Shown: positions 1 through 47,397 of the stretch, piece after piece
How positions within the stretch are numbered: the stretch's first letter is position 1
How the letters are laid out: each line of letters opens with the position of its first letter
Source: an uncultured Rickettsiales bacterium
Lineage (GTDB): Bacteria; Pseudomonadota; Alphaproteobacteria; Rickettsiales; SXRF01
Length of the DNA stretch: 47,397 nt
Assembly (NCBI GenBank): GCA_964620765.1
Contig: CAZUKF010000001.1
Location: 1 to 47,397, forward strand
Direction of reading: 5' to 3'
The notes under the pieces: model-generated
The model's input: the letters and a program-made list of their open reading frames with translations, nothing else
What the model was told of the DNA's origin: nothing
Database searches by the model: none
Made by a program: the position numbers and the translations under genes

Positions 1-335
1 AATACCATGCCGCCAAGTAAAAGCAGAGCTTCATCGAGGGCCGCATCAAGGAGCTGGAAGACAAGGTCTCCCGCGCCGACGTGATTGATATCTCCAAAGT
101 GGCGGGCGACACCGTGAAGTTTGGCGCCACCGTGAAGCTGGTGGATGAAGACACCGATGAAGAAGCCACCTACCAGCTGGTGAGCGAATACGAGGCGGAT
201 TTAAAAGCCGGGCAGATCTCGGTTACCGCCCCCATCGCCCGCGCGCTCATCGGCCGCAAGAAGGGCGACTCGGTGGAAGTGCACACGCCCAAGGGCCAGA
301 AGGCGTACGAGATCCTGGAAGTGCAGTACAAGTGA
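1..335 (+). pseudogene. greA: Transcription elongation factor GreA, 3' portion (5' end lies outside the window); the reading frame is interrupted by TAA at 18-20
   Basis: Frame 3 reads [59 protein letters not shown]...[21 protein letters not shown]...EVQYK. This matches the end of the GreA coiled coil and its C-terminal globular domain. TGA at 333-335. The TAA at 18-20 sits where GreA proteins carry a conserved Glu (AEYHAA[KR]E). Confidence 0.75.
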
Positions 336-432
336 ACTGACTAGTCAGGGTCCCGGCGGGTTTTTGAGGTTTTTTCTTTTTTTTCAATGCAGTGAGCTTT
401 TGGCTCCGCGGTTTTTTAGCGGGTTTTAAAGC

Positions 433-469
433 GGGATAAGCGCCAAAAAGAACGCTTATCCCACTTTTT
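433..469. terminator. Hairpin plus T-tract between convergent greA and the candidate immunity gene (putative intrinsic terminator)
   Basis: GGGATAAGCG (433-442) pairs with CGCTTATCCC (453-462) across a 10-nt loop, followed by ACTTTTTC. The stem overlaps the stop codon (456-458) of the minus-strand ORF. Confidence 0.5.
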
Positions 470-914
470 CTGCTGGGACTAAAAAGGTGAACCCTCCTGA
501 TGAAATTTCTTTTAGGCGCACAATAGAACCTGGAGGGAATTTCCAGTGTTGCTCCACAGGATTATAATGAGGCGTTGGTAACACCCTGTATGTCCCATCT
601 CCTAAGCTAAGAGCATGAGTGGCACGCAGCCAAAACGCATCGCCTTCCTCTTGTTCGACATCGATCCGTATCACATCAGGATTCGGATGAATCGCCAACA
701 TCACCTTGGTTCCATCAGGAGTAGACTTTTCTTTTAGCCTTACGCTCTCTCCCGGCAAAAATGCCCAAACCTCATCTTCAGGATTATAATTAGACGTTGG
801 CAATAGCTTGTATAGTCCGTCGCCCATCTCCTGCGCTTGAGTTGGCCGACAAGCTGTTGATCCTTCGTCGAGCAGTTCAACGTATACCGTTATGGTCTTT
901 TGATCGTTCTGCAT
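456..914 (-). CDS. Hypothetical protein with an internal tandem duplication; candidate immunity protein for the adjacent MuF toxin
   Basis: ATG 912-914, TAA 456-458. Starts 9 nt after the toxin stop and has the same low GC as the toxin tail. Two ~70-aa repeats: GDGLYKLLPTSNYNPEDEVWAFLPGESVRLKE and GDGTYRVLPTPHYNPVEQHWKFPPGSIVRLKE. No family recognised; the immunity role is inferred from position only. Confidence 0.55.
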   Translation of the reverse strand: MQNDQKTITVYVELLDEGSTACRPTQAQEMGDGLYKLLPTSNYNPEDEVWAFLPGESVRLKEKSTPDGTKVMLAIHPNPDVIRIDVEQEEGDAFWLRATHALSLGDGTYRVLPTPHYNPVEQHWKFPPGSIVRLKEISSGGFTFLVPAEKVG

Positions 915-923
915 AATAAATAC

Positions 924-1964
924 TTATAATTGATTCGGTTGAAAACCATCGTCGCCAATTTGGATTATTTCTCTAGTCTTATTATCTCGTACCACAAACT
1001 TTCCGTCTTTTTCATAACGAGTAGCGCCATTGTTAGGATTCACTTTATTAGGCGCTGGGTATTCCTTTCCGTTTTTAATTGTATCGGTGATTTTCCTTTC
1101 ACCCCATCCACGTTTTTCCATTTGGTTTTGCCATTTCGCATCGGATTTGTGTTCACCCAACTTCCATTCAGTATCGGTGCGACCACCCAGAGGAGGCTCT
1201 TTACCGCCCTCCGGCTTCGGCGTTTGTTCCGGCTTGGGAGTAGATGGTTCATCTTCCGGCGGTAATTCTACCCCGTCCAATTGCCCCAGAATCGTTCGCG
1301 CAACCGCACGGCCCACGCCTGTAGCAAGACCGGCCAGCAACGTCTCCAGCACATAAACCGGTTCAATCGGCGGATCGGCAGGCTCCCCCGCCCCTTCCAG
1401 TACCGGCTCGGCAGAGCAGCGACAGTTGGGGTGCACACCGCCCGGCGCGCCGCCCTCGCCCCAGCTCTGGACCTCGCCGTCCATCGCCGCGCAATCTCCA
1501 CACGCGTCAGCACTGGCGCGCCACGCATAGTTGCGGATGCCGAAGGCAGGCTGGCGTATTGAATCCAGCTCCTGCTTTACCGCCAGCCGGTGCTGCACCT
1601 CCTCCAGCGCCAGGCGGGCCTGCAGCTGCGGCAGCAGCGGCCTGCTGAAATTGAAGCCATCCGTTTCCTCATATTCGTCTTCTGCGCCTTCCTCTTCCGC
1701 TTCATCTTCAAGGGGATCAAAGAGCCGCTCCAGCTTTTGCAGATACTCCAGGCTTGCGCGCGCCAGCACGCCGGGCAGGTAGGGCTCCTCCAGTGTAATT
1801 TCATCCACGCCCAGCTTCTCGCGCATCTGCCACGCGAAAGCGCGCCAGTGCTCCCCGGCGGCTTCCTCCGTGACGTGCCCCGCTTGCTGCATCGCCACTT
1901 CAATGGCGGAAAAAAGCGGCGGCAGCTCACCTACAGCGATGGTTTTTTGCGCAAATCTATTCAT
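924..1964 (-). CDS. Phage MuF (Mu gpF / SPP1 gp7) domain protein fused to a Pro-rich linker and a small C-terminal toxin-like domain (MuF-type polymorphic toxin)
   Basis: Start taken at ATG 1962-1964 (MNRFAQK), not at the 2348 ORF limit. Aa 145-183 read NYAWRASADACGDCAAMDGEVQSWGEGGAPGGVHPNCRC, the MuF signature W..C..C..DG...HPNCRC. Linker PPEDEPSTPKPEQTPKPEGGKEPP. An 88-aa Lys/Asn-rich tail lies in low-GC DNA. Confidence 0.7.
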   Translation of the reverse strand: MNRFAQKTIAVGELPPLFSAIEVAMQQAGHVTEEAAGEHWRAFAWQMREKLGVDEITLEEPYLPGVLARASLEYLQKLERLFDPLEDEAEEEGAEDEYEETDGFNFSRPLLPQLQARLALEEVQHRLAVKQELDSIRQPAFGIRNYAWRASADACGDCAAMDGEVQSWGEGGAPGGVHPNCRCSAEPVLEGAGEPADPPIEPVYVLETLLAGLATGVGRAVARTILGQLDGVELPPEDEPSTPKPEQTPKPEGGKEPPLGGRTDTEWKLGEHKSDAKWQNQMEKRGWGERKITDTIKNGKEYPAPNKVNPNNGATRYEKDGKFVVRDNKTREIIQIGDDGFQPNQL

Positions 1965-2580
1965 GCCGCGCCTTCCGCATAGCCTTCTCCTGCCGTGCCT
2001 CGGTGCCGAAGGTGGGCAGGCAGGGCCGCAGGCTGCAAAGAACCGTATGGGCGGCTTTGGAAAGCGCGGGAGGCGAGCCGCGACGCAGGTACGCGGCAAA
2101 AGCCTTGCGCTCTTCTTCCGCGCGCGCAAGCAGGAATACCACCGCACCCGGCAGTTCGTCCAGTGCTCCCGGCGCATGCAGGCGGGCGGAATCTTGCGGC
2201 AGCAGCAATTCGCCCTCCCTAAAGCCCTGCGCAACGCGCGCCGCCAGCCCCTCTTCCCCGGTTTCTTCCGCCGCGTAGGCGCTGGCCTTCCTGCCGTTGA
2301 ACAGGTTGGCGGCGGCGCGGGCGATATCCAACCCCTCGAAAAGATCAAGCAGCTGGCGCGCCGAGGAAAACGGCGTGGCGGGCAGTGCGTCGCCGAACTC
2401 CTGCGCCGCCAGCGGCGCTATCATTGCGGCGATGAAACTCTCCGCGCCCGCAGTCGGCGCGTAGCGAGCTGTACTTTCAAACAATTCACGCAGCACCCGT
2501 TCATCGGCACCGGCCCGCCGCACGGCGCGGCCATGGCCCATGATGAGATGATGGCCCGTAAAGGCATACCAGTAGCGCAT
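1957..2580 (-). CDS. Hypothetical protein, apparently translationally coupled to the MuF-domain gene
   Basis: ATG 2578-2580, TAG 1957-1959. An 8-nt overlap (ATGAATAG) with the MuF gene start. GGGGG Shine-Dalgarno-like run upstream. Ala/Arg-rich 207 aa with no motif recognised. Confidence 0.5.
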   Translation of the reverse strand: MRYWYAFTGHHLIMGHGRAVRRAGADERVLRELFESTARYAPTAGAESFIAAMIAPLAAQEFGDALPATPFSSARQLLDLFEGLDIARAAANLFNGRKASAYAAEETGEEGLAARVAQGFREGELLLPQDSARLHAPGALDELPGAVVFLLARAEEERKAFAAYLRRGSPPALSKAAHTVLCSLRPCLPTFGTEARQEKAMRKARHE

Positions 2581-2636
2581 GTTTCCCCCTGCCTGTTACT
2601 GGAACACAGGGGCAGTGCGGCCGGAAGGGGAAGATT

Positions 2637-3428
2637 TTAGAGGTAATACACGTAGTTCCGGCGGCAGGCGCGGTAGATGGAATAGCCTGCTGCCACGGCG
2701 AATCCCGCCAGCACCAGCAGCTTCAGCGTATCGCCCATGCTGGGCAGGGCATGCTCATAGGCCAGCATCTGCACCGGGTGGATCATGATGTAGAACGGGT
2801 TCCACTGCATGATTGCCTGCATCGCCCCCGGCAGCACCGTGATGGGGTAGAGCACCGGCGTGAACCATACCAGCACGTTCATGCTCACCTGGATGGCCTC
2901 GCCGATATCGCGCACATACGGCGCGAGGAAAGCAATCGCAATGGCCGCGGACATGACAATCACCAGCACCGGGATAAGGTAAAGCGGGATCAGCAGCACG
3001 TACGGGTGAAAGCCGACGAAGAACGCCGCCACCACCGTGTACATCACGGTAAAGGAAACAAGATAGGTGTAGGTGTGCTTCAGCACGTCCGCCACCGGGA
3101 AAATGGTGGAGGAAAGCATGCAGCGCTTGAGCGTTTCCGCCTGCGTAAGGATGGAGCCGGAAGAGCCGACGAGCGAGGTGGCGATGAACGTCCACAGCGG
3201 CAGCGAAGACACGATGAAGAGGATATAATCTTCCTGCGGAAAGCGCATGATCAGCGGCATGACCACGGAATAGACAACTATCATGGTAATGGGCTGGATC
3301 AGCGTCCACAATATGCCGAGGAAGGAATTGCGGTATTGCTTGGAAAGCTGGTTTTTGGCAATCAGCAGCGCCGTGCGCCAGTAATACTGATCCTGCAGGC
3401 GGCGGAACTGTGCGACCGGGCTAAGCAT
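2637..3428 (-). CDS. wzm: ABC-2 type polysaccharide/O-antigen export permease
   Basis: 263 aa, multi-TM. N-terminal IAKNQLSKQYRNSFLGILWTLIQPITMIVVY is the typical ABC-2 permease signature. An 8-nt overlap with the upstream ATPase gene. Confidence 0.88.
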   Translation of the reverse strand: MLSPVAQFRRLQDQYYWRTALLIAKNQLSKQYRNSFLGILWTLIQPITMIVVYSVVMPLIMRFPQEDYILFIVSSLPLWTFIATSLVGSSGSILTQAETLKRCMLSSTIFPVADVLKHTYTYLVSFTVMYTVVAAFFVGFHPYVLLIPLYLIPVLVIVMSAAIAIAFLAPYVRDIGEAIQVSMNVLVWFTPVLYPITVLPGAMQAIMQWNPFYIMIHPVQMLAYEHALPSMGDTLKLLVLAGFAVAAGYSIYRACRRNYVYYL

Positions 3429-4170
3429 ATTCCAGCTCCGGCAGGTTGAGAATATCCTTGCGGTACTGGTTCATGATGTCCCTGGCGCTGCCCTCGTTGA
3501 TGATGAGCCCGCCATGCATAAGGATAAAGCGGTTGCACATGTCCATGATCTCGTGGTGGCCGTGGCTGACCATGAGCGTGATGGAGGCGCCGTCTACCTT
3601 TTCCAGCAGCATGCGGCGGGATTTTTCCACGAAACCGGCGTCGCCGGCGGCAAAAATTTCATCCAGCAGCAGGATGTCCGGGTTCTGGAAAATGGCGGAG
3701 GAGAAAGCCAAACGCGCCATCATGCCGGAGGAGTAATTTTTAAACGGCGTGTCGATCTTGTCGCCCAGCTCGGAAAAATCGATGATGCGCTGTTCCACTT
3801 CGCGCGAATATTCATGCAGCTTGCCGCGGTAGGCGTAGGTCAGGCGCACATTGCCGCGGCCGGTGACCTCGCCTTCAAACCCCGCGCCCATCTCGATCAG
3901 CGGCACCACCGCCCCGTGCACAACGCGCGAGCCGGCGTGGATGGGGTAGTTGCCGGAAATCACCTTCAGAAGCGAGGATTTGCCGCTGCCGTTGGCACCG
4001 AGTATAGCCACGCGGTCTCCCGGTTTGGCGCTGAAGCTGACACCGTTGAGGATCGGCACGCGGACGGGGCGGATGGATTTCTTGCGCAGTATCCACTGGC
4101 GCAGGCTGGACGCACGCGCATGCGTGTCCACGCCACGAACCTCCACATCTTTCAGATCAATAAGCGCCAA
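3421..4170 (-). CDS. wzt: Polysaccharide/O-antigen export ABC transporter ATP-binding protein (short form, no C-terminal carbohydrate-binding domain)
   Basis: Walker A GANGSGKSS, signature YSSGMMARL, Walker B ILLLDEIFAAGD. The only in-frame start is TTG at 4168-4170. 249 aa. Confidence 0.88.
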   Translation of the reverse strand: MALIDLKDVEVRGVDTHARASSLRQWILRKKSIRPVRVPILNGVSFSAKPGDRVAILGANGSGKSSLLKVISGNYPIHAGSRVVHGAVVPLIEMGAGFEGEVTGRGNVRLTYAYRGKLHEYSREVEQRIIDFSELGDKIDTPFKNYSSGMMARLAFSSAIFQNPDILLLDEIFAAGDAGFVEKSRRMLLEKVDGASITLMVSHGHHEIMDMCNRFILMHGGLIINEGSARDIMNQYRKDILNLPELEYA

Positions 4171-4192
4171 GCTGTATACCGGTACGGTTCTT

Positions 4193-5320
4193 TTAGACCG
4201 TTGTGAGCCGCTTCATCGCGGCGGTTTTTTTGAAATCAATCACTTCGGAAATTTTTTTTTGCGCCTTTTCCGCTTCCATCTCCTTGAGGTGGTAGTAGTC
4301 GCGGCGTGACAGCGAGGTGCGCGAGTAGGCGTTGTGGTCGAAGAAGACGATGCTGGAGCCGGCGTTCTCAAATTCAAACGGCACCCAGAGCAGGTCTGAA
4401 AGCGTCTGCATGATTTTCATGTGGTGCTCGGGCTTGGCGAAGAACAGCATGAAGCCGCCGCCGCCCGCGCCCAGCAGCTTGCCGCCGAGTGCACCGGCGC
4501 CGATGGCGCGGTTGTAAATCTCGTCGATGAACTCCGGCGCCACGCTGGCGGAAAGCGAGCGCTTGATCTGCCAGGATTCGTGCAGCAGCTTGCCGAACTC
4601 GGCGATATCAGAGTTGGTGGTGAGGATTTTCAGCGCGTCGTCCACCATTTCGCGCATTTTCATCAGCTCGGCCTTTTTGTCGCCGCGCGCCTGCGCCTGC
4701 ATCTGATCACGCGCGATGTTGGAGGCCGTGCGGGAAACGCCGGTGAAGAACAGCAGCAGGTGGCTTTGCAGCTCTTCCAGCCGGTGCGGCGGCACAATGA
4801 CCGGCTCCACCTGGAAATCCCCGCTGGGAAGAATGCTGATCTTGTTGAAGCCGCCGTAAGCGGTGGCAATCTGGTCCTGCACGCCGACGTTTTCGCGGAT
4901 TACTTCGCGTTCGATATGCACGGCCTCGCAGGCCAGTTCGCGCTTGTTGGACATGCGCCCCTGCAGCGCGTGCAGCGCGTGCAACAGGCCCACGGTGAAG
5001 GCCGAGCTGGAGCCGAGGCCCGAGCGGGCGGGCAGGTCGCCCGTGTGGTGCACTTCGAGGCCGGTATCCATGCCCATGTATTGCAGTACGGCGCGCACGG
5101 CCGGGTGCACGATCTGGTCATGGTCCATCACCGCCTCGATGCGCGACCACACCACGCGCGTCTTCTCCGGGAAGAAGGGCGGCAGGTGGCGGCAGGTGAG
5201 ATAGCAGTAATGGTTGATGGTGGTGGAGAGCACCGCCCCGCCATGCTCACGGTACCAGGTGTGGTAATCCGTGCCGCCGCCGAAAAAAGAAATGCGGAAG
5301 GGGGTGCGGCTGATGATCAT
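4193..5320 (-). CDS. hddA: GHMP-family sugar kinase, D-glycero-D-manno-heptose 7-phosphate kinase (HddA)-like
   Basis: MIISRTPFRISFFGGGTDY N-terminus and GHMP motif PARSGLGSSSAFTVGLL. ATGA overlap with the upstream gene. Carries a ~35-aa C-terminal extension containing A9 and A7 tracts. Confidence 0.75.
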   Translation of the reverse strand: MIISRTPFRISFFGGGTDYHTWYREHGGAVLSTTINHYCYLTCRHLPPFFPEKTRVVWSRIEAVMDHDQIVHPAVRAVLQYMGMDTGLEVHHTGDLPARSGLGSSSAFTVGLLHALHALQGRMSNKRELACEAVHIEREVIRENVGVQDQIATAYGGFNKISILPSGDFQVEPVIVPPHRLEELQSHLLLFFTGVSRTASNIARDQMQAQARGDKKAELMKMREMVDDALKILTTNSDIAEFGKLLHESWQIKRSLSASVAPEFIDEIYNRAIGAGALGGKLLGAGGGGFMLFFAKPEHHMKIMQTLSDLLWVPFEFENAGSSIVFFDHNAYSRTSLSRRDYYHLKEMEAEKAQKKISEVIDFKKTAAMKRLTTV

Positions 5321-6249
5321 GCGTTGGCCCGCATGCCGGTTGAATCCGAAAAATGATGCTGGTACATGCGGTTGAGGCCGTCTTCAAGGGTTACTTTCGG
5401 GCGCCATCCTAATGCAAAAAGCCGGGCAGAATCCAGCACTTTCCGGGGGGCGCCGTCGGGCTTGGTGGTGTCCTGCGTGATTTTGCCTTTATAGCCAACC
5501 ACTTCGGCAATTTTCTGGCCCAGATCGCGGATGGAAATCTCCTGCATGGTCCCCACGTTGATGAGCTCCGCGCTTTCCTGCCGTTCCATCAGGAAAATCA
5601 GCGCATCGGCAAGGTCATCGGCATAGATGAACTCGCGCAAGGGGCTGCCGGTGCCCCAGGTCACCACCTCGGACGCATTCTGCAGTTTTGCCTCGTGAAA
5701 GCGCAGCATCAGCGCCGGGATGACGTGCGAGGCCGCGGGATCAAAATTATCGCCGATGCCGTAGGCGTTGGTCGGCATCGGCACCACCACCTTCATACCA
5801 TATTCCTTCGCGTAGGCCTGCGCCATGACGATGCCGTTTATCTTGGCCGCCGCGTAGGCAATATTCGTCGGTTCAATCGGCCCGTTTAAAAATTCGCTCT
5901 CCTTCACCGGCTGCGGCGCCATTTTCGGGTAGGTGCAGGCCGAGCCGGGAAATAACAGCTTTTGCACACCGTGTTTGCGCGCCGCCTCCATCACGTTGAT
6001 CTGCATGGCGGTGTTATCATGCACGAACTGGCCGGGATAGGCGTTATTGGCGTGGATGCCGCCTACCCGTGCTGCCAGGTGATAGACAGAAGTGGGCTTG
6101 TATTTCGCAAAATAGGCCGCTACCGCCGCCGCATCGCGCAGCTCCAGCTCCGCATGGGTCGGCGTAAGCGCCCCCGGAAGCAGCCGCGCCAGCGCCGAAC
6201 CGACAAGGCCGGAAGCGCCGGTGATAAGGGTTTTTTCTTGAGTTTTCAT
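5317..6249 (-). CDS. GDP-L-fucose synthase family 3,5-epimerase/4-reductase (Fcl/ColC type)
   Basis: Start chosen at ATG 6247-6249 (MKTQEKTLITGASGLVGSAL). LLFPGSACTYPKMAPQPVKESEFLNGPIEPTNIAYAAAK matches the Fcl core. The 144-aa upstream extension of ORF 5317-6681 is discarded. Confidence 0.8.
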   Translation of the reverse strand: MKTQEKTLITGASGLVGSALARLLPGALTPTHAELELRDAAAVAAYFAKYKPTSVYHLAARVGGIHANNAYPGQFVHDNTAMQINVMEAARKHGVQKLLFPGSACTYPKMAPQPVKESEFLNGPIEPTNIAYAAAKINGIVMAQAYAKEYGMKVVVPMPTNAYGIGDNFDPAASHVIPALMLRFHEAKLQNASEVVTWGTGSPLREFIYADDLADALIFLMERQESAELINVGTMQEISIRDLGQKIAEVVGYKGKITQDTTKPDGAPRKVLDSARLFALGWRPKVTLEDGLNRMYQHHFSDSTGMRANA

Positions 6250-6265
6250 AAAAGTTAACGCAAGG

Positions 6266-7243
6266 ATGCCGCTGATGACCGCCACTCTGCCCATGCCGCC
6301 TGAAAATGCAAGCCCTTCTGCGCTTACCGTCACCGCGCTGGACGCGGTGCAGGATGCCGCCCGGCTGGGGCTTTCCCTGCGTGAAGACAACCTGCTCAAC
6401 GCGGTGAATAAAAGCAGGGATGCGAATGACTGGTTCACCGAGGCAGACGGCGGGAACCAGGACCTGCTGCATGACCGCCTGCCCGCAGAAATGCCTGACG
6501 GCACGCCCATTGCCTTCGAGGGCGAGGAAAAAAAAGGCCGCAAGCTCCGCCCCGCCATGAGCCAGTTTTCATACCGCTGGATTATCGATCCCATCGACGG
6601 CACCAAGCCCTTCAAGAACGGCGGCCATGAATGGGCCGTCTCCGCCGCGCTGCAGAAACGCCGTTCGCCCAGCGAGCGCATTATCTTTGGCGATAAATGG
6701 GAAACCGTGACGGGCGTGCTTTACTGCTCCGCGCCGGGTGACAGCGCCGACAACATGAAAGGCACGCTCTACTGGGCTGAAAAAGACAAAGACGGCGCTT
6801 ACGCCATTGACTGCGCCACCGGCGAGCAGCGAAGGCTTGGACGGCCGGCAACACTTGGGACAACGCTGGAATGCAATGTCGCTGCCGATCCGGCCTTGCC
6901 CAACCCGGAAAAGTACAATCCCGTAAGCGACGCCTTCGCGCAGATGCTGCGCGAAGGCTTTAGCCGCCACGCACTTACTCCCACCTATGCCCGCAGTATC
7001 GTGCATACCGCCATACAGGCACTGGAAGGGCAGAAACATGCCACGCTGTTCGAGATCGCCGCACATGACTGGGACATCGCGGCGCTTAAACTGATTGCAG
7101 AGAAAAGCGGTGTATTTTCCCATATCGAACCGCTGGGTAACGGGCTCTATTCCACCCGCGTTACCTGGGACGGGGAGTTGTTCCGCCGTTCCAACCTCGC
7201 GGCAGCACAAACCGTTTGCGAAGGCCATGCCGCCCGGCTATAA
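6266..7243 (+). CDS. Inositol monophosphatase-family sugar phosphatase
   Basis: Motifs WIIDPIDGTKPF and HDWDIAALKLIAEKSG. The ATG at 6275 has better SD spacing (AAGGA 6262-6266) than the ATG at 6266. Only 16 bp separate it from the divergent fcl-like start. Confidence 0.8.
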   Translation: MPLMTATLPMPPENASPSALTVTALDAVQDAARLGLSLREDNLLNAVNKSRDANDWFTEADGGNQDLLHDRLPAEMPDGTPIAFEGEEKKGRKLRPAMSQFSYRWIIDPIDGTKPFKNGGHEWAVSAALQKRRSPSERIIFGDKWETVTGVLYCSAPGDSADNMKGTLYWAEKDKDGAYAIDCATGEQRRLGRPATLGTTLECNVAADPALPNPEKYNPVSDAFAQMLREGFSRHALTPTYARSIVHTAIQALEGQKHATLFEIAAHDWDIAALKLIAEKSGVFSHIEPLGNGLYSTRVTWDGELFRRSNLAAAQTVCEGHAARL

Positions 7244-7257
7244 AGTGCCCGAAACCC

Positions 7258-8223
7258 ATGACTCAGCACGACATACACACGGTTGAGCGCCTCTATAAAT
7301 CCATGCTGCTGATCCGCCGCGTGGAGGAATATATCTGCGAGGTTTATCACACCGACGCCATCAAGAGCCCCGTGCATCTTTCCATCGGGCAGGAATCGGT
7401 GGCAGCCGGGTTGTGCGACCCGCTGGCGCCGGATGATGTTGTTTCCAATACCTATCGCTGCCATGCCACCTACATCGCCAAGGGTGGAGACGTGAAGCAG
7501 ATGATGGCCGAGCTTTACGGCAAATCCGGCGGCTGCGCCGCGGGCAAGGCCGGTTCCATGCACCTCGTTGATATGCCGCACGGCGTGATGGGCGCCTCGG
7601 CCGTGGTGGGCACCACCATCCCGGTGGCCATGGGCTACGCGCAGGCCATGAAGTGGGACGCGAAGAAGCTCGGCAAGCAGCGCGTGGTGATGGCCATCTG
7701 CGGCGACGGCGCCACGGAAGAAGGCTGCTTCGCCGAATCGCTCAATTTTGCCGCCCTGAAAAAACTCCCCATCCTCTTCGTGGTGGAGAATAACGGCTTT
7801 GCCATTCACACCCCCATTCACCGTCGCCAGCCGAACTGGAAAATCCGCGAGCGCGTGGAAACCTACGACATTCCCACGCAGTTCGTGGCAGACGGCGATG
7901 TGTTCAGCATCCGCGAAGCCACACAGAAGGCGATTGATGCCATCCGCAAAGGTGCCGGCCCGCATTTCATCGAATGCACCACCTACCGCTGGATGGAGCA
8001 CGTGGGCCCGACGGATGATCACGACCACGGCCCTTACCGCGACCTGAAGGAATACGCGAAGTGGAAAGAAAATGACCAAGTGGCGCGCCTTGGCAAAATG
8101 CTGGCTGATAAAAAAGCAAAGGCCGATGCCGAGGTTGAGGCCGAACTGAAAGCCGCCATCGCCTTTGCGGAAAAGAGCCCCTATCCCGCGGCTGAAGAAT
8201 TGTTGAGACGCGTCTATGCTTAA
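7258..8223 (+). CDS. ThDP-dependent 2-oxoacid dehydrogenase E1 component, alpha subunit family
   Basis: ThDP-binding motif GDGATEEGCFAESLNFAALKKLPILFVVENNGFAI. Start taken at ATG 7258 (MTQHD), after the upstream stop. Confidence 0.85.
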   Translation: MTQHDIHTVERLYKSMLLIRRVEEYICEVYHTDAIKSPVHLSIGQESVAAGLCDPLAPDDVVSNTYRCHATYIAKGGDVKQMMAELYGKSGGCAAGKAGSMHLVDMPHGVMGASAVVGTTIPVAMGYAQAMKWDAKKLGKQRVVMAICGDGATEEGCFAESLNFAALKKLPILFVVENNGFAIHTPIHRRQPNWKIRERVETYDIPTQFVADGDVFSIREATQKAIDAIRKGAGPHFIECTTYRWMEHVGPTDDHDHGPYRDLKEYAKWKENDQVARLGKMLADKKAKADAEVEAELKAAIAFAEKSPYPAAEELLRRVYA

Positions 8224-9310
8224 AGCCGCCGTGAAAGAACATGTGCCGGAAGCGGAAACCAAGCGGCTGATCCGCTTTGTGGACGCGATCGCCGAGGCCT
8301 GCGCGCAGGAAATGGAGCGCGACGAGCGCGTGTTCGTGTTCGGGCTGGACGTGGACGACCACAAATCCATCCAGGGTTCCACCGCCGGGCTGGTGGAGAA
8401 GTTCGGCCCCGAGCGCTGCTTCGGCACACCGCTGTCGGAAGACGCGATGACCGGCATGGCCATCGGCGCTGCCATGGCGGGCTATCGGCCGGTGCACGTG
8501 CACATCCGCATGGATTTCATGATGCTGGCGATGAACCAGCTGGTCAACATGGCCGCCAAATCGCACTACATGTATAACGGGCAGGTGAAGATCCCGCTGG
8601 TGGTGCGCACGATGATCGGCCGCAGCTGGGGCCAGGGCGCGCAGCATTCACAGGCGCTGCATTCCATGTTCATGCATGTGCCGGGCCTGAAAGTGGTGGC
8701 GCCCAGCAACGCGCATGACGCCAAGGGCGCGCTGATTGCCGCGATACGCGACGACAACCCCGTTATTTTCATGGAGCACCGCCTGCTCTGCAACATGCAG
8801 TCTTACGTGGCGGAAGAAGCGTTTGCCACCGAGGTGGGCAAGGGCCGCGTGATGCATGAAGGCAAAGATGTGACGATTGTGGGCATCTCGCACATGGTGA
8901 TCGAGGCATTGCGCGCCAGCCATTACCTCGAGAAGGCGGGCATCTCCGCCGAGGTGATTGACCCCATCTGGCTGCAGCCGCTGGACATGGAACTCATCCT
9001 CGCCTCGGTTAAAAAAACCGGGCGCCTGCTGGTGGTGGACAACGGCTGGCTGAACTGCGGCAGCGCCGGTGAAATCATCACCCGCGTGCTGGAGCATGCG
9101 CAAACCGAAGGCTGGCCCGTACCGCGCATGCAGCGCATGGGCTTTGCGCCCACGCCCTGCCCTACTACCAAACCGCTGGAAAATCTTTTCTACCCCAACG
9201 GCAAGACCATTGCCGAAGCGGCGCACAAGCTGATTGACCCGAAGGGCAGGATTGATTTGCCCGCTGATCACGAGATCAAAGAAGTCGACGAGTTCAAAGG
9301 ACCGTTTTAA
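8216..9310 (+). CDS. ThDP-dependent 2-oxoacid dehydrogenase E1 component, beta subunit family
   Basis: Transketolase-like pyrimidine-binding and C-terminal domains (FGLDVDD..., GTPLSEDAMTGMAIGAAMAGYRP, DPIWLQPLD). An 8-nt overlap with the alpha subunit gene. Confidence 0.85.
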   Translation: MLKAAVKEHVPEAETKRLIRFVDAIAEACAQEMERDERVFVFGLDVDDHKSIQGSTAGLVEKFGPERCFGTPLSEDAMTGMAIGAAMAGYRPVHVHIRMDFMMLAMNQLVNMAAKSHYMYNGQVKIPLVVRTMIGRSWGQGAQHSQALHSMFMHVPGLKVVAPSNAHDAKGALIAAIRDDNPVIFMEHRLLCNMQSYVAEEAFATEVGKGRVMHEGKDVTIVGISHMVIEALRASHYLEKAGISAEVIDPIWLQPLDMELILASVKKTGRLLVVDNGWLNCGSAGEIITRVLEHAQTEGWPVPRMQRMGFAPTPCPTTKPLENLFYPNGKTIAEAAHKLIDPKGRIDLPADHEIKEVDEFKGPF

Positions 9311-9682
9311 ATGAATACCAGCACGCACTCTCTGTTCTACTGGCTCGGGTTGATGCTGGTAGTCGTGGTGATGCACAGCACCTCGCAGATGCTCTATAAA
9401 AGCGGCGTGCACAATGTGCGCTTCTCCGACCCCATCAACACGCTGCTGCTGAATGGGCCGGTGTTTTTCGGCTACGTTGTTTCCTTTGCCGCGTCGCTGC
9501 TTTACCTGCATGTCATCCAGCACGTGCCGCTGACCACCGCTTTCCCCACCACGGTGCTGATCCAGGTGCTTGTCATCCTGGGCGCGCATTTCCTGTTCAA
9601 GGAAGCCATTACCGTCAACCACCTCATCGGCTTCGGGCTGATTTTCGGCGGGCTGTACTTCATCTGGAAGCCGGCGGCGTGA
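9311..9682 (+). CDS. Small 4-TM EamA/SMR-like membrane protein (ArnE/ArnF-like half transporter)
   Basis: 123 aa with four hydrophobic segments. The ATG immediately follows the E1 beta stop. The C-terminal GLIFGGLYFIW is typical of DMT/SMR half units. Confidence 0.6.
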   Translation: MNTSTHSLFYWLGLMLVVVVMHSTSQMLYKSGVHNVRFSDPINTLLLNGPVFFGYVVSFAASLLYLHVIQHVPLTTAFPTTVLIQVLVILGAHFLFKEAITVNHLIGFGLIFGGLYFIWKPAA

Positions 9683-10581
9683 GCGGCGACAAGGTCCGAT
9701 ACGTAACGCCGGACGCACTCCCTGGAACACTGCGCTCGCTCAGTTCCTGCACGCGCACCACGCAAGGCCGCTTCACGCTGCTGACGGATTATTCGCTGGA
9801 AGACATGGAGTGGAACCACATGGACCATCTCCACCGCCCCACCATGCACCGCACTTATAACACCGTGGCGCGCCTCGCGCTGGGTAAGGATTTTGCCCTC
9901 TCGCTCACGCGCTGGGGTAAATGGCCGTTCTTCCTGCAGATCAGCGACGTGCGTATCCGCCCGGGGCTTTATTACCAGGTGATGATCATCGCCGGGTTTA
10001 TATACCTGCATAATGTCATCCACATGGAAGAAGAAAACGACCGTATGCGCCTCACAGTGGAGTGGAATATCGCTTCGCACTGGCTGTTCAAGCCCCTGCA
10101 CGGCGTGCTCTCGCGCAAGCTTTACCGGCTTAATGAACGCTTACAGCGCGAAGACACGCCCATCCGCGACCGCCGCAAGAAACTGCGCACTTGCGGCTAT
10201 TCTTTCCGCTCATCGCCCGTGGATTACTTATCCTCCAACCGGCTCACTAACAACACGGTGTACCCGCCGCTGGCAGCGGACGCGCATATCCTGCTTTCCG
10301 GCCTTGCGCCCGAACCGAAGTCTTTTACGGCCGGGACACTGGAATTTATTGCCCGGTGGGAGGGCGAAGAAATTCATGTTTGGCCGCGCGCATGCCCGCA
10401 CGAAGGAGCTGATCTTATGGAAGGTACGCTGGAGAAAAATTGCCAGTTTACCTGCCTATGGCACGGCCTAAAGTTTTCCCCGGCCCGCCTCTCCGCGGTG
10501 CAGAAGAGCGTGAGCCTTTACGGGTTTGACTTCCGCCTGGAGGAAGACCGTGTCAGCATTTCCGCTCTGCCTCAAGTGTAA
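9679..10581 (+). CDS. Fused oxygenase: His-rich putative non-heme iron domain (N-terminal) plus a Rieske [2Fe-2S] domain (C-terminal)
   Basis: GTG start in a GTGA overlap with the upstream stop. N-terminal WNHMDHLHRPTMH motif. C-terminal Rieske ligands CPHEGADL...CLWHG. Confidence 0.6.
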   Translation: MSGDKVRYVTPDALPGTLRSLSSCTRTTQGRFTLLTDYSLEDMEWNHMDHLHRPTMHRTYNTVARLALGKDFALSLTRWGKWPFFLQISDVRIRPGLYYQVMIIAGFIYLHNVIHMEEENDRMRLTVEWNIASHWLFKPLHGVLSRKLYRLNERLQREDTPIRDRRKKLRTCGYSFRSSPVDYLSSNRLTNNTVYPPLAADAHILLSGLAPEPKSFTAGTLEFIARWEGEEIHVWPRACPHEGADLMEGTLEKNCQFTCLWHGLKFSPARLSAVQKSVSLYGFDFRLEEDRVSISALPQV

Positions 10582-10831
10582 AGGTCTTGGCGCAGAAGCT
10601 GCCGCTTTCAAGATCGTAATAACAACCATGCCAGGGGCATTGCAGGCGGCTGCCGCTCACGCGGCCTTGCTCCAGCGGCGCGCCCTGGTGCGGGCAGCGG
10701 CGCGGCAGCTCCATCTCGCGCCCTTTATAAAACACGATGATGCGTGTGCCGCTGCCCGGCGCCACTGTCACAGGCTTCCACGTGCTGTGCCGCATGGCAA
10801 AGGCGAGCCGTTTAAAAAACCTATGCAACAT
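10553..10831 (-). CDS. Small Rieske [2Fe-2S] protein
   Basis: 92 aa with CPHQGAPL...CPWHG. ATG 10829-10831. Its 3' end overlaps the convergent fused oxygenase gene by 29 nt. Confidence 0.8.
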   Translation of the reverse strand: MLHRFFKRLAFAMRHSTWKPVTVAPGSGTRIIVFYKGREMELPRRCPHQGAPLEQGRVSGSRLQCPWHGCYYDLESGSFCAKTFTLEAERKC

Positions 10832-11450
10832 CTTTCATATCCTGGATATCGATGAAATGCGCCCCCGTTTCCGGCAGCTTACCACCGTTATAGAAGGCAT
10901 CGAACATATCATACGCTTCCGGCACGTGCGGGACGCACTGAGCGCCTTCGAAATTCTTCATGGAAAGGCGCTCGCGGATAAGCGCATCATCCTCGGCTAC
11001 CAGCACACGCATGCGCTTCTTGAAAATCCAGAAAAACAAGGCGCGCATGTGCCACCAGTAAAAAGGCAGCTCGAAGATGAACTCGCCGATCAGCTCCACG
11101 CCACCTTCAGGCGTTTCGTTGATGAAAGAGTCCAGGTAATGCCGCTTACCGCTGCCTACGTGGTAATAGAGGTTGCAATACCCTGCCTGCTCCGGCCGCC
11201 AATCCCTGAAGACGATGTAATTGTCAAACCACGGCAAGGGATAGAGCCGCCGCGAACGGTATAGGAATATTTCGCGCCCGTCCCGCTTGTAGAGCAGGGT
11301 ATAGCGGGCGATGTGGCGGCGGTGCACATGTGTAAAATGCGTCCAATCATTGGCGTTGTCGGCAATGGCATCCAGCACCGCTTTGCGCTTCGTGGCATCG
11401 GCAATCGGCGCAACCCTGATTTCGCGGCGAATGTGAATGTGATAGCTCAT
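10821..11450 (-). CDS. Putative non-heme iron oxygenase catalytic component, paralogous to the N-terminal part of ORF 9679-10581
   Basis: Start at ATG 11448-11450 (MSYHIHI), in an ATGA overlap with the upstream methyltransferase. WTHFTHVHRRH motif aligns with WNHMDHLHRPTMH of the fused paralog. An 11-nt overlap with the downstream Rieske gene. Confidence 0.5.
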   Translation of the reverse strand: MSYHIHIRREIRVAPIADATKRKAVLDAIADNANDWTHFTHVHRRHIARYTLLYKRDGREIFLYRSRRLYPLPWFDNYIVFRDWRPEQAGYCNLYYHVGSGKRHYLDSFINETPEGGVELIGEFIFELPFYWWHMRALFFWIFKKRMRVLVAEDDALIRERLSMKNFEGAQCVPHVPEAYDMFDAFYNGGKLPETGAHFIDIQDMKDVA

Positions 11451-12238
11451 GCTTTCTCCAGCTGGATAGTCATCAGCGTGCACAAGCCCGGCAACAGGCG
11501 CCAGGTTGCTTTTTCCAGCGCCATGTAAGGCACGGCGAGCACGGCGGGCACCAGGCTACGATACGTCATGCCGCCCGTGATGTAATAGGCGAGCAGGGTG
11601 TGGCAGCGCTTTTCACGCAGCACGAGATGCGGGAACTGCGCCTCGTACTGGCTGCGGTCGCGCACGAAAATCGTCCACGGCAGCGCACAGTTGGCGTTTT
11701 TCATGCGCCCTTCTCCACTATTCTTCCAGCCCTGCGCCCGGGTATCATAAAACTCGTAAGGATGCAGCAGCCGCGTAAGCCACCGCCCAACCGGCGATGC
11801 GGTAGGTTCTATCATCACTACCCGGCCGCCCGGCGCAAGGCACCGCTCTGCTTCGCGCAGGAATTTTGCCGGTTCATGCATGTGGTGCATAGCACCTGTG
11901 AGCAGGAAGAGCCGCACGGAAGCATCCTCGAACGGCATATTCTCCGCGTTAACCGCGAGCGAAGCATTGGGGGTAGCAACACAATCTGTTTTCATTACAC
12001 CGGGGATGTATTCTTCCAGGAAACTCGCGCCGCAACCCAGTTCTATAATCGGCAGGCCGGCCAGGTGGGACGTAGGTTCCAGCCCCCGCATCAGCTCGGC
12101 GTACCAGTGCTCGTACACCAGCCGCATAAGCTTTTTCTCCTGCAGGATCCGCCGGTGCACCGTGATGGCGCCAGCCTCATTCACGTCCAGTTCTTGCGCG
12201 AGGGGATGATAGGCTATTTTTTTTAGCAAACCCTTCAT
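11447..12238 (-). CDS. Class I SAM-dependent methyltransferase
   Basis: Motif I IIELGCGASFLEEY and PGGRVVMIEP. ATG 12236-12238. An A8 tract lies at codons 5-8. Confidence 0.8.
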   Translation of the reverse strand: MKGLLKKIAYHPLAQELDVNEAGAITVHRRILQEKKLMRLVYEHWYAELMRGLEPTSHLAGLPIIELGCGASFLEEYIPGVMKTDCVATPNASLAVNAENMPFEDASVRLFLLTGAMHHMHEPAKFLREAERCLAPGGRVVMIEPTASPVGRWLTRLLHPYEFYDTRAQGWKNSGEGRMKNANCALPWTIFVRDRSQYEAQFPHLVLREKRCHTLLAYYITGGMTYRSLVPAVLAVPYMALEKATWRLLPGLCTLMTIQLEKA

Positions 12239-12354
12239 GGCGCGAAACTACAACCGGGTTCAACATTGGTAAAGCCCTAACCGCTCAATGTTTTATATTG
12301 AACGGCAGGCGGGTAAAAGTTAGGGTCAAGAAATAATCATCTCTACTGGTATTC
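12239..12354. promoter_or_regulatory. Divergent intergenic region (AT-richer) with nested inverted repeats; probable divergent promoters or an operator
   Basis: GTTCAACATTG (12258-12268) faces CAATGTTTTATATTGAAC (12286-12303). TATATT at 12294-12299 is a possible -10 box for the plus-strand operon. No -35 box assigned. Confidence 0.3.
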
Positions 12355-13077
12355 ATGACCTCACCTACCGTAGCGCTGCTGCTGCCAGTCAAAAATGAAA
12401 TTGACGGGTTCAAGGCCATCTTCCCGCTGATTGACCGGTCCTTGTTCGATGACATCCTGGTCGTGGACGGCCGCTCAACAGATGGAACCGTGGAATACGC
12501 GCTGTCGCAGGGCCTGCGCGTCATGACACAGCTCCGCAAAGGCCTGGGCTTCGCGGTGCTGGATGCCGTAAATACGCTGGAGACGGATTGTGTCATCGAG
12601 TTCAGCATGGACGGCAACTGCATGGTGGAACATCTGGCCCCGCTGGTGGAGAAGCTGCGCGAAGGTTATGAGCTTGTCATTGTCTCGCGCTACAAGCCGC
12701 CCGCAAAATCTTATGATGACGATATCGTCACCGCTCTGGGCAACTGGGTTTTCTCGCAGATGATGAGCTGGCTCGGGCCGCACCGCATCACCGATTCGCT
12801 CGGCATGTACCGCGGCTTTCACAAGAAGATCATTCACTATCCTGAATTCCTCGCCTTTCTTTACGGGCCTGTATTCGAACCGCTGGTGTCGGCTGTTGCC
12901 AATGCGCGGCGCCTGAAAGTCACCGAGATTCCCGGCGACGAGCCCGCACGCATCGGCGGCGTACGCAAAATGCGCGTGATTTATAACGGTTCGTGCATTT
13001 TATGGATGGTCTTACGGATGTATTTGTTTAAACTGGGGCTGATTCGTTTTGCCAGAATGGAGAATGTATCGCAGTGA
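12355..13077 (+). CDS. Family 2 glycosyltransferase, short polyprenyl-phosphate sugar synthase-like (DPM1/ArnC-like)
   Basis: VALLLPVKNE...ILVVDGRSTDGT plus a DxD-type FSMDGN. One C-terminal hydrophobic helix. 240 aa. Confidence 0.8.
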   Translation: MTSPTVALLLPVKNEIDGFKAIFPLIDRSLFDDILVVDGRSTDGTVEYALSQGLRVMTQLRKGLGFAVLDAVNTLETDCVIEFSMDGNCMVEHLAPLVEKLREGYELVIVSRYKPPAKSYDDDIVTALGNWVFSQMMSWLGPHRITDSLGMYRGFHKKIIHYPEFLAFLYGPVFEPLVSAVANARRLKVTEIPGDEPARIGGVRKMRVIYNGSCILWMVLRMYLFKLGLIRFARMENVSQ

Positions 13078-14642
13078 AGCGTCGTTTCTACCGCCTGTAT
13101 GATTTATTCGCCGCCCGCTACCCCATCGGCCTGAACCGCCGCGCACAGCCATCACCCGAATCTACACCGTTCCTCGTCTGGGGAACCAACAAATTCGCGG
13201 AAACCTTTTCCAGGGTATTGATGGACTGGGACGCCGATATTGTCGCCTTTGTTGATCCCGCCGCCGGGCCAGGTGACACCTGCAACGGCAAACCGGTCCT
13301 GCCGCCCACCGCCGTGCGGGAGGACGAACGCCTCTCAGCACTGCCGATGGTGGTGGCCAGCTCGCGCACCATGACCAGCGGCATCCCCTTTGCCGACCAG
13401 CACGCGCAGCAGCAGTTCAAATGCGCGGTGACGGATATCCTCTTCACGCACGGCCTGAAAAACCACCTGCTGCACCCCGCCGCCCTGCACGAATGGTTCG
13501 AGATTGACTGGAGCCACCGTGCCATCGGCTTCGGCAAGCAGGGGGCGGGCAACACGGTTTACGCACATATTTTTTACGCGCTGCATAAGCACGCGCCCTC
13601 GGCCTTCCGTGCCTCCAGCTACCCGGCGCTGGTTTTTGAAAAGCTGGAAGAAGGCTACACGAACATCATGCTGGAATCGATGTATAATGCCGCAGCGGCC
13701 ATCGGCGCGGGCGGGTGCGGGTTCGGCCCGCACGTTCCCTTCAACTGCATGATGGCAATGCAATACTACGAAAACAAAACGCCGCATGCCTGCAATATTA
13801 CCGGCCTGCCGGTGCAACCGTGGATTTACTCACCGTATTATTCCTATCATGAATTGCCGGACCCGGCGCAGATCAGCCGCCTTTCCCGCATGGGCTGCAA
13901 GCTGTTCCTGGTGTTGCGCTCGCCGCTGGACACGCTGCTCTCCTCCATGAAGAAAAGCGCGGATGCCATGGGCGTGCCGCTCGCCACTTACCTCGCCGAG
14001 CCGAAGGCCTTCTCGTTGCAGGCCCGCCAGCTTTTTGATGAATTGCGCGATTACATCCCCTGCATGGAACACATGCACGTGCTGCGCTACGAACGCCTGC
14101 TTTCCGAACCGCACAGCGTTATCCGCGAGCTGGGCAGCTTATGGAAAATCGATGTGAAGAAGCATACGGCCGCACGCATCTGGGTCCGGATCGGGTTCCG
14201 CCAACTTCCGGACGCGCCGCTCAACCATTTCTGGCAGGGCGGGAAAGGCAAGTCGCGCGCCTGGTTCACGCAGGAACAGCTGGCCGTGCTGGCAGGCATG
14301 GGCGCGGCGGAAATCTGCGCGGCGCTCGGTTACGAGAGCGATGCGCAGCTAATTGCTTCTGTTCCCGCACAGGAACCGCAGAAAACCAGAGGCGCCGTTC
14401 CTACGCAGCGCCATTACATGCGCAGTGCCGGGAATATTGCCATTCACAGCTCGCATCCCGGCGCGGCAGATGCGCTGGAGAAGCATTTTTCCAACCCGTT
14501 TGTGCGCACACTGGCCAATGCCGGCAGCCCGCGGGAAGAACGCCCCGAATCAAATAAATCGCTGCAATGCCTTGTAAAGCAGCTTCAGTCCGCGATGTGG
14601 GCCCTCACGAGCGGGGTTCAAACCTTCGCAATACTCTTGTGA
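13074..14642 (+). CDS. Hypothetical two-domain protein with a sulfotransferase-like C-terminal half
   Basis: GTGA overlap start. FGKQGAGNT resembles a 5'-PSB loop, LVLRSPLDTLLSS resembles the 3'-PB motif R.P.D...S, and VLRYERLLSEPHSVIRELGSLW resembles a sulfotransferase C-terminal motif. The N-terminus is a Rossmann-like FLVWGTNKFAE...VAFVD. Confidence 0.4.
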   Translation: MKRRFYRLYDLFAARYPIGLNRRAQPSPESTPFLVWGTNKFAETFSRVLMDWDADIVAFVDPAAGPGDTCNGKPVLPPTAVREDERLSALPMVVASSRTMTSGIPFADQHAQQQFKCAVTDILFTHGLKNHLLHPAALHEWFEIDWSHRAIGFGKQGAGNTVYAHIFYALHKHAPSAFRASSYPALVFEKLEEGYTNIMLESMYNAAAAIGAGGCGFGPHVPFNCMMAMQYYENKTPHACNITGLPVQPWIYSPYYSYHELPDPAQISRLSRMGCKLFLVLRSPLDTLLSSMKKSADAMGVPLATYLAEPKAFSLQARQLFDELRDYIPCMEHMHVLRYERLLSEPHSVIRELGSLWKIDVKKHTAARIWVRIGFRQLPDAPLNHFWQGGKGKSRAWFTQEQLAVLAGMGAAEICAALGYESDAQLIASVPAQEPQKTRGAVPTQRHYMRSAGNIAIHSSHPGAADALEKHFSNPFVRTLANAGSPREERPESNKSLQCLVKQLQSAMWALTSGVQTFAILL

Positions 14643-15523
14643 TAATACTCGCCTAGCACAAAGGGCATCTGGCGGCGGCCTGTGCCGACATATTTCATCT
14701 CCAGCGCCTCGTATTCGCGGTGCGGCATGATGCGCAGATCCATGCTCACGCGTGAATGCTCCGTCTGGTTGTTCTGCAGCACGTGCAGGCAGCGCGAATC
14801 AAACAAGATGGCCTCGCCCGGCTTGCCTTCCACGATGAAACTGAGATCATTCAGCTCGTCCTGCAGCACATCGCTAGTCTGCACGGCCTCGGCATACGCC
14901 TTGAAGTCAAAATCATAGCGGCGCAGGATGGAAAGGCTGGCCTCCAGCGGCATCAGGCGCATGGAGTTGCTGCCGTAGACGCGCGTCAGCGGGATCCAGA
15001 TATTGATCTCCTGCGGCGGGTGGCCGAGCATGATGTCCGTGTGGTAATTAAGCCGCCAGTTAAAACCCTCCGCCTTGGGGAAATAAAAGCGGATGGTGGG
15101 TGAAAGCTGGAAGATGCCGCTCTCCCCGAGCCATTCCTTCACCGCCACTTCGGCGCAGAACTCGTTGTAGAGCTTGTCGAAGGCGGGGTTGCGGTCATAA
15201 TAATTGCGCGAGATCTCGTTGATGCCGGAGTTATCCAGCCGCATCTGCGGCGGTACAAGGTGCTTGTGCAGTTCCATGAGGTCCACGTCCGTGGGCGCGG
15301 CAATGCCTTTTTCCGGCAGCATGTCCGCCAGCATCTGCGCAAAAGGGTAGCGCTTCACATCATACTTGCGGCGGGCCACGCCGGAGGGGTCAAAGCGCTG
15401 CTGGAACAGCGAGGTACGCTCCATATCGCGGTGGATGATGGCACGCTTCTCCGGCGCGCTGTAATCCGATACCGAGGAATAGTCGGTTACGTTGTAGGTG
15501 GTTTTCTGGACGGAACCTTTCAT
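14618..15523 (-). CDS. Fe(II)/2-oxoglutarate dioxygenase, PhyH-like
   Basis: HxD in NYHTDIM, distal His in RCLHVLQNN, and RVSMDLR. The 3' end overlaps the convergent gene by 25 nt. Confidence 0.6.
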   Translation of the reverse strand: MKGSVQKTTYNVTDYSSVSDYSAPEKRAIIHRDMERTSLFQQRFDPSGVARRKYDVKRYPFAQMLADMLPEKGIAAPTDVDLMELHKHLVPPQMRLDNSGINEISRNYYDRNPAFDKLYNEFCAEVAVKEWLGESGIFQLSPTIRFYFPKAEGFNWRLNYHTDIMLGHPPQEINIWIPLTRVYGSNSMRLMPLEASLSILRRYDFDFKAYAEAVQTSDVLQDELNDLSFIVEGKPGEAILFDSRCLHVLQNNQTEHSRVSMDLRIMPHREYEALEMKYVGTGRRQMPFVLGEYYHKSIAKV

Positions 15524-16620
15524 GGCTGCGCCGTGCGTACAAAGGTAAAGCGGTTAGCGCCTTGGGCGGAGCGTATCTCGCCCTGCTGCATGCGGACGAT
15601 GTAATAGAAATGGTTGATATAAGGCACGTCGTAATGCAGGGGCTCGTTCGCATCCAGCGAACCTGCGAAAGGCATGTTGTGGCGGTACATTGCCGCTGCG
15701 CCCTTCGCACCGCCCTTGCCGGGCAGCAGGGTGGGCTGCTTCAGTGCAGGATACACATCGCTTTTGGTGAGGAGCATGCCGAAATTATCAATGTCGGACT
15801 CTTCATCCGGCACCAGGAATTTCTCTACCACGCGCAGGCCGCATTCGCGCGCCATGCGCTCCACGCCTTCCTCGGTGAAATTGTGCTTGTGTGCCATGAA
15901 AAAGGCGTCGCGCCAGTCCACCATCGTCCACAGGATAGGGATTTCCAGGTAGATCAGCCCGCGTTCAGGATTCACCCAGCCCGCCAGCTTCTGCAACATG
16001 GCGCGCGGGTCATCCAGGTGCTCAAGGCAGTGCGCAAACAGGATCACGTCAAACTGCTCGCGCGCAAGATTAAGATCCTCGAGTGCGCTGTGGTGAACCT
16101 TGATGCCCAACTGCTCGAGGATGTAATGCGCGCGGTCATCCTCCACCTCCACCGCCTGCACGTCAAAGCCGCGGCGGCGGAAAAAATCCACGCCCGAGCC
16201 GTAGGCTGCACCCACATCCAGCAGCTTGCCTTTGCGCATGAAGCGGCTGAGCAGCGTGTAATACTGGCGGTAACGGCCGAGGCGGTCCTGCTCCAGCTTG
16301 GGGTTGAACACTTCAAGCTTGCCGGTCGCAATCTGCTTCCAGCGCTGCTGGAACCAGCGGCAGCCGGGGGAGATGCTGCGCCACACATGCGCGCACTCGT
16401 TGCAAGTACTGGTCTCGAAAAAGGAAAGCCCTTCCTTTGAAACTTCGCTGATAACCAGCCGGTTTTCCGACATGCAGACCGGGCAGTGCGGCAGCTTCAG
16501 CAGGTCGGCTGCCGACACGGAATAAAAAAGCTCTTCCGGCTCGCGCTGCGCCAGCACCTCCAACGTATTATCCATGCAGATCGAAACGCGCTCTTTCTGT
16601 TTTTGCGTCTGAACCGTCAT
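15520..16620 (-). CDS. Class I SAM-dependent methyltransferase with an N-terminal Cys4 zinc-ribbon
   Basis: CPVC...CNEC followed by LLDVGAAYGSGVDFFRRRGFDVQAVEVED. 4-nt overlaps on both sides. Confidence 0.8.
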   Translation of the reverse strand: MTVQTQKQKERVSICMDNTLEVLAQREPEELFYSVSAADLLKLPHCPVCMSENRLVISEVSKEGLSFFETSTCNECAHVWRSISPGCRWFQQRWKQIATGKLEVFNPKLEQDRLGRYRQYYTLLSRFMRKGKLLDVGAAYGSGVDFFRRRGFDVQAVEVEDDRAHYILEQLGIKVHHSALEDLNLAREQFDVILFAHCLEHLDDPRAMLQKLAGWVNPERGLIYLEIPILWTMVDWRDAFFMAHKHNFTEEGVERMARECGLRVVEKFLVPDEESDIDNFGMLLTKSDVYPALKQPTLLPGKGGAKGAAAMYRHNMPFAGSLDANEPLHYDVPYINHFYYIVRMQQGEIRSAQGANRFTFVRTAQP

Positions 16621-18299
16621 ACCGCGCTGCGTCTTTCCATACCATCTGCTTCTGTTTCAACCTTGAACCGCTTGTGACGCAGGCGCGTTATAGCCTGCTC
16701 GCGGCGCTCAAGAATAGTCCGTGCTTCTACTAATTCCCCCGGTGTAGGGAGCCTCACACGCGGGGCCATATCCGGGCGGAAGGAGTAAAATACGCTCAAA
16801 CCCGGCGGCGGTGCAACTCCTATTATATCGATTATTTTGAAGAACATGTGTATCGGAACCGTGAGGCTGTAGCGCACACGTTGCACCATGAGCTGCCTTT
16901 TCTTTTTCGGTGGTAAGTCTGCCAGCGGAAGCGGTATCGGCGGCGGCGCCACCACCTCATGCCGCGCGGCTTCCTGCAGCTCTGCCCGGAACCGGCGGTA
17001 ATTTACCCGATCAGCTATCCGATTTATCCAGCGAGGCATAGAACGCAGCATTTGCGAGGCACCCAGTGCATATAATACGCGATAAAATAAACTTCCTGCC
17101 CGGCTGAAGCATTGCGCAACGAGAGAGTAAATCTGCCGCAGAATATTCAGCACTTTTGCCACTGCAAAAGCAAAAAGGGCGGTGCAAAATTCAGCCAACT
17201 CCCTGCAAATAAGGTAAGGCACTTTGAGTACCCGTCTTAGGCCTTTTTGCCTCGGTTTCGGGGGCAACGGTATACGGGGCTTGCGGAAACGAGCTTTCAG
17301 GTACCGCCAGTATGGCGCGAGATGGAGTGAAAATTGGTGGCGCGGCATCAGCATGATTTCCCGCAGCAGGTTCTGCGCATAAACCACCAGGCGCGGCACG
17401 CCGTAAGGCACCTCGCAGAGCAGGCTGCCTTCTACATCCTGCACCAGCACGGTTTTGCGCAGCGTATCGGGAACGAGGCTGAATTCGCGGTAGCCGTTTT
17501 TATAGGCCCAGGTATAGGCAAAAATCCGCCGCGCCAGGTAGCTGAAGCGCTCCTGCGTTGCATGCGTCGTCAGACGCCGCCATTCCTGCAGGTTGCGACG
17601 ATGGCGGATTTTCTGGTCTTCCGGGCTTACGCCAACACCGAACTCCATGCCGCCAAAGGCAATGTCAAACACCGGCACGTCGCGCTGCAACGAGTTTTCA
17701 CGATAGTAATTGAGATAGCTGCTGTGCCCGAAAAGGGACCCCGGCCCCAGCCAGAGATGATAGGCCACGCATTGCTGGAAGCCGTCTGAGCCCCAGCAAT
17801 CGCCAGTACCTTCCGTCAGTTCCAGCCAACGGCGGGTGTAAATCGGGAAGCTCTCCGGCATGAACGTGCATTCGTAATGCGACGTGTAATTGAGCAGCTT
17901 AGTCGAGGAAATGCGCAGGCGGAAAACATCGTCCGGATAATAGCCGATGTAGCGCTCACGCAGGATTTTGTCCCAGTGCTTCGTCTGGAAGCGCACCTCG
18001 TCCGTCGCCAGCATCACGAAATAGGTTTCCGGGTCCGATTCAAAAAACAGCTGCTCCATTCCCACCCAAATGGAGAACACACCCTCCAGCCGCGGCGTGA
18101 TGAAGGCGCGTATGCTGAAAGGCCGTTTCTTCTGCTCCGCCTCGATAAACTCCTGCGCACCCGGCTGGTCGGTATCAAACTTGACCAACCACTCCATGCA
18201 CGAGGGATCGCTCACCGTGGCTTCGGCACTGTCAAACGCTGCGCGCAGCTCGTCAAAGCGGCGCGTCGGCGTGATGAAGCTGATCAGTTTGCGCGGCAT
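16617..18299 (-). CDS. Hypothetical 560-aa protein: GT-A-like N-terminal half and a basic, Pro/Arg-rich, partly hydrophobic C-terminal half
   Basis: The N-terminus ISFITPTRR...FVMLATDEVRF looks like a GT2-type beta1 strand and DxD region. The C-terminal half has lower GC, with PRIPLPPKPRQKG, PPPIPLPLADLPPKKKRQ and hydrophobic helices. No family assigned. Confidence 0.35.
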   Translation of the reverse strand: MPRKLISFITPTRRFDELRAAFDSAEATVSDPSCMEWLVKFDTDQPGAQEFIEAEQKKRPFSIRAFITPRLEGVFSIWVGMEQLFFESDPETYFVMLATDEVRFQTKHWDKILRERYIGYYPDDVFRLRISSTKLLNYTSHYECTFMPESFPIYTRRWLELTEGTGDCWGSDGFQQCVAYHLWLGPGSLFGHSSYLNYYRENSLQRDVPVFDIAFGGMEFGVGVSPEDQKIRHRRNLQEWRRLTTHATQERFSYLARRIFAYTWAYKNGYREFSLVPDTLRKTVLVQDVEGSLLCEVPYGVPRLVVYAQNLLREIMLMPRHQFSLHLAPYWRYLKARFRKPRIPLPPKPRQKGLRRVLKVPYLICRELAEFCTALFAFAVAKVLNILRQIYSLVAQCFSRAGSLFYRVLYALGASQMLRSMPRWINRIADRVNYRRFRAELQEAARHEVVAPPPIPLPLADLPPKKKRQLMVQRVRYSLTVPIHMFFKIIDIIGVAPPPGLSVFYSFRPDMAPRVRLPTPGELVEARTILERREQAITRLRHKRFKVETEADGMERRSAV

Positions 18300-18319
18300 G
18301 GCTTAAGCGGGAACGCCGC

Positions 18320-19117
18320 CTACTCCTTCACGATGTAGGCGCCCGGGTTGCTGGCCCAGTCGAAACGCTGCAACTTGATTTTCCTGCCGGCAAAGAATTC
18401 GTCTACCGCACGGCTTTCGCCTTCCCACGGCGGGATGCCGTATTCGTCGAACGCCACGATGCCACCCGGCACCACCAGCGGCCAGAGATGCTCCAGCGCG
18501 GTGAGCGTGGGCCGGTAGAGGTCGGCGTCAAAATGCATCAGCGAGATGCGCATGCCGGGATTTTCTTCCACGTATTTGGGCACGGTTTTTTCAATGTCGC
18601 CCTTCACCAGGTGAATGCGCGGCTTGTAGGGGATGAAGCGGTCTTCATCAAAGATGCTGATCGCGTCGCGCAGCTGGTCTTCAAACTCGTTGCTGTTGAA
18701 GCCGCCGGATTTTTTGCCGACGGACGCATCTTCCTTGCCGTCCTTCTTGTCGAACGTGCCGAAGCCCTTGAAGTTGTCAAAACCCACCACCTTCTTGTGG
18801 CGGTCTCCCATGTTGCGGATTTCCATGAAATTCGCCCATGACATCAGCGAAGCGCCGCGGTACACGCCCAGCTCCACGATATCGCCCGGCAGGTTCACGA
18901 CCTGCTGGTACATTTCATAATGCGCCAGGAAGCGTTTTAAGAACACGCGGCGAGTATAGATCTGGAAGTTGCGCCAGATTTCGCGGCGCGTGATGCCGTA
19001 GGTGTCGAAATGTTCTTCCAGGCGCTTCTCGATGTTGTCGTCCGCGCTGAAATTCTTGCGCCCGTCGAACTGGCTTTCTTGCGTTTTCTTGACGGTTGCG
19101 GTTTTTCCCTTAGCCAT
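18320..19117 (-). CDS. TylF/MycF-family SAM-dependent O-methyltransferase
   Basis: GDIVELGVYRGASL and HFDADLYRPTLTALEHLWPLVVPGGIVAFDEY. Start chosen at ATG 19115-19117, preceded by AAGGAAAG; the ORF track begins at 19153. Confidence 0.82.
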   Translation of the reverse strand: MAKGKTATVKKTQESQFDGRKNFSADDNIEKRLEEHFDTYGITRREIWRNFQIYTRRVFLKRFLAHYEMYQQVVNLPGDIVELGVYRGASLMSWANFMEIRNMGDRHKKVVGFDNFKGFGTFDKKDGKEDASVGKKSGGFNSNEFEDQLRDAISIFDEDRFIPYKPRIHLVKGDIEKTVPKYVEENPGMRISLMHFDADLYRPTLTALEHLWPLVVPGGIVAFDEYGIPPWEGESRAVDEFFAGRKIKLQRFDWASNPGAYIVKE

Positions 19118-19904
19118 GGATCGCTTTCCTTTTGTTGCCATTGGTTTGTACAAACATGCCTTGTCTTATGTCGAAATAGTCCTTGCCTTCCAGCGCATCC
19201 GCCGGGTCAATCAGCCGGAATTCCAGCGAGCGGCGCTCCACCTCGGCCCCCGGCGGGGTAAACGTGCGATGCAGAACAAGATCGCCAAATACCAGCGCGT
19301 CGCCGAGCGCAAGATCGTAATGGTAGCAATCCTTGCATTGCTCGGCCGCAACACCTGCCCCGAACCCGTCCATTGCCTTATGCGGCATTTCCTGGTCCGG
19401 CGCCTTTTCATTGTCACGCGCAAACTGCACGGTGGTGCAGTTCGCGGGTTCGTCTTCAATGGGAATGAAACACGTAATCACTTTTTTGTGGCGCTTCGAG
19501 GCCGGGTGCAGCTGCATGTAGCCCGCATCCTGGTGCCACGGCACCGCGTGCCCCACCGCGCGCACATGCCGCACCTGCACCGGGAACATGACGTAGGTGA
19601 AAGGGTGCAGCGCTTCGATCAGTTTCTCGCGGTAGGAGGCATCACGCCAGACATCGTACCAATGATCCCGCATCCGGAAATCATCAGAGGATTCGCCGCG
19701 TTCCACCGCCTGACGCTCGCGCTCGGGCAGGGTGCCGGATTTTGTCTGCATTTCCGCCTCGCCCTCGATAAACCGCTGGCGAAGCTGCCTTAAAAGTGCC
19801 GGATCGAACAGATCAGCCGCGTGGCGCACGAAAATACGATTTACCGTATCGAGCATAAAAGCCTGAATATATTGAATACCTTTAAGAGGGGCGTAGTCTT
19901 GCAC
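19110..19904 (-). CDS. Fe(II)/2-oxoglutarate dioxygenase, PhyH-like
   Basis: VPWHQDAGY (HxD), distal LVLHRTF, and RRSLEFR. Confidence 0.65.
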   Translation of the reverse strand: MQDYAPLKGIQYIQAFMLDTVNRIFVRHAADLFDPALLRQLRQRFIEGEAEMQTKSGTLPERERQAVERGESSDDFRMRDHWYDVWRDASYREKLIEALHPFTYVMFPVQVRHVRAVGHAVPWHQDAGYMQLHPASKRHKKVITCFIPIEDEPANCTTVQFARDNEKAPDQEMPHKAMDGFGAGVAAEQCKDCYHYDLALGDALVFGDLVLHRTFTPPGAEVERRSLEFRLIDPADALEGKDYFDIRQGMFVQTNGNKRKAIHG

Positions 19905-20010
19905 AAGCGCAGCAGGCGGTCAACAACGGGCTTTGCGAAATAGGCATACAAAATCGCTTGTTTCAGGCGAAATCTCCGTGTTAAGTGGCAGGTCAAAATA
20001 GGGAGCCGTT
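19905..20010. promoter_or_regulatory. Divergent intergenic region, probable divergent promoters
   Basis: A 106-bp non-coding gap between divergent operons, the largest such gap inside the locus. AGGGAG SD sequence before ATG 20011. No boxes assigned. Confidence 0.3.
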
Positions 20011-21096
20011 ATGGGGCTGAAAGTCCTGATTTTAGGCGTAAATGGGTTCATCGGCAGCAGCCTGACACGGCGTATCCTGCAGGAGACGAACTGGGACGTC
20101 TACGGCATGGACGTGGGCGATGACCGTGTGCGCGACCTGCTGGTTGAGCCCCGCTTCCACTTCAAGGAAGGTGACATTTGCATTCACCAGGAGTGGATCG
20201 AATACCACGTCAAGAAGTGCGACGTGGTGTTGCCGCTGGCCGCCATCGCCACCCCTGCCACCTACGTGCGTGACCCACTGGCCGTTTTCGAGCTGGATTT
20301 CGAAGCCAACCTCGCCATTGTGCGCCAGTGCGTCAAATACCGCCGCCGCCTGATTTTCCCCTCCACCTCGGAAGTCTACGGCATGAGCCCGGATACACCG
20401 TACAACGAGGAAACCAGCGCACTGGTCACCGGGCCGATCGAAAAAGAGCGCTGGATTTACGCCAGCTGCAAACAGCTGATGGACCGCGTGATCTACGCTT
20501 ACGGCAAGCGCGACAACCTGCATTTCACGCTGTTCCGCCCGTTCAACTGGTTCGGCCCGCATTTGGACCGGCTGTACGAACCGAAGGCCGACCAGAACCG
20601 CGCCGACCCCTCCGAGGGCCCCAGCCGCGTGGTGACGCGCTTCATGAGCAATATTTTCAACGGCGAAGACATCATCCTCGTGGATGGCGGCAGGCAGAAG
20701 CGCGCGTTCCTCTATGTGGATGACGGTATCGACGCGCTGATGCGCATCATCCGCGATGATGGCGGCAACGCCGACGGGCGCATCTTCAACATCGGCCACC
20801 CCGGCAACGAGGTATCCATCCGCGAACTGGCAGAGAAAATGCTCCAGATCACAGCGCAGTTTGAAGGCTACGAAGGCGTGGGCCTCACCGTGCGCCTCAT
20901 CGAAAAGGCCGGGGAAGCACATTACGGCAAGGGATACCAGGATCTGCAGGTGCGCGTTCCCTGCATTGAAAATGCAAAAAAACACCTGAACTGGACGCCA
21001 AAAATTGATCTGCATACTGCGCTCAAGCGGACAATCGCCTTTTACATCAACCAACGTGAAGTACCGGCCGCAGCAAAGCAGCGCGCCATCGCCTGA
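20011..21096 (+). CDS. UDP-glucuronate oxidative decarboxylase, stand-alone ArnA C-terminal-domain homolog
   Basis: ILGVNGFIGSSL...FHFKEGDICIHQEWIEYHVKKCDVVLPLAAIATPATYVRDPLAVFELDFEANL...LIFPSTSEVYGM is near-colinear with the E. coli ArnA dehydrogenase domain. Confidence 0.85.
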   Translation: MGLKVLILGVNGFIGSSLTRRILQETNWDVYGMDVGDDRVRDLLVEPRFHFKEGDICIHQEWIEYHVKKCDVVLPLAAIATPATYVRDPLAVFELDFEANLAIVRQCVKYRRRLIFPSTSEVYGMSPDTPYNEETSALVTGPIEKERWIYASCKQLMDRVIYAYGKRDNLHFTLFRPFNWFGPHLDRLYEPKADQNRADPSEGPSRVVTRFMSNIFNGEDIILVDGGRQKRAFLYVDDGIDALMRIIRDDGGNADGRIFNIGHPGNEVSIRELAEKMLQITAQFEGYEGVGLTVRLIEKAGEAHYGKGYQDLQVRVPCIENAKKHLNWTPKIDLHTALKRTIAFYINQREVPAAAKQRAIA

Positions 21097-21109
21097 GGGA
21101 GAAAGCACC

Positions 21110-22117
21110 ATGACCGCTACTACGGCAGAATCAGCACCTGCTTTAAAACCGCCGTGTCCTGAAACTTACACCTTCGAACACCATGAACTCACGCCGGCCC
21201 TGTTTACCGGGGCAATGGCGCATTACGGCGTGGTGCTCATCCGCTCGCTGTTTCCGAAGGAAGAAGCGCAGGAATTGATACGCGAGGTGGAAGATTTGTT
21301 CACCGTCATCGAGAGCCTGCTGAACTACAACCTGCTCACCTCCAACGCCATCTCCTATCTCAAGGGCGGCCACCCGGCGGACATGATTCCCAACATGCGC
21401 CTGCTGCAGAACCTGCTGAACCAGCCGCGCCTCATCCAGTCGCTGCAGCATTATTTCAATGAGGACGAGCTGGTGGTGCACATGGAGTCCACCGGCCTGC
21501 GGCATTGCGACCCGAAGAAATGGCAGAACTACATTCCCTGGCACCAGGACGTCCATGCCCGCCGCGACAGCTTCGTCACGATCTGGACGCCGCTCTGCCG
21601 CGTGGGCGAGGAAGCGCCGGGCCTGGAAGTGCTGCCGCGCAGGCTTTCTGAAAAGGTGTTGAAAAACACTACCGGCGAAGAGGTGGCCTACGAGGGAAAA
21701 GGCGTGCCGGACGCGGAAGTGCGCCGGCTTTTCGGCGACGAGCGTTTCCACCCGGTGATGGATGTGGGCGACGTGATGGTGTTCAGCCCGTATAACCTGC
21801 ACCGCACTTACGTTACGGAAAGCATGAGCAAAGCGCGCATCAGCCTGGATGTACGCCTGAACCCGGCAAGCCGTAACCCCGTAAAAGACCACTGGAAGAT
21901 GGAGGCGATACGCTTCCCCACCACGGAAAAGGTCGTGCGGCAGGAAGGCCGCAGCCGCTTTAACATCGAGCATTTGCTCGTGCCGGTGCAGCAGCCGCCT
22001 GCGCCCGCGCCTGCCACTATCCCTGCCACTATCACCGTGCCGCAGAACCTGGAACAAAAGGCCCGCGCGCGCATCAAACGCAAACTGCACCGTCTTGTTG
22101 ATGTCATCCCCGGCTGA
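21110..22117 (+). CDS. Fe(II)/2-oxoglutarate dioxygenase, PhyH-like
   Basis: Start ATG 21110 after GAGGGAGAAAG. IPWHQDVHA (HxD), YNLHRTY, and RISLDVR. Confidence 0.65.
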   Translation: MTATTAESAPALKPPCPETYTFEHHELTPALFTGAMAHYGVVLIRSLFPKEEAQELIREVEDLFTVIESLLNYNLLTSNAISYLKGGHPADMIPNMRLLQNLLNQPRLIQSLQHYFNEDELVVHMESTGLRHCDPKKWQNYIPWHQDVHARRDSFVTIWTPLCRVGEEAPGLEVLPRRLSEKVLKNTTGEEVAYEGKGVPDAEVRRLFGDERFHPVMDVGDVMVFSPYNLHRTYVTESMSKARISLDVRLNPASRNPVKDHWKMEAIRFPTTEKVVRQEGRSRFNIEHLLVPVQQPPAPAPATIPATITVPQNLEQKARARIKRKLHRLVDVIPG

Positions 22118-23237
22118 AATACTCCCGGTCATGCTCTCCAAGCTTCCGCCCGCGGAGGCCATTCAGCCGTATCTGCAGGAAATTGATCGCAGCGGAAAAT
22201 ACTGCAATTTCGGGCCGCTGGAGGCGCGTTTCCGTGCACGGCTAGGTGGACAGCTCGGCACGGAAGCGAACGAGATCGTCACCTTCTGCAACGGCACGCT
22301 GGCACTGACCTGCGCGCTCAAGGCACTGAATGTTGAGCCGGGCAGCCTGTGCATCATACCCGCCTGGACTTTCACCGCCACCGCCGCCGCGGCGATGATG
22401 GCAGGGCTCACACCCTATTTTCTCGATGTCGATGAAACCAGCTGGGCGCTGAACCCGGAAAGCGTGGAGCAGGCGCTTGCCACGCTGCACAACGTGGGTT
22501 GCGTTATTCCCGTTTCGCCGTTCGGCGACCCGGTGGACGTAGCGGCGTGGCAGCAGTTCAGGCAACGCACGGGCCTGCCGGTGCTCATCGACGCCGCCGG
22601 CGCGTATGATTCTTTCCGCGAGATTGAAAGTTTCCACGCCAGCGATATCCCGGTGATGATCAGCCTGCACGGCACCAAGCCGCTCGGCATCGGCGAAGGC
22701 GGCATTGTGATCAGCACGGATACGGAGTTCGCAGAGCGGCTGAAGGCGATGACGGTGTTCGGCTTCCGGGGTTCGCGCAACAGCGCGGTCGCTGCCACCA
22801 ATGCCAAGATCAGCGAATACACGGCAGCCGTCGGCCTTGCAGCGCTGGATGTTTACGCGGATTACCGGCTGCGCTTTGCGAGCTTGCGCGACTACTATAT
22901 TGAAAAATTCGCCACGCTGGACGTGGCACACCGGCTCGACAAACGCTGGATTTCGGCGACGTGCAACATCCTCGCACCCGGCGGGGCGGAAACACTGGAG
23001 CCCCTGTTTGCCGCCCGCAACATTGAAACGCGCCGTTGGTGGGAAAGCGGCTGCCACCGCCATACCGCCTATGCTTCCTGCCCGCGCGGCAAGGTGCCCG
23101 TCACTGAGCGCCTCGCGCAAACCGCGCTGGGAATTCCTTTTTATCTCGGCATGTCTGCGGCGGAGCAGGACCACGTGTGCGACACGCTGGCCGAGGGCTT
23201 GACCCCGCGCGCCGCTTCCCGCAAGGTCCCGGCATGA
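22095..23237 (+). CDS. DegT/DnrJ/EryC1/StrS-family PLP sugar aminotransferase
   Basis: PLP lysine context SLHGTKPLGIGEGG. N-terminal PYLQEIDRSGKYCNFGPL is paralogous to ORF 33812-34927. Start uncertain (22095, 22101 or 22131). Confidence 0.85.
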   Translation: MLMSSPAEILPVMLSKLPPAEAIQPYLQEIDRSGKYCNFGPLEARFRARLGGQLGTEANEIVTFCNGTLALTCALKALNVEPGSLCIIPAWTFTATAAAAMMAGLTPYFLDVDETSWALNPESVEQALATLHNVGCVIPVSPFGDPVDVAAWQQFRQRTGLPVLIDAAGAYDSFREIESFHASDIPVMISLHGTKPLGIGEGGIVISTDTEFAERLKAMTVFGFRGSRNSAVAATNAKISEYTAAVGLAALDVYADYRLRFASLRDYYIEKFATLDVAHRLDKRWISATCNILAPGGAETLEPLFAARNIETRRWWESGCHRHTAYASCPRGKVPVTERLAQTALGIPFYLGMSAAEQDHVCDTLAEGLTPRAASRKVPA

Positions 23238-24808
23238 TCAAAACCGCTTTACTTCTCCTCGCCGGGTTGCGTGGCTCACAAGCCGTCTCTCTCCGCTTAA
23301 GTGAAGCCCTGCTGCGCGAAATCCTGCAGATTGTTGCGGAGCATGACCCGCATTTCTTCCTGCTCCAGGCACTGGGCATCAAGCCTGCCGTGCGGAAAAT
23401 CGATGATTATACCGATGCACAGCTGCAGCAGAAAATACGCGATTACCGCGGTGAAACACCGCTGTTTGACCTGTTGGTGAATACCGCCACCTATTTCACC
23501 AATAGCGGCCACCACGAGCTGTCGGCACGGCTTTACCGCGAAATCCTGGCCCAGAAGCCGGACAAGAAAACCCACAGCCTGCTGCTGCAGAACCTACTGA
23601 TCTGCGAAAGCTCAACCCACGAAAGCCTGCTGGCCGCGCACAAAGAATGGGCCGAGATTTATTGTTCCCACATCAAGCCGCTCAGCGTGCATTACCGCAA
23701 GGCGGACCCCAACCGCAAAATCCGCATCGGTTATGCCTGCCACTTCTTCTACGGCGGTGTCTCGAACAACGCGCTGCTGCCCATGCTGGAGCGGCACGAC
23801 CGCAACAAATTCGAGATTTATTGTTATGATGACGGCGAAACACCGCAGGAATGGCGCCACGTGGCCGATTGCTGGCGTGACATCCGCGGGCTCAGCGATG
23901 AGAAAGTGGCCCGCCTGATCGCCGAAGACAGCATCGACATCCTGCAGGAAATGAACGGGCACTGCGCCATCAACCGCATGGGCGTTGTCGCGCACCGCCC
24001 GGCACCAGTGCAGATCAACTGGTATAATCATACGTCCACCACCGCCATTCCCGGTATGACGCACATCACCACGGATAACGTGTCGATCATTGATGAAGAC
24101 CTGAAATGGTACACCGAGAAACTCTACCGCCTTGATCATTTCTACGGTGCGGTGGCGCTGGCCGGCCAGTTCGAAAAGCTGAACACGGAGCCGCCGGCGC
24201 GCAAGAACGGCTATGTCACCTTCGGCTGCCTGGGATCCACGCACAAGCATTCGCAAATGACGATTGCCTTGTGGGCAGACGTGCTCAAGGCCGTGCCGGG
24301 CTCTAAAATGCTCATCAAAGGCGGCCCACTGGAATACCCGTCTTACCGCGAATCCTTCTTCCGGCTTTTCGAGGAGAGCGGCATCCCGCGTGAACGCATT
24401 CTCATGGAAGGCTTCTCGCAGCATGCGGATCTGATCCACAGCTTCAACCGCTTTGACGTGATGCTGGATACCTTCCCCGTCACCGGCGGTTCCACCATGT
24501 TCGAGGCGCTGTATAATGGCATCCCCCCCGTTACATTGAAGGGAAGCCGCTGGTCCTCGCGCACGGGCGCGGCCATTCTTACCACGCTGGGCGCGCCGGA
24601 GCTGATCGCGCTGACGCCGGAAGAATACGTGGCCAAGGCCAAGGCGCTGGCGGGGGATATTGACCGCATCGCTGAATACCGCCGCACGTTGCGCGCGCGC
24701 ATGGCTGCCTCCACGCTGACCAACCCTGAAACTTACCGCAAGGACGTGGAAGGCGCCTACCTCGCCATGTGGAAAGACTGGTGCGAGCAGCAAAAACAGG
24801 CGGCCTAA
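23234..24808 (+). CDS. TPR-repeat protein with a GT41 (OGT/SPINDLY-like) glycosyltransferase domain
   Basis: ATGA overlap start (MIKTALL). GYVTFGCLGSTHKHS...MLDTFPVTGGSTMFEALYNGIPPVTLKG...PELIALTPEEYVAKAKALAGD matches the GT41 C-terminal lobes. Confidence 0.7.
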   Translation: MIKTALLLLAGLRGSQAVSLRLSEALLREILQIVAEHDPHFFLLQALGIKPAVRKIDDYTDAQLQQKIRDYRGETPLFDLLVNTATYFTNSGHHELSARLYREILAQKPDKKTHSLLLQNLLICESSTHESLLAAHKEWAEIYCSHIKPLSVHYRKADPNRKIRIGYACHFFYGGVSNNALLPMLERHDRNKFEIYCYDDGETPQEWRHVADCWRDIRGLSDEKVARLIAEDSIDILQEMNGHCAINRMGVVAHRPAPVQINWYNHTSTTAIPGMTHITTDNVSIIDEDLKWYTEKLYRLDHFYGAVALAGQFEKLNTEPPARKNGYVTFGCLGSTHKHSQMTIALWADVLKAVPGSKMLIKGGPLEYPSYRESFFRLFEESGIPRERILMEGFSQHADLIHSFNRFDVMLDTFPVTGGSTMFEALYNGIPPVTLKGSRWSSRTGAAILTTLGAPELIALTPEEYVAKAKALAGDIDRIAEYRRTLRARMAASTLTNPETYRKDVEGAYLAMWKDWCEQQKQAA

Positions 24809-25668
24809 GCGAGTATCTTGCCTAAATCTACCGGTCTGTCCGTTACCACGCACACAGCGCCATCGGCGCACGCTACCGCATACTCCCCGTCTGCCAGTGA
24901 AAGCACCTGCCCCGGCGCACTGCTTTCACCACGGCCATGTTTGCAGCGCAGGATGCGTACCTCCTGCCCGCCCTCCATGCAGAACGCATACGGCATGGGC
25001 GGCTGCATGGCGCGCACGAGGTTGCAGATGCGCGCGCCCGGCTGGTTCCAGTCCACGCGGCTGTCTTCCGGCGTGCGACGGCGAGCATAGGAACGCGGGA
25101 ATTTGGCGGGAACAACCGGCGGCAGCGCGTTATTCGCAGCAATAAAGCGGAACATCTCCACGCTCATTTCCGCCGAAAGCCTGTTCAGATCCTCGCTGAG
25201 CGAAGGAAAATCATGCTCCTTGCGGATGCGGATTTCGCGTTGCAGGCGGATGGCACCGGTATCAATGCCGCTGTCAATCTGGTGAATCGTCACCCCGGTT
25301 TTTTCCTCGCCGTTTACCAGTGCCCACTGCACCGGGTGCACACCGCGGTAGCTGGGCAGGAGAGAGGAATGGATGTTCAGGAACCCCAGGCGCGGCAGCG
25401 AAAACACTGCTTCCTTCAGCAGCGAGAACCGGCAGGTCAGGCCTAAATCCAGCTTAGCCAGCTCGCCGAGACAAGAGCTCATTTCCTGCTCCGGAACGAA
25501 TTTTACCTTCAACTGCCGGGCAATGCCTTCAAACTGCGTCACTTCTTGCGGCGAGCTTTCCGTGAGCAGCACGATGAAGGCAGGCAAAAACCCGTCCCCG
25601 GCCAGCGCGTTCAGCACGCGCGCCCCCTGCTCCTTGCCGCCGAAAAAAGCCCAGTTTGGCCTGCTCAT
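24805..25668 (-). CDS. Formyltransferase (Fmt / ArnA N-terminal-domain-like sugar N-formyltransferase)
   Basis: Start ATG 25666-25668 (MSRPNWAFFG). FLNIHSSLLPSYRGVHPVQWALVNGEEKTGVTIHQIDSGIDTG. Its stop overlaps the convergent gene's stop within CTAA. Confidence 0.85.
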   Translation of the reverse strand: MSRPNWAFFGGKEQGARVLNALAGDGFLPAFIVLLTESSPQEVTQFEGIARQLKVKFVPEQEMSSCLGELAKLDLGLTCRFSLLKEAVFSLPRLGFLNIHSSLLPSYRGVHPVQWALVNGEEKTGVTIHQIDSGIDTGAIRLQREIRIRKEHDFPSLSEDLNRLSAEMSVEMFRFIAANNALPPVVPAKFPRSYARRRTPEDSRVDWNQPGARICNLVRAMQPPMPYAFCMEGGQEVRILRCKHGRGESSAPGQVLSLADGEYAVACADGAVCVVTDRPVDLGKILA

Positions 25669-25716
25669 GTGTTTTTTACGGTTGTTGTTGCGCCCAAAAT
25701 TACCTAAGTTGCCGGT

Positions 25717-27189
25717 ATGAAACCACTTAAAATTATCTACATTTCCCACGGCTCCCTGAAAATCAGCGGCGAGTTCGGCACGCTGCTGACCGACCCGTGG
25801 ATTTTAAACGAGCCGATCTACGCCTTTTCCACCTGGAAATTCCCGGCCGCCATCATGCCGCCGGAGGAAGTTATGGCGGGTGTGGACTACCTCTTTCTCT
25901 CGCACCCGCACGAAGACCACCTGCATATCCCATCATTCGACCATGTGCCGCGCCACATCACCATCCTGCTGCCGGAGTATGACCACCACCCCGGCGTGCG
26001 CGCGCAGACCGTGGAGCTCACGCTGCGCGAGATGGGTTTCTACAACATCCGCAAGCTGCGCTCGTGGCAGACCATCCAGCTCGGCGGCAACACGCCGTTC
26101 ACCATCATCCCCTGTGCCAATTACAAATACTGGGAGTGGGAAAATTCCGGCTGCGTGATCCAGCATCATGATTGCAAGCTGCTCAACATGAATGACTGCC
26201 CGGCCGACCCCGAGCTGTATGAACGCGTGGACCGTGAATTCGGCATTTTCGACCTCGCCTTCATCCAGTATTCCGGTGTTTCCATGTTCCCCGGCTGCTT
26301 CCGCATGCCCAAGGAAGAAATGGCCGAGGCCTCGCGCCAGCGCAAAGTGGGCTGGGCGCAGCAGAAGCATCTCATCGAGCTGCTCAAGGTAAAGCGCATC
26401 GCGCCGTTTGCCGGAGATTTCGCATGGCTGGACCCGCGCATGTATCACTGCAACTGGAGCAACCGCGCCACGCCCAAACTGTTTGCAGATTTCGTGGCCA
26501 ACAACTACCCGGAAAAGAAAATCGAAACCGTGATCATGTACCCGTCTGATGAATGGAACATCAAGGGCGGCCTCACCCGCAACCACCCGGAGATTGACTG
26601 GGACAATTATCTTGCGGAGATTGACCGCGTGCGCGACAAGTTCGCGCCCAAGGTAGAGGCGCTGCGCGAATGGCTGGAAGAAAGCAATAACCTGAAAGAC
26701 ATGGAATCCCGCAGCCGCGCCTATACAGACCACCTGAACCGCTGGATGACGAAGGATTACATTGATTTCAACGTGCGCGTGCGCTTCCACGTGGAAGGGC
26801 CGAACTCCAACTTTTCATTCGTGGTGAAGGCCTCGCCGGAAGAAGGTTTCCGCTTTGATTATGAAGACAAGGGCGAGACCGACCAGAGCCTCTTCATCCG
26901 CGAAAAACTCTGGGCCGCCGTGCTGGAGGCCAAGCTGCTGCTTACCAACATCCAGTGGAATGCGGAAGGCCTGCACCACGTGCCGTTCCGCCCCGAAATC
27001 GCGCGGTTCTGGTTCTGGTTTGAAAACCACGCGGACCTCAATAACCGAAATGTGCAGGCGCTTATCGGCCGTAACCTGCACCCGCAACTGAAAGACCGCA
27101 TCCGCCCGCAGCTCGGCGTATTCCCGCTCAAGGACGAGTGGGATTGCAGCTGGCTCACGGCGCCCGCCAAATTACGCAAACACGGCTAA
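25717..27189 (+). CDS. MBL-fold metallo-protein (HxHxDH) with a long unassigned C-terminal domain
   Basis: DYLFLSHPHEDHLH motif within an N-terminal ~230-aa beta-lactamase fold. The remaining ~250 aa have no recognised motif. Confidence 0.6.
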   Translation: MKPLKIIYISHGSLKISGEFGTLLTDPWILNEPIYAFSTWKFPAAIMPPEEVMAGVDYLFLSHPHEDHLHIPSFDHVPRHITILLPEYDHHPGVRAQTVELTLREMGFYNIRKLRSWQTIQLGGNTPFTIIPCANYKYWEWENSGCVIQHHDCKLLNMNDCPADPELYERVDREFGIFDLAFIQYSGVSMFPGCFRMPKEEMAEASRQRKVGWAQQKHLIELLKVKRIAPFAGDFAWLDPRMYHCNWSNRATPKLFADFVANNYPEKKIETVIMYPSDEWNIKGGLTRNHPEIDWDNYLAEIDRVRDKFAPKVEALREWLEESNNLKDMESRSRAYTDHLNRWMTKDYIDFNVRVRFHVEGPNSNFSFVVKASPEEGFRFDYEDKGETDQSLFIREKLWAAVLEAKLLLTNIQWNAEGLHHVPFRPEIARFWFWFENHADLNNRNVQALIGRNLHPQLKDRIRPQLGVFPLKDEWDCSWLTAPAKLRKHG

Positions 27190-27203
27190 CTAAGGAGAAC
27201 ACC

Positions 27204-28169
27204 ATGCAACCGCAACGCAAACCCGCAAATGATTCTGTTCAGCAATGGCGCAAGCTCGGCATCTCTTTCGTGCCGGATGGCAGCCTGCCGTGGATGGCAA
27301 GCCACGCCTCCTTCCCCAAAGCGCTGGTGCTGGAAGACCGCATCCGCCTTTACTTCGCCACGCGCTGCGCGCAGAAGCGCAGCCGCATCGGTTATGTGGA
27401 TGTAGATATCAATGACCCCGTAAAGGTGTTGGATGTGAGCAAGGACATTGTGCTCGACATCGGCGAGCTCGGCGCATTCGACGACGCGGGCGTGGCCCCC
27501 AGCGGCGTGGTGAAGGCCGATGACGGCCGCGTGTTCCTCTATTACCACGGCTGCAACCCGCTGCAGCTCACCCCCTACCGCTTCGACACCGGCCTCGCCG
27601 TGAGCGAAGACAACGGCAAAACCTTCAAGCGCTATTCCAACGCGCCCATCATGCAGCGCTCCAACGAGGAACCTATCTTCTCCAACAACGCCAACGTGAT
27701 GAAGGAAGGCTCCACCTGGCACATGTGGTACATGAACGTCGCCCGCTGGCTGATCGTCAATGACAAGCCCGAGGCGCAGCACATGATCAACTACGCCACC
27801 TCGAAAGACGGCATCAACTGGCAGCGCGCCAACCACACCTGCATCCCGCCGAAAGAGGCCATGGAGTGCAACTGCAACGCCAGCGTGAAGAAAGACGGCG
27901 GCGTGTATAAAATGTGGTATTGCTGGCGCTCGGCGGAAGATTTCCGCAGCGGCAAGGGCGCCTACCGCATGGGCTACGCCGAATCCAAGGACGCGAAGAA
28001 CTGGACGCGCATGGACGAGCTGGCGGGCTTAGAGCCCTCGCCCGAGGGCTGGGATTCCGTGATGGCCGCCTACCCGGACGTAGTGGATGCGGGCGGCAAG
28101 CGCCTGATGTTCTACAACGGCAACGGCTTCGGCTTCACCGGCATCGGCTGCGCGGTTTTGGAAAGCTAA
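27204..28169 (+). CDS. Predicted beta-propeller, glycoside-hydrolase-fold (GH43/GH130-like) protein, family unassigned; paralog A
   Basis: Start ATG 27204 after AAGGAG. Repeated blade motifs (GAFDDAGV, FLYYHG, GLAVSEDNGKTF, YATSKDGINW, GYAESKDAKNW). Roughly 45% identical by eye to ORF 32856-33815. Confidence 0.45.
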   Translation: MQPQRKPANDSVQQWRKLGISFVPDGSLPWMASHASFPKALVLEDRIRLYFATRCAQKRSRIGYVDVDINDPVKVLDVSKDIVLDIGELGAFDDAGVAPSGVVKADDGRVFLYYHGCNPLQLTPYRFDTGLAVSEDNGKTFKRYSNAPIMQRSNEEPIFSNNANVMKEGSTWHMWYMNVARWLIVNDKPEAQHMINYATSKDGINWQRANHTCIPPKEAMECNCNASVKKDGGVYKMWYCWRSAEDFRSGKGAYRMGYAESKDAKNWTRMDELAGLEPSPEGWDSVMAAYPDVVDAGGKRLMFYNGNGFGFTGIGCAVLES

Positions 28170-28174
28170 TTGTC

Positions 28175-28235
28175 ATGCCGCACTTGTTGCGGCATCTCCA
28201 GCCACTTCAGGGAGACCCCGCAACGAGTGCGGGGT
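28175..28235. terminator. Two hairpins between convergent genes (putative bidirectional terminator region)
   Basis: ATGCCGCA-cttgt-TGCGGCAT (28175-28195) and ACCCCGCA-acgag-TGCGGGGT (28215-28235). Both share a CCGCA-N5-TGCGG core. T-tracts are weak. Confidence 0.4.
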
Positions 28236-28244
28236 GACAAGCAA

Positions 28245-29330
28245 TTAAAAGGTTTTCGGCAGCGGCGAGATGTTGAGCACGTCGTCGTAGTCGCAGACGC
28301 GGCGGCGGCGGTCGACGAAGTTGCCGGCGCAGATATTGGCGCGGTTCGGCACGGCCTGCACCTGGCGCATCACCTCTTCGAGCGCACGCACGGTGTCTTC
28401 CGGCCTGAGGCGGGCGAGGTCTTTTACCAGCCGCTCCACGTGGTCGCGCTCGGCCTGCTCGGCGTCTTTCAGCCAGGTCTCGCGCGCGAGTTCCAGCGCG
28501 AAGTCATAGAAGCTCAGCAGCAGGGCGATGGAGAACAGCACGTGCTCCTGCCGCGGGTTTAACTTTACCGGGTTCGGCCCGCCGGGTAGCGGATCCTTGA
28601 AGAAAATGGCATCCGTGTAAAGCGCGCGCTCCACCGTCACCGCCTCGTGCTTGTCCAGCTGCTTCTTGGAACGACCGTGGATGGGCATGAAACCGTAGAA
28701 GCTGAAGCCGTGTTCGCGCATGAGCATCTCCACCTCGGAGAACAGCTTCTGGCCCTTGTAGAGCTCGCAGAATGAAACCTCGCATACCACAGCCACCGTG
28801 CGCTCGGTGAGCGTGCGTTTTGCGCCCTCGAGAATTTCGTACTCGGTACCCTGCGTGTCGATCTTAATGAACTCGCCCCAGCATTTTTCTGCCGCGCGTG
28901 AGCCGAACAGCACCGAATCCAGCGTTACGGTCTGGAGTTTCTCGGTGCCCTTCAGCGTCCAGTTCTTCTGCATGTTGTAGCGGTTGATGAACGCGTCATT
29001 CGGCGGCAGCAGCGAGTGGTTGGTAGCGGCAGAAAGCAAGTAAAGCGTGGACTCCCCGGCCTTCTCCATGATCGCCACCGGCTCCAGCGCGATGCGCGCC
29101 CACGGCTCCGTTACCTCGGGCATGCGCATCAGCCGCGCGCATTCCGCCTCGTCCGGCTCAAAGCCCAGCACGCCGGTCAGGCGCGCCAGCGGCTCCACCA
29201 TGTCATGCGCGCCGCCGCGGGCACCCACGTCGATAAAACCCATTGGCTGAGAGATTAGCGTGCGTGCCACTTGCGTCGGCGTGAAATCCGGGTGGGAGGC
29301 GAGCTCGTCGCGCTTGAGGTTGCGTAACAT
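28245..29330 (-). CDS. FkbM-family methyltransferase
   Basis: FIDVGARGGAHD and FIKIDTQGTEYEILEGA. Confidence 0.8.
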   Translation of the reverse strand: MLRNLKRDELASHPDFTPTQVARTLISQPMGFIDVGARGGAHDMVEPLARLTGVLGFEPDEAECARLMRMPEVTEPWARIALEPVAIMEKAGESTLYLLSAATNHSLLPPNDAFINRYNMQKNWTLKGTEKLQTVTLDSVLFGSRAAEKCWGEFIKIDTQGTEYEILEGAKRTLTERTVAVVCEVSFCELYKGQKLFSEVEMLMREHGFSFYGFMPIHGRSKKQLDKHEAVTVERALYTDAIFFKDPLPGGPNPVKLNPRQEHVLFSIALLLSFYDFALELARETWLKDAEQAERDHVERLVKDLARLRPEDTVRALEEVMRQVQAVPNRANICAGNFVDRRRRVCDYDDVLNISPLPKTF

Positions 29331-29332
29331 GC

Positions 29333-30073
29333 TTAAGCCGCCGTCTCGGTAACGCGTTCGCGCGCGGGCAGGATGATATGGCTCTGGTCGGCCATCCCCG
29401 CCACGGGGATCGGCGTGCGCTTGGCATAATTACCGGCGCGGAAGGGCTGGCCTTCGAGCAGGTAGGTCATCAGCAGCACGTGCCGCCATTCATCCGTCTG
29501 ATTCTGATTAGAGCCGTGCACAAGGCACCCGTGGATGTAAAGCGCCGAGCCCTTGCGCACCTGCGGCACGATGGGCTTGTACTGTTCCGGCACCAGGCAT
29601 ATTTCGTTGCTGGCATTGGGGTCCTGGCCCGCATCTTTTTCCACGTCGATCTTCTGGGTCGGCAGCACGCCTTCCTTGTGCGTGCCGGGGTAAACAATCA
29701 GCCCGCCCTTTTCCGGGTACACATCCGTCAGCGCTACCCAGGCCGAGACATAGGCACCCACCGGTGCTTCGGCGTAAAAATTATCCTGGTGCAGCGAGAA
29801 GCCGCGCGTGCCGGGCTTGCAGTAGAAAAACTCCGTCTGCAACCCAACCGGCGTACCATCGACGGTGGCGGCGATACTGCGCACGATCCGGGGATTGCGC
29901 AGGGCGCGCAGGTAAATCTCGTCCACGCGGTGCGGCATCATGGCGGGGCGGCAGGTGCCGTTCTGGAAATTTTCCAGCGCCCGCGAGGCTGCAACCAGCG
30001 CATCGCACTCTTCCGGCGTAAAAACGTCCGGCTCGATCCAGTAGCCGTTTTCGTTATAAAATTCCATGTCCAT
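29333..30073 (-). CDS. Phytanoyl-CoA dioxygenase (PhyH) family Fe(II)/2OG oxygenase
   Basis: FSLHQDNFY (HxD), CLVHGSNQN, and the typical N-terminal NGYWIEPDVFTPEECDAL. Confidence 0.78.
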   Translation of the reverse strand: MDMEFYNENGYWIEPDVFTPEECDALVAASRALENFQNGTCRPAMMPHRVDEIYLRALRNPRIVRSIAATVDGTPVGLQTEFFYCKPGTRGFSLHQDNFYAEAPVGAYVSAWVALTDVYPEKGGLIVYPGTHKEGVLPTQKIDVEKDAGQDPNASNEICLVPEQYKPIVPQVRKGSALYIHGCLVHGSNQNQTDEWRHVLLMTYLLEGQPFRAGNYAKRTPIPVAGMADQSHIILPARERVTETAA

Positions 30074-30120
30074 AGGGGGTATTTTTTATCACGCGCACGC
30101 GCGCGCAGGCAAGCGCAAGA

Positions 30121-30825
30121 TTAACGCGCCCCGGCCACGCTTAAAACCGCGCTGGAAACGTAGGACGCCTGCTCCGAAAGCAGCCATACCACTGTTTCTG
30201 CTACCTCTTCCGGCTTGCCCATACGCCCGAGGGGTATGGATTTGAGTTTTTCAGCCGGGATGCCGCTATTGGCCTCGGTATCGATGATTCCGGGGCTGAC
30301 GGCGTTGACCCGCACCCCCTTGGCCGCCGCTTCCCGCGCAAAGGCCAGGGTAAACGTGCTGACGGCTGCCTTGGAAGCGGCATAGGCCGCCATCTGGTTG
30401 CCGCCGAATTTAGCCGCCTCGGAGGAAAGGTTTACAATCGCGCCGCCGCCTTTCATGCGCTTCAGCGCTTCCCGGCAGGCGGTGAATGTGCCCAGCACGT
30501 TGACCCTGAATATCGTATCCAGCTCCTGCCACGCCAGCTTCTCCACCGGCCCCACCGCGCTGACTGCCGCGTTGTTGACCAGCGCCGTCACCGGCCCGAG
30601 CTCGCGGTCCACGGTTTCAAACAGGCGTATGATATCGGCCTCCACGCCCATATCAGCCTGCACCGCGATGCCGCCGATCTCTTTCGCCAGCGCTTCCGCC
30701 TCCTTGCGGCTTTCACGGTAATTCACGCAAACTTTGTAGCCGCTTGCTGCCAGCTTGCGCGCGCACGCCGCGCCGATGCCTTTGGAAGCACCCGTTACGA
30801 TGGCGATTTTCTGCTGTTGCTTCAT
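30121..30825 (-). CDS. Short-chain dehydrogenase/reductase (FabG-like)
   Basis: TGASKGIGAA cofactor motif and catalytic YAASKAA. Confidence 0.88.
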   Translation of the reverse strand: MKQQQKIAIVTGASKGIGAACARKLAASGYKVCVNYRESRKEAEALAKEIGGIAVQADMGVEADIIRLFETVDRELGPVTALVNNAAVSAVGPVEKLAWQELDTIFRVNVLGTFTACREALKRMKGGGAIVNLSSEAAKFGGNQMAAYAASKAAVSTFTLAFAREAAAKGVRVNAVSPGIIDTEANSGIPAEKLKSIPLGRMGKPEEVAETVVWLLSEQASYVSSAVLSVAGAR

Positions 30826-30851
30826 GCGCTTTCCTGTTTAAAGTGCAAAGA

Positions 30852-31469
30852 ATGAAGCCGGTTTATCATACTTTAGTCGATCATTACACCGCCTGTTTTG
30901 AGAAATATGGCGCCACCCCGCAGGGCGTGGACTGGCCCAAACCCGAGGATGCCCTCACCCGCCAGCGCGTGATGCTGGGGGTTACGAACAGCGAGCCCTG
31001 CTCGCTGCTGGACTTGGGCTGCGGCTACGGCGCGCTGAAGGAGCTTGCCGGCAAGGACATTACCTACCGGGGGATTGACCTCTCCGAACCCCTAATCGCC
31101 GAAGCCAAAAAGCGCCACCCGGGCGCGGAGTTCGAGCTGCGCGACGTGCTGAAGAACCCGCTGCCCACGCAAAGCGTGGATTACGTGGTGATGAACGGCG
31201 TGCTGACGGAAAAGCGCGAGCTTTCCTTCGAGGCAATGGAAGATTTCGCGCAAGCTATGATCCGCACCGCCTTCGCCGCCTGCCGCAAGGGGATCGCCTA
31301 TAACGTCATGAGCGCGCACGTGGACTGGGAGCGCGCAGATCTTTTTCACTGGCCCTTTGACCGCGCGAGCGCCTTCCTGCGGGCGGAAGTCAGCCGCAAC
31401 TATGCCTTCCGCGCCGATTACGGGCTTTACGAATACACCACCTATGTTTACCGGGAGCCGCGTGGATGA
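30852..31469 (+). CDS. Class I SAM-dependent methyltransferase
   Basis: Start ATG 30852 (MKPVYH). Motif I LLDLGCGYGAL. Confidence 0.8.
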   Translation: MKPVYHTLVDHYTACFEKYGATPQGVDWPKPEDALTRQRVMLGVTNSEPCSLLDLGCGYGALKELAGKDITYRGIDLSEPLIAEAKKRHPGAEFELRDVLKNPLPTQSVDYVVMNGVLTEKRELSFEAMEDFAQAMIRTAFAACRKGIAYNVMSAHVDWERADLFHWPFDRASAFLRAEVSRNYAFRADYGLYEYTTYVYREPRG

Positions 31470-31936
31470 GCGCCCGCCCCCTGCGCATCGAGGAGGCGGG
31501 CCGCGCCTGCGAAGTTTTTGCCCGCATCGTCACCACCGGCTTCCCGGAATTTCCGCCGGAAGCGGTGACCGATTACCTCGCCCCCTGGACCGCCGATAAA
31601 ATCGCCGCGCGCATCAAGAGCGGTGAAGGCGTGCTGCTGGGTTTCTTTAAAGGCAGCGAACTGGTGGGGCTGGTTTCCGGCACTGCCGTGGAGGGCGGCG
31701 TGGGCACGATTTTCTGGCTGCTGGTGGCCGAAGAAGGCCGCGGCTCGGGCGCAGGGCGCGCGCTGTTTGATGCCGCCTGCGCCGCCTACCGCGCCATGGG
31801 CGCCCACAAGATCAAGCTCACCGCGCCCACGGAAAGCGCGCAGAACTTCTACAACCACATGGGCATGCTGGAAGAGGGCTACCATGCGAACCACTGGTAC
31901 CACCTGGATTTCTGCGCCATGGGCCTCGAGCTATGA
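31466..31936 (+). CDS. GNAT-family N-acetyltransferase
   Basis: LLVAEEGRGSGAGRALFDAA (acetyl-CoA pyrophosphate-binding loop). ATGA overlap with the upstream gene. Confidence 0.8.
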   Translation: MSARPLRIEEAGRACEVFARIVTTGFPEFPPEAVTDYLAPWTADKIAARIKSGEGVLLGFFKGSELVGLVSGTAVEGGVGTIFWLLVAEEGRGSGAGRALFDAACAAYRAMGAHKIKLTAPTESAQNFYNHMGMLEEGYHANHWYHLDFCAMGLEL

Positions 31937-32859
31937 AGCTCATCCCGCTTTCCGATGCCGCGGGCTGGGAAGCAGCGATTTCCAAATTCCCGCAAGCCCC
32001 GGCGCATACCCACGCCTATAACGCGGCGCTGCAGCTTTCGTTTTCAGACCCGCTCTTTCTTTTTGCGCACGAGAAGGGCGCCTGCCCGCTGCTGCTGCGG
32101 CAGTGGGAGGGAACCACCGATATCGCAACCCCTTACGGCTATGGCGGCATGATTGGTTCCGCCGCTCCCGGCTGGGAGGATTTTGCCCGCAAACAAGGCT
32201 GGGTTTGCGGCTACCTAGCGTTGCATCCCACCCTCTCCCCGGTTTTGCCCGGCACAACGCCCGGCCACACCTTCTATCTTGTTGATCTTCTGCAGGAAGA
32301 AGAAGCGCTGCTCAATAGCATGGAAAAGACCCATCGTTACGAGATCCGCCGTGATGCCGGTAAATACACAACAATTCCGGATAAGAAATTGATCAAGCAA
32401 TTCCTGTATTCTTTATATAAACAGACGCTGGCCCGGGTCGGCGCCGCCCCGGTCTACCATTTCTCGGAAGAAACCCTGCATGCCCTGCTGGACCTACCCG
32501 GCTCCGTGGCGCTTTCCGTGCATGAAGAAGCCGTGATCCTCTGCCTCTCCACCCCCCACATGGCCGATTATTTCCTCAGCGCCGCCACGGAAGAAGGGCG
32601 CAAATACACCCGTGTGCTGCTCTGGCAGGCCATGCTGGAGCTTAAAAAGCGCGGTGTGAAAAGCTTCAACCTCGGCGGCGGCGCCAAACCCGGCGATGCG
32701 CTGGAGGCCTTCAAGCGCCGCTTCGGTGGACAGGCAAGGCCAATCCCTGTACTTAAGCAGGTCTACGATGAAACGGCCTTCGCGCGGCTCTGCCAGCAGG
32801 CAGGCACGGCGGCCGGCACGGACGGTTATTTCCCCCCTTACCGAAGGAGCAGGCCATGA
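31933..32859 (+). CDS. FemAB-like / Acetyltransf_6-type GNAT-fold protein
   Basis: TPYGYGGMIG, YEIRR, and LWQAMLELKKRGVKSFNLGGG...LEAFKRRFGG. 4-nt overlaps on both sides. Confidence 0.5.
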   Translation: MKLIPLSDAAGWEAAISKFPQAPAHTHAYNAALQLSFSDPLFLFAHEKGACPLLLRQWEGTTDIATPYGYGGMIGSAAPGWEDFARKQGWVCGYLALHPTLSPVLPGTTPGHTFYLVDLLQEEEALLNSMEKTHRYEIRRDAGKYTTIPDKKLIKQFLYSLYKQTLARVGAAPVYHFSEETLHALLDLPGSVALSVHEEAVILCLSTPHMADYFLSAATEEGRKYTRVLLWQAMLELKKRGVKSFNLGGGAKPGDALEAFKRRFGGQARPIPVLKQVYDETAFARLCQQAGTAAGTDGYFPPYRRSRP

Positions 32860-33815
32860 AAGCAGCACAAGCCTACGCCGGGCAGCAGGGCTGGGAAAAG
32901 CTCGGGATGGTTTTCAAACTGGGCGAGCATTTGCAGCCGTGGATGAAAAGCCACGCCCTCATGCCCACCCCGCTGCTGCTGGCGGACCGCTTCCGCGTGT
33001 ACATCACTGTGCGAGCGCAGGACGGCATGAGCCGCATTACTTATGTGGACCTCGACCGCAAGGACCCGCGCAAGATCCTCTACGTGCATGCAGAGCCGCT
33101 GCTGGAACCCGGCCCGGTGGGCACGTTCGATGACAGCGGCACGGTGGGCACCTTCGCCCTACAGCACGAGGGGAAAATTTATCTCTACTACAACGGCTAT
33201 AACGTGCGCGTGAAGGTGCCGTGGAGCAACGCGGTGGGCCTTGCTGTCAGCACCGACGGCGGCGAGACATTCAAAAAAGCCTTCCCCGGCCCGGTGCTGG
33301 ACCGCACCCAGCAGGAGCCGTATTTCGCCATCACGCCGTGGATACTGAAGGAAGACGGGTTACTCCGCTGTTGGTACACCTCCGGCACCGGTTGGATACC
33401 GCAAGGTAGCAAGCCGCCGGAGCCGCTTTACGTCATCAAATACGCCGAATCGCGGGATGGCGTGCATTTCGCCCGCCCCAACCACACCTGCATCCCGCCG
33501 CTGGACGCGGAAGAAGCCAATGCGCGCGGCGCGGTGATCAGGCAGGGCGATACTTATAAAATGTGGTTCATTTTCCGCGGCAGCCGGGATTTCCGCGACG
33601 GCAAGGATGCCTACCGCATCGGTTACGCGGAATCCGCCGACGGGTTCACCTGGAAGCGCGACGATGCTGCCGCGGGCATCAAGCCCGGCGCACCCGGTGA
33701 GTGGGACGAGAAAATGGAGGCCTACCCCGCCGTGATCGAGGCCGATGACCGGCTGTTCATGTTCTACAACGGGAATAATTTCGGCGCGGAAGGCTTCGGT
33801 ATAGCTGTACGCTAA
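32856..33815 (+). CDS. Predicted beta-propeller, glycoside-hydrolase-fold protein; paralog B
   Basis: Colinear with ORF 27204-28169 (GTFDDSGT, YLYYNG, GLAVSTDGGETF, YAESRDGVHF, GYAESADGFTW, MFYNGNNFG). Confidence 0.45.
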   Translation: MKAAQAYAGQQGWEKLGMVFKLGEHLQPWMKSHALMPTPLLLADRFRVYITVRAQDGMSRITYVDLDRKDPRKILYVHAEPLLEPGPVGTFDDSGTVGTFALQHEGKIYLYYNGYNVRVKVPWSNAVGLAVSTDGGETFKKAFPGPVLDRTQQEPYFAITPWILKEDGLLRCWYTSGTGWIPQGSKPPEPLYVIKYAESRDGVHFARPNHTCIPPLDAEEANARGAVIRQGDTYKMWFIFRGSRDFRDGKDAYRIGYAESADGFTWKRDDAAAGIKPGAPGEWDEKMEAYPAVIEADDRLFMFYNGNNFGAEGFGIAVR

Positions 33816-34927
33816 GAGGCCACGCGCATGTCCATGCCCGCGCAGGCATCCAGCACCGTTTCGCAGACCGTGTTGATATCTTCCTCGCGCATGTCCACCG
33901 CCATCGGCAGCCCGAGCAGCGACTGGCCCAGCCACTGCGTCACGTTCAGCTCACCGTGGCTGGCGCAGTAGCGGTAGGCGGGCTGTGCGTGGCAGCCGGT
34001 GAGCCACCAGCGCCGCGTTTCGATGCCGGCTTTCTCCAGCCGCTCCGCCATGGCAATGGCGTGGCTGGGAAACAGCACGTTGCAGGTGCTGGTCACCCAG
34101 TCGCGGTTGAGCCACAGGGAGAGCCCTTCTTTGGCCAGGCGGAAAAGGTAGGCATCGCGCACACGGGCCCAGCCCTCGCGCGTCTGCTCCCATTCATCGA
34201 GCGCCGCCATGCCCACCGCGGCGCCGTATTCCGAGATCTTGGCGTTGATGGCGATGCGGTGTGAGCGGCGGTCTGATTCGAATCCGAAATTGATGAGGCG
34301 GCGCACGCGGAAAATGGTATCCGGGTTACGGCATACAATCACGCCCCCCTCGCCAATGCCCAGTGTCTTGGTGGCGTGCAGGCTGACCATCACCGGGGTG
34401 CGGCCTGTGCGCATGGCACCATTGGCAACCGAATCAAACGCCGCGGCGGCATCTATCAGCACGGGGATGCCGGTTTCCTCAGTGAAACGGTCCCAGGCTT
34501 GCGTATCCACCGGGGCGCCGAACGGTGAAACGGCGATCACCGCGCTAACATCGCCGTTGATTTGCTTGAGATAGGACTTCACCCGCTCGGGCGAGAGCGC
34601 CTGCGTGTCGGATTCCACGTCGACAAAACAGGGCGCGAGCCCCGCGGCAAGCGCCGCGGCGGGGGTGGCGGTAAATGTCCAGGAAGGCATGACGCAAAGC
34701 GAGCCGCGCGGCACTTCCAGCGCCTGCAGCGCCACGGTGAGGCCGAGCGTGCCGTTGGCCACCGCCACCGCGTGCTCTTTCTGCACCTTCAGCGTCTTCG
34801 CCAGCCTTTCGTTGAACGCTTCGGCCAGCGGCCCGAAATTGCTGTACCAGCGGTTGGCGTCGATCTCCTGCAGGTAGGGCAGGATGGCTTCAGCACCGGG
34901 AAGCTTGGGCTTGGAAACGGGGATCAT
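33812..34927 (-). CDS. DegT/DnrJ/EryC1/StrS-family PLP sugar aminotransferase (second copy)
   Basis: Start ATG 34925-34927 (MIPVSKPKLPG), in an ATGA overlap. SLHATKTLGIGEGG. Confidence 0.85.
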   Translation of the reverse strand: MIPVSKPKLPGAEAILPYLQEIDANRWYSNFGPLAEAFNERLAKTLKVQKEHAVAVANGTLGLTVALQALEVPRGSLCVMPSWTFTATPAAALAAGLAPCFVDVESDTQALSPERVKSYLKQINGDVSAVIAVSPFGAPVDTQAWDRFTEETGIPVLIDAAAAFDSVANGAMRTGRTPVMVSLHATKTLGIGEGGVIVCRNPDTIFRVRRLINFGFESDRRSHRIAINAKISEYGAAVGMAALDEWEQTREGWARVRDAYLFRLAKEGLSLWLNRDWVTSTCNVLFPSHAIAMAERLEKAGIETRRWWLTGCHAQPAYRYCASHGELNVTQWLGQSLLGLPMAVDMREEDINTVCETVLDACAGMDMRVAS

Positions 34928-35580
34928 GCGGCACACTCCAGCTGGCGGGTGATTTCTTTCTTTAAAGATGCAAAATCCATGCCCGCCAGAAGCTGCCCTA
35001 TACTGGCCATATCCCCTTCATAGGGCTGCAAAAATTGCAGTTTTATCCCCCTGTCGGCAAAAGCTGCCGCTTCGTAGAGCTCCCGGCCGCCTGGGGAATT
35101 GATGTATTCCTTCGCCCCAAAATGGCGGCAGATTTCCAGTATGCGGTCCTGCCCGCGCAATTCCGGCGACAGGTTGAGCGCGGAAGAGCGCGTCACGTTG
35201 AAGGGAATCTCCAAGCCCTCGCAGCATTGTTTCAGCAACGAGACGATGTAATCCAGCGGCGTGCCCTCCAGCTTGCTTACGCTGGCCGTAAGCGCGCTCT
35301 TATCGGCAAAGCACGGAAAATTGCGCAGTGCGTTGCGCCACTCGCTGTACCTGCCGTCGGAAAAGCGCAAACCGTCGATGCGCACATCCTGCGGTGCTTT
35401 GTAAAGCGGCAGCGTCAGCCATTCGAGCTCGCCGTTCACGTGCCGGAAACGGTTGCGGTGCACCCAGCCGCGGCGCGGGAACTGCACGCAGTCATACACC
35501 ACGAACAAATCAGACGCGGCAAACAGCCGGAAATACCCTGCGTAGGGCAGGAAATACGGCTGCATGATGGTGAGGCGCAT
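34924..35580 (-). CDS. WbqC-family protein
   Basis: MRLTIMQPYFLPYAGYFRL...FPRRGWVHRNR is the characteristic WbqC N-terminus. Confidence 0.78.
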   Translation of the reverse strand: MRLTIMQPYFLPYAGYFRLFAASDLFVVYDCVQFPRRGWVHRNRFRHVNGELEWLTLPLYKAPQDVRIDGLRFSDGRYSEWRNALRNFPCFADKSALTASVSKLEGTPLDYIVSLLKQCCEGLEIPFNVTRSSALNLSPELRGQDRILEICRHFGAKEYINSPGGRELYEAAAFADRGIKLQFLQPYEGDMASIGQLLAGMDFASLKKEITRQLECAA

Positions 35581-35587
35581 ACGCGCC

Positions 35588-36595
35588 TTACGCCACCTTG
35601 TGGGGTATATTCACTTTCTCGGTAAAGGCGTTGTAGCGCTTGCCTGCATCGTTCTGGTTGGCAACAAACCAAGCAATGGTTTCCCTGATGCCTTCCTCGA
35701 TGGAGACCTCGCACTTGAAGCCGTGGCCGGAAGCGCGCTTCATGTCCATCAGGCGCTTGGCGTCACCGGCGGGCTTGTCCTTGTCCCAGACAATCGGCAG
35801 TGGGCCGTTGGGGGCGTGCTTCGCCACCATTTCCGCCACCTGTTTGATGGTCACGCCGCTGCCGGAGCCGAGGTTGATGGGCTCGTTGATGCCCTTCTCC
35901 ACCGCCAGCATCATGCCGCGGGCCACGTCGCGCGCGTGGATGAAGTCGCGGATGGGAGAGCCGTCGCCCCAGACGGTGAGCGGGTTCTCGCCATCCACCG
36001 CGCGGCGGATGAGCGAAGGGATTACCATGGCGTTTTCGGGATCGAAATTATCAAACGGACCGTAGACGTTGGCCGGGCGAACGATGGAGATCTTGTCCCA
36101 GCCGTGCTCGATCTTGTAAGCCTCGGCCTGCAGCTCGCCCATGCGCTTGGCCCAGCCGGCGAAGCGGTCATTCGGCGAGGGGAAGGTCTTCCACACGTCG
36201 TCTTCAAAAAACACTTCCGCCGGGGAATAGACGCCCACGGAGCTGGTGAACAGGAAGCGCTCGGCACCGCTGCGGCGGGCCGCCTCCATCATATTGATGG
36301 AGAACTGGATGGTCGGCACGAAGAAGCTGGCGGGGCGCTTGGCCGTCATGGCCGGGCTGCCCTTCACACCCGCGAGCTGAAACACGATTTCCTTTTTCTC
36401 GCAGGCCTTCATACATTCGGAGAATTCACGCAAGTCTGCCTTGATGAAGGTGCAGCCGGCTGGCGCGCGGGAGGGGTCGTCCAGCGACACCACGGTCACC
36501 TTCGCGCCTTCCTTCAGCAGCATTTCCACCAGCGGGCGGCCGATGAGGCCCGTGCCGCCGGTAACAAGTACGTTCTTATTCTTGTAAAAGGACAT
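35588..36595 (-). CDS. NAD-dependent sugar epimerase/reductase (extended SDR, Fcl-like)
   Basis: Start ATG 36593-36595 after AGGAG. VLVTGGTGLIGRPL, and the catalytic Y..K region within FAGWAKRMGE. Confidence 0.78.
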   Translation of the reverse strand: MSFYKNKNVLVTGGTGLIGRPLVEMLLKEGAKVTVVSLDDPSRAPAGCTFIKADLREFSECMKACEKKEIVFQLAGVKGSPAMTAKRPASFFVPTIQFSINMMEAARRSGAERFLFTSSVGVYSPAEVFFEDDVWKTFPSPNDRFAGWAKRMGELQAEAYKIEHGWDKISIVRPANVYGPFDNFDPENAMVIPSLIRRAVDGENPLTVWGDGSPIRDFIHARDVARGMMLAVEKGINEPINLGSGSGVTIKQVAEMVAKHAPNGPLPIVWDKDKPAGDAKRLMDMKRASGHGFKCEVSIEEGIRETIAWFVANQNDAGKRYNAFTEKVNIPHKVA

Positions 36596-36684
36596 AAAGC
36601 TCCTGCATCTCATTCGTTAACGAATGGGAGGACCATAGAGACCACAGCAGCCAAAAGCAAGAAGCGGGAGAGCGGGCGCGCGTG

Positions 36685-37770
36685 TTAAGCAGCCCTTCCA
36701 GCCCGGTAACGCCGATGCCGGAAGCGAGAAAGCGGCCGATCCATCCCCAGCACCAGCGCCACCGAGAGCAAGATACAAATGCCGTAGGTTGCGAGCACCA
36801 GCGCGTGCGGGAACGCCCCGAGTTCCGACAGCACCCGGATGACCAATATATGGCTGATATAAATGGGGTAGGAAAGCTCGCCCACGAAACGTTCCCAGCG
36901 CCAGGAGCGGCTGATACGCCCAAGGAGATACGCCACGCCTAAAACCAAGAAGATAAAGGCAATAGAACGCGTGAGCGAGTGCCCTCCGAATCTGGGGTAG
37001 GCATAGCTCGCGGCGACAACGGCACCTGCCAGCAGCAAGTAACAAGGCAGCTTCCAGCACTCCACCGCGCGTGGAAGCGGCCGCCCTTCCTGCAGGCGGG
37101 CCACCAGCGCCCCTGCAATAAAAATCCACAGTTCGGCGGGAAAAAACGCCGTGCCCCAGTTAATGGGGTTCCTGTGTCCCGCCTCCCATATACCGATTTT
37201 CAGCAGTAGTGAAAGCAGCGCGAAAACAAGGAGCGTTTTGCCGGAGCGCAGCAGTAGCCACGGTGCGAGCAGGTAAAAGATTAGTTCCAGCGCAAGCGTC
37301 CATGCCTGGCCGAGAAGCGCGAGGCTAGAGCCCCATAAGTGCGAAGGCGCGGTATCATAGCCCCCGGCAACCAATGCGCCGGTGGCTGGATTCACCGTGA
37401 GAAACCGCAGCAAATCCTGGCCGAGGATAAATAAATTGCTCCAGACAAAAGCTATGATGCTAAGCGCGTTGCCCGATGTGAGCACGGTCACGGCAGGCTC
37501 CGGCCTTGCGTGGGTAGAAAGCGTATACACCACGGTGAGCAACAGGATGATGTAATACACAGGAAATAAGCGCCAAAGGCGGCTGGCGTAAAATTTCAGC
37601 GCCCAGTTCGGCTGCCCGCGGTACGCATGGATGCAATACTGGATGTAAAAACCCGAGAGCGCGTAAAACGCCTGCACCGCCGTGGGGCCATAGAGAAAGG
37701 CCGGAATACCGCTCCAGCTCGCGTGCTCGCCCGCAACAGCCAGCGCGAACCAGAGGCGCAAGAATCCCAC
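36685..37770 (-). CDS. Acyltransferase family 3 membrane protein (glycan O-acetyltransferase type)
   Basis: About 10 hydrophobic helices. N-terminal GFLRLWFALAVAGEH corresponds to the family's conserved His region. Confidence 0.72.
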   Translation of the reverse strand: MGFLRLWFALAVAGEHASWSGIPAFLYGPTAVQAFYALSGFYIQYCIHAYRGQPNWALKFYASRLWRLFPVYYIILLLTVVYTLSTHARPEPAVTVLTSGNALSIIAFVWSNLFILGQDLLRFLTVNPATGALVAGGYDTAPSHLWGSSLALLGQAWTLALELIFYLLAPWLLLRSGKTLLVFALLSLLLKIGIWEAGHRNPINWGTAFFPAELWIFIAGALVARLQEGRPLPRAVECWKLPCYLLLAGAVVAASYAYPRFGGHSLTRSIAFIFLVLGVAYLLGRISRSWRWERFVGELSYPIYISHILVIRVLSELGAFPHALVLATYGICILLSVALVLGMDRPLSRFRHRRYRAGRAA

Positions 37771-38756
37771 TAGGCGGCCTTCTTGCCTTCCTTGAGCTTC
37801 AGCGTGGCCGGGTCAATATGCTCGCGCCACCAGGCAATGGTGCTCCTGATGCCGTCCTGCAGCGCGATCTTCGGCTTCCAGCCGAGTTCCTTCTCGGCAA
37901 GGCCGCAATCCAGGCACAGGCTGGTCTTGATGGTAGGCGCCGTCAGGTCATGCTCGATCTTCAGGTTCTTGCCCGAGGCGGCGATGATCATCTTCACCAC
38001 GTCCAGCACGCTGTGCGCCTTGCCCAGCCCGCAATTATAGAGCCGGTATTTTTCCTTCTGGTTTTTCATCGCCGCGATGACAAAATCCGTCAGATCATCC
38101 ACGTGCAGCAGGTCACGCTCCTCTTCGCCGGTGCCCCAGACGGTCATCTTGTCGACCGCTTGCATCACCTTGGTGACGGTAGCGCCGAAGAAATGGCTGC
38201 GGTCGAGATCATATTTATCATGCGGGCCATACATATTGCTGTGGCGGATGGCGGTGAATTTCGTCTCTGAAATCCCGGCGAAAAATTCGCACATCTTCTC
38301 CACGTAGATCTTGGTATTGCCCACACCGAAATAGCGCGGATGCAGCGGCTTGTTGGCATCGAAATCTGTTTCTTTCAGCGGCTTTTCGGAGCTCGGGTAC
38401 ATCACCGTGCAGGAGAAAAACACCACCTGCTTCACTTTTGCTTCAAACGCCGAACGGAACAGGTAAGAGTTCATCACCGCGTTATCGGTTACATGAATGA
38501 ACGGCTTGGTGACGATGTCCTTCGCACCCGAGGTGGTCGCCGCCGCCTGGATGATGATATCCTTGCCCTTGACCAGCTTTTCCACCGCCGCGGGGTCGCG
38601 CAGGTCGCATTGGTGCCAGGTGGTGTTGGGTAGCGTGAATTCCGGGCGGTTGAAGCGCACGGCGTGCACCTCATATTGGCCGCTAAGCGCCAGCCTTTCA
38701 GCGATATTGCGTCCGATGAAGCCGGTGGCGCCGCAGACGAGTACAGACTGTTTCAT
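37770..38756 (-). CDS. NAD-dependent sugar epimerase/dehydratase (extended SDR)
   Basis: VLVCGATGFIGRNI and a Y..K region in GNTKIYVEKM. A 1-nt overlap with the downstream acyltransferase. Confidence 0.8.
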   Translation of the reverse strand: MKQSVLVCGATGFIGRNIAERLALSGQYEVHAVRFNRPEFTLPNTTWHQCDLRDPAAVEKLVKGKDIIIQAAATTSGAKDIVTKPFIHVTDNAVMNSYLFRSAFEAKVKQVVFFSCTVMYPSSEKPLKETDFDANKPLHPRYFGVGNTKIYVEKMCEFFAGISETKFTAIRHSNMYGPHDKYDLDRSHFFGATVTKVMQAVDKMTVWGTGEEERDLLHVDDLTDFVIAAMKNQKEKYRLYNCGLGKAHSVLDVVKMIIAASGKNLKIEHDLTAPTIKTSLCLDCGLAEKELGWKPKIALQDGIRSTIAWWREHIDPATLKLKEGKKAA

Positions 38757-38812
38757 ATTGTGTTTCCCTTTATTTGCGCGTAGTTCTAGCCGTATAACCT
38801 CGCCTGCGCAAC

Positions 38813-39736
38813 ATGGAAAAATCGCCGCTTATCAGCCTGATTACCGTTGTAAAGAACGGCGCGGCCACCATCGAAAAGGCGCTCGCCTCGGTCAGGACTC
38901 AGACTTTTCGTGATTTTGAATATATCGTGCTTGATGGCATCTCTACCGATGGCACGCCCGCGCTGGTGCGCAATTATTCCGATTGCGTGACGTTTTTTCG
39001 CTCAGCGCCGGATAAGGGCGCCAATGACGCCTTCAACCAGGCGCTCGGTCTCACGCGCGGCAGCATCATCGGCATCCTCTCGGCCGATGACTGGCTGGAA
39101 AACGGCGCATTTGAAACCATCGCCCGGCTTTACCGTGAAAAACCCGAGGCAGGTATTTTCTCCTTCGGGCTGCAGGAATACGAGGCGGATGCGGGGGGGA
39201 ACTTCAGCCCGAAACGCTATTTCTGTGACCCGGACACCCCGCACTTCACCCTGCAGGACGCCATGTACTGCCAGGGGCTGGGGCGCTTTTATTCCGCCAA
39301 TCTCGTGCGGCGCGCCGGGATGTTCGAGATAGACCGTTACCCCAAGCTGTGTGACCGCGAATGGTATATGCGCCTCGGGCAGATGGAGCCCATGAAGGCG
39401 CGGGACCCCAAGCCGCTTTACGCGTTCCGCTGCCACCCCGGCTCCGTCTCGGCCAGTGCCGATAACGCGGCCACCCTCACCTCGCTGGAGCAGATGCGCG
39501 ACATCGCGCTGGATTACCTCGCCCACCCGGAGCTCACGCCGGTGCAGTACACGGACCTGAAGAGCTGGTATTGCTTCGTCATGGTGCGCCTGCTCGCCTA
39601 CCGCCTGCGCACCAATGACCATGTCAGCTTCCTTGCCGGTACGGCGGAGGCCATCGTGACGCAACCCATCGGTATGCTGCGGCGGCTCATCAATTACCGC
39701 ATGCCGCAGGCCTACCGCCCCATGACGCCGCCATGA
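38813..39736 (+). CDS. Family 2 glycosyltransferase
   Basis: LISLITVVKNGAATIEKALASVRTQTFRDFEYIVLDGISTDGT and SADD. Confidence 0.85.
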   Translation: MEKSPLISLITVVKNGAATIEKALASVRTQTFRDFEYIVLDGISTDGTPALVRNYSDCVTFFRSAPDKGANDAFNQALGLTRGSIIGILSADDWLENGAFETIARLYREKPEAGIFSFGLQEYEADAGGNFSPKRYFCDPDTPHFTLQDAMYCQGLGRFYSANLVRRAGMFEIDRYPKLCDREWYMRLGQMEPMKARDPKPLYAFRCHPGSVSASADNAATLTSLEQMRDIALDYLAHPELTPVQYTDLKSWYCFVMVRLLAYRLRTNDHVSFLAGTAEAIVTQPIGMLRRLINYRMPQAYRPMTPP

Positions 39737-40626
39737 TCATCGCGGTGACGGTTACCTTCAACCCGGATGACGGCTTCAAGACACGGCTGGAAAGCTACGC
39801 GGGCCAGGTGGAACATGTGTTCATCATCGACAACAGTATTGATGAAGCGCGCGCCGCTTTTGTGCAATCACTCGCGGGCGGCAACGTGGAAGTGTTTGCC
39901 AATGCCAACGTGAACGGGCTGGCGGGCGCGCAAAACACCGGCATCGCCAAGGCGCTCGCGCGCGGCGCGGAGTGGATCGCGCTGTTTGACGATGACAGCG
40001 CCGCATCAGAGGGCATGTTCGCGCACATGCTGAAAGTGTGGCAGCAACACCCGAAGAAAGACCGCACGGGCATCGTGGTGCCGGTGGTGTTTGACGGCCG
40101 CACCGGCCATGAGCACCGTTTCATCACCTGGGTGGGACCGCTCGTCTGGCGGCGGCGCATGGATGACCGCAACTTCATGGAAAACATCGTCACCGCCAAT
40201 GCCTCGGGCATGCTGATCCACACGGATCTCGTGCGCGACTGCGGCATGATGCGCGAGGATTATTTCATCGACTGGGTGGACGTGGAATATTGTTTGCGCG
40301 CGCGGGCACGCGGCTGGCGCATCCTGGCGGTGGGCAACACCTGCCTCGATCACACGCTGGGCGACAAGATGAAACACGCGCTGTTCGGCGCCACCTTCAT
40401 CGCCAGCCACCACGCCGCGTGGCGGCGCTACACCATGAGCCGCAACCGCGTAGACGTGTGGAAACATTACTGGCTGCGCTTCCCCGCTTACGTGATTTAC
40501 GACAAGCTGGTGACATTGTACGAGACGTTCAAGATCATCTGCTTTGAAAGAGAAAAACGCACCAAACTGCGCAACATGCTACGCGGTTTCAAAGATGGTT
40601 TATTGGGAAGATTTCCGTTGCCTTAA
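39733..40626 (+). CDS. Family 2 glycosyltransferase (rhamnosyltransferase-like)
   Basis: IIAVTVTFNPD, IIDNS and LFDDDS. ATGA overlap with the upstream GT2. Confidence 0.8.
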   Translation: MIIAVTVTFNPDDGFKTRLESYAGQVEHVFIIDNSIDEARAAFVQSLAGGNVEVFANANVNGLAGAQNTGIAKALARGAEWIALFDDDSAASEGMFAHMLKVWQQHPKKDRTGIVVPVVFDGRTGHEHRFITWVGPLVWRRRMDDRNFMENIVTANASGMLIHTDLVRDCGMMREDYFIDWVDVEYCLRARARGWRILAVGNTCLDHTLGDKMKHALFGATFIASHHAAWRRYTMSRNRVDVWKHYWLRFPAYVIYDKLVTLYETFKIICFEREKRTKLRNMLRGFKDGLLGRFPLP

Positions 40627-40630
40627 AACC

Positions 40631-40669
40631 CACACGGGGGAGCGTACGCTCCCCCGTGTGTTTGTTGTT
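40631..40669. terminator. Perfect 30-bp palindrome plus T-tract, bidirectional intrinsic terminator
   Basis: CACACGGGGGAGCGTACGCTCCCCCGTGTG (40631-40660) followed by TTTGTTGTT. On the other strand it is followed by GGTTTTAAGG. Lies between the GT2 stop (40626) and the convergent small ORF stop (40672). Confidence 0.65.
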
Positions 40670-40671
40670 GA

Positions 40672-40974
40672 TCAGCGGCTCGCGGCCCGTTGCCGGGCAG
40701 CGTCGACTTCGAGTTCGTTGACCCGCCGGGTCAACGTCTTGGACGGCCACTTGTCCGTCCTGCGCCAGCCGAGGAAACTCAGCACCGCACCGACGCCGGA
40801 CAGGACCACGGTCACCAACAGGGTCACCCTGATCTTGTCGTCCTCCATGCCCATGGCCTGCAGCCGGAGAGCGGGGCCACCCCCACCATCCACCCACAGC
40901 ACCAGCGAGCCGAGGCTCGTACCGAACACGATACCGCAAACCACGCAAAGCGCGAACAGGGACCACCGCAACAT
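40672..40974 (-). CDS. Hypothetical small two-TM membrane protein
   Basis: Start ATG 40972-40974, preceded by AGGAGA. 100 aa with two hydrophobic helices and a charged C-terminal tail (RRVNELEVDAARQRAASR). No family recognised. Confidence 0.45.
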   Translation of the reverse strand: MLRWSLFALCVVCGIVFGTSLGSLVLWVDGGGGPALRLQAMGMEDDKIRVTLLVTVVLSGVGAVLSFLGWRRTDKWPSKTLTRRVNELEVDAARQRAASR

Positions 40975-41148
40975 AACGGATCTCCTACAAGCTCCACCCT
41001 TGGAGCTACAGCCGAAACGGCTACTCAACGACCCCAGCCCCTCGACACGCGTCGAGGTCTGTTTATTGGGTCGTCAGTTACCTTTAGTATAGGCAAATCA
41101 ATCGCCTAAGGCGCGTTAAGCTTTGATGACACCGTTTTTGAAGGTGTT

Positions 41149-42438
41149 TTACGCCGCCGCCTTCAGTCCCTGCGTTTTCATGAATTCATCAATAGAATCA
41201 ATGACATATTTGCAGGCCGCCGCGTCCACGGAATGGTGGCAGCCCACCGCGAAGCCGCGCTTCATGATGGTATCGCAGTTGCCCAAATCCCCCGCCACGC
41301 GGTGCGGGAACATCTTCAGCGCGGGGTGGCGGGCCATGTTCCCGGCAATGATGGGCCGTGTTTCGATGCCCTTGCCGTTGAGATAAGAGGTGATGTCCTT
41401 CACCGCGAAGGGCGCGTTTTCCTTCAGAACAATGCCGAAGCCGAACCAGCTGGAATAGCCGCCCTTCTGCTCATCCTGGAAGCGGAAATACGCGCTGTGT
41501 TTCTCCAGGCCCGCGCGGTACGTGGCCTGCGCGGCGCGGCGCTTTTCCACCAGCGCCTTCAGTTTGGGCAGCTGCTTTTCGCCCATCACCGCCTGCACTT
41601 CCGTGGGGCGCAGATTGTAGCCGATATTGATGAAAATAAAGCGCGGGTCGATCTCCGGGTACTCGGCACGGTACTTGTCTTTCTCATCCGCCTCGCGGCT
41701 CCAACCGTGCGCGCGCAGCACGCGCATCAGCTCCACCAGCTCGAAATTATCAGAGAAGGTCAGCCCGCCCTCGAAGGTGGTGATGTGGTGCGAGTAATAA
41801 AGGCTCATGGTGCCCACGTCGCCGAACGTGCCGACGGACTTGCCCTTGAAATTCGCGCCCATGCTTTCGCAGGTATCTTCAATCACGCGCAGGCTGTGCT
41901 TCTTTGCCAACACCATGATGGCATCCATGTCGCACGGATTGCCGTAGACATGCACCAGCATGATGGCACGCGTCTTGGGCGTGATGGCGGCTTCCAGCTT
42001 CGCCATGTCGAAATTGTAGGTGCCAAGGTCGCAATCCACGAATACCGGCGTCAGCTGGTGCTGGATCAACGGCCACACGGTGGTGGCCCAGGAAAGCGCG
42101 GGCACGATCACCTCGTCGCCGGGGCGCATCTGGTTGGGCCATGCCGGGTTGGCGAGCGCCGCAACAGCCAACAGGTTGGCGCTGGAGCCGGAATTGCTCA
42201 TGAGCGCATATTTACTACCGAAATGCCGGGCGGAATTTTCTTCAAACCCGCGCACCCGCTTGCCCATGGTGACCATGGTAGTGAGCGACTGCTCGATCAT
42301 CGCGTTGATTTCTTCCGCCCCGAAAGTCGGCTCGTGCAGGCGCACGACGGGATTTTTGGGATCGAAACCGAAATTGAATTGTTCCTTGCAATAGGCTTCC
42401 ACGCCAGAACGTATCGCCGCGATGTGCTTGTCGGTCAT
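41149..42438 (-). CDS. colD: PLP/PMP-dependent GDP-4-keto-6-deoxy-sugar 3-dehydratase (ColD type)
   Basis: Colinear with E. coli ColD: FGSKYALMSNSGSSANLL, VIVPALSWATTVWPL, EDTCESMGA, and SLYYSHHITTFEGG with His replacing the usual PLP Lys. Also LRAHGWSRE, SSWFGFGIVL and GIETRPIIAGNM. Confidence 0.8.
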   Translation of the reverse strand: MTDKHIAAIRSGVEAYCKEQFNFGFDPKNPVVRLHEPTFGAEEINAMIEQSLTTMVTMGKRVRGFEENSARHFGSKYALMSNSGSSANLLAVAALANPAWPNQMRPGDEVIVPALSWATTVWPLIQHQLTPVFVDCDLGTYNFDMAKLEAAITPKTRAIMLVHVYGNPCDMDAIMVLAKKHSLRVIEDTCESMGANFKGKSVGTFGDVGTMSLYYSHHITTFEGGLTFSDNFELVELMRVLRAHGWSREADEKDKYRAEYPEIDPRFIFINIGYNLRPTEVQAVMGEKQLPKLKALVEKRRAAQATYRAGLEKHSAYFRFQDEQKGGYSSWFGFGIVLKENAPFAVKDITSYLNGKGIETRPIIAGNMARHPALKMFPHRVAGDLGNCDTIMKRGFAVGCHHSVDAAACKYVIDSIDEFMKTQGLKAAA

Positions 42439-42452
42439 AACTCTCCTTGTGA

Positions 42453-42950
42453 TTATTCCAAGATCACGCGCTGGCGTGAAACTGACTTGTTGCCGGATAC
42501 CTTGTCCAGCACGATAGCTTCGATGATGTAGGGCCCCTTGGGCGAACGCCGCTCCAGGCTGAACTCATACGCGGGCAGCGCCATCACGAAAACTTTTGGG
42601 TCCAGCTGCGCGCCGGTGGCCACGGCGTAGCTTTCCTGCTCCACGATCACCTGTTCCTCCGGGTCATACACCCTGTAGCTCACGCCCCCGTCGTAATTGC
42701 CGTCCTGATCCGCCGCGAGGCCGGAAATCAGCGTGCCTACATGCAGCCTGTGGCGCTGGCGCATGGTCTGCTTGTTGCGGATGATGGGGGTTTTGTCCTG
42801 CTTCGCCGCCAGCGCCTGCAGCTTGCCCGCGTTGTCGGTGACGACAACCTGCGCGCGCAAGCCCCCGCGCGAACTGGGTTTTACAACTTCCGCAGAAGCA
42901 GTGAAAGCCAGCAGGCTCAGGGCAATGGCTATCGCGATTTTCTTCATCAT
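42453..42950 (-). CDS. Hypothetical secreted protein
   Basis: Start at the ATG pair 42945-42950 (MMKKIAIAIALSLLAFTASA signal peptide). The 59-aa upstream extension of the ORF is rejected. Confidence 0.55.
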   Translation of the reverse strand: MMKKIAIAIALSLLAFTASAEVVKPSSRGGLRAQVVVTDNAGKLQALAAKQDKTPIIRNKQTMRQRHRLHVGTLISGLAADQDGNYDGGVSYRVYDPEEQVIVEQESYAVATGAQLDPKVFVMALPAYEFSLERRSPKGPYIIEAIVLDKVSGNKSVSRQRVILE

Positions 42951-43116
42951 AAGCTCTATTTCTAACGCTTCCGGCCGGCGCCAACAAGTCCTAAAACGCT
43001 TGTAAAGCAGCCTGAGCCTGCTAATTTCTCTGTACGATAGCATTTGGTCCCGGCTTAGTTTGTCGGGAATGCTGCGGCAGGGTTTTGCCCTGCGTCCGTT
43101 CCACAGGAGTTCAGTC

Positions 43117-43431
43117 ATGAACCCCATGTTGAATGTCCTTGCCCTGTCAGGTTGGGTGTTGTTCCCGATGTTGTTATGGGAAATCCCATATTCCGCCCGG
43201 TGGTTGTGGCGTAACTACGTGGTGGCGCTGTTCCTGCTCATCCCCTATTCGTGGTTGGCATGGAGCATCTTCACCATTCCGTTCGTGAACGGCGGGTTTG
43301 TCCAGCACGCGGCGTGGACTGTCCGGATTTTCGGCTGGGCTGCCATCGGCATTGGCTCGCTCATGGGGATTGTGCAACTGCTCACGCAGTGTCTCCCCAA
43401 AAGTTGGCGGGAGCGTTCGCACAACTTCTGA
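43117..43431 (+). CDS. Hypothetical small membrane protein (about 3 TM)
   Basis: ATG 43117, 7 nt after AGGAG (43105-43109). The ORF track begins at TTG 43060. Trp/Leu-rich hydrophobic segments. Confidence 0.45.
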   Translation: MNPMLNVLALSGWVLFPMLLWEIPYSARWLWRNYVVALFLLIPYSWLAWSIFTIPFVNGGFVQHAAWTVRIFGWAAIGIGSLMGIVQLLTQCLPKSWRERSHNF

Positions 43432-43456
43432 TCCAGTGCAAAAAGCAAACGAAACA

Positions 43457-43486
43457 GCCTCGCCAACCGGCGGGGCGTTTTGTTTT
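43457..43486. terminator. Bidirectional intrinsic terminator
   Basis: GCCTCGCC-aacc-GGCGGGGC (8 bp including one G-U pair) followed by GTTTTGTTTT. The opposite strand has TGTTTCGTTTGCTTTTT. Lies between convergent ORFs. Confidence 0.6.
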
Positions 43487-44499
43487 CAGCGGGTGAGGAA
43501 CTGGCTGCCGTCGCTCACGCGCCCGCGCCAGTAATCCAGCAGATCCTGCATGGTTTTTTCGAAGGTAATCACCGGCTTCCAGCCCGTGTGCTTCTCGAAC
43601 TTGCTGGTATCGGGCACCTGCAAATCGGCATCAATCGGGCGCAGGCGGTCCGGGTCCACCTCCACTTTTATCTCGCCCTTTTTCTTTGAGAGCGAGATGA
43701 GGTGATCCAGCATCGCGCGGATGGTGCAGGTATACTGCCCGCCGATATTGTAATATTCGCCGCCTTGCGGCTTCACCGTCACCAGCACGTGGTAGGCGCG
43801 CACGGCGTCGCGCACATCGGCGAAAGTGCGCAGTGAATCCAAATTCCCCACCTTGATCACCGGCGCAATCTGCCCGGCCTCAATCATGGCGATCTGCTTG
43901 GCGAAGGTGGATTCGGCGAATACGTCGCCGCGCCGCGGCCCGGTGTGAGTGAACATGCGTGTCGTCATCACCTTCATGTCATACGCCTCGGCGTAGAACC
44001 GCCCCACCAGGTCCGTGCCCACCTTGGAAATCGCGTACGGGCTGGCCGGGTGGAACGTGCATTCCTCGTTGATGGGCAGTTTTTCCTTCGGTACACGCCC
44101 GAACACTTCCGAGCTCGCGCAGACATGGATCACCGCGTCTTTCTTGTACTGGCGCAAAGCTTCCAGCACGCGGCTGGTGCCCTGGATGTTGGTTTCATAC
44201 GTATCCAGCGGCGCCGAAAAACTGGTCTTGGGGTAACTCTGCGCGGCGAGGTGAAACACGTAGTCCGGCTGCACGTTACGCACGGCCTCGTTGATCGAAT
44301 CCGAGTCACGCAAGTCACCATACACCAGGTGCACGCGGTCTTTTTTATTGATGCGTGGCAGGTGGTGAGAAATGTTATCGAGCGGGCTGCGCCAGCGGAT
44401 CAGCCCGTGAATCTCCCAATCCGTCTTCTCCAGCAGGTAGTCTGCCAGGTGCGAGCCGACCATGCCGGTAATGCCGGTGATGAATGCGCGTTTTGTCAT
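43486..44499 (-). CDS. gmd: GDP-sugar 4,6-dehydratase (Gmd-like extended SDR)
   Basis: AFITGITGMVGSHLADYLL, and catalytic SPYAISKVGTD. 4-nt overlap with the upstream hddC-like gene. Confidence 0.7.
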   Translation of the reverse strand: MTKRAFITGITGMVGSHLADYLLEKTDWEIHGLIRWRSPLDNISHHLPRINKKDRVHLVYGDLRDSDSINEAVRNVQPDYVFHLAAQSYPKTSFSAPLDTYETNIQGTSRVLEALRQYKKDAVIHVCASSEVFGRVPKEKLPINEECTFHPASPYAISKVGTDLVGRFYAEAYDMKVMTTRMFTHTGPRRGDVFAESTFAKQIAMIEAGQIAPVIKVGNLDSLRTFADVRDAVRAYHVLVTVKPQGGEYYNIGGQYTCTIRAMLDHLISLSKKKGEIKVEVDPDRLRPIDADLQVPDTSKFEKHTGWKPVITFEKTMQDLLDYWRGRVSDGSQFLTR

Positions 44500-45206
44500 G
44501 CCGCCTCAATACGTCCCTTCAGTTCGCGTTGCGCTCTCGCGTAATCCTCCGGCACGCCGATGTCAATGAAATACCCGCCCGTTTCCCATGCATGCGGCTT
44601 GACGCGCGCCAGGTGCGGCCGTTGGAAATCAGACTCGAAGGAGAATGCCACCGACAGGTCAAACCCCTTGAAAATCTCCGGGCTTACCACGTAAACGCCG
44701 GTGCTGATCCAACCCTTGTGTGCCCGCCCGGGGTAGACAAATTCCGTGATGCGGTGGTTGGCATCGAACACCGCCTCGCCGTAACGGCTGCAATCGGGCA
44801 TTTCGCGGAGTGCAATGGTAAGCGTGCTGCCGCTTTTTTCATGCGCGGCCACCATCTCTGCCACGTCGATCTCCACGAAGGAATCCCCGTTACTAACAAA
44901 AACCGGGCCCACAGGCTTCAGCACTGAGAGCGCGAATTTTACCGCGCCGCCCGTGCCGAGCGGCTTTTCTTCCTCGGCATAGGTAATGCTCAAGCCCTCA
45001 AAGCCGCTGCCGAAATAATCGCGGATGGTAGCGCGCAAATGGTGCGTGGAAAGCAACACGGAGGTAATCCCCTGCCCCCTCAGGTAGCGCAGGTAATGCG
45101 CGAGGAACGGTTCGCCGTTGATCGGCGCCATCGGCTTCGGGATCTCTTCCCCGATTGCTCCCTTGAGCCTAGTTCCGAACCCGCCCGCAAGAACAATGGC
45201 CTGCAT
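44496..45206 (-). CDS. hddC: Sugar-1-phosphate nucleotidyltransferase, D-glycero-alpha-D-manno-heptose-1-phosphate guanylyltransferase (HddC)-like
   Basis: [14 protein letters not shown]...PKPMAPING, at the short ~236-aa size typical of HddC. Same operon as gmhA. Confidence 0.7.
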   Translation of the reverse strand: MQAIVLAGGFGTRLKGAIGEEIPKPMAPINGEPFLAHYLRYLRGQGITSVLLSTHHLRATIRDYFGSGFEGLSITYAEEEKPLGTGGAVKFALSVLKPVGPVFVSNGDSFVEIDVAEMVAAHEKSGSTLTIALREMPDCSRYGEAVFDANHRITEFVYPGRAHKGWISTGVYVVSPEIFKGFDLSVAFSFESDFQRPHLARVKPHAWETGGYFIDIGVPEDYARAQRELKGRIEAA

Positions 45207-45877
45207 CAGTGCTTCACTTTCTCTAATTCCTTGCGCGCGGCTTCAAAATCGCGCTGGAAGGCTTCGTTCTGCAGCAGCGCGCCCAGCGTCAGCCGCGCCA
45301 GTGCCCGCCCGCCCTGGATATCCACCGGGTAATGCATGCCGGTGAGCACACGGTGAAAAGCGATATTCTCTGCCTTCGCCCGCAACGTTTCGCGCCGGGC
45401 AGGCATCAGCTGCCCCAGTACTTCCGCCCACACCACGCCGTAATAGGTATGCCCGCTGGGATAAGCAGGGTTGGTGTGCGGAGGGATCAGCGTGCGCACC
45501 TGCTCCGGGGCCGCCTTGTAGGGCCGCCGCGTGTTCCAGAATTTTTTCACCTTGTCATTGATGGCGCGCATATCTTCATGCAGCCGGTCCAGCAGGGTAA
45601 ACAACGCGGGGTTGCGTTCCCGCGTCACCTCCGGCTCCAGCACCTTCGTCAGCAGTTCGGGCTTCATGTGGTATTCCACCTCCGCTGCCTTTATGTCTGC
45701 TGCGGTGGCTTTTTTCTGCAGTTCCACAATCTCCTGCACATCGTGCTGCCATTCCGGGGAATTTTCGTCCCAGGGCTTGTAGAGCATGGAAGGCGGGATC
45801 ACGTCTTCGTCGAGATAATTCCCAGCGCATGCTGGGAAAGCCAGCAGGCACGCGGCGATTACGGCGAGTGTCCTCAC
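45206..45877 (-). CDS. Class A (PAP2 superfamily) acid phosphatase with a signal peptide
   Basis: [19 protein letters not shown] leader. PAP2 motifs [16 protein letters not shown] and [12 protein letters not shown]. Confidence 0.8.
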
Positions 45878-46482
45878 GCAGTGGCCGATTTGTTATTAAA
45901 CTCCGCCCCGAACAGGCTTTGCTCAATGAGGGCGCAGTAAATATGCCCGAGCATGATATGGCACTCCTGCACTTTCGGCGTTTCGGTGGAGGGCATTTTT
46001 AAAATGATATCGCACAGGCTCGCCATTTTGCCGCCGGTCTTGCCGGTCTTGCCGATGATGGCGATGCCCTTCGCCCGTGCAGCTTCGATGGCCTTAAGCA
46101 CATTAGGTGAATTGCCGGAAGTGGAGATGGCGATCAGCACGTCGCCCTTCTGCCCCACCGCCTCGATCTGCCGGGAGAACACCGTTTCGAACCCGTAATC
46201 ATTGCCGATAGCTGTGAGCGCTGAGGTATCCACCGTCAGCGCAATGGCCGCCAGACCCGGCCGGTTGAAGTTCAGGCGTGACACCAACTCCGCCGCCAGA
46301 TGCTGCGAATCCGCAGCACTACCGCCATTGCCGCAAAAGAGAATCTTGTTGCCGTTTTTCAGCGCTCTTTCGCAGATGTCGGCCACGCGCTCCACGTTGG
46401 CGAGCAGCTCGGCATCGGCCAGCACGGCGTCGATAACTGCGCGGGTTTCCTGAATTTCTTTCACGATCATGCCGCCAACCAT
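45874..46482 (-). CDS. gmhA: Sedoheptulose-7-phosphate isomerase (phosphoheptose isomerase, SIS domain)
   Basis: [21 protein letters not shown]...[25 protein letters not shown]...[15 protein letters not shown]. Confidence 0.9.
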
Positions 46483-46484
46483 AG

Positions 46485-47397
46485 TCAGTTCTTTAAAGGT
46501 TTGCCAGTGTTTAGCATGTGTTCAATCCGTGCTTGGGTAGCCGTGGTGCGGATCAGCTCCATGAAGCCTTCATGCTCCAGCTCCAGCAGGTGCTTCTCTG
46601 TAACCGCCCCTTTCGCTTCCCCCGCGCTCAATACATGCGCCAGCACGCGGCCGATAACAAGATCATGCGGACTGGCATTCTCCATTGCCGAGAGCCGGTC
46701 CAGCATCGCCTGCTTGGCCGCCGTACCGCCGGCCTTGGTTTCAGCGGGTTTCAGCGGCTTGAAGCCCTTAGCCATGTTCAAGCAGCGCACCTTGGCTTCC
46801 GCCAGCACCCGCGCCCGGTTCATCACGGTCAGGTCATTCTTGCTTACGATCTTCATCTCGCGCGCTTCGTCGGTCGAACCGGCCGTCCTGGCCGTCGCGA
46901 TCAACTCGAATGCGGGCAGCGCCTCACCGTGCCGCAGCAGCAGCTCCTTGCAGCCGCCCCAGCCGGGAATCAAGCCCACATTCGGCTCCACGAGGCCGGG
47001 ATGCGCTTCCATGTGCGCAACAATCGCCTGCCCGTGCATGGCCAGCTCGCAGCCGCCGCCCAGCGCGAGGCCGGAAAGCGCGGCCACCACCGGGAAGGGC
47101 GCGTATTTCAGGCCCATCATCGCCGCCTGCCCGCGGGTGATGATGTCGGAAACCGCGCTCCACTCTTCCGCCTTCGCGTGTTCTAAAAACACCTTGAGGT
47201 TGGCGCCAACGCAGAACTGCTCCGTATCGTTGCCGATGACCAGACCTTTGAAATTCTGCTTCACCCGGGGAATAACCTGCTCGATGAAAGCAAGGATGTT
47301 GGCGTCAATTGCGTTCATCTTGGAGGTGAATTCCAGGCAGGCAATGCCGTCGCTCAAATCCCACAAACTCGCGGAAGCGTGGAAAGCCACGGGCTGC
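46485..47397 (-). CDS. Enoyl-CoA hydratase (crotonase) C-terminal part of a multifunctional fatty-acid oxidation protein (FadN/FadB type); the 5' end lies outside the window
   Basis: FCVGANL...[18 protein letters not shown] (oxyanion hole and catalytic region). The frame stays open to the window edge, and the first in-frame start shown is only a GTG at 47388-47390. Confidence 0.8.

Follow-up and report, generated by a model that had tools for sequence, protein, structure and literature searches.

A probable polymorphic toxin module with a MuF-like domain and a Colicin E5-type tail among chromosomal genes of a Rickettsiales bacterium

Gene content and setting

On the minus strand of a 47,397-nt stretch of DNA from an uncultured Rickettsiales bacterium (the window), three genes follow one another in the order UP207, toxin and immunity gene, and probably constitute a polymorphic toxin module. 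Its features are listed below.

1957..2580, minus strand: UP207, a conserved 207-aa partner gene
924..1964, minus strand: toxin gene, 346 aa, with a MuF-like domain, a junction/linker and a Colicin E5-type RNase; stop codon at 924-926
1389..1907, minus strand: MuF (phage head morphogenesis / SPP1 gp7) homology region, aa 20-192, with a CxxC...HPNCRC motif at aa 155-183
1191..1388, minus strand: junction, aa 193-258
927..1190, minus strand: Colicin E5-type tRNA anticodon nuclease domain, aa 259-346, assigned by homology
456..914, minus strand: immunity gene, 152 aa, a domain of about 75 aa twice in tandem (681-914 and 459-680); stop codon at 456-458
428..467, minus strand: 17-bp stem-loop across the immunity stop codon, the likely module terminator
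456..1200, no strand: low-GC tract spanning the tail and immunity cassette
2581..2636, minus strand: 56-nt spacer from the stop of an ABC-2 permease (wzm-like) gene to the start of UP207

The ABC-2 permease gene, which stops 56 nt before the module, is followed outward by genes for an ABC ATPase, a GHMP kinase and an epimerase. The module is placed between this polysaccharide exporter and greA, and methyl- and glycosyltransferases are also among its neighbours. By Pfam, ten neighbouring genes have only transport, sugar or methyl-transfer functions or no match, the content past 14.6 kb being judged by eye. Searching the whole 47-kb window by tblastn with the GTA proteins of two related loci (L026 and L033) revealed no GTA structural genes, and no portal, terminase or capsid gene occurs in the window. 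The original prediction had likewise seen no prophage genes near the module. The module is thus unusual in being set amid ordinary chromosomal genes and not in a prophage. The label "orphan" that it was given needs qualifying, because one close relative sits within an RcGTA-like tail gene cluster.

The stem-loop at 428-467 folds as RNA with -26.3 kcal/mol (z = -5.3), and none of 200 shuffled sequences folds as well. A consensus terminator scan overlooked it because it has no U-tract; it is likely the terminator of the module. In the 56-nt spacer (2581-2636) no promoter- or terminator-like site was found on the minus strand by a consensus scan that is uninformative for that strand. It is possible that the module is transcribed by read-through from the polysaccharide export genes. 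A 474-aa version of the toxin with a TTG start was discarded as an artefact of ORF calling, and the 346-aa form was kept for ORF 924-1964 on the minus strand. ORF 456-914 starts 9 nt past the toxin stop; both this gap and the 56-nt gap had been given correctly beforehand.

UP207 has an AGGGGG Shine-Dalgarno-like motif just 5′ of its ATG, and at its stop it shares 8 nt with the beginning of the toxin gene (ATGAATAG). Homologues of 28-54% identity lie directly 5′ of MuF-family toxin genes in 13 loci (L001, L002, L006-L009, L011, L012, L015, L031, L033, L034 and L035), and in the three of them that were checked (L001, L002 and L031) the homologue overlaps the toxin start by 4-19 nt. UP207 is a conserved, translationally coupled partner gene of the toxin. 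It is also rare: besides the copy in the window, only 5 homologues were found among 5.8 billion proteins, a metagenome scan added one further locus, on a 4.8-kb contig, and a scan of viral contigs returned none. No match to UP207 was obtained in Pfam, NCBIfam, PHROG or PADLOC, nor by a profile search of the PDB, and an AF2 model built from 6 sequences reached a pLDDT of 40.5. The original prediction was silent on this gene and on the internal duplication of ORF 456-914.

Toxin domains, cassette and immunity gene

The N-terminal part of the toxin carries the motif NYAWRASADACGDCAAMDGEVQSWGEGGAPGGVHPNCRC at aa 145-183 (nt 1416-1532). Taken alone, the toxin scores 19.4 bits against Phage_Mu_F (Pfam PF04233), under the cut-off of 29.6, and 24.7 bits against TIGR01641, under the cut-off of 39.65; in each case only the C-terminal half of the profile is matched. 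Comparison of the toxin family alignment (A1) with 17 canonical MuF proteins by hhalign gives 99.9% probability (E 1.7e-31) over aa 20-192. All 17 reference proteins match Phage_Mu_F at E ≤ 0.001, one of them with 71.9 bits against the cut-off of 29.6, and so do 45 of 55 representatives of the toxin family, at E no worse than 0.001. Fold matches of the toxin in BFVD are minor capsid or head morphogenesis proteins over about 185-250 columns. Similarly, 12 of the 13 PHROG families matching the toxin belong to the head and packaging category (PHROG 324, E 4e-7). When viral contigs were scanned with the toxin family, only the MuF core (aa ~132-190) was found, in true phage proteins. The profile-profile and fold comparisons rescue the MuF assignment despite the sub-cut-off Pfam score, and the toxin has at aa 20-192 a genuine, though divergent, MuF domain. 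The Phage_Mu_F match anticipated for aa 100-200 is formally borderline, as the Pfam score falls short of its cut-off, and was borne out by hhalign and by the BFVD folds. In the hhalign comparison, canonical MuF proteins begin with ~100 residues that the MuF part of the toxin lacks. UP207 was considered as a split-off version of these residues and rejected, the hhalign probability being 0.4%. In phages, the MuF/gp7 domain serves to tether a protein to the portal within the capsid, and the protein is then ejected along with the DNA.

The 88-aa tail clearly belongs to the Colicin E5 ribonucleases. Against the Colicin E5 profile PF12106 (cut-off 25) the tail alone scores 49.3 bits (E 6e-13) and the whole protein 46.5 bits (E 4e-12). 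A phmmer search of the PDB retrieves C-terminal RNase chains of colicin E5 (2a8k, 2dfx and 3ao9) at E 8e-7, or about 1e-6. The tail is modelled by AF2 with pLDDT 81-93, and in the PDB each of the top 7 Foldseek matches of this model is a colicin E5 structure (probability 0.98-1.00; target-normalised TM-score 0.47-0.61); the fold alignments show ~33-37% identity. The original prediction had left the tail unassigned and possibly new. A new toxin family is ruled out by the PF12106 score (49 bits against 25), the alignment with colicin E5 chains at E ~1e-6 and the fold match. The resemblance it saw to RelE/BECR-type RNases, in the original prediction's words an inference, was apt, as colicin E5 is a BECR-fold enzyme (PMC3482391). 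Toxin residues K277, Q281, R285 and K307 are aligned with E5 K25, Q29, R33 and K60. Within the family, R285 is invariant, and K277 and Q281 are conserved in at least 90%; K307 lies beside a variable loop, and its equivalence to K60 is therefore less certain. The E5 residues K25, R33 and K60 are required for killing, and Q29 binds phosphate (Yajima 2006, PMC1669751). By homology, the tail would cut tRNAs in the anticodon loop in a metal-independent manner and thereby stop translation. [quoted passage not shown]

Between the MuF domain and the tail, the junction (aa 193-258) comprises a conserved DPPIEPVY.LETL motif, a short hydrophobic/Gly-rich helix and a Pro/Glu/Lys-rich linker (aa 235-258, nt 1191-1262), the last of low confidence in the AF2 model (pLDDT < 50 at aa 231-251). 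The junction is conserved in alignment A1, and past it the tails diverge. Orphan cassettes in L002, L007, L011, L015 and L033 start with the junction. Base composition changes at the same place. The tract 456-1200 has a GC content of 0.444, against a mean of 0.593 (sd 0.028) for stretches of the same length across the window, which is ~5 sd under the mean and near the lowest value in the window (0.438, for the stretch starting at 426). GC3 falls from 0.72 in toxin aa 1-200 to 0.35 in the tail and 0.42 in ORF 456-914. The original prediction had placed a compositional break at the linker, and its hand counts (46/60 for 1441-1500 and 22/60 for 931-990) are exact, as are its 346-aa ORF 924-1964, the position of the motif, the Pro/Glu/Lys linker and the 88-aa tail. 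In five other loci the cassette has a GC of 0.37-0.44 in the tail and 0.32-0.44 in the immunity gene, and in every MuF-bearing locus compared it is lower in GC than the adjoining N-domain of the toxin. Nucleotide identity to L033 also changes at the junction, from 0.38-0.66 upstream to 0.64-0.81 in the cassette, where 6 of 7 blocks of 90 nt reach at least 0.70. The junction/linker is a recombination joint for tail cassettes, and tail and immunity gene form a mobile low-GC cassette (44% against 59%) that is swapped in at the linker.

The two halves of ORF 456-914 share 44% identity over 59 aa (E 1e-16), and most of 40 homologues have the same two-domain form of ~150 aa. A homologue lies 3′ of the Colicin E5 tail wherever this tail is found (L001, L002, L003, L010, L014, L026, L028 and L033), even where the tail stands on an unrelated toxin N-terminus (L014 and L026). 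In L035, a 79-aa ORF occupies the immunity position after the toxin. Judged by this co-occurrence of tail and immunity gene, the product of ORF 456-914 is the putative cognate immunity protein. It has no family assignment in Pfam, NCBIfam, PHROGs or the PDB: no Pfam family exceeds its cut-off, with a sub-threshold match to HARP; the single sequence matched no PDB chain at E up to 10; and a profile of 27 sequences left the ImmE5 chains (2dfx and 2fhz) unmatched, giving only spurious repeat-summed matches to designed Kelch proteins. A divergent ImmE5 was considered as its identity and rejected, there being no sequence or profile match. The proposal of a new toxin-immunity pair is thus half retained: the toxin belongs to the Colicin E5 family, and the immunity half alone is unclassified.

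Relatives and possible routes of delivery

Relatives of the toxin are rare and come nearly all from MAGs labelled Alphaproteobacteria or Rickettsiales. A Colicin_E5 tail is present in nine of them (P0002-P0010), seven with a Phage_Mu_F match on record. Another, P0011, has the N-terminus of the toxin with a different tail, and elsewhere the common N-terminus carries Colicin_D, DUF4258 and many unassigned tails. Some of the relatives' loci also carry orphan cassettes and orphan immunity genes; the window holds a single cassette and no orphans. The N-terminus shared with other tails and the orphan cassettes of relatives speak for a polymorphic toxin. On the other side are the MuF match of the toxin alone, which is under the cut-off, and UP207, which has no recognisable fold.

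About 14 loci of the family have usable context: 1 adjoins GTA genes, 9 lie among housekeeping genes, like the window, and 3 are of the DUF5131 or mobile-island kind. RcGTA-type agents occur in Alphaproteobacteria. In L033, a module of UP gene, toxin and immunity gene comes directly after RcGTA-like g12, g13 and g15 (the g15-like gene is GTA_TIM/Rcc01698_C). In L026, a cassette of Colicin E5 tail and immunity gene stands in a toxin array directly 5′ of GTA-like protease and capsid (g4/g5-like) genes. The GTA proteins of these two loci had no matches in any of the other loci, which show no GTA genes within 10 kb. No paper tying toxin cargo to GTAs was found in the literature searched.

On these observations, a mechanism can be proposed. 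The N-terminal ~190 residues, as a divergent MuF/gp7-type domain, would associate the toxin with a capsid, and the toxin would be loaded, perhaps with the aid of UP207, into capsids encoded elsewhere in the genome. We infer delivery in such capsids or in GTA particles made elsewhere in the genome; a gene transfer agent of the RcGTA type, or else a prophage resident in the genome, would be the most plausible source. Injection into neighbouring cells would follow, and those without the immunity gene would be inhibited, while in the producer and its kin the immunity protein would bind and block the nuclease. Recombination at the junction/linker has joined the tail-immunity cassette to an N-terminal part that was already in place. 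A more specific version, in which UP207-MuF modules are trans-encoded cargo of RcGTA-type agents or related domesticated capsids and MuF docks the tRNase at the portal for delivery with the DNA, is put forward tentatively as a rather doubtful proposal. Against the capsid or GTA route, most related loci, like the window, have no GTA protein matches; moreover, the RcGTA gene set is not known to include a MuF protein, nor its portal to be of the kind commonly found with MuF.

The absence of phage genes from the window and from most related loci would also be expected if the module were a stranded relic of prophage packaging that persists as a selfish toxin-antitoxin (addiction) pair, whose toxin is never exported and in which a stable nuclease and its inhibitor penalise loss of the locus. 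The toxin-immunity pair is tightly linked and mobile, and Jamet et al. (PMC5576092) found a few percent of muf genes outside any recognisable prophage. It would be surprising, however, for a relic to retain its MuF domain intact, together with a conserved and coupled partner gene, in many lineages and at different sites in the chromosome, and swapped tails, orphan cassettes and orphan immunity genes are the signature of an exported competition toxin and not of an addiction module. We regard an addiction pair as unlikely.

Alternatively, the toxin could leave the cell without a capsid, by type I or type IV secretion or in vesicles, with UP207 as chaperone or adaptor and the MuF-like fold re-purposed as a carrier. 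In favour of this, the small conserved partner coupled to the toxin is reminiscent of adaptor or chaperone genes in other effector systems, there is a hydrophobic helix ahead of the toxin domain, and capsid genes are absent nearby. Such export is nevertheless improbable: the loci examined show no consistent linkage to secretion-system genes, Pfam gave neither a signal peptide nor a known trafficking domain for the toxin, and the only recurrent structural neighbours found are of GTA type.

Some relatives lie in islands with restriction-modification, HipA and PIF1-WYL genes, which would suit a role in anti-phage abortive infection. The MuF-like domain would then be a decoy that senses the portal or procapsid of an invader, upon which the tRNase would be freed from the immunity protein and translation shut down. 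Phage MuF domains do bind portals (PMC5512222), and tRNA cleavage is a common immune effector (PMC12409363). Yet no PADLOC defence model was matched, most loci are outside defence islands, and a variety of exchanged tails, every one with an immunity gene of its own, is better explained by inter-bacterial polymorphic toxins, which leaves this explanation very improbable. The reading of the C-terminal domain as a toxin family not named before, and of the whole pair as new, is hardly credible, as the Colicin_E5 Pfam score, the alignment with crystal-structure chains, the fold and the catalytic residues refute it for the toxin half, even with an immunity protein that has no family assignment.

MuF toxins have so far been presented as a phage-only family. 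The locus belongs to a small alphaproteobacterial clade that has moved out of prophages with its MuF domain intact; the clade has acquired a dedicated partner gene and trades cassettes of toxin and immunity gene, among them one that combines a tRNase of the Colicin E5 type with an immunity family that is new. The question raised is which particle loads these toxins, and two related loci point to gene transfer agents. Were the toxins GTA cargo, GTAs would gain a role in bacterial antagonism and kin recognition, and a new inhibitor fold for a sequence-specific tRNase would be added. Their particles would be kin-discriminating weapons, from which recipients with matching immunity gain DNA and others are poisoned. 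Should the GTA link fail, the locus would be a modest extension of known polymorphic toxin diversity.

Comparison with known systems

The tail has its Pfam family and fold in common with the RNase domain of colicin E5 (PDB 2DFX, 2DJH, 2A8K and 2FHZ), and equivalents of its basic residues K25, R33 and K60, as well as of Q29, are aligned in the tail. The tail differs in being ~10 residues shorter, in two loops, and in having Phe for Y81 and Gly for S95. ImmE5 of colicin E5 is unrelated in sequence to the counterpart here, a duplicated ~75-aa domain, and the translocation/receptor scaffold of the colicin is not the delivery route of this toxin. With RcGTA clusters the likeness is one of position: a relative's module stands directly after a g15-like gene, and in another MAG a cassette stands directly before g4/g5-like genes. 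The window itself has no GTA gene, and the link rests on these two loci.

In polymorphic toxin loci of the CdiA, Rhs and MafB types, too, variable cassettes of toxin and immunity gene, foreign in base composition, come after a conserved junction, and these loci share with the relatives of this family truncated orphan cassettes and orphan immunity genes downstream; their trafficking domain differs from the MuF domain of this toxin. The architecture, as the original prediction recognised, is that of the MuF polymorphic toxins known from temperate phages (Jamet et al. 2017, PMC5576092), listed as the "MuF phage-capsid-like" system by Zhang et al. 2012 (PMC3482391). With them this module shares an N-terminal MuF domain, a linker, a variable C-terminal toxin with exchanged tails and a small adjacent immunity ORF downstream. 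Fusions of MuF to BECR RNases are known in phages (PMC5512222), and colicin E5 is not among the entries in the table of MuF-linked tails of Zhang et al. (PMC3482391). The module differs in the conserved extra gene UP207, which here precedes the toxin, and in the shorter MuF part. The known MuF toxins are described as lying almost only in prophages beside portal and terminase genes and as enriched in Firmicutes, whereas the relatives described here are mostly alphaproteobacterial and lie among housekeeping genes.

The toxin tail and the MuF-like part

The module lies on the minus strand, in the order UP207, toxin, immunity gene:

1957–2580, minus strand: UP207, 207 aa
924–1964, minus strand: toxin, 346 aa (MuF-like part aa 20–192, junction and linker aa 193–258, tail aa 259–346)
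456–914, minus strand: immunity gene, 152 aa

A sequence check agrees with the original prediction on the toxin ORF and on the positions of the MuF motif, the Pro/Glu/Lys linker and the 88-aa tail. A 474-aa TTG-started version from the mechanical ORF list was rejected, as no homologue supports it and its extra part reads across the upstream gene out of that gene's frame.

The toxin domain is an already known one, that of colicin E5. The 88-residue tail scores 49.3 bits against Pfam Colicin_E5 (PF12106; E 6e-13; gathering score, 25 bits) and directly matches crystal structures of the RNase domain at the C-terminus of colicin E5 (chains 2a8k, 2dfx and 3ao9; E about 1e-6). In an AlphaFold2 model of the toxin built from 11 family sequences, the tail region has a pLDDT of 81–93. 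The best 7 PDB structure matches of the modelled tail are all colicin E5 (probability 0.98–1.00), followed by a CdiA-CT toxin (NC101; 5i4q). In colicin E5, the R33Q and K25Q/K60Q substitutions abolish killing, and Q29 touches the scissile phosphate (Yajima et al., PMC1669751). R33, K25, K60 and Q29 align with toxin R285, K277, K307 and Q281, respectively; among relatives R285 never varies, and conservation reaches at least 90% for K277 and Q281. The profile, chain and fold matches contradict the earlier description of the tail as unassigned. The accompanying guess of a RelE/BECR-like RNase was right about the fold class, but the family already had its name.

At its N-terminus the toxin has a genuine MuF domain, though a divergent one. 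The toxin alone falls below threshold against the Pfam MuF profile (19.4 bits, cut-off 29.6) and TIGR01641 (24.7 bits, cut-off 39.65), each match covering only the C-terminal half of the profile. Of the 13 PHROG families matched (best E 4e-7), 12 belong to the head and packaging category. When aa 1–200 were searched with HMMER against all 1.84 billion representatives, 140 matches were returned, 47 at < 1e-10, and Phage_Mu_F was matched in 45 of 55 family representatives scanned. The family profile aligns over aa 20–192 with a profile of 17 canonical ~300-aa MuF proteins (99.9% probability, E 1.7e-31), and the best viral predicted-structure matches of the model are minor capsid or head morphogenesis proteins, over about 185–250 columns. 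The predicted Phage_Mu_F assignment thus misses the Pfam cut-off as a single sequence, but is upheld by profile-profile and fold matches. Unlike canonical MuF proteins, the toxin is without their first ~100 residues. UP207 is not this missing N-terminus, as profile comparison finds no relation.

The immunity gene and UP207

ORF 456–914 is a tandem duplication, and its halves share 44% identity across 59 aa (E 1e-16). An immunity homologue, single-domain (~76–85 aa) or two-domain (~150 aa), follows the colicin E5-type (ColE5) tail in every locus where the tail was found, including L014 (a Bacteroidetes MAG) and L026 (a Hyphomicrobiales MAG), both with an unrelated toxin N-terminus. Because of this strict linkage, ORF 456–914 is considered the cognate immunity protein. 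Neither sequence nor profile comparison matched it to ImmE5. The toxin/immunity pair, first proposed as possibly new, has a known toxin domain and an uncharacterised immunity family, whose internal duplication had gone unmentioned. The immunity repeat (motif G.GLYKLLPT..YDPEDE.W.F.PG) gave a match to HARP below threshold and repeat-summed matches to Kelch propellers of designed origin, which hint at a small beta-rich module.

UP207, also absent from the original prediction, is an uncharacterised partner gene overlapping the toxin start by 8 nt. In at least 13 loci a homologue is the gene immediately before the family toxin, and in the three loci checked the toxin start is overlapped by 4–19 nt. 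The family has many invariant positions, among them an N-terminal MRYWY motif; searches of Pfam, NCBIfam, PHROG, PADLOC and PDB gave no match, and its AlphaFold2 model is too poor to use (pLDDT 40.5). A DUF5131 (phage Gp37/Gp68-like) gene lies directly upstream of the UP207 homologue in L031 (9151–9909), L032 (8204–8842) and L035 (4164–4924), and nearby in L015 (4481–5383); 2OG-Fe(II) oxygenase and LexA-like genes often share the neighbourhood.

Base composition and cassette exchange

The hand counts of G+C (46/60 and 22/60) were exact on recount, and the low-GC tract does continue through ORF 456–914. GC over 456–1200 is 0.444, near the lowest in the window, where stretches of that length average 0.593 (sd 0.028); GC3 is 0.72 over toxin aa 1–200 but drops to 0.35 over the tail and 0.42 over ORF 456–914. 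In five other loci the GC of the ColE5-immunity cassette is 0.37–0.44 (tail) and 0.32–0.44 (immunity gene), at an overall locus GC of 0.38–0.54, and wherever a MuF domain is present, the cassette is lower in GC than the toxin N-domain next to it.

Relatives have in common the UP gene and the MuF domain up to a conserved DPPIEPVY.LETL junction and Pro/Lys-rich linker. Beyond the linker their tails vary (Colicin_D, DUF4258, many without a Pfam match). Several loci carry downstream orphan cassettes beginning at the junction, some also with orphan immunity genes. L002 11900–14700 is a classic orphan-cassette arrangement: 3′ of the primary ColE5 cassette lies a 5′-truncated MuF copy that ends in another tail and has an immunity gene of its own, along with more tail fragments. 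Between the window and the related locus L033, nucleotide identity is 0.38–0.66 across UP207 and the MuF domain, and 0.64–0.81 across tail and immunity gene (6 of 7 90-nt blocks at 0.70 or above). The window thus holds a genuine and probably functional polymorphic toxin-immunity module.

Gene transfer agent clusters and genomic settings

L033, which shares 73% identity with the window in the toxin tail and 78% in the immunity protein, places the module in a gene transfer agent (GTA) context. Its UP-toxin-immunity module begins 3 nt after a 1225-aa protein of GTA_TIM / Phage-tail_3 / Rcc01698_C architecture, the hallmark of RcGTA g15, and is preceded by DUF2460 (g12-like) and BR0599 (g13-like) genes. 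Within L033 2300–16350 the module stands between the g15-like gene and two DUF2793 proteins, and an orphan junction-plus-tail fragment lies at 11504–12007. In L026 the ColE5-immunity cassette is one member of a toxin array with a different common ~60-aa N-terminus, directly upstream of a Peptidase_S78 protease, a capsid gene, connector genes and g12–g15-like genes. This array (1–4700) has three or four toxin genes sharing MYLDDVTTRRLMEACLAMEIELRLTRLEMLAAKAGFDPNQPRIPAGQPGGGQW, interspersed with immunity genes; its C-termini include one of no known family, one Phage_lysozyme and one Colicin_E5. It may represent a second, undescribed capsid-linked toxin family.

L033 and L026 are two independent cassette placements within RcGTA-type clusters. 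MuF domains belong to portal-associated head proteins that are ejected (PMC5512222, PMC3482391). Given these placements and this role, the most economical delivery model would be loading of the toxin in trans into a capsid or GTA particle. GTA protein queries (tblastn) gave no match in the 47-kb window or in the other loci, and the literature collection searched contained no paper linking GTAs with MuF toxins. Were the toxin GTA cargo, the interest of the finding would be high; on present evidence it is moderate.

In the window, the upstream neighbours on the coding strand are ABC-2 permease, ABC ATPase, GHMP kinase and epimerase genes, then methyl- and glycosyltransferases. A strong stem-loop (−26.3 kcal/mol, z −5.3) ends the module, and a convergent greA lies on the other flank. 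This greA-like frame (3–335, plus strand, contig edge) has an in-frame TAA at 18–20, its uninterrupted ORF covering only the C-terminal GreA/GreB domain; it may be a pseudogene, or the end of the contig may be misassembled.

The family is rare: a word-indexed search of 5.8 billion proteins found 10 toxin and 5 UP207 relatives. Among species-representative genomes, 10 of 13 matches are MAGs that carry the label Rickettsiales, Alphaproteobacteria or Caulobacteraceae, and full-length relatives occur only in these and one Pseudomonadota MAG. The viral contigs scanned contain the generic MuF core only and no UP207. Most loci with enough context have housekeeping genes on their flanks; DUF5131 / mobile-island settings are three (L015, L031/L032, L035).

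Table. Genes flanking individual loci
L001: pheST, ribosomal protein genes
L002: bamA, lpx genes
L003: queA-tgt, gyrA, mfd
L006: glycosyltransferase, mgsA
L007, L013: acyl-CoA dehydrogenase, asmA
L010: mutS
L011: cheB
L028: pseudouridine synthase, recQ

In L003 (7640–11250) the MuF-ColE5 module is directly downstream of queA and tgt. These are genes of the pathway for queuosine, the wobble base in the anticodons cut by colicin E5; the adjacency may be a coincidence. Another non-prophage MuF toxin array is found in L017 (9800–13790; a Caulobacteraceae MAG), where a phosphomannomutase-like and a UDP-glucose dehydrogenase-like gene flank three tandem MuF-core genes. Their short N-terminus is a different one, and their C-terminal domains are unassigned.

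Zhang et al. (PMC3482391) listed the ColE5 domain without MuF association and without alphaproteobacterial occurrence. Published MuF toxins are mostly prophage-borne, 96% in prophages or remnants (PMC5576092), whereas most loci here lie among housekeeping genes. What is new is this non-prophage, alphaproteobacterial setting of the MuF toxin theme.

Follow-up and report, generated by a model that had tools for sequence, protein, structure and literature searches.

A 44-kb gene cluster in the window (the whole 47,397-nt stretch analyzed here, from an uncultured Rickettsiales bacterium) most likely makes and exports a cell-surface polymer of heavily remodelled seven-carbon sugars, as judged from its gene content. 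We consider the odds slightly in favor of one compact, modular locus in which a lipid-linked surface glycan is assembled and exported through Wzm/Wzt; an O-antigen or a capsule-like polymer would be the simplest product. Genes were called by GC3, the inventory from wzm (2637-3428) to gmhA (45874-46482) was scanned with Pfam and NCBIfam, and the locus was compared with loci of other genomes (L numbers below), including 36 anchored on a new glycosyltransferase (GT) family. Positions 2637-46482 hold 45 closely spaced genes in 13 strand runs with overlapping or near-zero intergenic gaps. The GC content is homogeneous along the locus, and scans inside it turned up no tRNA, no Rfam family match and no long repeats of the kind formed by IS ends. 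The right side is open-ended: a truncated fadB-like gene shares the strand of gmhA and lies upstream of it, only 2 nt away. ORF 40544-41092 is probably not a gene; a small protein with a signal-peptide-like segment seen by inspection (42453..43127, −) matched neither Pfam nor NCBIfam. The host is an uncultured freshwater bacterium. The sequence was assembled from a low-coverage metagenome, and same-sample single-run Logan contigs, at only 0.3-0.8 kb, were too short to confirm the long-range gene order.

The first-pass annotation had described an ABC-transporter-dependent glycan locus in which tailoring enzymes far exceed transferases; this reading is supported, with an ABC-2 (Wzm/Wzt) system, and almost all of its enzyme counts were reproduced. 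The permease Wzm (2637..3428, −; ABC2_membrane 49.9 bits) has galactan-export Wzm as its top NCBIfam match. Its ATP-binding partner Wzt (3421..4170, −; 249 aa) matches galactan-export Wzt and TagH-like models; as annotated, it consists of the nucleotide-binding domain only (ABC_tran over residues 41-173) and lacks a C-terminal carbohydrate-binding domain. In 11 of the 36 loci, a gene of the new GT family has a Wzt homolog (33-44% identity) as a neighbor. Profile scans of the called ORFs also bore out the reported absence of Wzx, Wzy, WaaL and initiating transferase families, for whose genes the tiny intergenic gaps leave no space. Lacking WecA, WaaL or the Wzt carbohydrate-binding domain is ordinary for many ABC-dependent systems and is in itself no oddity. 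Initiation and ligation genes would be sited outside the locus.

The prediction of a higher-carbon sugar was borne out by heptose entry genes, a Campylobacter jejuni-type heptose dehydratase and a ColD-type enzyme with its catalytic His. GmhA, the sedoheptulose-7-P isomerase (45874..46482, −), scored 214.9 bits against TIGR00441 (cutoff 209.45). HddA, the heptose-7-P 1-kinase of the α-anomer route, is the top NCBIfam match (153 bits, under cutoff) of a GHMP kinase (4193..5320, −; GHMP_kinases_N and _C) present in 13/36 loci, and HddC is the top match (196 bits, cutoff 300) of a heptose-1-P guanylyltransferase-like protein (44496..45206, −). Together these three genes form a complete-looking entry to GDP-D-glycero-α-D-manno-heptose. 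No GmhB-type phosphatase was found among the locus genes. An IMPase/CysQ-family phosphatase (6266..7243, +; Inositol_P 58 bits) with weak CysQ and HisN matches, present at the equivalent position in L009 and L066, could stand in for it in module A, the recurrent heptose-making core, or could be a PAP phosphatase serving the sulfotransferase. The next enzyme, a GDP-D-glycero-D-manno-heptose 4,6-dehydratase (43486..44499, −), has the C. jejuni GDP-heptose 4,6-dehydratase as its nearest solved relative (PDB 7us5, 361 bits), whereas GDP-mannose dehydratases scored at most 156 bits (Gmd 156); relatives with 72-75% identity occur in 10/36 loci. It would remove water across C4-C6, after which a ColD-type PLP/PMP-dependent sugar 3-dehydratase (41149..42438, −; 13/36 loci) would deoxygenate C3 to give GDP-3,6-dideoxy-4-keto-heptose, the predicted product. 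The latter enzyme matches ColD best (PDB 2gms, 281 bits; E1 dehydrase 3bcx, 263 bits; RfbH model, 367 bits, cutoff 423), and catalytic His188 of ColD is kept, aligned to 'SHH'. Both steps on GDP-heptose are directly precedented by the C. jejuni HS:5 pathway (PMC10440746). The HddA-, HddC-, Fcl- and ColD-like proteins all score under NCBIfam equivalog cutoffs.

The annotated E1α/E1β pair was recovered in the scans (E1α, 7216..8223, +, E1_dh 193.9 bits; E1β, 8216..9310, +, Transket_pyr + Transketolase_C). The GDG...NN ThDP motif of E1α is intact, PDH E1α models fall under cutoff, and the locus has no E2 or E3 partner for the pair. E1β has >120 clusters at 65-90% identity, is found in 13/36 loci, and adjoins the ColD-like gene and heptose dehydratase in L011, L051 and L054-L064. 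Known E1α/β pairs extend NDP-4-keto-deoxysugars at C4 by a C2 unit derived from pyruvate (PMC4802897). YerE and two such pairs, Plm8/Plm9 and AviB1/B2, serve as precedents. By this analogy stand-alone E1αβ would put a pyruvate-derived two-carbon branch on the C4 ketone, giving a nine-carbon branched sugar; this reaction, the step order after the 3-dehydratase and the final acceptor are inferred. The branching role may not transfer to the window's pair, because the ColD-adjacent pairs are just 41-57% identical to it and its closest subfamily (65-90% identity) also stands alone among housekeeping genes (L003, L068). Moreover, an Fcl/ColC-like epimerase-reductase (5317..6249, −; GDP-L-fucose synthase 391 bits, cutoff 500) could use up the same 4-keto intermediate with no branching step. 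Its ORF extends to 6681, but the GDP-L-fucose synthase match begins at residue 148 of the long form, and the true start is probably the Met at 6249; the trimmed form has a Pfam match and 74% identity to proteins in L009 and L033.

The sugar would then be finished by SDRs, the Fcl-like enzyme, PhyH dioxygenases, a permuted Rieske oxygenase, methyltransferases and a sulfotransferase. Six SDRs (five extended, one classical) were confirmed. SDR2, an Fcl-like epimerase/reductase (35588..36613, −; Epimerase 170.9 bits), is the most conserved core enzyme (14/36 loci, 64-82% identity) and scores only ~115 bits to any solved enzyme. SDR3 (37770..38756, −), Fcl/GalE-like in profile scans, has 54-72% identity to proteins in L016, L018, L020, L024, L026 and L067; the classical, FabG-like ketoreductase (30121..30825, −; adh_short_C2 194.5 bits) recurs in 8/36 loci (39-65%).

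About seven oxygenases had been counted. The four PhyH-like enzymes (three above the Pfam cutoff) and a metallo-β-lactamase (MBL)-fold candidate with a CmlA-type profile held up; the second of two proposed Rieske-linked systems did not, since the Rieske domain occurs in one protein only. That protein (9679..10581, +) is domain-permuted, with the SRPBCC catalytic domain N-terminal and the Rieske domain (Pfam, 223-267) C-terminal. D49-x2-H52-x4-H57 and CPH...CPWH are invariant, its AF2 model (pLDDT 91.7) matches the GxtA and SxtT catalytic domains in Foldseek, and only 17 homolog clusters were found. The second candidate, a 220-aa protein (10821..11483, −) with no Pfam match and no homolog in the related loci, is possibly a distant paralog of this catalytic N-domain, as suggested by weak collinear motifs and a weak hhalign match (E 0.083). 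PhyH-like dioxygenase 1 (14618..15523, −; 19.3 bits, cutoff 22) is present in 12/36 loci, dioxygenases 2 (19110..19904, −) and 3 (21005..22117, +) scored 36 and 33.6 bits, and dioxygenase 4 (29333..30073, −; 92 bits) lies elsewhere directly downstream of E1β, as E1α-E1β-PhyH (L001, L066, L067; 55-62%). Five SAM methyltransferases were verified: Methyltransf_11 (11447..12238, −), Methyltransf_23 (15520..16620, −; 7/36 loci, 70% identity in L009), TylF-type O-methyltransferase (18320..19153, −; 67.9 bits, 85% in L009), FkbM-type (28245..29330, −; Methyltransf_21 59 bits, 54-58% in L010, L012, L013 and L017) and Methyltransf_25 (30744..31469, +), which stands with a GNAT gene in L010, L012 and L028. 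The annotated 522-aa sulfotransferase-like protein (13074..14642, +) has a borderline Sulfotransfer_1 score (23.2 bits, cutoff 22), the PAPS-type motifs 'GKQGAGNT' and 'RSPLDTLLS', and an L009 ortholog at 44% identity.

A second pathway, following ArnA/ArnB logic, would convert UDP-GlcA to a 4-keto-pentose, transaminate it to a 4-amino-pentose and N-formylate the product. The UDP-GlcA decarboxylase (UDP-4-keto-pentose/UDP-xylose synthase; 20011..21096, +; NF008872 530.6 bits, cutoff 294) is of the ArnA C-domain type (ArnA 463 bits). The three annotated PLP enzymes are all DegT-family; sugar aminotransferase 1 (22095..23237, +; 193.6 bits) keeps the PLP Lys in 'SLHGTKPLGIGEGG', and aminotransferase 2 (33812..34936, −; 212 bits) also keeps the Lys. 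The single formyltransferase was likewise recovered (24805..25749, −; Fmt/ArnA N-domain type, Formyl_trans_N and _C, ~135 bits to ArnA and fmt models). Module B would make an amino sugar and decorate it, an aminoacyl group being the probable decoration; its members are aminotransferase 2, WbqC, FemAB-like, MBL and GNAT proteins, methyltransferases and GH130-like proteins, with PhyH-like dioxygenase 3 also part of it in L010 and L012. WbqC (34924..35580, −; 136 bits), a family for which our literature search found no characterization, adjoins aminotransferase 2 in the window, L004, L010 and L014. The MBL-fold protein (25717..27189, +; Lactamase_B_2 35 bits) is a CmlA-like candidate diiron oxygenase (profile matches to non-heme diiron monooxygenase 8a90, E 1e-5, and CmlA, 2e-4) with 60-64% identity in L004, L010 and L012, where FemAB-like orthologs (~32%) adjoin it. 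The three annotated acyl/aminoacyl transferase candidates are the GNAT acetyltransferase (31466..31936, +; Acetyltransf_1 45.5 bits), the FemAB-like protein of aminoacyl transferase fold (31933..32859, +; 21.9 bits, cutoff 24) and an Acyl_transf_3 membrane O-acyltransferase (36685..37770, −; 59 bits). As the locus appears to encode at least three nucleotide-sugar pathways, the homopolymer of a single sugar proposed earlier is not implied.

Three GT2 and one GT41 had been recognized correctly, and the transferase total was too low: it missed a hidden GT-A family and two GH130-like proteins, and was low also for a polyprenyl-phosphate-type GT2. The 560-aa protein at 16617..18299 (−), by its model, is a GT-A transferase of a family that has no Pfam model (no match in 35 members) and no PDB sequence match. 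The AF2 model (pLDDT 85, pTM 0.81) has a long helical C-terminal half, and every top Foldseek match is a GT-A transferase (TarS, RmlT, TarP, SpsA, HAS). The family, in which D100-E101 is invariant, counts 215 clusters at 50% identity (E<=1e-30). The protein is a candidate polymerizing transferase and would act in assembly with GT2b (38813..39736, +; Glycos_transf_2 67.4 bits, ~28-30% identity in 12/36 loci), GT2c (39733..40626, +; rhamnosyltransferase/GlfT1-like, TIGR01556 177.8 bits, cutoff 200.6), a candidate adaptor GT, the GT41 and possibly the GH130-like proteins. The latter are β-propeller paralogs found by profile (27138..28169, +; 32856..33815, +) that share 44% identity and match GH130 β-1,2-mannoside phosphorylases (E 3.5e-13 and 1.5e-12). 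GT41 (23177..24808, +; Glyco_transf_41 122.7 bits) has a SPINDLY/OGT-like catalytic domain and no TPR array, its top PDB match being SPINDLY (221 bits over residues 98-538). To our knowledge every biochemically characterized GT41 enzyme modifies proteins, a point against the polymer reading; the GT41 gene is found together with the new GT family in other loci. The remaining GT2 (12355..13077, +; Pfam GT2, AglJ 80 bits, under cutoff), of the AglJ/dolichyl-P hexose transferase-like polyprenyl-phosphate sugar synthase type, has 40-68% identity in 9/36 loci, often beside the Rieske gene. Together with a small 4-TM EamA/ArnE-like protein (9311..9682, +; EamA 28.9 bits, ArnE 31 bits, cutoff 92), a candidate polyprenyl-P-sugar flippase subunit, it hints at a separate periplasmic decoration route. 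A PAP2-family membrane phosphatase (45206..45877, −; 40.4 bits) is also encoded.

Genes scattered over the window are neighbors in other genomes, so the locus has not come together by chance. E1α, E1β, ColD-like and heptose dehydratase genes (with or without HddA) lie side by side in one orientation in L011, L051 and L054-L064; L009 is collinear with window positions 4193-19904; and L067 carries fcl, E1αβ-PhyH4, classical SDR-SDR2-SDR3 and ColD within 11 kb. The module B genes form one block in L004, L010 and L012. Genes of both modules are combined in L012 and L011, yet each module also occurs without the other (L054, L010). Gene assignments and linkages are read directly from the sequences. 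Because its modules are conserved separately, the locus is modular rather than monolithic, though they are interleaved in the window and linked elsewhere. The recurrent core, found in freshwater, marine and soil contigs, comprises the heptose genes, the ColD-like gene, stand-alone ThDP E1αβ, SDRs, PhyH enzymes, the new GT-A family and often Wzt. The core of this locus, including several unstudied enzyme families, thus recurs in many environmental bacteria.

GC3-guided gene calling gave 45 genes within 2637-46482, arranged in 13 runs on alternating strands with intergenic gaps that are mostly negative or below 120 nt. The GC content of the window is even (0.57-0.63), and the locus contains neither tRNA genes nor matches to Rfam families, nor the long repeats that would mark IS or island ends. 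The first-pass annotation had described a glycan locus dominated by tailoring enzymes. Pfam and NCBIfam scans reproduced its counts of five SAM methyltransferases, three DegT-family PLP enzymes, six SDRs and one formyltransferase, and four PhyH-like proteins (one scoring below cutoff), the GNAT, FemAB-like and Acyl_transf_3 proteins, the single E1α/E1β pair and one sulfotransferase-like protein (borderline score, with PAPS-type motifs) were also recovered. The three GT2 genes and the GT41 gene that it had listed as glycosyltransferases were found again, but a hidden GT-A protein and two GH130-like candidates had been missed. No characterised function for WbqC was found in the searchable literature. 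The earlier observation is confirmed, and its interpretation, a repeat unit of one or a few heavily modified and possibly higher-carbon sugars, is partly supported.

The genes with Pfam ABC2_membrane and ABC_tran matches overlap by 8 nt, and their best NCBIfam matches are Wzm and Wzt. As first reported, Wzt is a bare ATPase without the C-terminal carbohydrate-binding domain typical of the E. coli O9a-type subclass; because it consists of the NBD only (249 aa), it was grouped with the O2a or galactan type. Its gene is coupled to the locus core in other genomes. No Wzx or Wzy Pfam family was detected in any called ORF, the Acyl_transf_3 protein being the sole large polytopic protein, and neither an initiation (WecA-type) nor a ligation (WaaL) gene was found within the window, in agreement with the earlier description. 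The Klebsiella O2a type and mycobacterial galactan Wzm/Wzt systems resemble the window in having Wzm with a short Wzt, no Wzx/Wzy, and GT2-family transferases including a rhamnosyl/GlfT1-like candidate adaptor. The window differs from them in its far more numerous and diverse tailoring enzymes and in a candidate polymerase from an undescribed GT-A family, in which the C-terminal half is long and helical. Instead of an LPS O-antigen or capsule, the product could be a free glycolipid or a glycan linked to protein (flagellin, pilin or S-layer): WaaL, the Wzt carbohydrate-binding domain and Kps-type genes are all missing from the window, a GT41 of the OGT/SPINDLY type is present, and Wzm/Wzt transporters also export S-layer glycan precursors and mycobacterial galactan. 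We regard such a product as improbable. In ABC-dependent O-antigen systems the genes for WaaL and WecA are usually not linked to the locus, the window encodes no target protein, oligosaccharyltransferase or flagellar gene, and in L001 (one of the related loci from other genomes and metagenomes, all numbered with L) the related genes neighbour lpxA-lpxI-lpxB and thus sit in a lipid A context.

Next, we considered the sugar precursor. GmhA scored above its equivalog cutoff (TIGR00441, 214.9 bits vs 209.45). HddA and HddC are the best models for the GHMP-type kinase (153 bits vs cutoff 600) and the guanylyltransferase (196 bits vs cutoff 300), both below cutoff. The HAD-type 7-phosphatase GmhB was not found in the window, where IMPase-family and PAP2-family phosphatases occur instead; GmhB activity from a housekeeping gene outside the window is possible. 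The 'Gmd-like' SDR gave 361 bits to the C. jejuni GDP-D-glycero-D-manno-heptose 4,6-dehydratase (7us5) and at most 156 bits to GDP-mannose dehydratases. The 'RfbH-like' PLP enzyme (41149-42438) is closest to ColD (281 bits); a catalytic His replaces the Schiff-base Lys, and the 3-dehydratase catalytic site YYSHHITTFEGG aligned with FYSHHIATMEGG of ColD. Both true aminotransferases, DegT1 (22095-23237) and DegT2 (33812-34936), retain the Schiff-base Lys. The logic of the predicted pathway, from heptose through 4,6-dehydration to 3-deoxygenation, is shown by close similarity to characterised enzymes. The DegT genes also share inverted patches (I1-I3; 22138-22703 vs 34343-34908) of 72-85% nucleotide identity, which suggests a fairly recent duplication or gene conversion inside the locus.

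The GDP-3,6-dideoxy-heptose route of C. jejuni HS:5 has the same first two committed steps (PMC10440746). As in HS:5/HS:11, the predicted start is GDP-D-glycero-α-D-manno-heptose, acted on by a 4,6-dehydratase and then a PLP-dependent C3-dehydratase (PMC10440746). The window differs in having no recognised separate C5-epimerase of the C. jejuni type and in exporting by Wzm/Wzt, whereas C. jejuni uses KpsMT; moreover, its two dehydratase genes travel with a ThDP E1αβ pair, PhyH/Rieske oxygenases and a new GT family, all of which are lacking from the C. jejuni pathway. No cupin-type epimerase (C5 or C3/C5) was found in the window, and three Fcl-like SDRs could combine the epimerase and C4 reductase activities. 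The colitose pathway (Gmd-ColD-ColC; E. coli O55, Yersinia) offers a second likeness, with a 3-dehydratase closest to ColD and an Fcl/ColC-like enzyme in the window; ColD needs no E3 reductase and the window likewise has none. Unlike colitose, which is made from a mannose derivative by a route with no ThDP enzyme, the predicted substrate here is a heptose. We rejected a relationship to the bradyrhizose cluster, whose 11-gene operon is built on a dTDP-glucose dehydratase.

The E1αβ pair (7216-9310) has an intact ThDP motif in E1α, and its nearest curated models are PDH E1α/β, below cutoff. The pair is coupled genomically to heptose and 4-keto-deoxysugar genes: in at least four distinct lineages (L011, L051, the L054 group and the L056 group) it adjoins the ColD-like and heptose dehydratase genes in the same direction. 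Its distribution is broader than the glycan locus. E1β is 65-90% identical across more than 120 clusters, this highly conserved pair also lies next to lpxA-lpxI-lpxB in L001 (1-8249), and lone pairs stand among housekeeping genes in L003 (fliX, rpoN) and in L068 (argJ and a radical-SAM gene for a LIAS-type lipoyl synthase). E1 pairs carry out C2 branching in paulomycose and eurekanate biosynthesis (PMC4802897), and YerE and ErwE branch CDP-3,6-dideoxy-4-keto-glucose for LPS (PMC9306805). The yersiniose (YerE/YerF), erwiniose (ErwE), paulomycose (Plm8/Plm9) and eurekanate (AviB1/AviB2) clusters are like the window in that a ThDP enzyme gene lies beside NDP-3,6-dideoxy-4-keto-sugar genes with ketoreductases near, and the actinomycete cases also in using E1α/β pairs as catalysts. 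The known LPS cases, however, are single-chain YerE-type enzymes acting on CDP-hexoses, and the known E1-pair cases act on dTDP-sugars of antibiotics; a GDP-heptose would be a new branching acceptor. In the proposed route E1αβ would transfer a pyruvate-derived C2 unit to the C4 ketone of the 4-keto-heptose intermediate; SDRs would reduce the branch, PhyH and Rieske enzymes would hydroxylate it, and methyl, sulfate, formyl and acyl or aminoacyl groups would be added.

Alternatively, the heptose branch might end at a plain 3,6-dideoxy-heptose of the colitose/HS:5 type with an Fcl-like finish, E1αβ being a 2-oxo-acid decarboxylase/dehydrogenase that supplies an acyl or aldehyde substituent, or simply a nearby housekeeping enzyme. 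The Fcl/ColC-like enzyme (391 bits to GDP-fucose synthase) and the two further Fcl-like SDRs could provide that finish, and the unusual conservation of E1β and the lone pairs among housekeeping genes also favour it, as does the fact that the characterised LPS branching enzymes YerE and ErwE are AHAS-like single chains rather than E1 pairs (PMC9306805). We consider this alternative somewhat unlikely: in the lineages named above E1αβ lies immediately beside the ColD-like and heptose dehydratase genes, no E2, E3 or lipoyl partner is nearby, and E1 pairs do perform sugar C-branching in actinomycetes (PMC4802897). Furthermore, E1β-anchored contexts in L001, L066 and L067 contained fcl / (IMPase)-E1α-E1β-PhyH4 units within the same gene set, so that a PhyH gene shares the operon of the E1 pair, in company with glycan genes.

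The oxygenases that would act on the branched heptose include an unusual Rieske protein (A2, 9679-10581). Its domain order is reversed, with the catalytic SRPBCC domain at residues 1-170 and the Rieske domain at 200-300, whereas the canonical arrangement places the Rieske domain first. An invariant D-x2-H-x4-H site lies in the N-terminal SRPBCC domain, whose fold matches the GxtA and SxtT catalytic domains. At its C-terminus A2 has a canonical Rieske domain with invariant CxH...CxxH cluster ligands, and the model of the whole protein has a pLDDT of 91.7. Homologs of A2 formed only 17 clusters among 5.8 billion protein clusters, and no reductase partner for it is encoded in the window. Of the two Rieske-linked systems originally proposed, this one stands; the other, a 220-aa neighbour (10821-11483), showed no significant similarity to A2 by BLASTP and only a weak collinear match to its N-terminal domain by hhalign. 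The single MBL-fold protein (25717-27189), earlier picked out as an oxygenase candidate, is nearest to CmlA-type diiron oxygenases at the profile level.

We then asked which proteins might polymerise the modified sugar. A 560-aa protein (16617-18299, minus strand) had no match in the PDB by sequence and profile searches, and only a fold search was informative. Its AlphaFold model (pLDDT 85, pTM 0.81) gave top Foldseek matches that are all GT-A glycosyltransferases (TarS, RmlT, TarP, SpsA and hyaluronan synthase); an extended helical region makes up the C-terminal half of the protein. None of 35 members of its family has a Pfam match, and D100-E101 at the DXD position is invariant in all 35. 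On the strength of the model, the protein is predicted to be a GT-A glycosyltransferase outside any existing Pfam family. At E≤1e-30 this family comprises 215 clusters out of 1.84 billion representatives, so it is small but genuine. Searching plasmids with the GT-A domain gave no matches. Twelve related loci (L026, L029, L032, L033, L038, L039, L041, L042, L050, L057, L062 and L064) carry two copies, mostly adjacent in match order, and fused multi-domain proteins as long as 1,472 aa occur among the library representatives of the family; such doubled and fused sequences hint at paired or bifunctional polymerases.

Two GH130-like paralogs (27138-28169 and 32856-33815) are 44% identical to each other. 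Their profile matched GH130 β-1,2-mannoside phosphorylases (E 3.5e-13 to 9fj8 and 1.5e-12 to 7fip) in alignments that span part of the fold only, and their Pfam Glyco_hydro_130 match is weak; from the profile similarity, both are predicted to have the five-bladed β-propeller of GH130. Some GH130 enzymes are reported to have glycosyltransferase activity with GDP-mannose (PMC12814180), and for this reason the two proteins are taken as transferase candidates. Among the other transferases, GT2a (12355-13077) resembles polyprenyl-phosphate sugar synthases such as AglJ (NCBIfam), and GT41 (23177-24808) is closest to the protein O-fucosyltransferase SPINDLY and has no TPR array. GT2c (39733-40626) may serve as an adaptor, and the GT-A protein, GT2b (38813-39736) and the GH130-like proteins would extend the chain on a lipid carrier started elsewhere, for export by Wzm/Wzt.

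A second precursor is predicted from SDR1 (20011-21096), an ArnA-C type UDP-GlcA decarboxylase (NF008872, 530.6 bits vs cutoff 294). Together with DegT1 and an Fmt-like enzyme, it would give an ArnA/ArnB-like route to an N-formylated 4-amino-pentose. The likeness to the Arn (Ara4N) system covers the decarboxylase, a DegT aminotransferase, an Fmt/ArnA-N-like formyltransferase, a polyprenyl-P-type GT2 (GT2a of the AglJ/dolichyl-P type) and a small EamA membrane protein with weak resemblance to ArnE, the last three being below their own cutoffs. In contrast to Arn, the aminotransferase and formyltransferase are not ArnB and ArnA orthologs by score, and the genes lie apart, set among those of other modules. 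No family match (Pfam) to an ArnT-like GT-C (PMT_2) or to ArnD (polysaccharide deacetylase) was found in the window; therefore, this is not an Arn system.

The Arn-like genes bear on a mosaic reading, in which two or three separate glycan systems share one 'glycan island' and make several products: an ABC-exported heptose polymer, a periplasmic Arn-like decoration of lipid A, core or polymer with a formylated 4-amino-pentose carried on polyprenyl phosphate, and protein glycosylation by GT41. The decarboxylase far above its cutoff agrees with it, as does the presence, albeit below cutoffs, of the formyltransferase, GT2a and the ArnE-like protein, the latter two of which could mark a separate periplasmic route. 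The GT41 catalytic domain nearest to SPINDLY and the 13 changes of transcription direction point the same way. The absence from the window of an ArnT-like GT-C, an ArnD deformylase and an oligosaccharyltransferase argues against it, together with the missing TPR array of GT41 and the fact that GT2a accompanies the heptose core and not the pentose genes.

Related loci provide further evidence on both sides. We distinguish module A, or core (heptose genes, ColD-like, E1αβ, SDRs and PhyH), from module B (DegT2, WbqC, FemAB-like, MBL protein, GNAT, methyltransferases and GH130-like). The modules are separately conserved, as the mosaic reading expects: B occurs alone in L010, and the core alone in L054-L064. 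In the window, however, they are interleaved, with the core genes PhyH4 (29333-30073) and cSDR among module B genes, and SDR2 (35588-36613) and SDR3 (37770-38756) flanking DegT2-WbqC. Depending on the genome, the GT-A family adjoins genes of module A or of module B, and L011 and L012 mix both. On balance we think a mosaic of separate systems unlikely. A metagenome scan with the GT-A family profile gave 54 loci (freshwater, marine and soil), and neighbours were counted in the 36 loci of at least 8 kb. SDR2 neighboured the GT-A gene in 14 of the 36, with 64-82% identity to the window protein; HddA, E1β and the ColD-like gene each occurred in 13, E1α, PhyH1 (14618-15523 in the window) and GT2b in 12, Wzt in 11, the heptose dehydratase in 10 (72-75% identity to the window protein), GT2a and PhyH4 in nine, and the Rieske protein in six. 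In the 4.07-Mb genome of L011, E1α-E1β-ColD-heptose dehydratase-HddA are contiguous with a GT-A gene adjoining, and a GT41, a GH130-like gene and a formyltransferase are nearby. Module B was also found in L010 and in L012, which adds E1αβ, PhyH4, a classical SDR and SDR2. L009 is collinear with window positions 4193-19904 (44-85% identity) except for 9311-13077, a segment absent from L009 and therefore inserted in the window.

A GTDB genome scan with GT41 returned distant relatives only, the best (44%) in a Coxiellaceae MAG. Among GTDB genomes, this uncultured MAG is the nearest to the window in the GT41/module B block, and its contig L004 has adjacent homologs of the MBL, FemAB-like, GH130-like, GT41, WbqC, DegT and GT-A genes, which are spread over 16.6-35.6 kb in the window. 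As a lead, the phase I O-antigen region of C. burnetii likewise has gmhA and heptose-activating genes at its start and makes branched sugars, and it may include an E1α/β pair and PhyH genes; the latter two were not confirmed in the literature searched. The first-pass annotation had itself raised the alternative that independent loci were juxtaposed by chance, which is contradicted by the finding that dispersed window genes are adjacent elsewhere. From the comparative neighbourhoods we therefore concluded that the window is an elaborated, interleaved mix of recurrent modules, neither a chance juxtaposition nor an indivisible unit.

At its left edge the locus borders an unrelated toxin and immunity pair. 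The polymorphic-toxin-like gene (924-2348, minus strand; true start probably near 1964) has a C-terminal Colicin E5 tRNase domain (45 bits vs cutoff 25), together with a weak region resembling phage Mu F. Downstream, 456-914 (minus strand) encodes a 152-aa protein of two internal repeats (direct repeat D5), likely the immunity protein; a fragment in L067 (9664-9885) is 46% identical to it. At the contig start, 81-335 (plus strand) is an 84-aa ORF comprising the GreA/GreB C-terminal domain alone (101 bits), and the N-terminal coiled-coil part was not found in frame upstream within the window. At the other end, a truncated FadB-like gene (enoyl-CoA hydratase part; 46485-47396, minus strand) stops 2 nt short of the start of gmhA, with which it shares the strand. 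This leaves the right boundary open, and the locus or its operon may continue past the window end. The FadB-like enzyme could be a source of hydroxyacyl groups. The biggest gaps in the locus are 40627-41148 (522 nt), whose sole content, a low-complexity ORF (40544-41092), is unlikely to be a gene, and 43128-43485 (358 nt), overlapped by an opposite-strand ORF with three TM segments and no family match (43060-43431).

The window was matched by only three runs, all from one freshwater metagenome sample, which marks it as a contig from an uncultured bacterium, and an exact-sequence look-up of one window protein matched no further contig. Logan contigs of this sample placed on 1-20000 are fragments of 0.3-0.8 kb at depth 2-4, too short to confirm or contradict its long-range order; the source data are of low coverage. 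The contigs from the three runs follow the window to fixed positions (2306, 6514, 16211, 18510, 18873 and 19715) and then diverge into unlike sequence. Four positions are common to all three runs, 18510 and 19715 occur in two, and 2306 lies just outside wzm, beside the toxin cassette. Locus segments may thus be shared among co-occurring variants or strains.

We concluded that the window is an ABC-transporter-dependent glycan locus built on a heptose-derived deoxysugar pathway, with later steps and transferases from uncharacterised families that recur widely in environmental bacteria. The gene identities are shown by sequence similarity, although several assignments lie below curated cutoffs. 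A bolder reading, which we hold to be less likely than not, is a widespread, undescribed environmental pathway, in which GDP-heptose would be converted to a C4-acyl-branched 3,6-dideoxy-heptose (nine carbons) by a PDH-like E1αβ carboligase, oxidised by PhyH and permuted Rieske enzymes, polymerised by an unrecognised GT-A family (~200-360 clusters) and exported by Wzm/Wzt.

Surface glycans influence phage susceptibility, grazing resistance and carbon export, and almost nothing is known of their chemistry in uncultured bacteria from freshwater, sea and soil. The locus opens a specific route, amenable to testing, towards a new class of branched sugars with higher carbon numbers; each of its enzymes makes a compact target to express and assay, and it places a rare permuted Rieske oxygenase and GH130-like proteins in a biosynthetic context. 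Because current domain libraries miss the GT-A family, glycosyltransferase-poor, "tailoring-only" loci may be mis-read elsewhere. If E1αβ branching is true, E1-type ThDP carboligation would reach from antibiotic sugars to GDP-heptoses.
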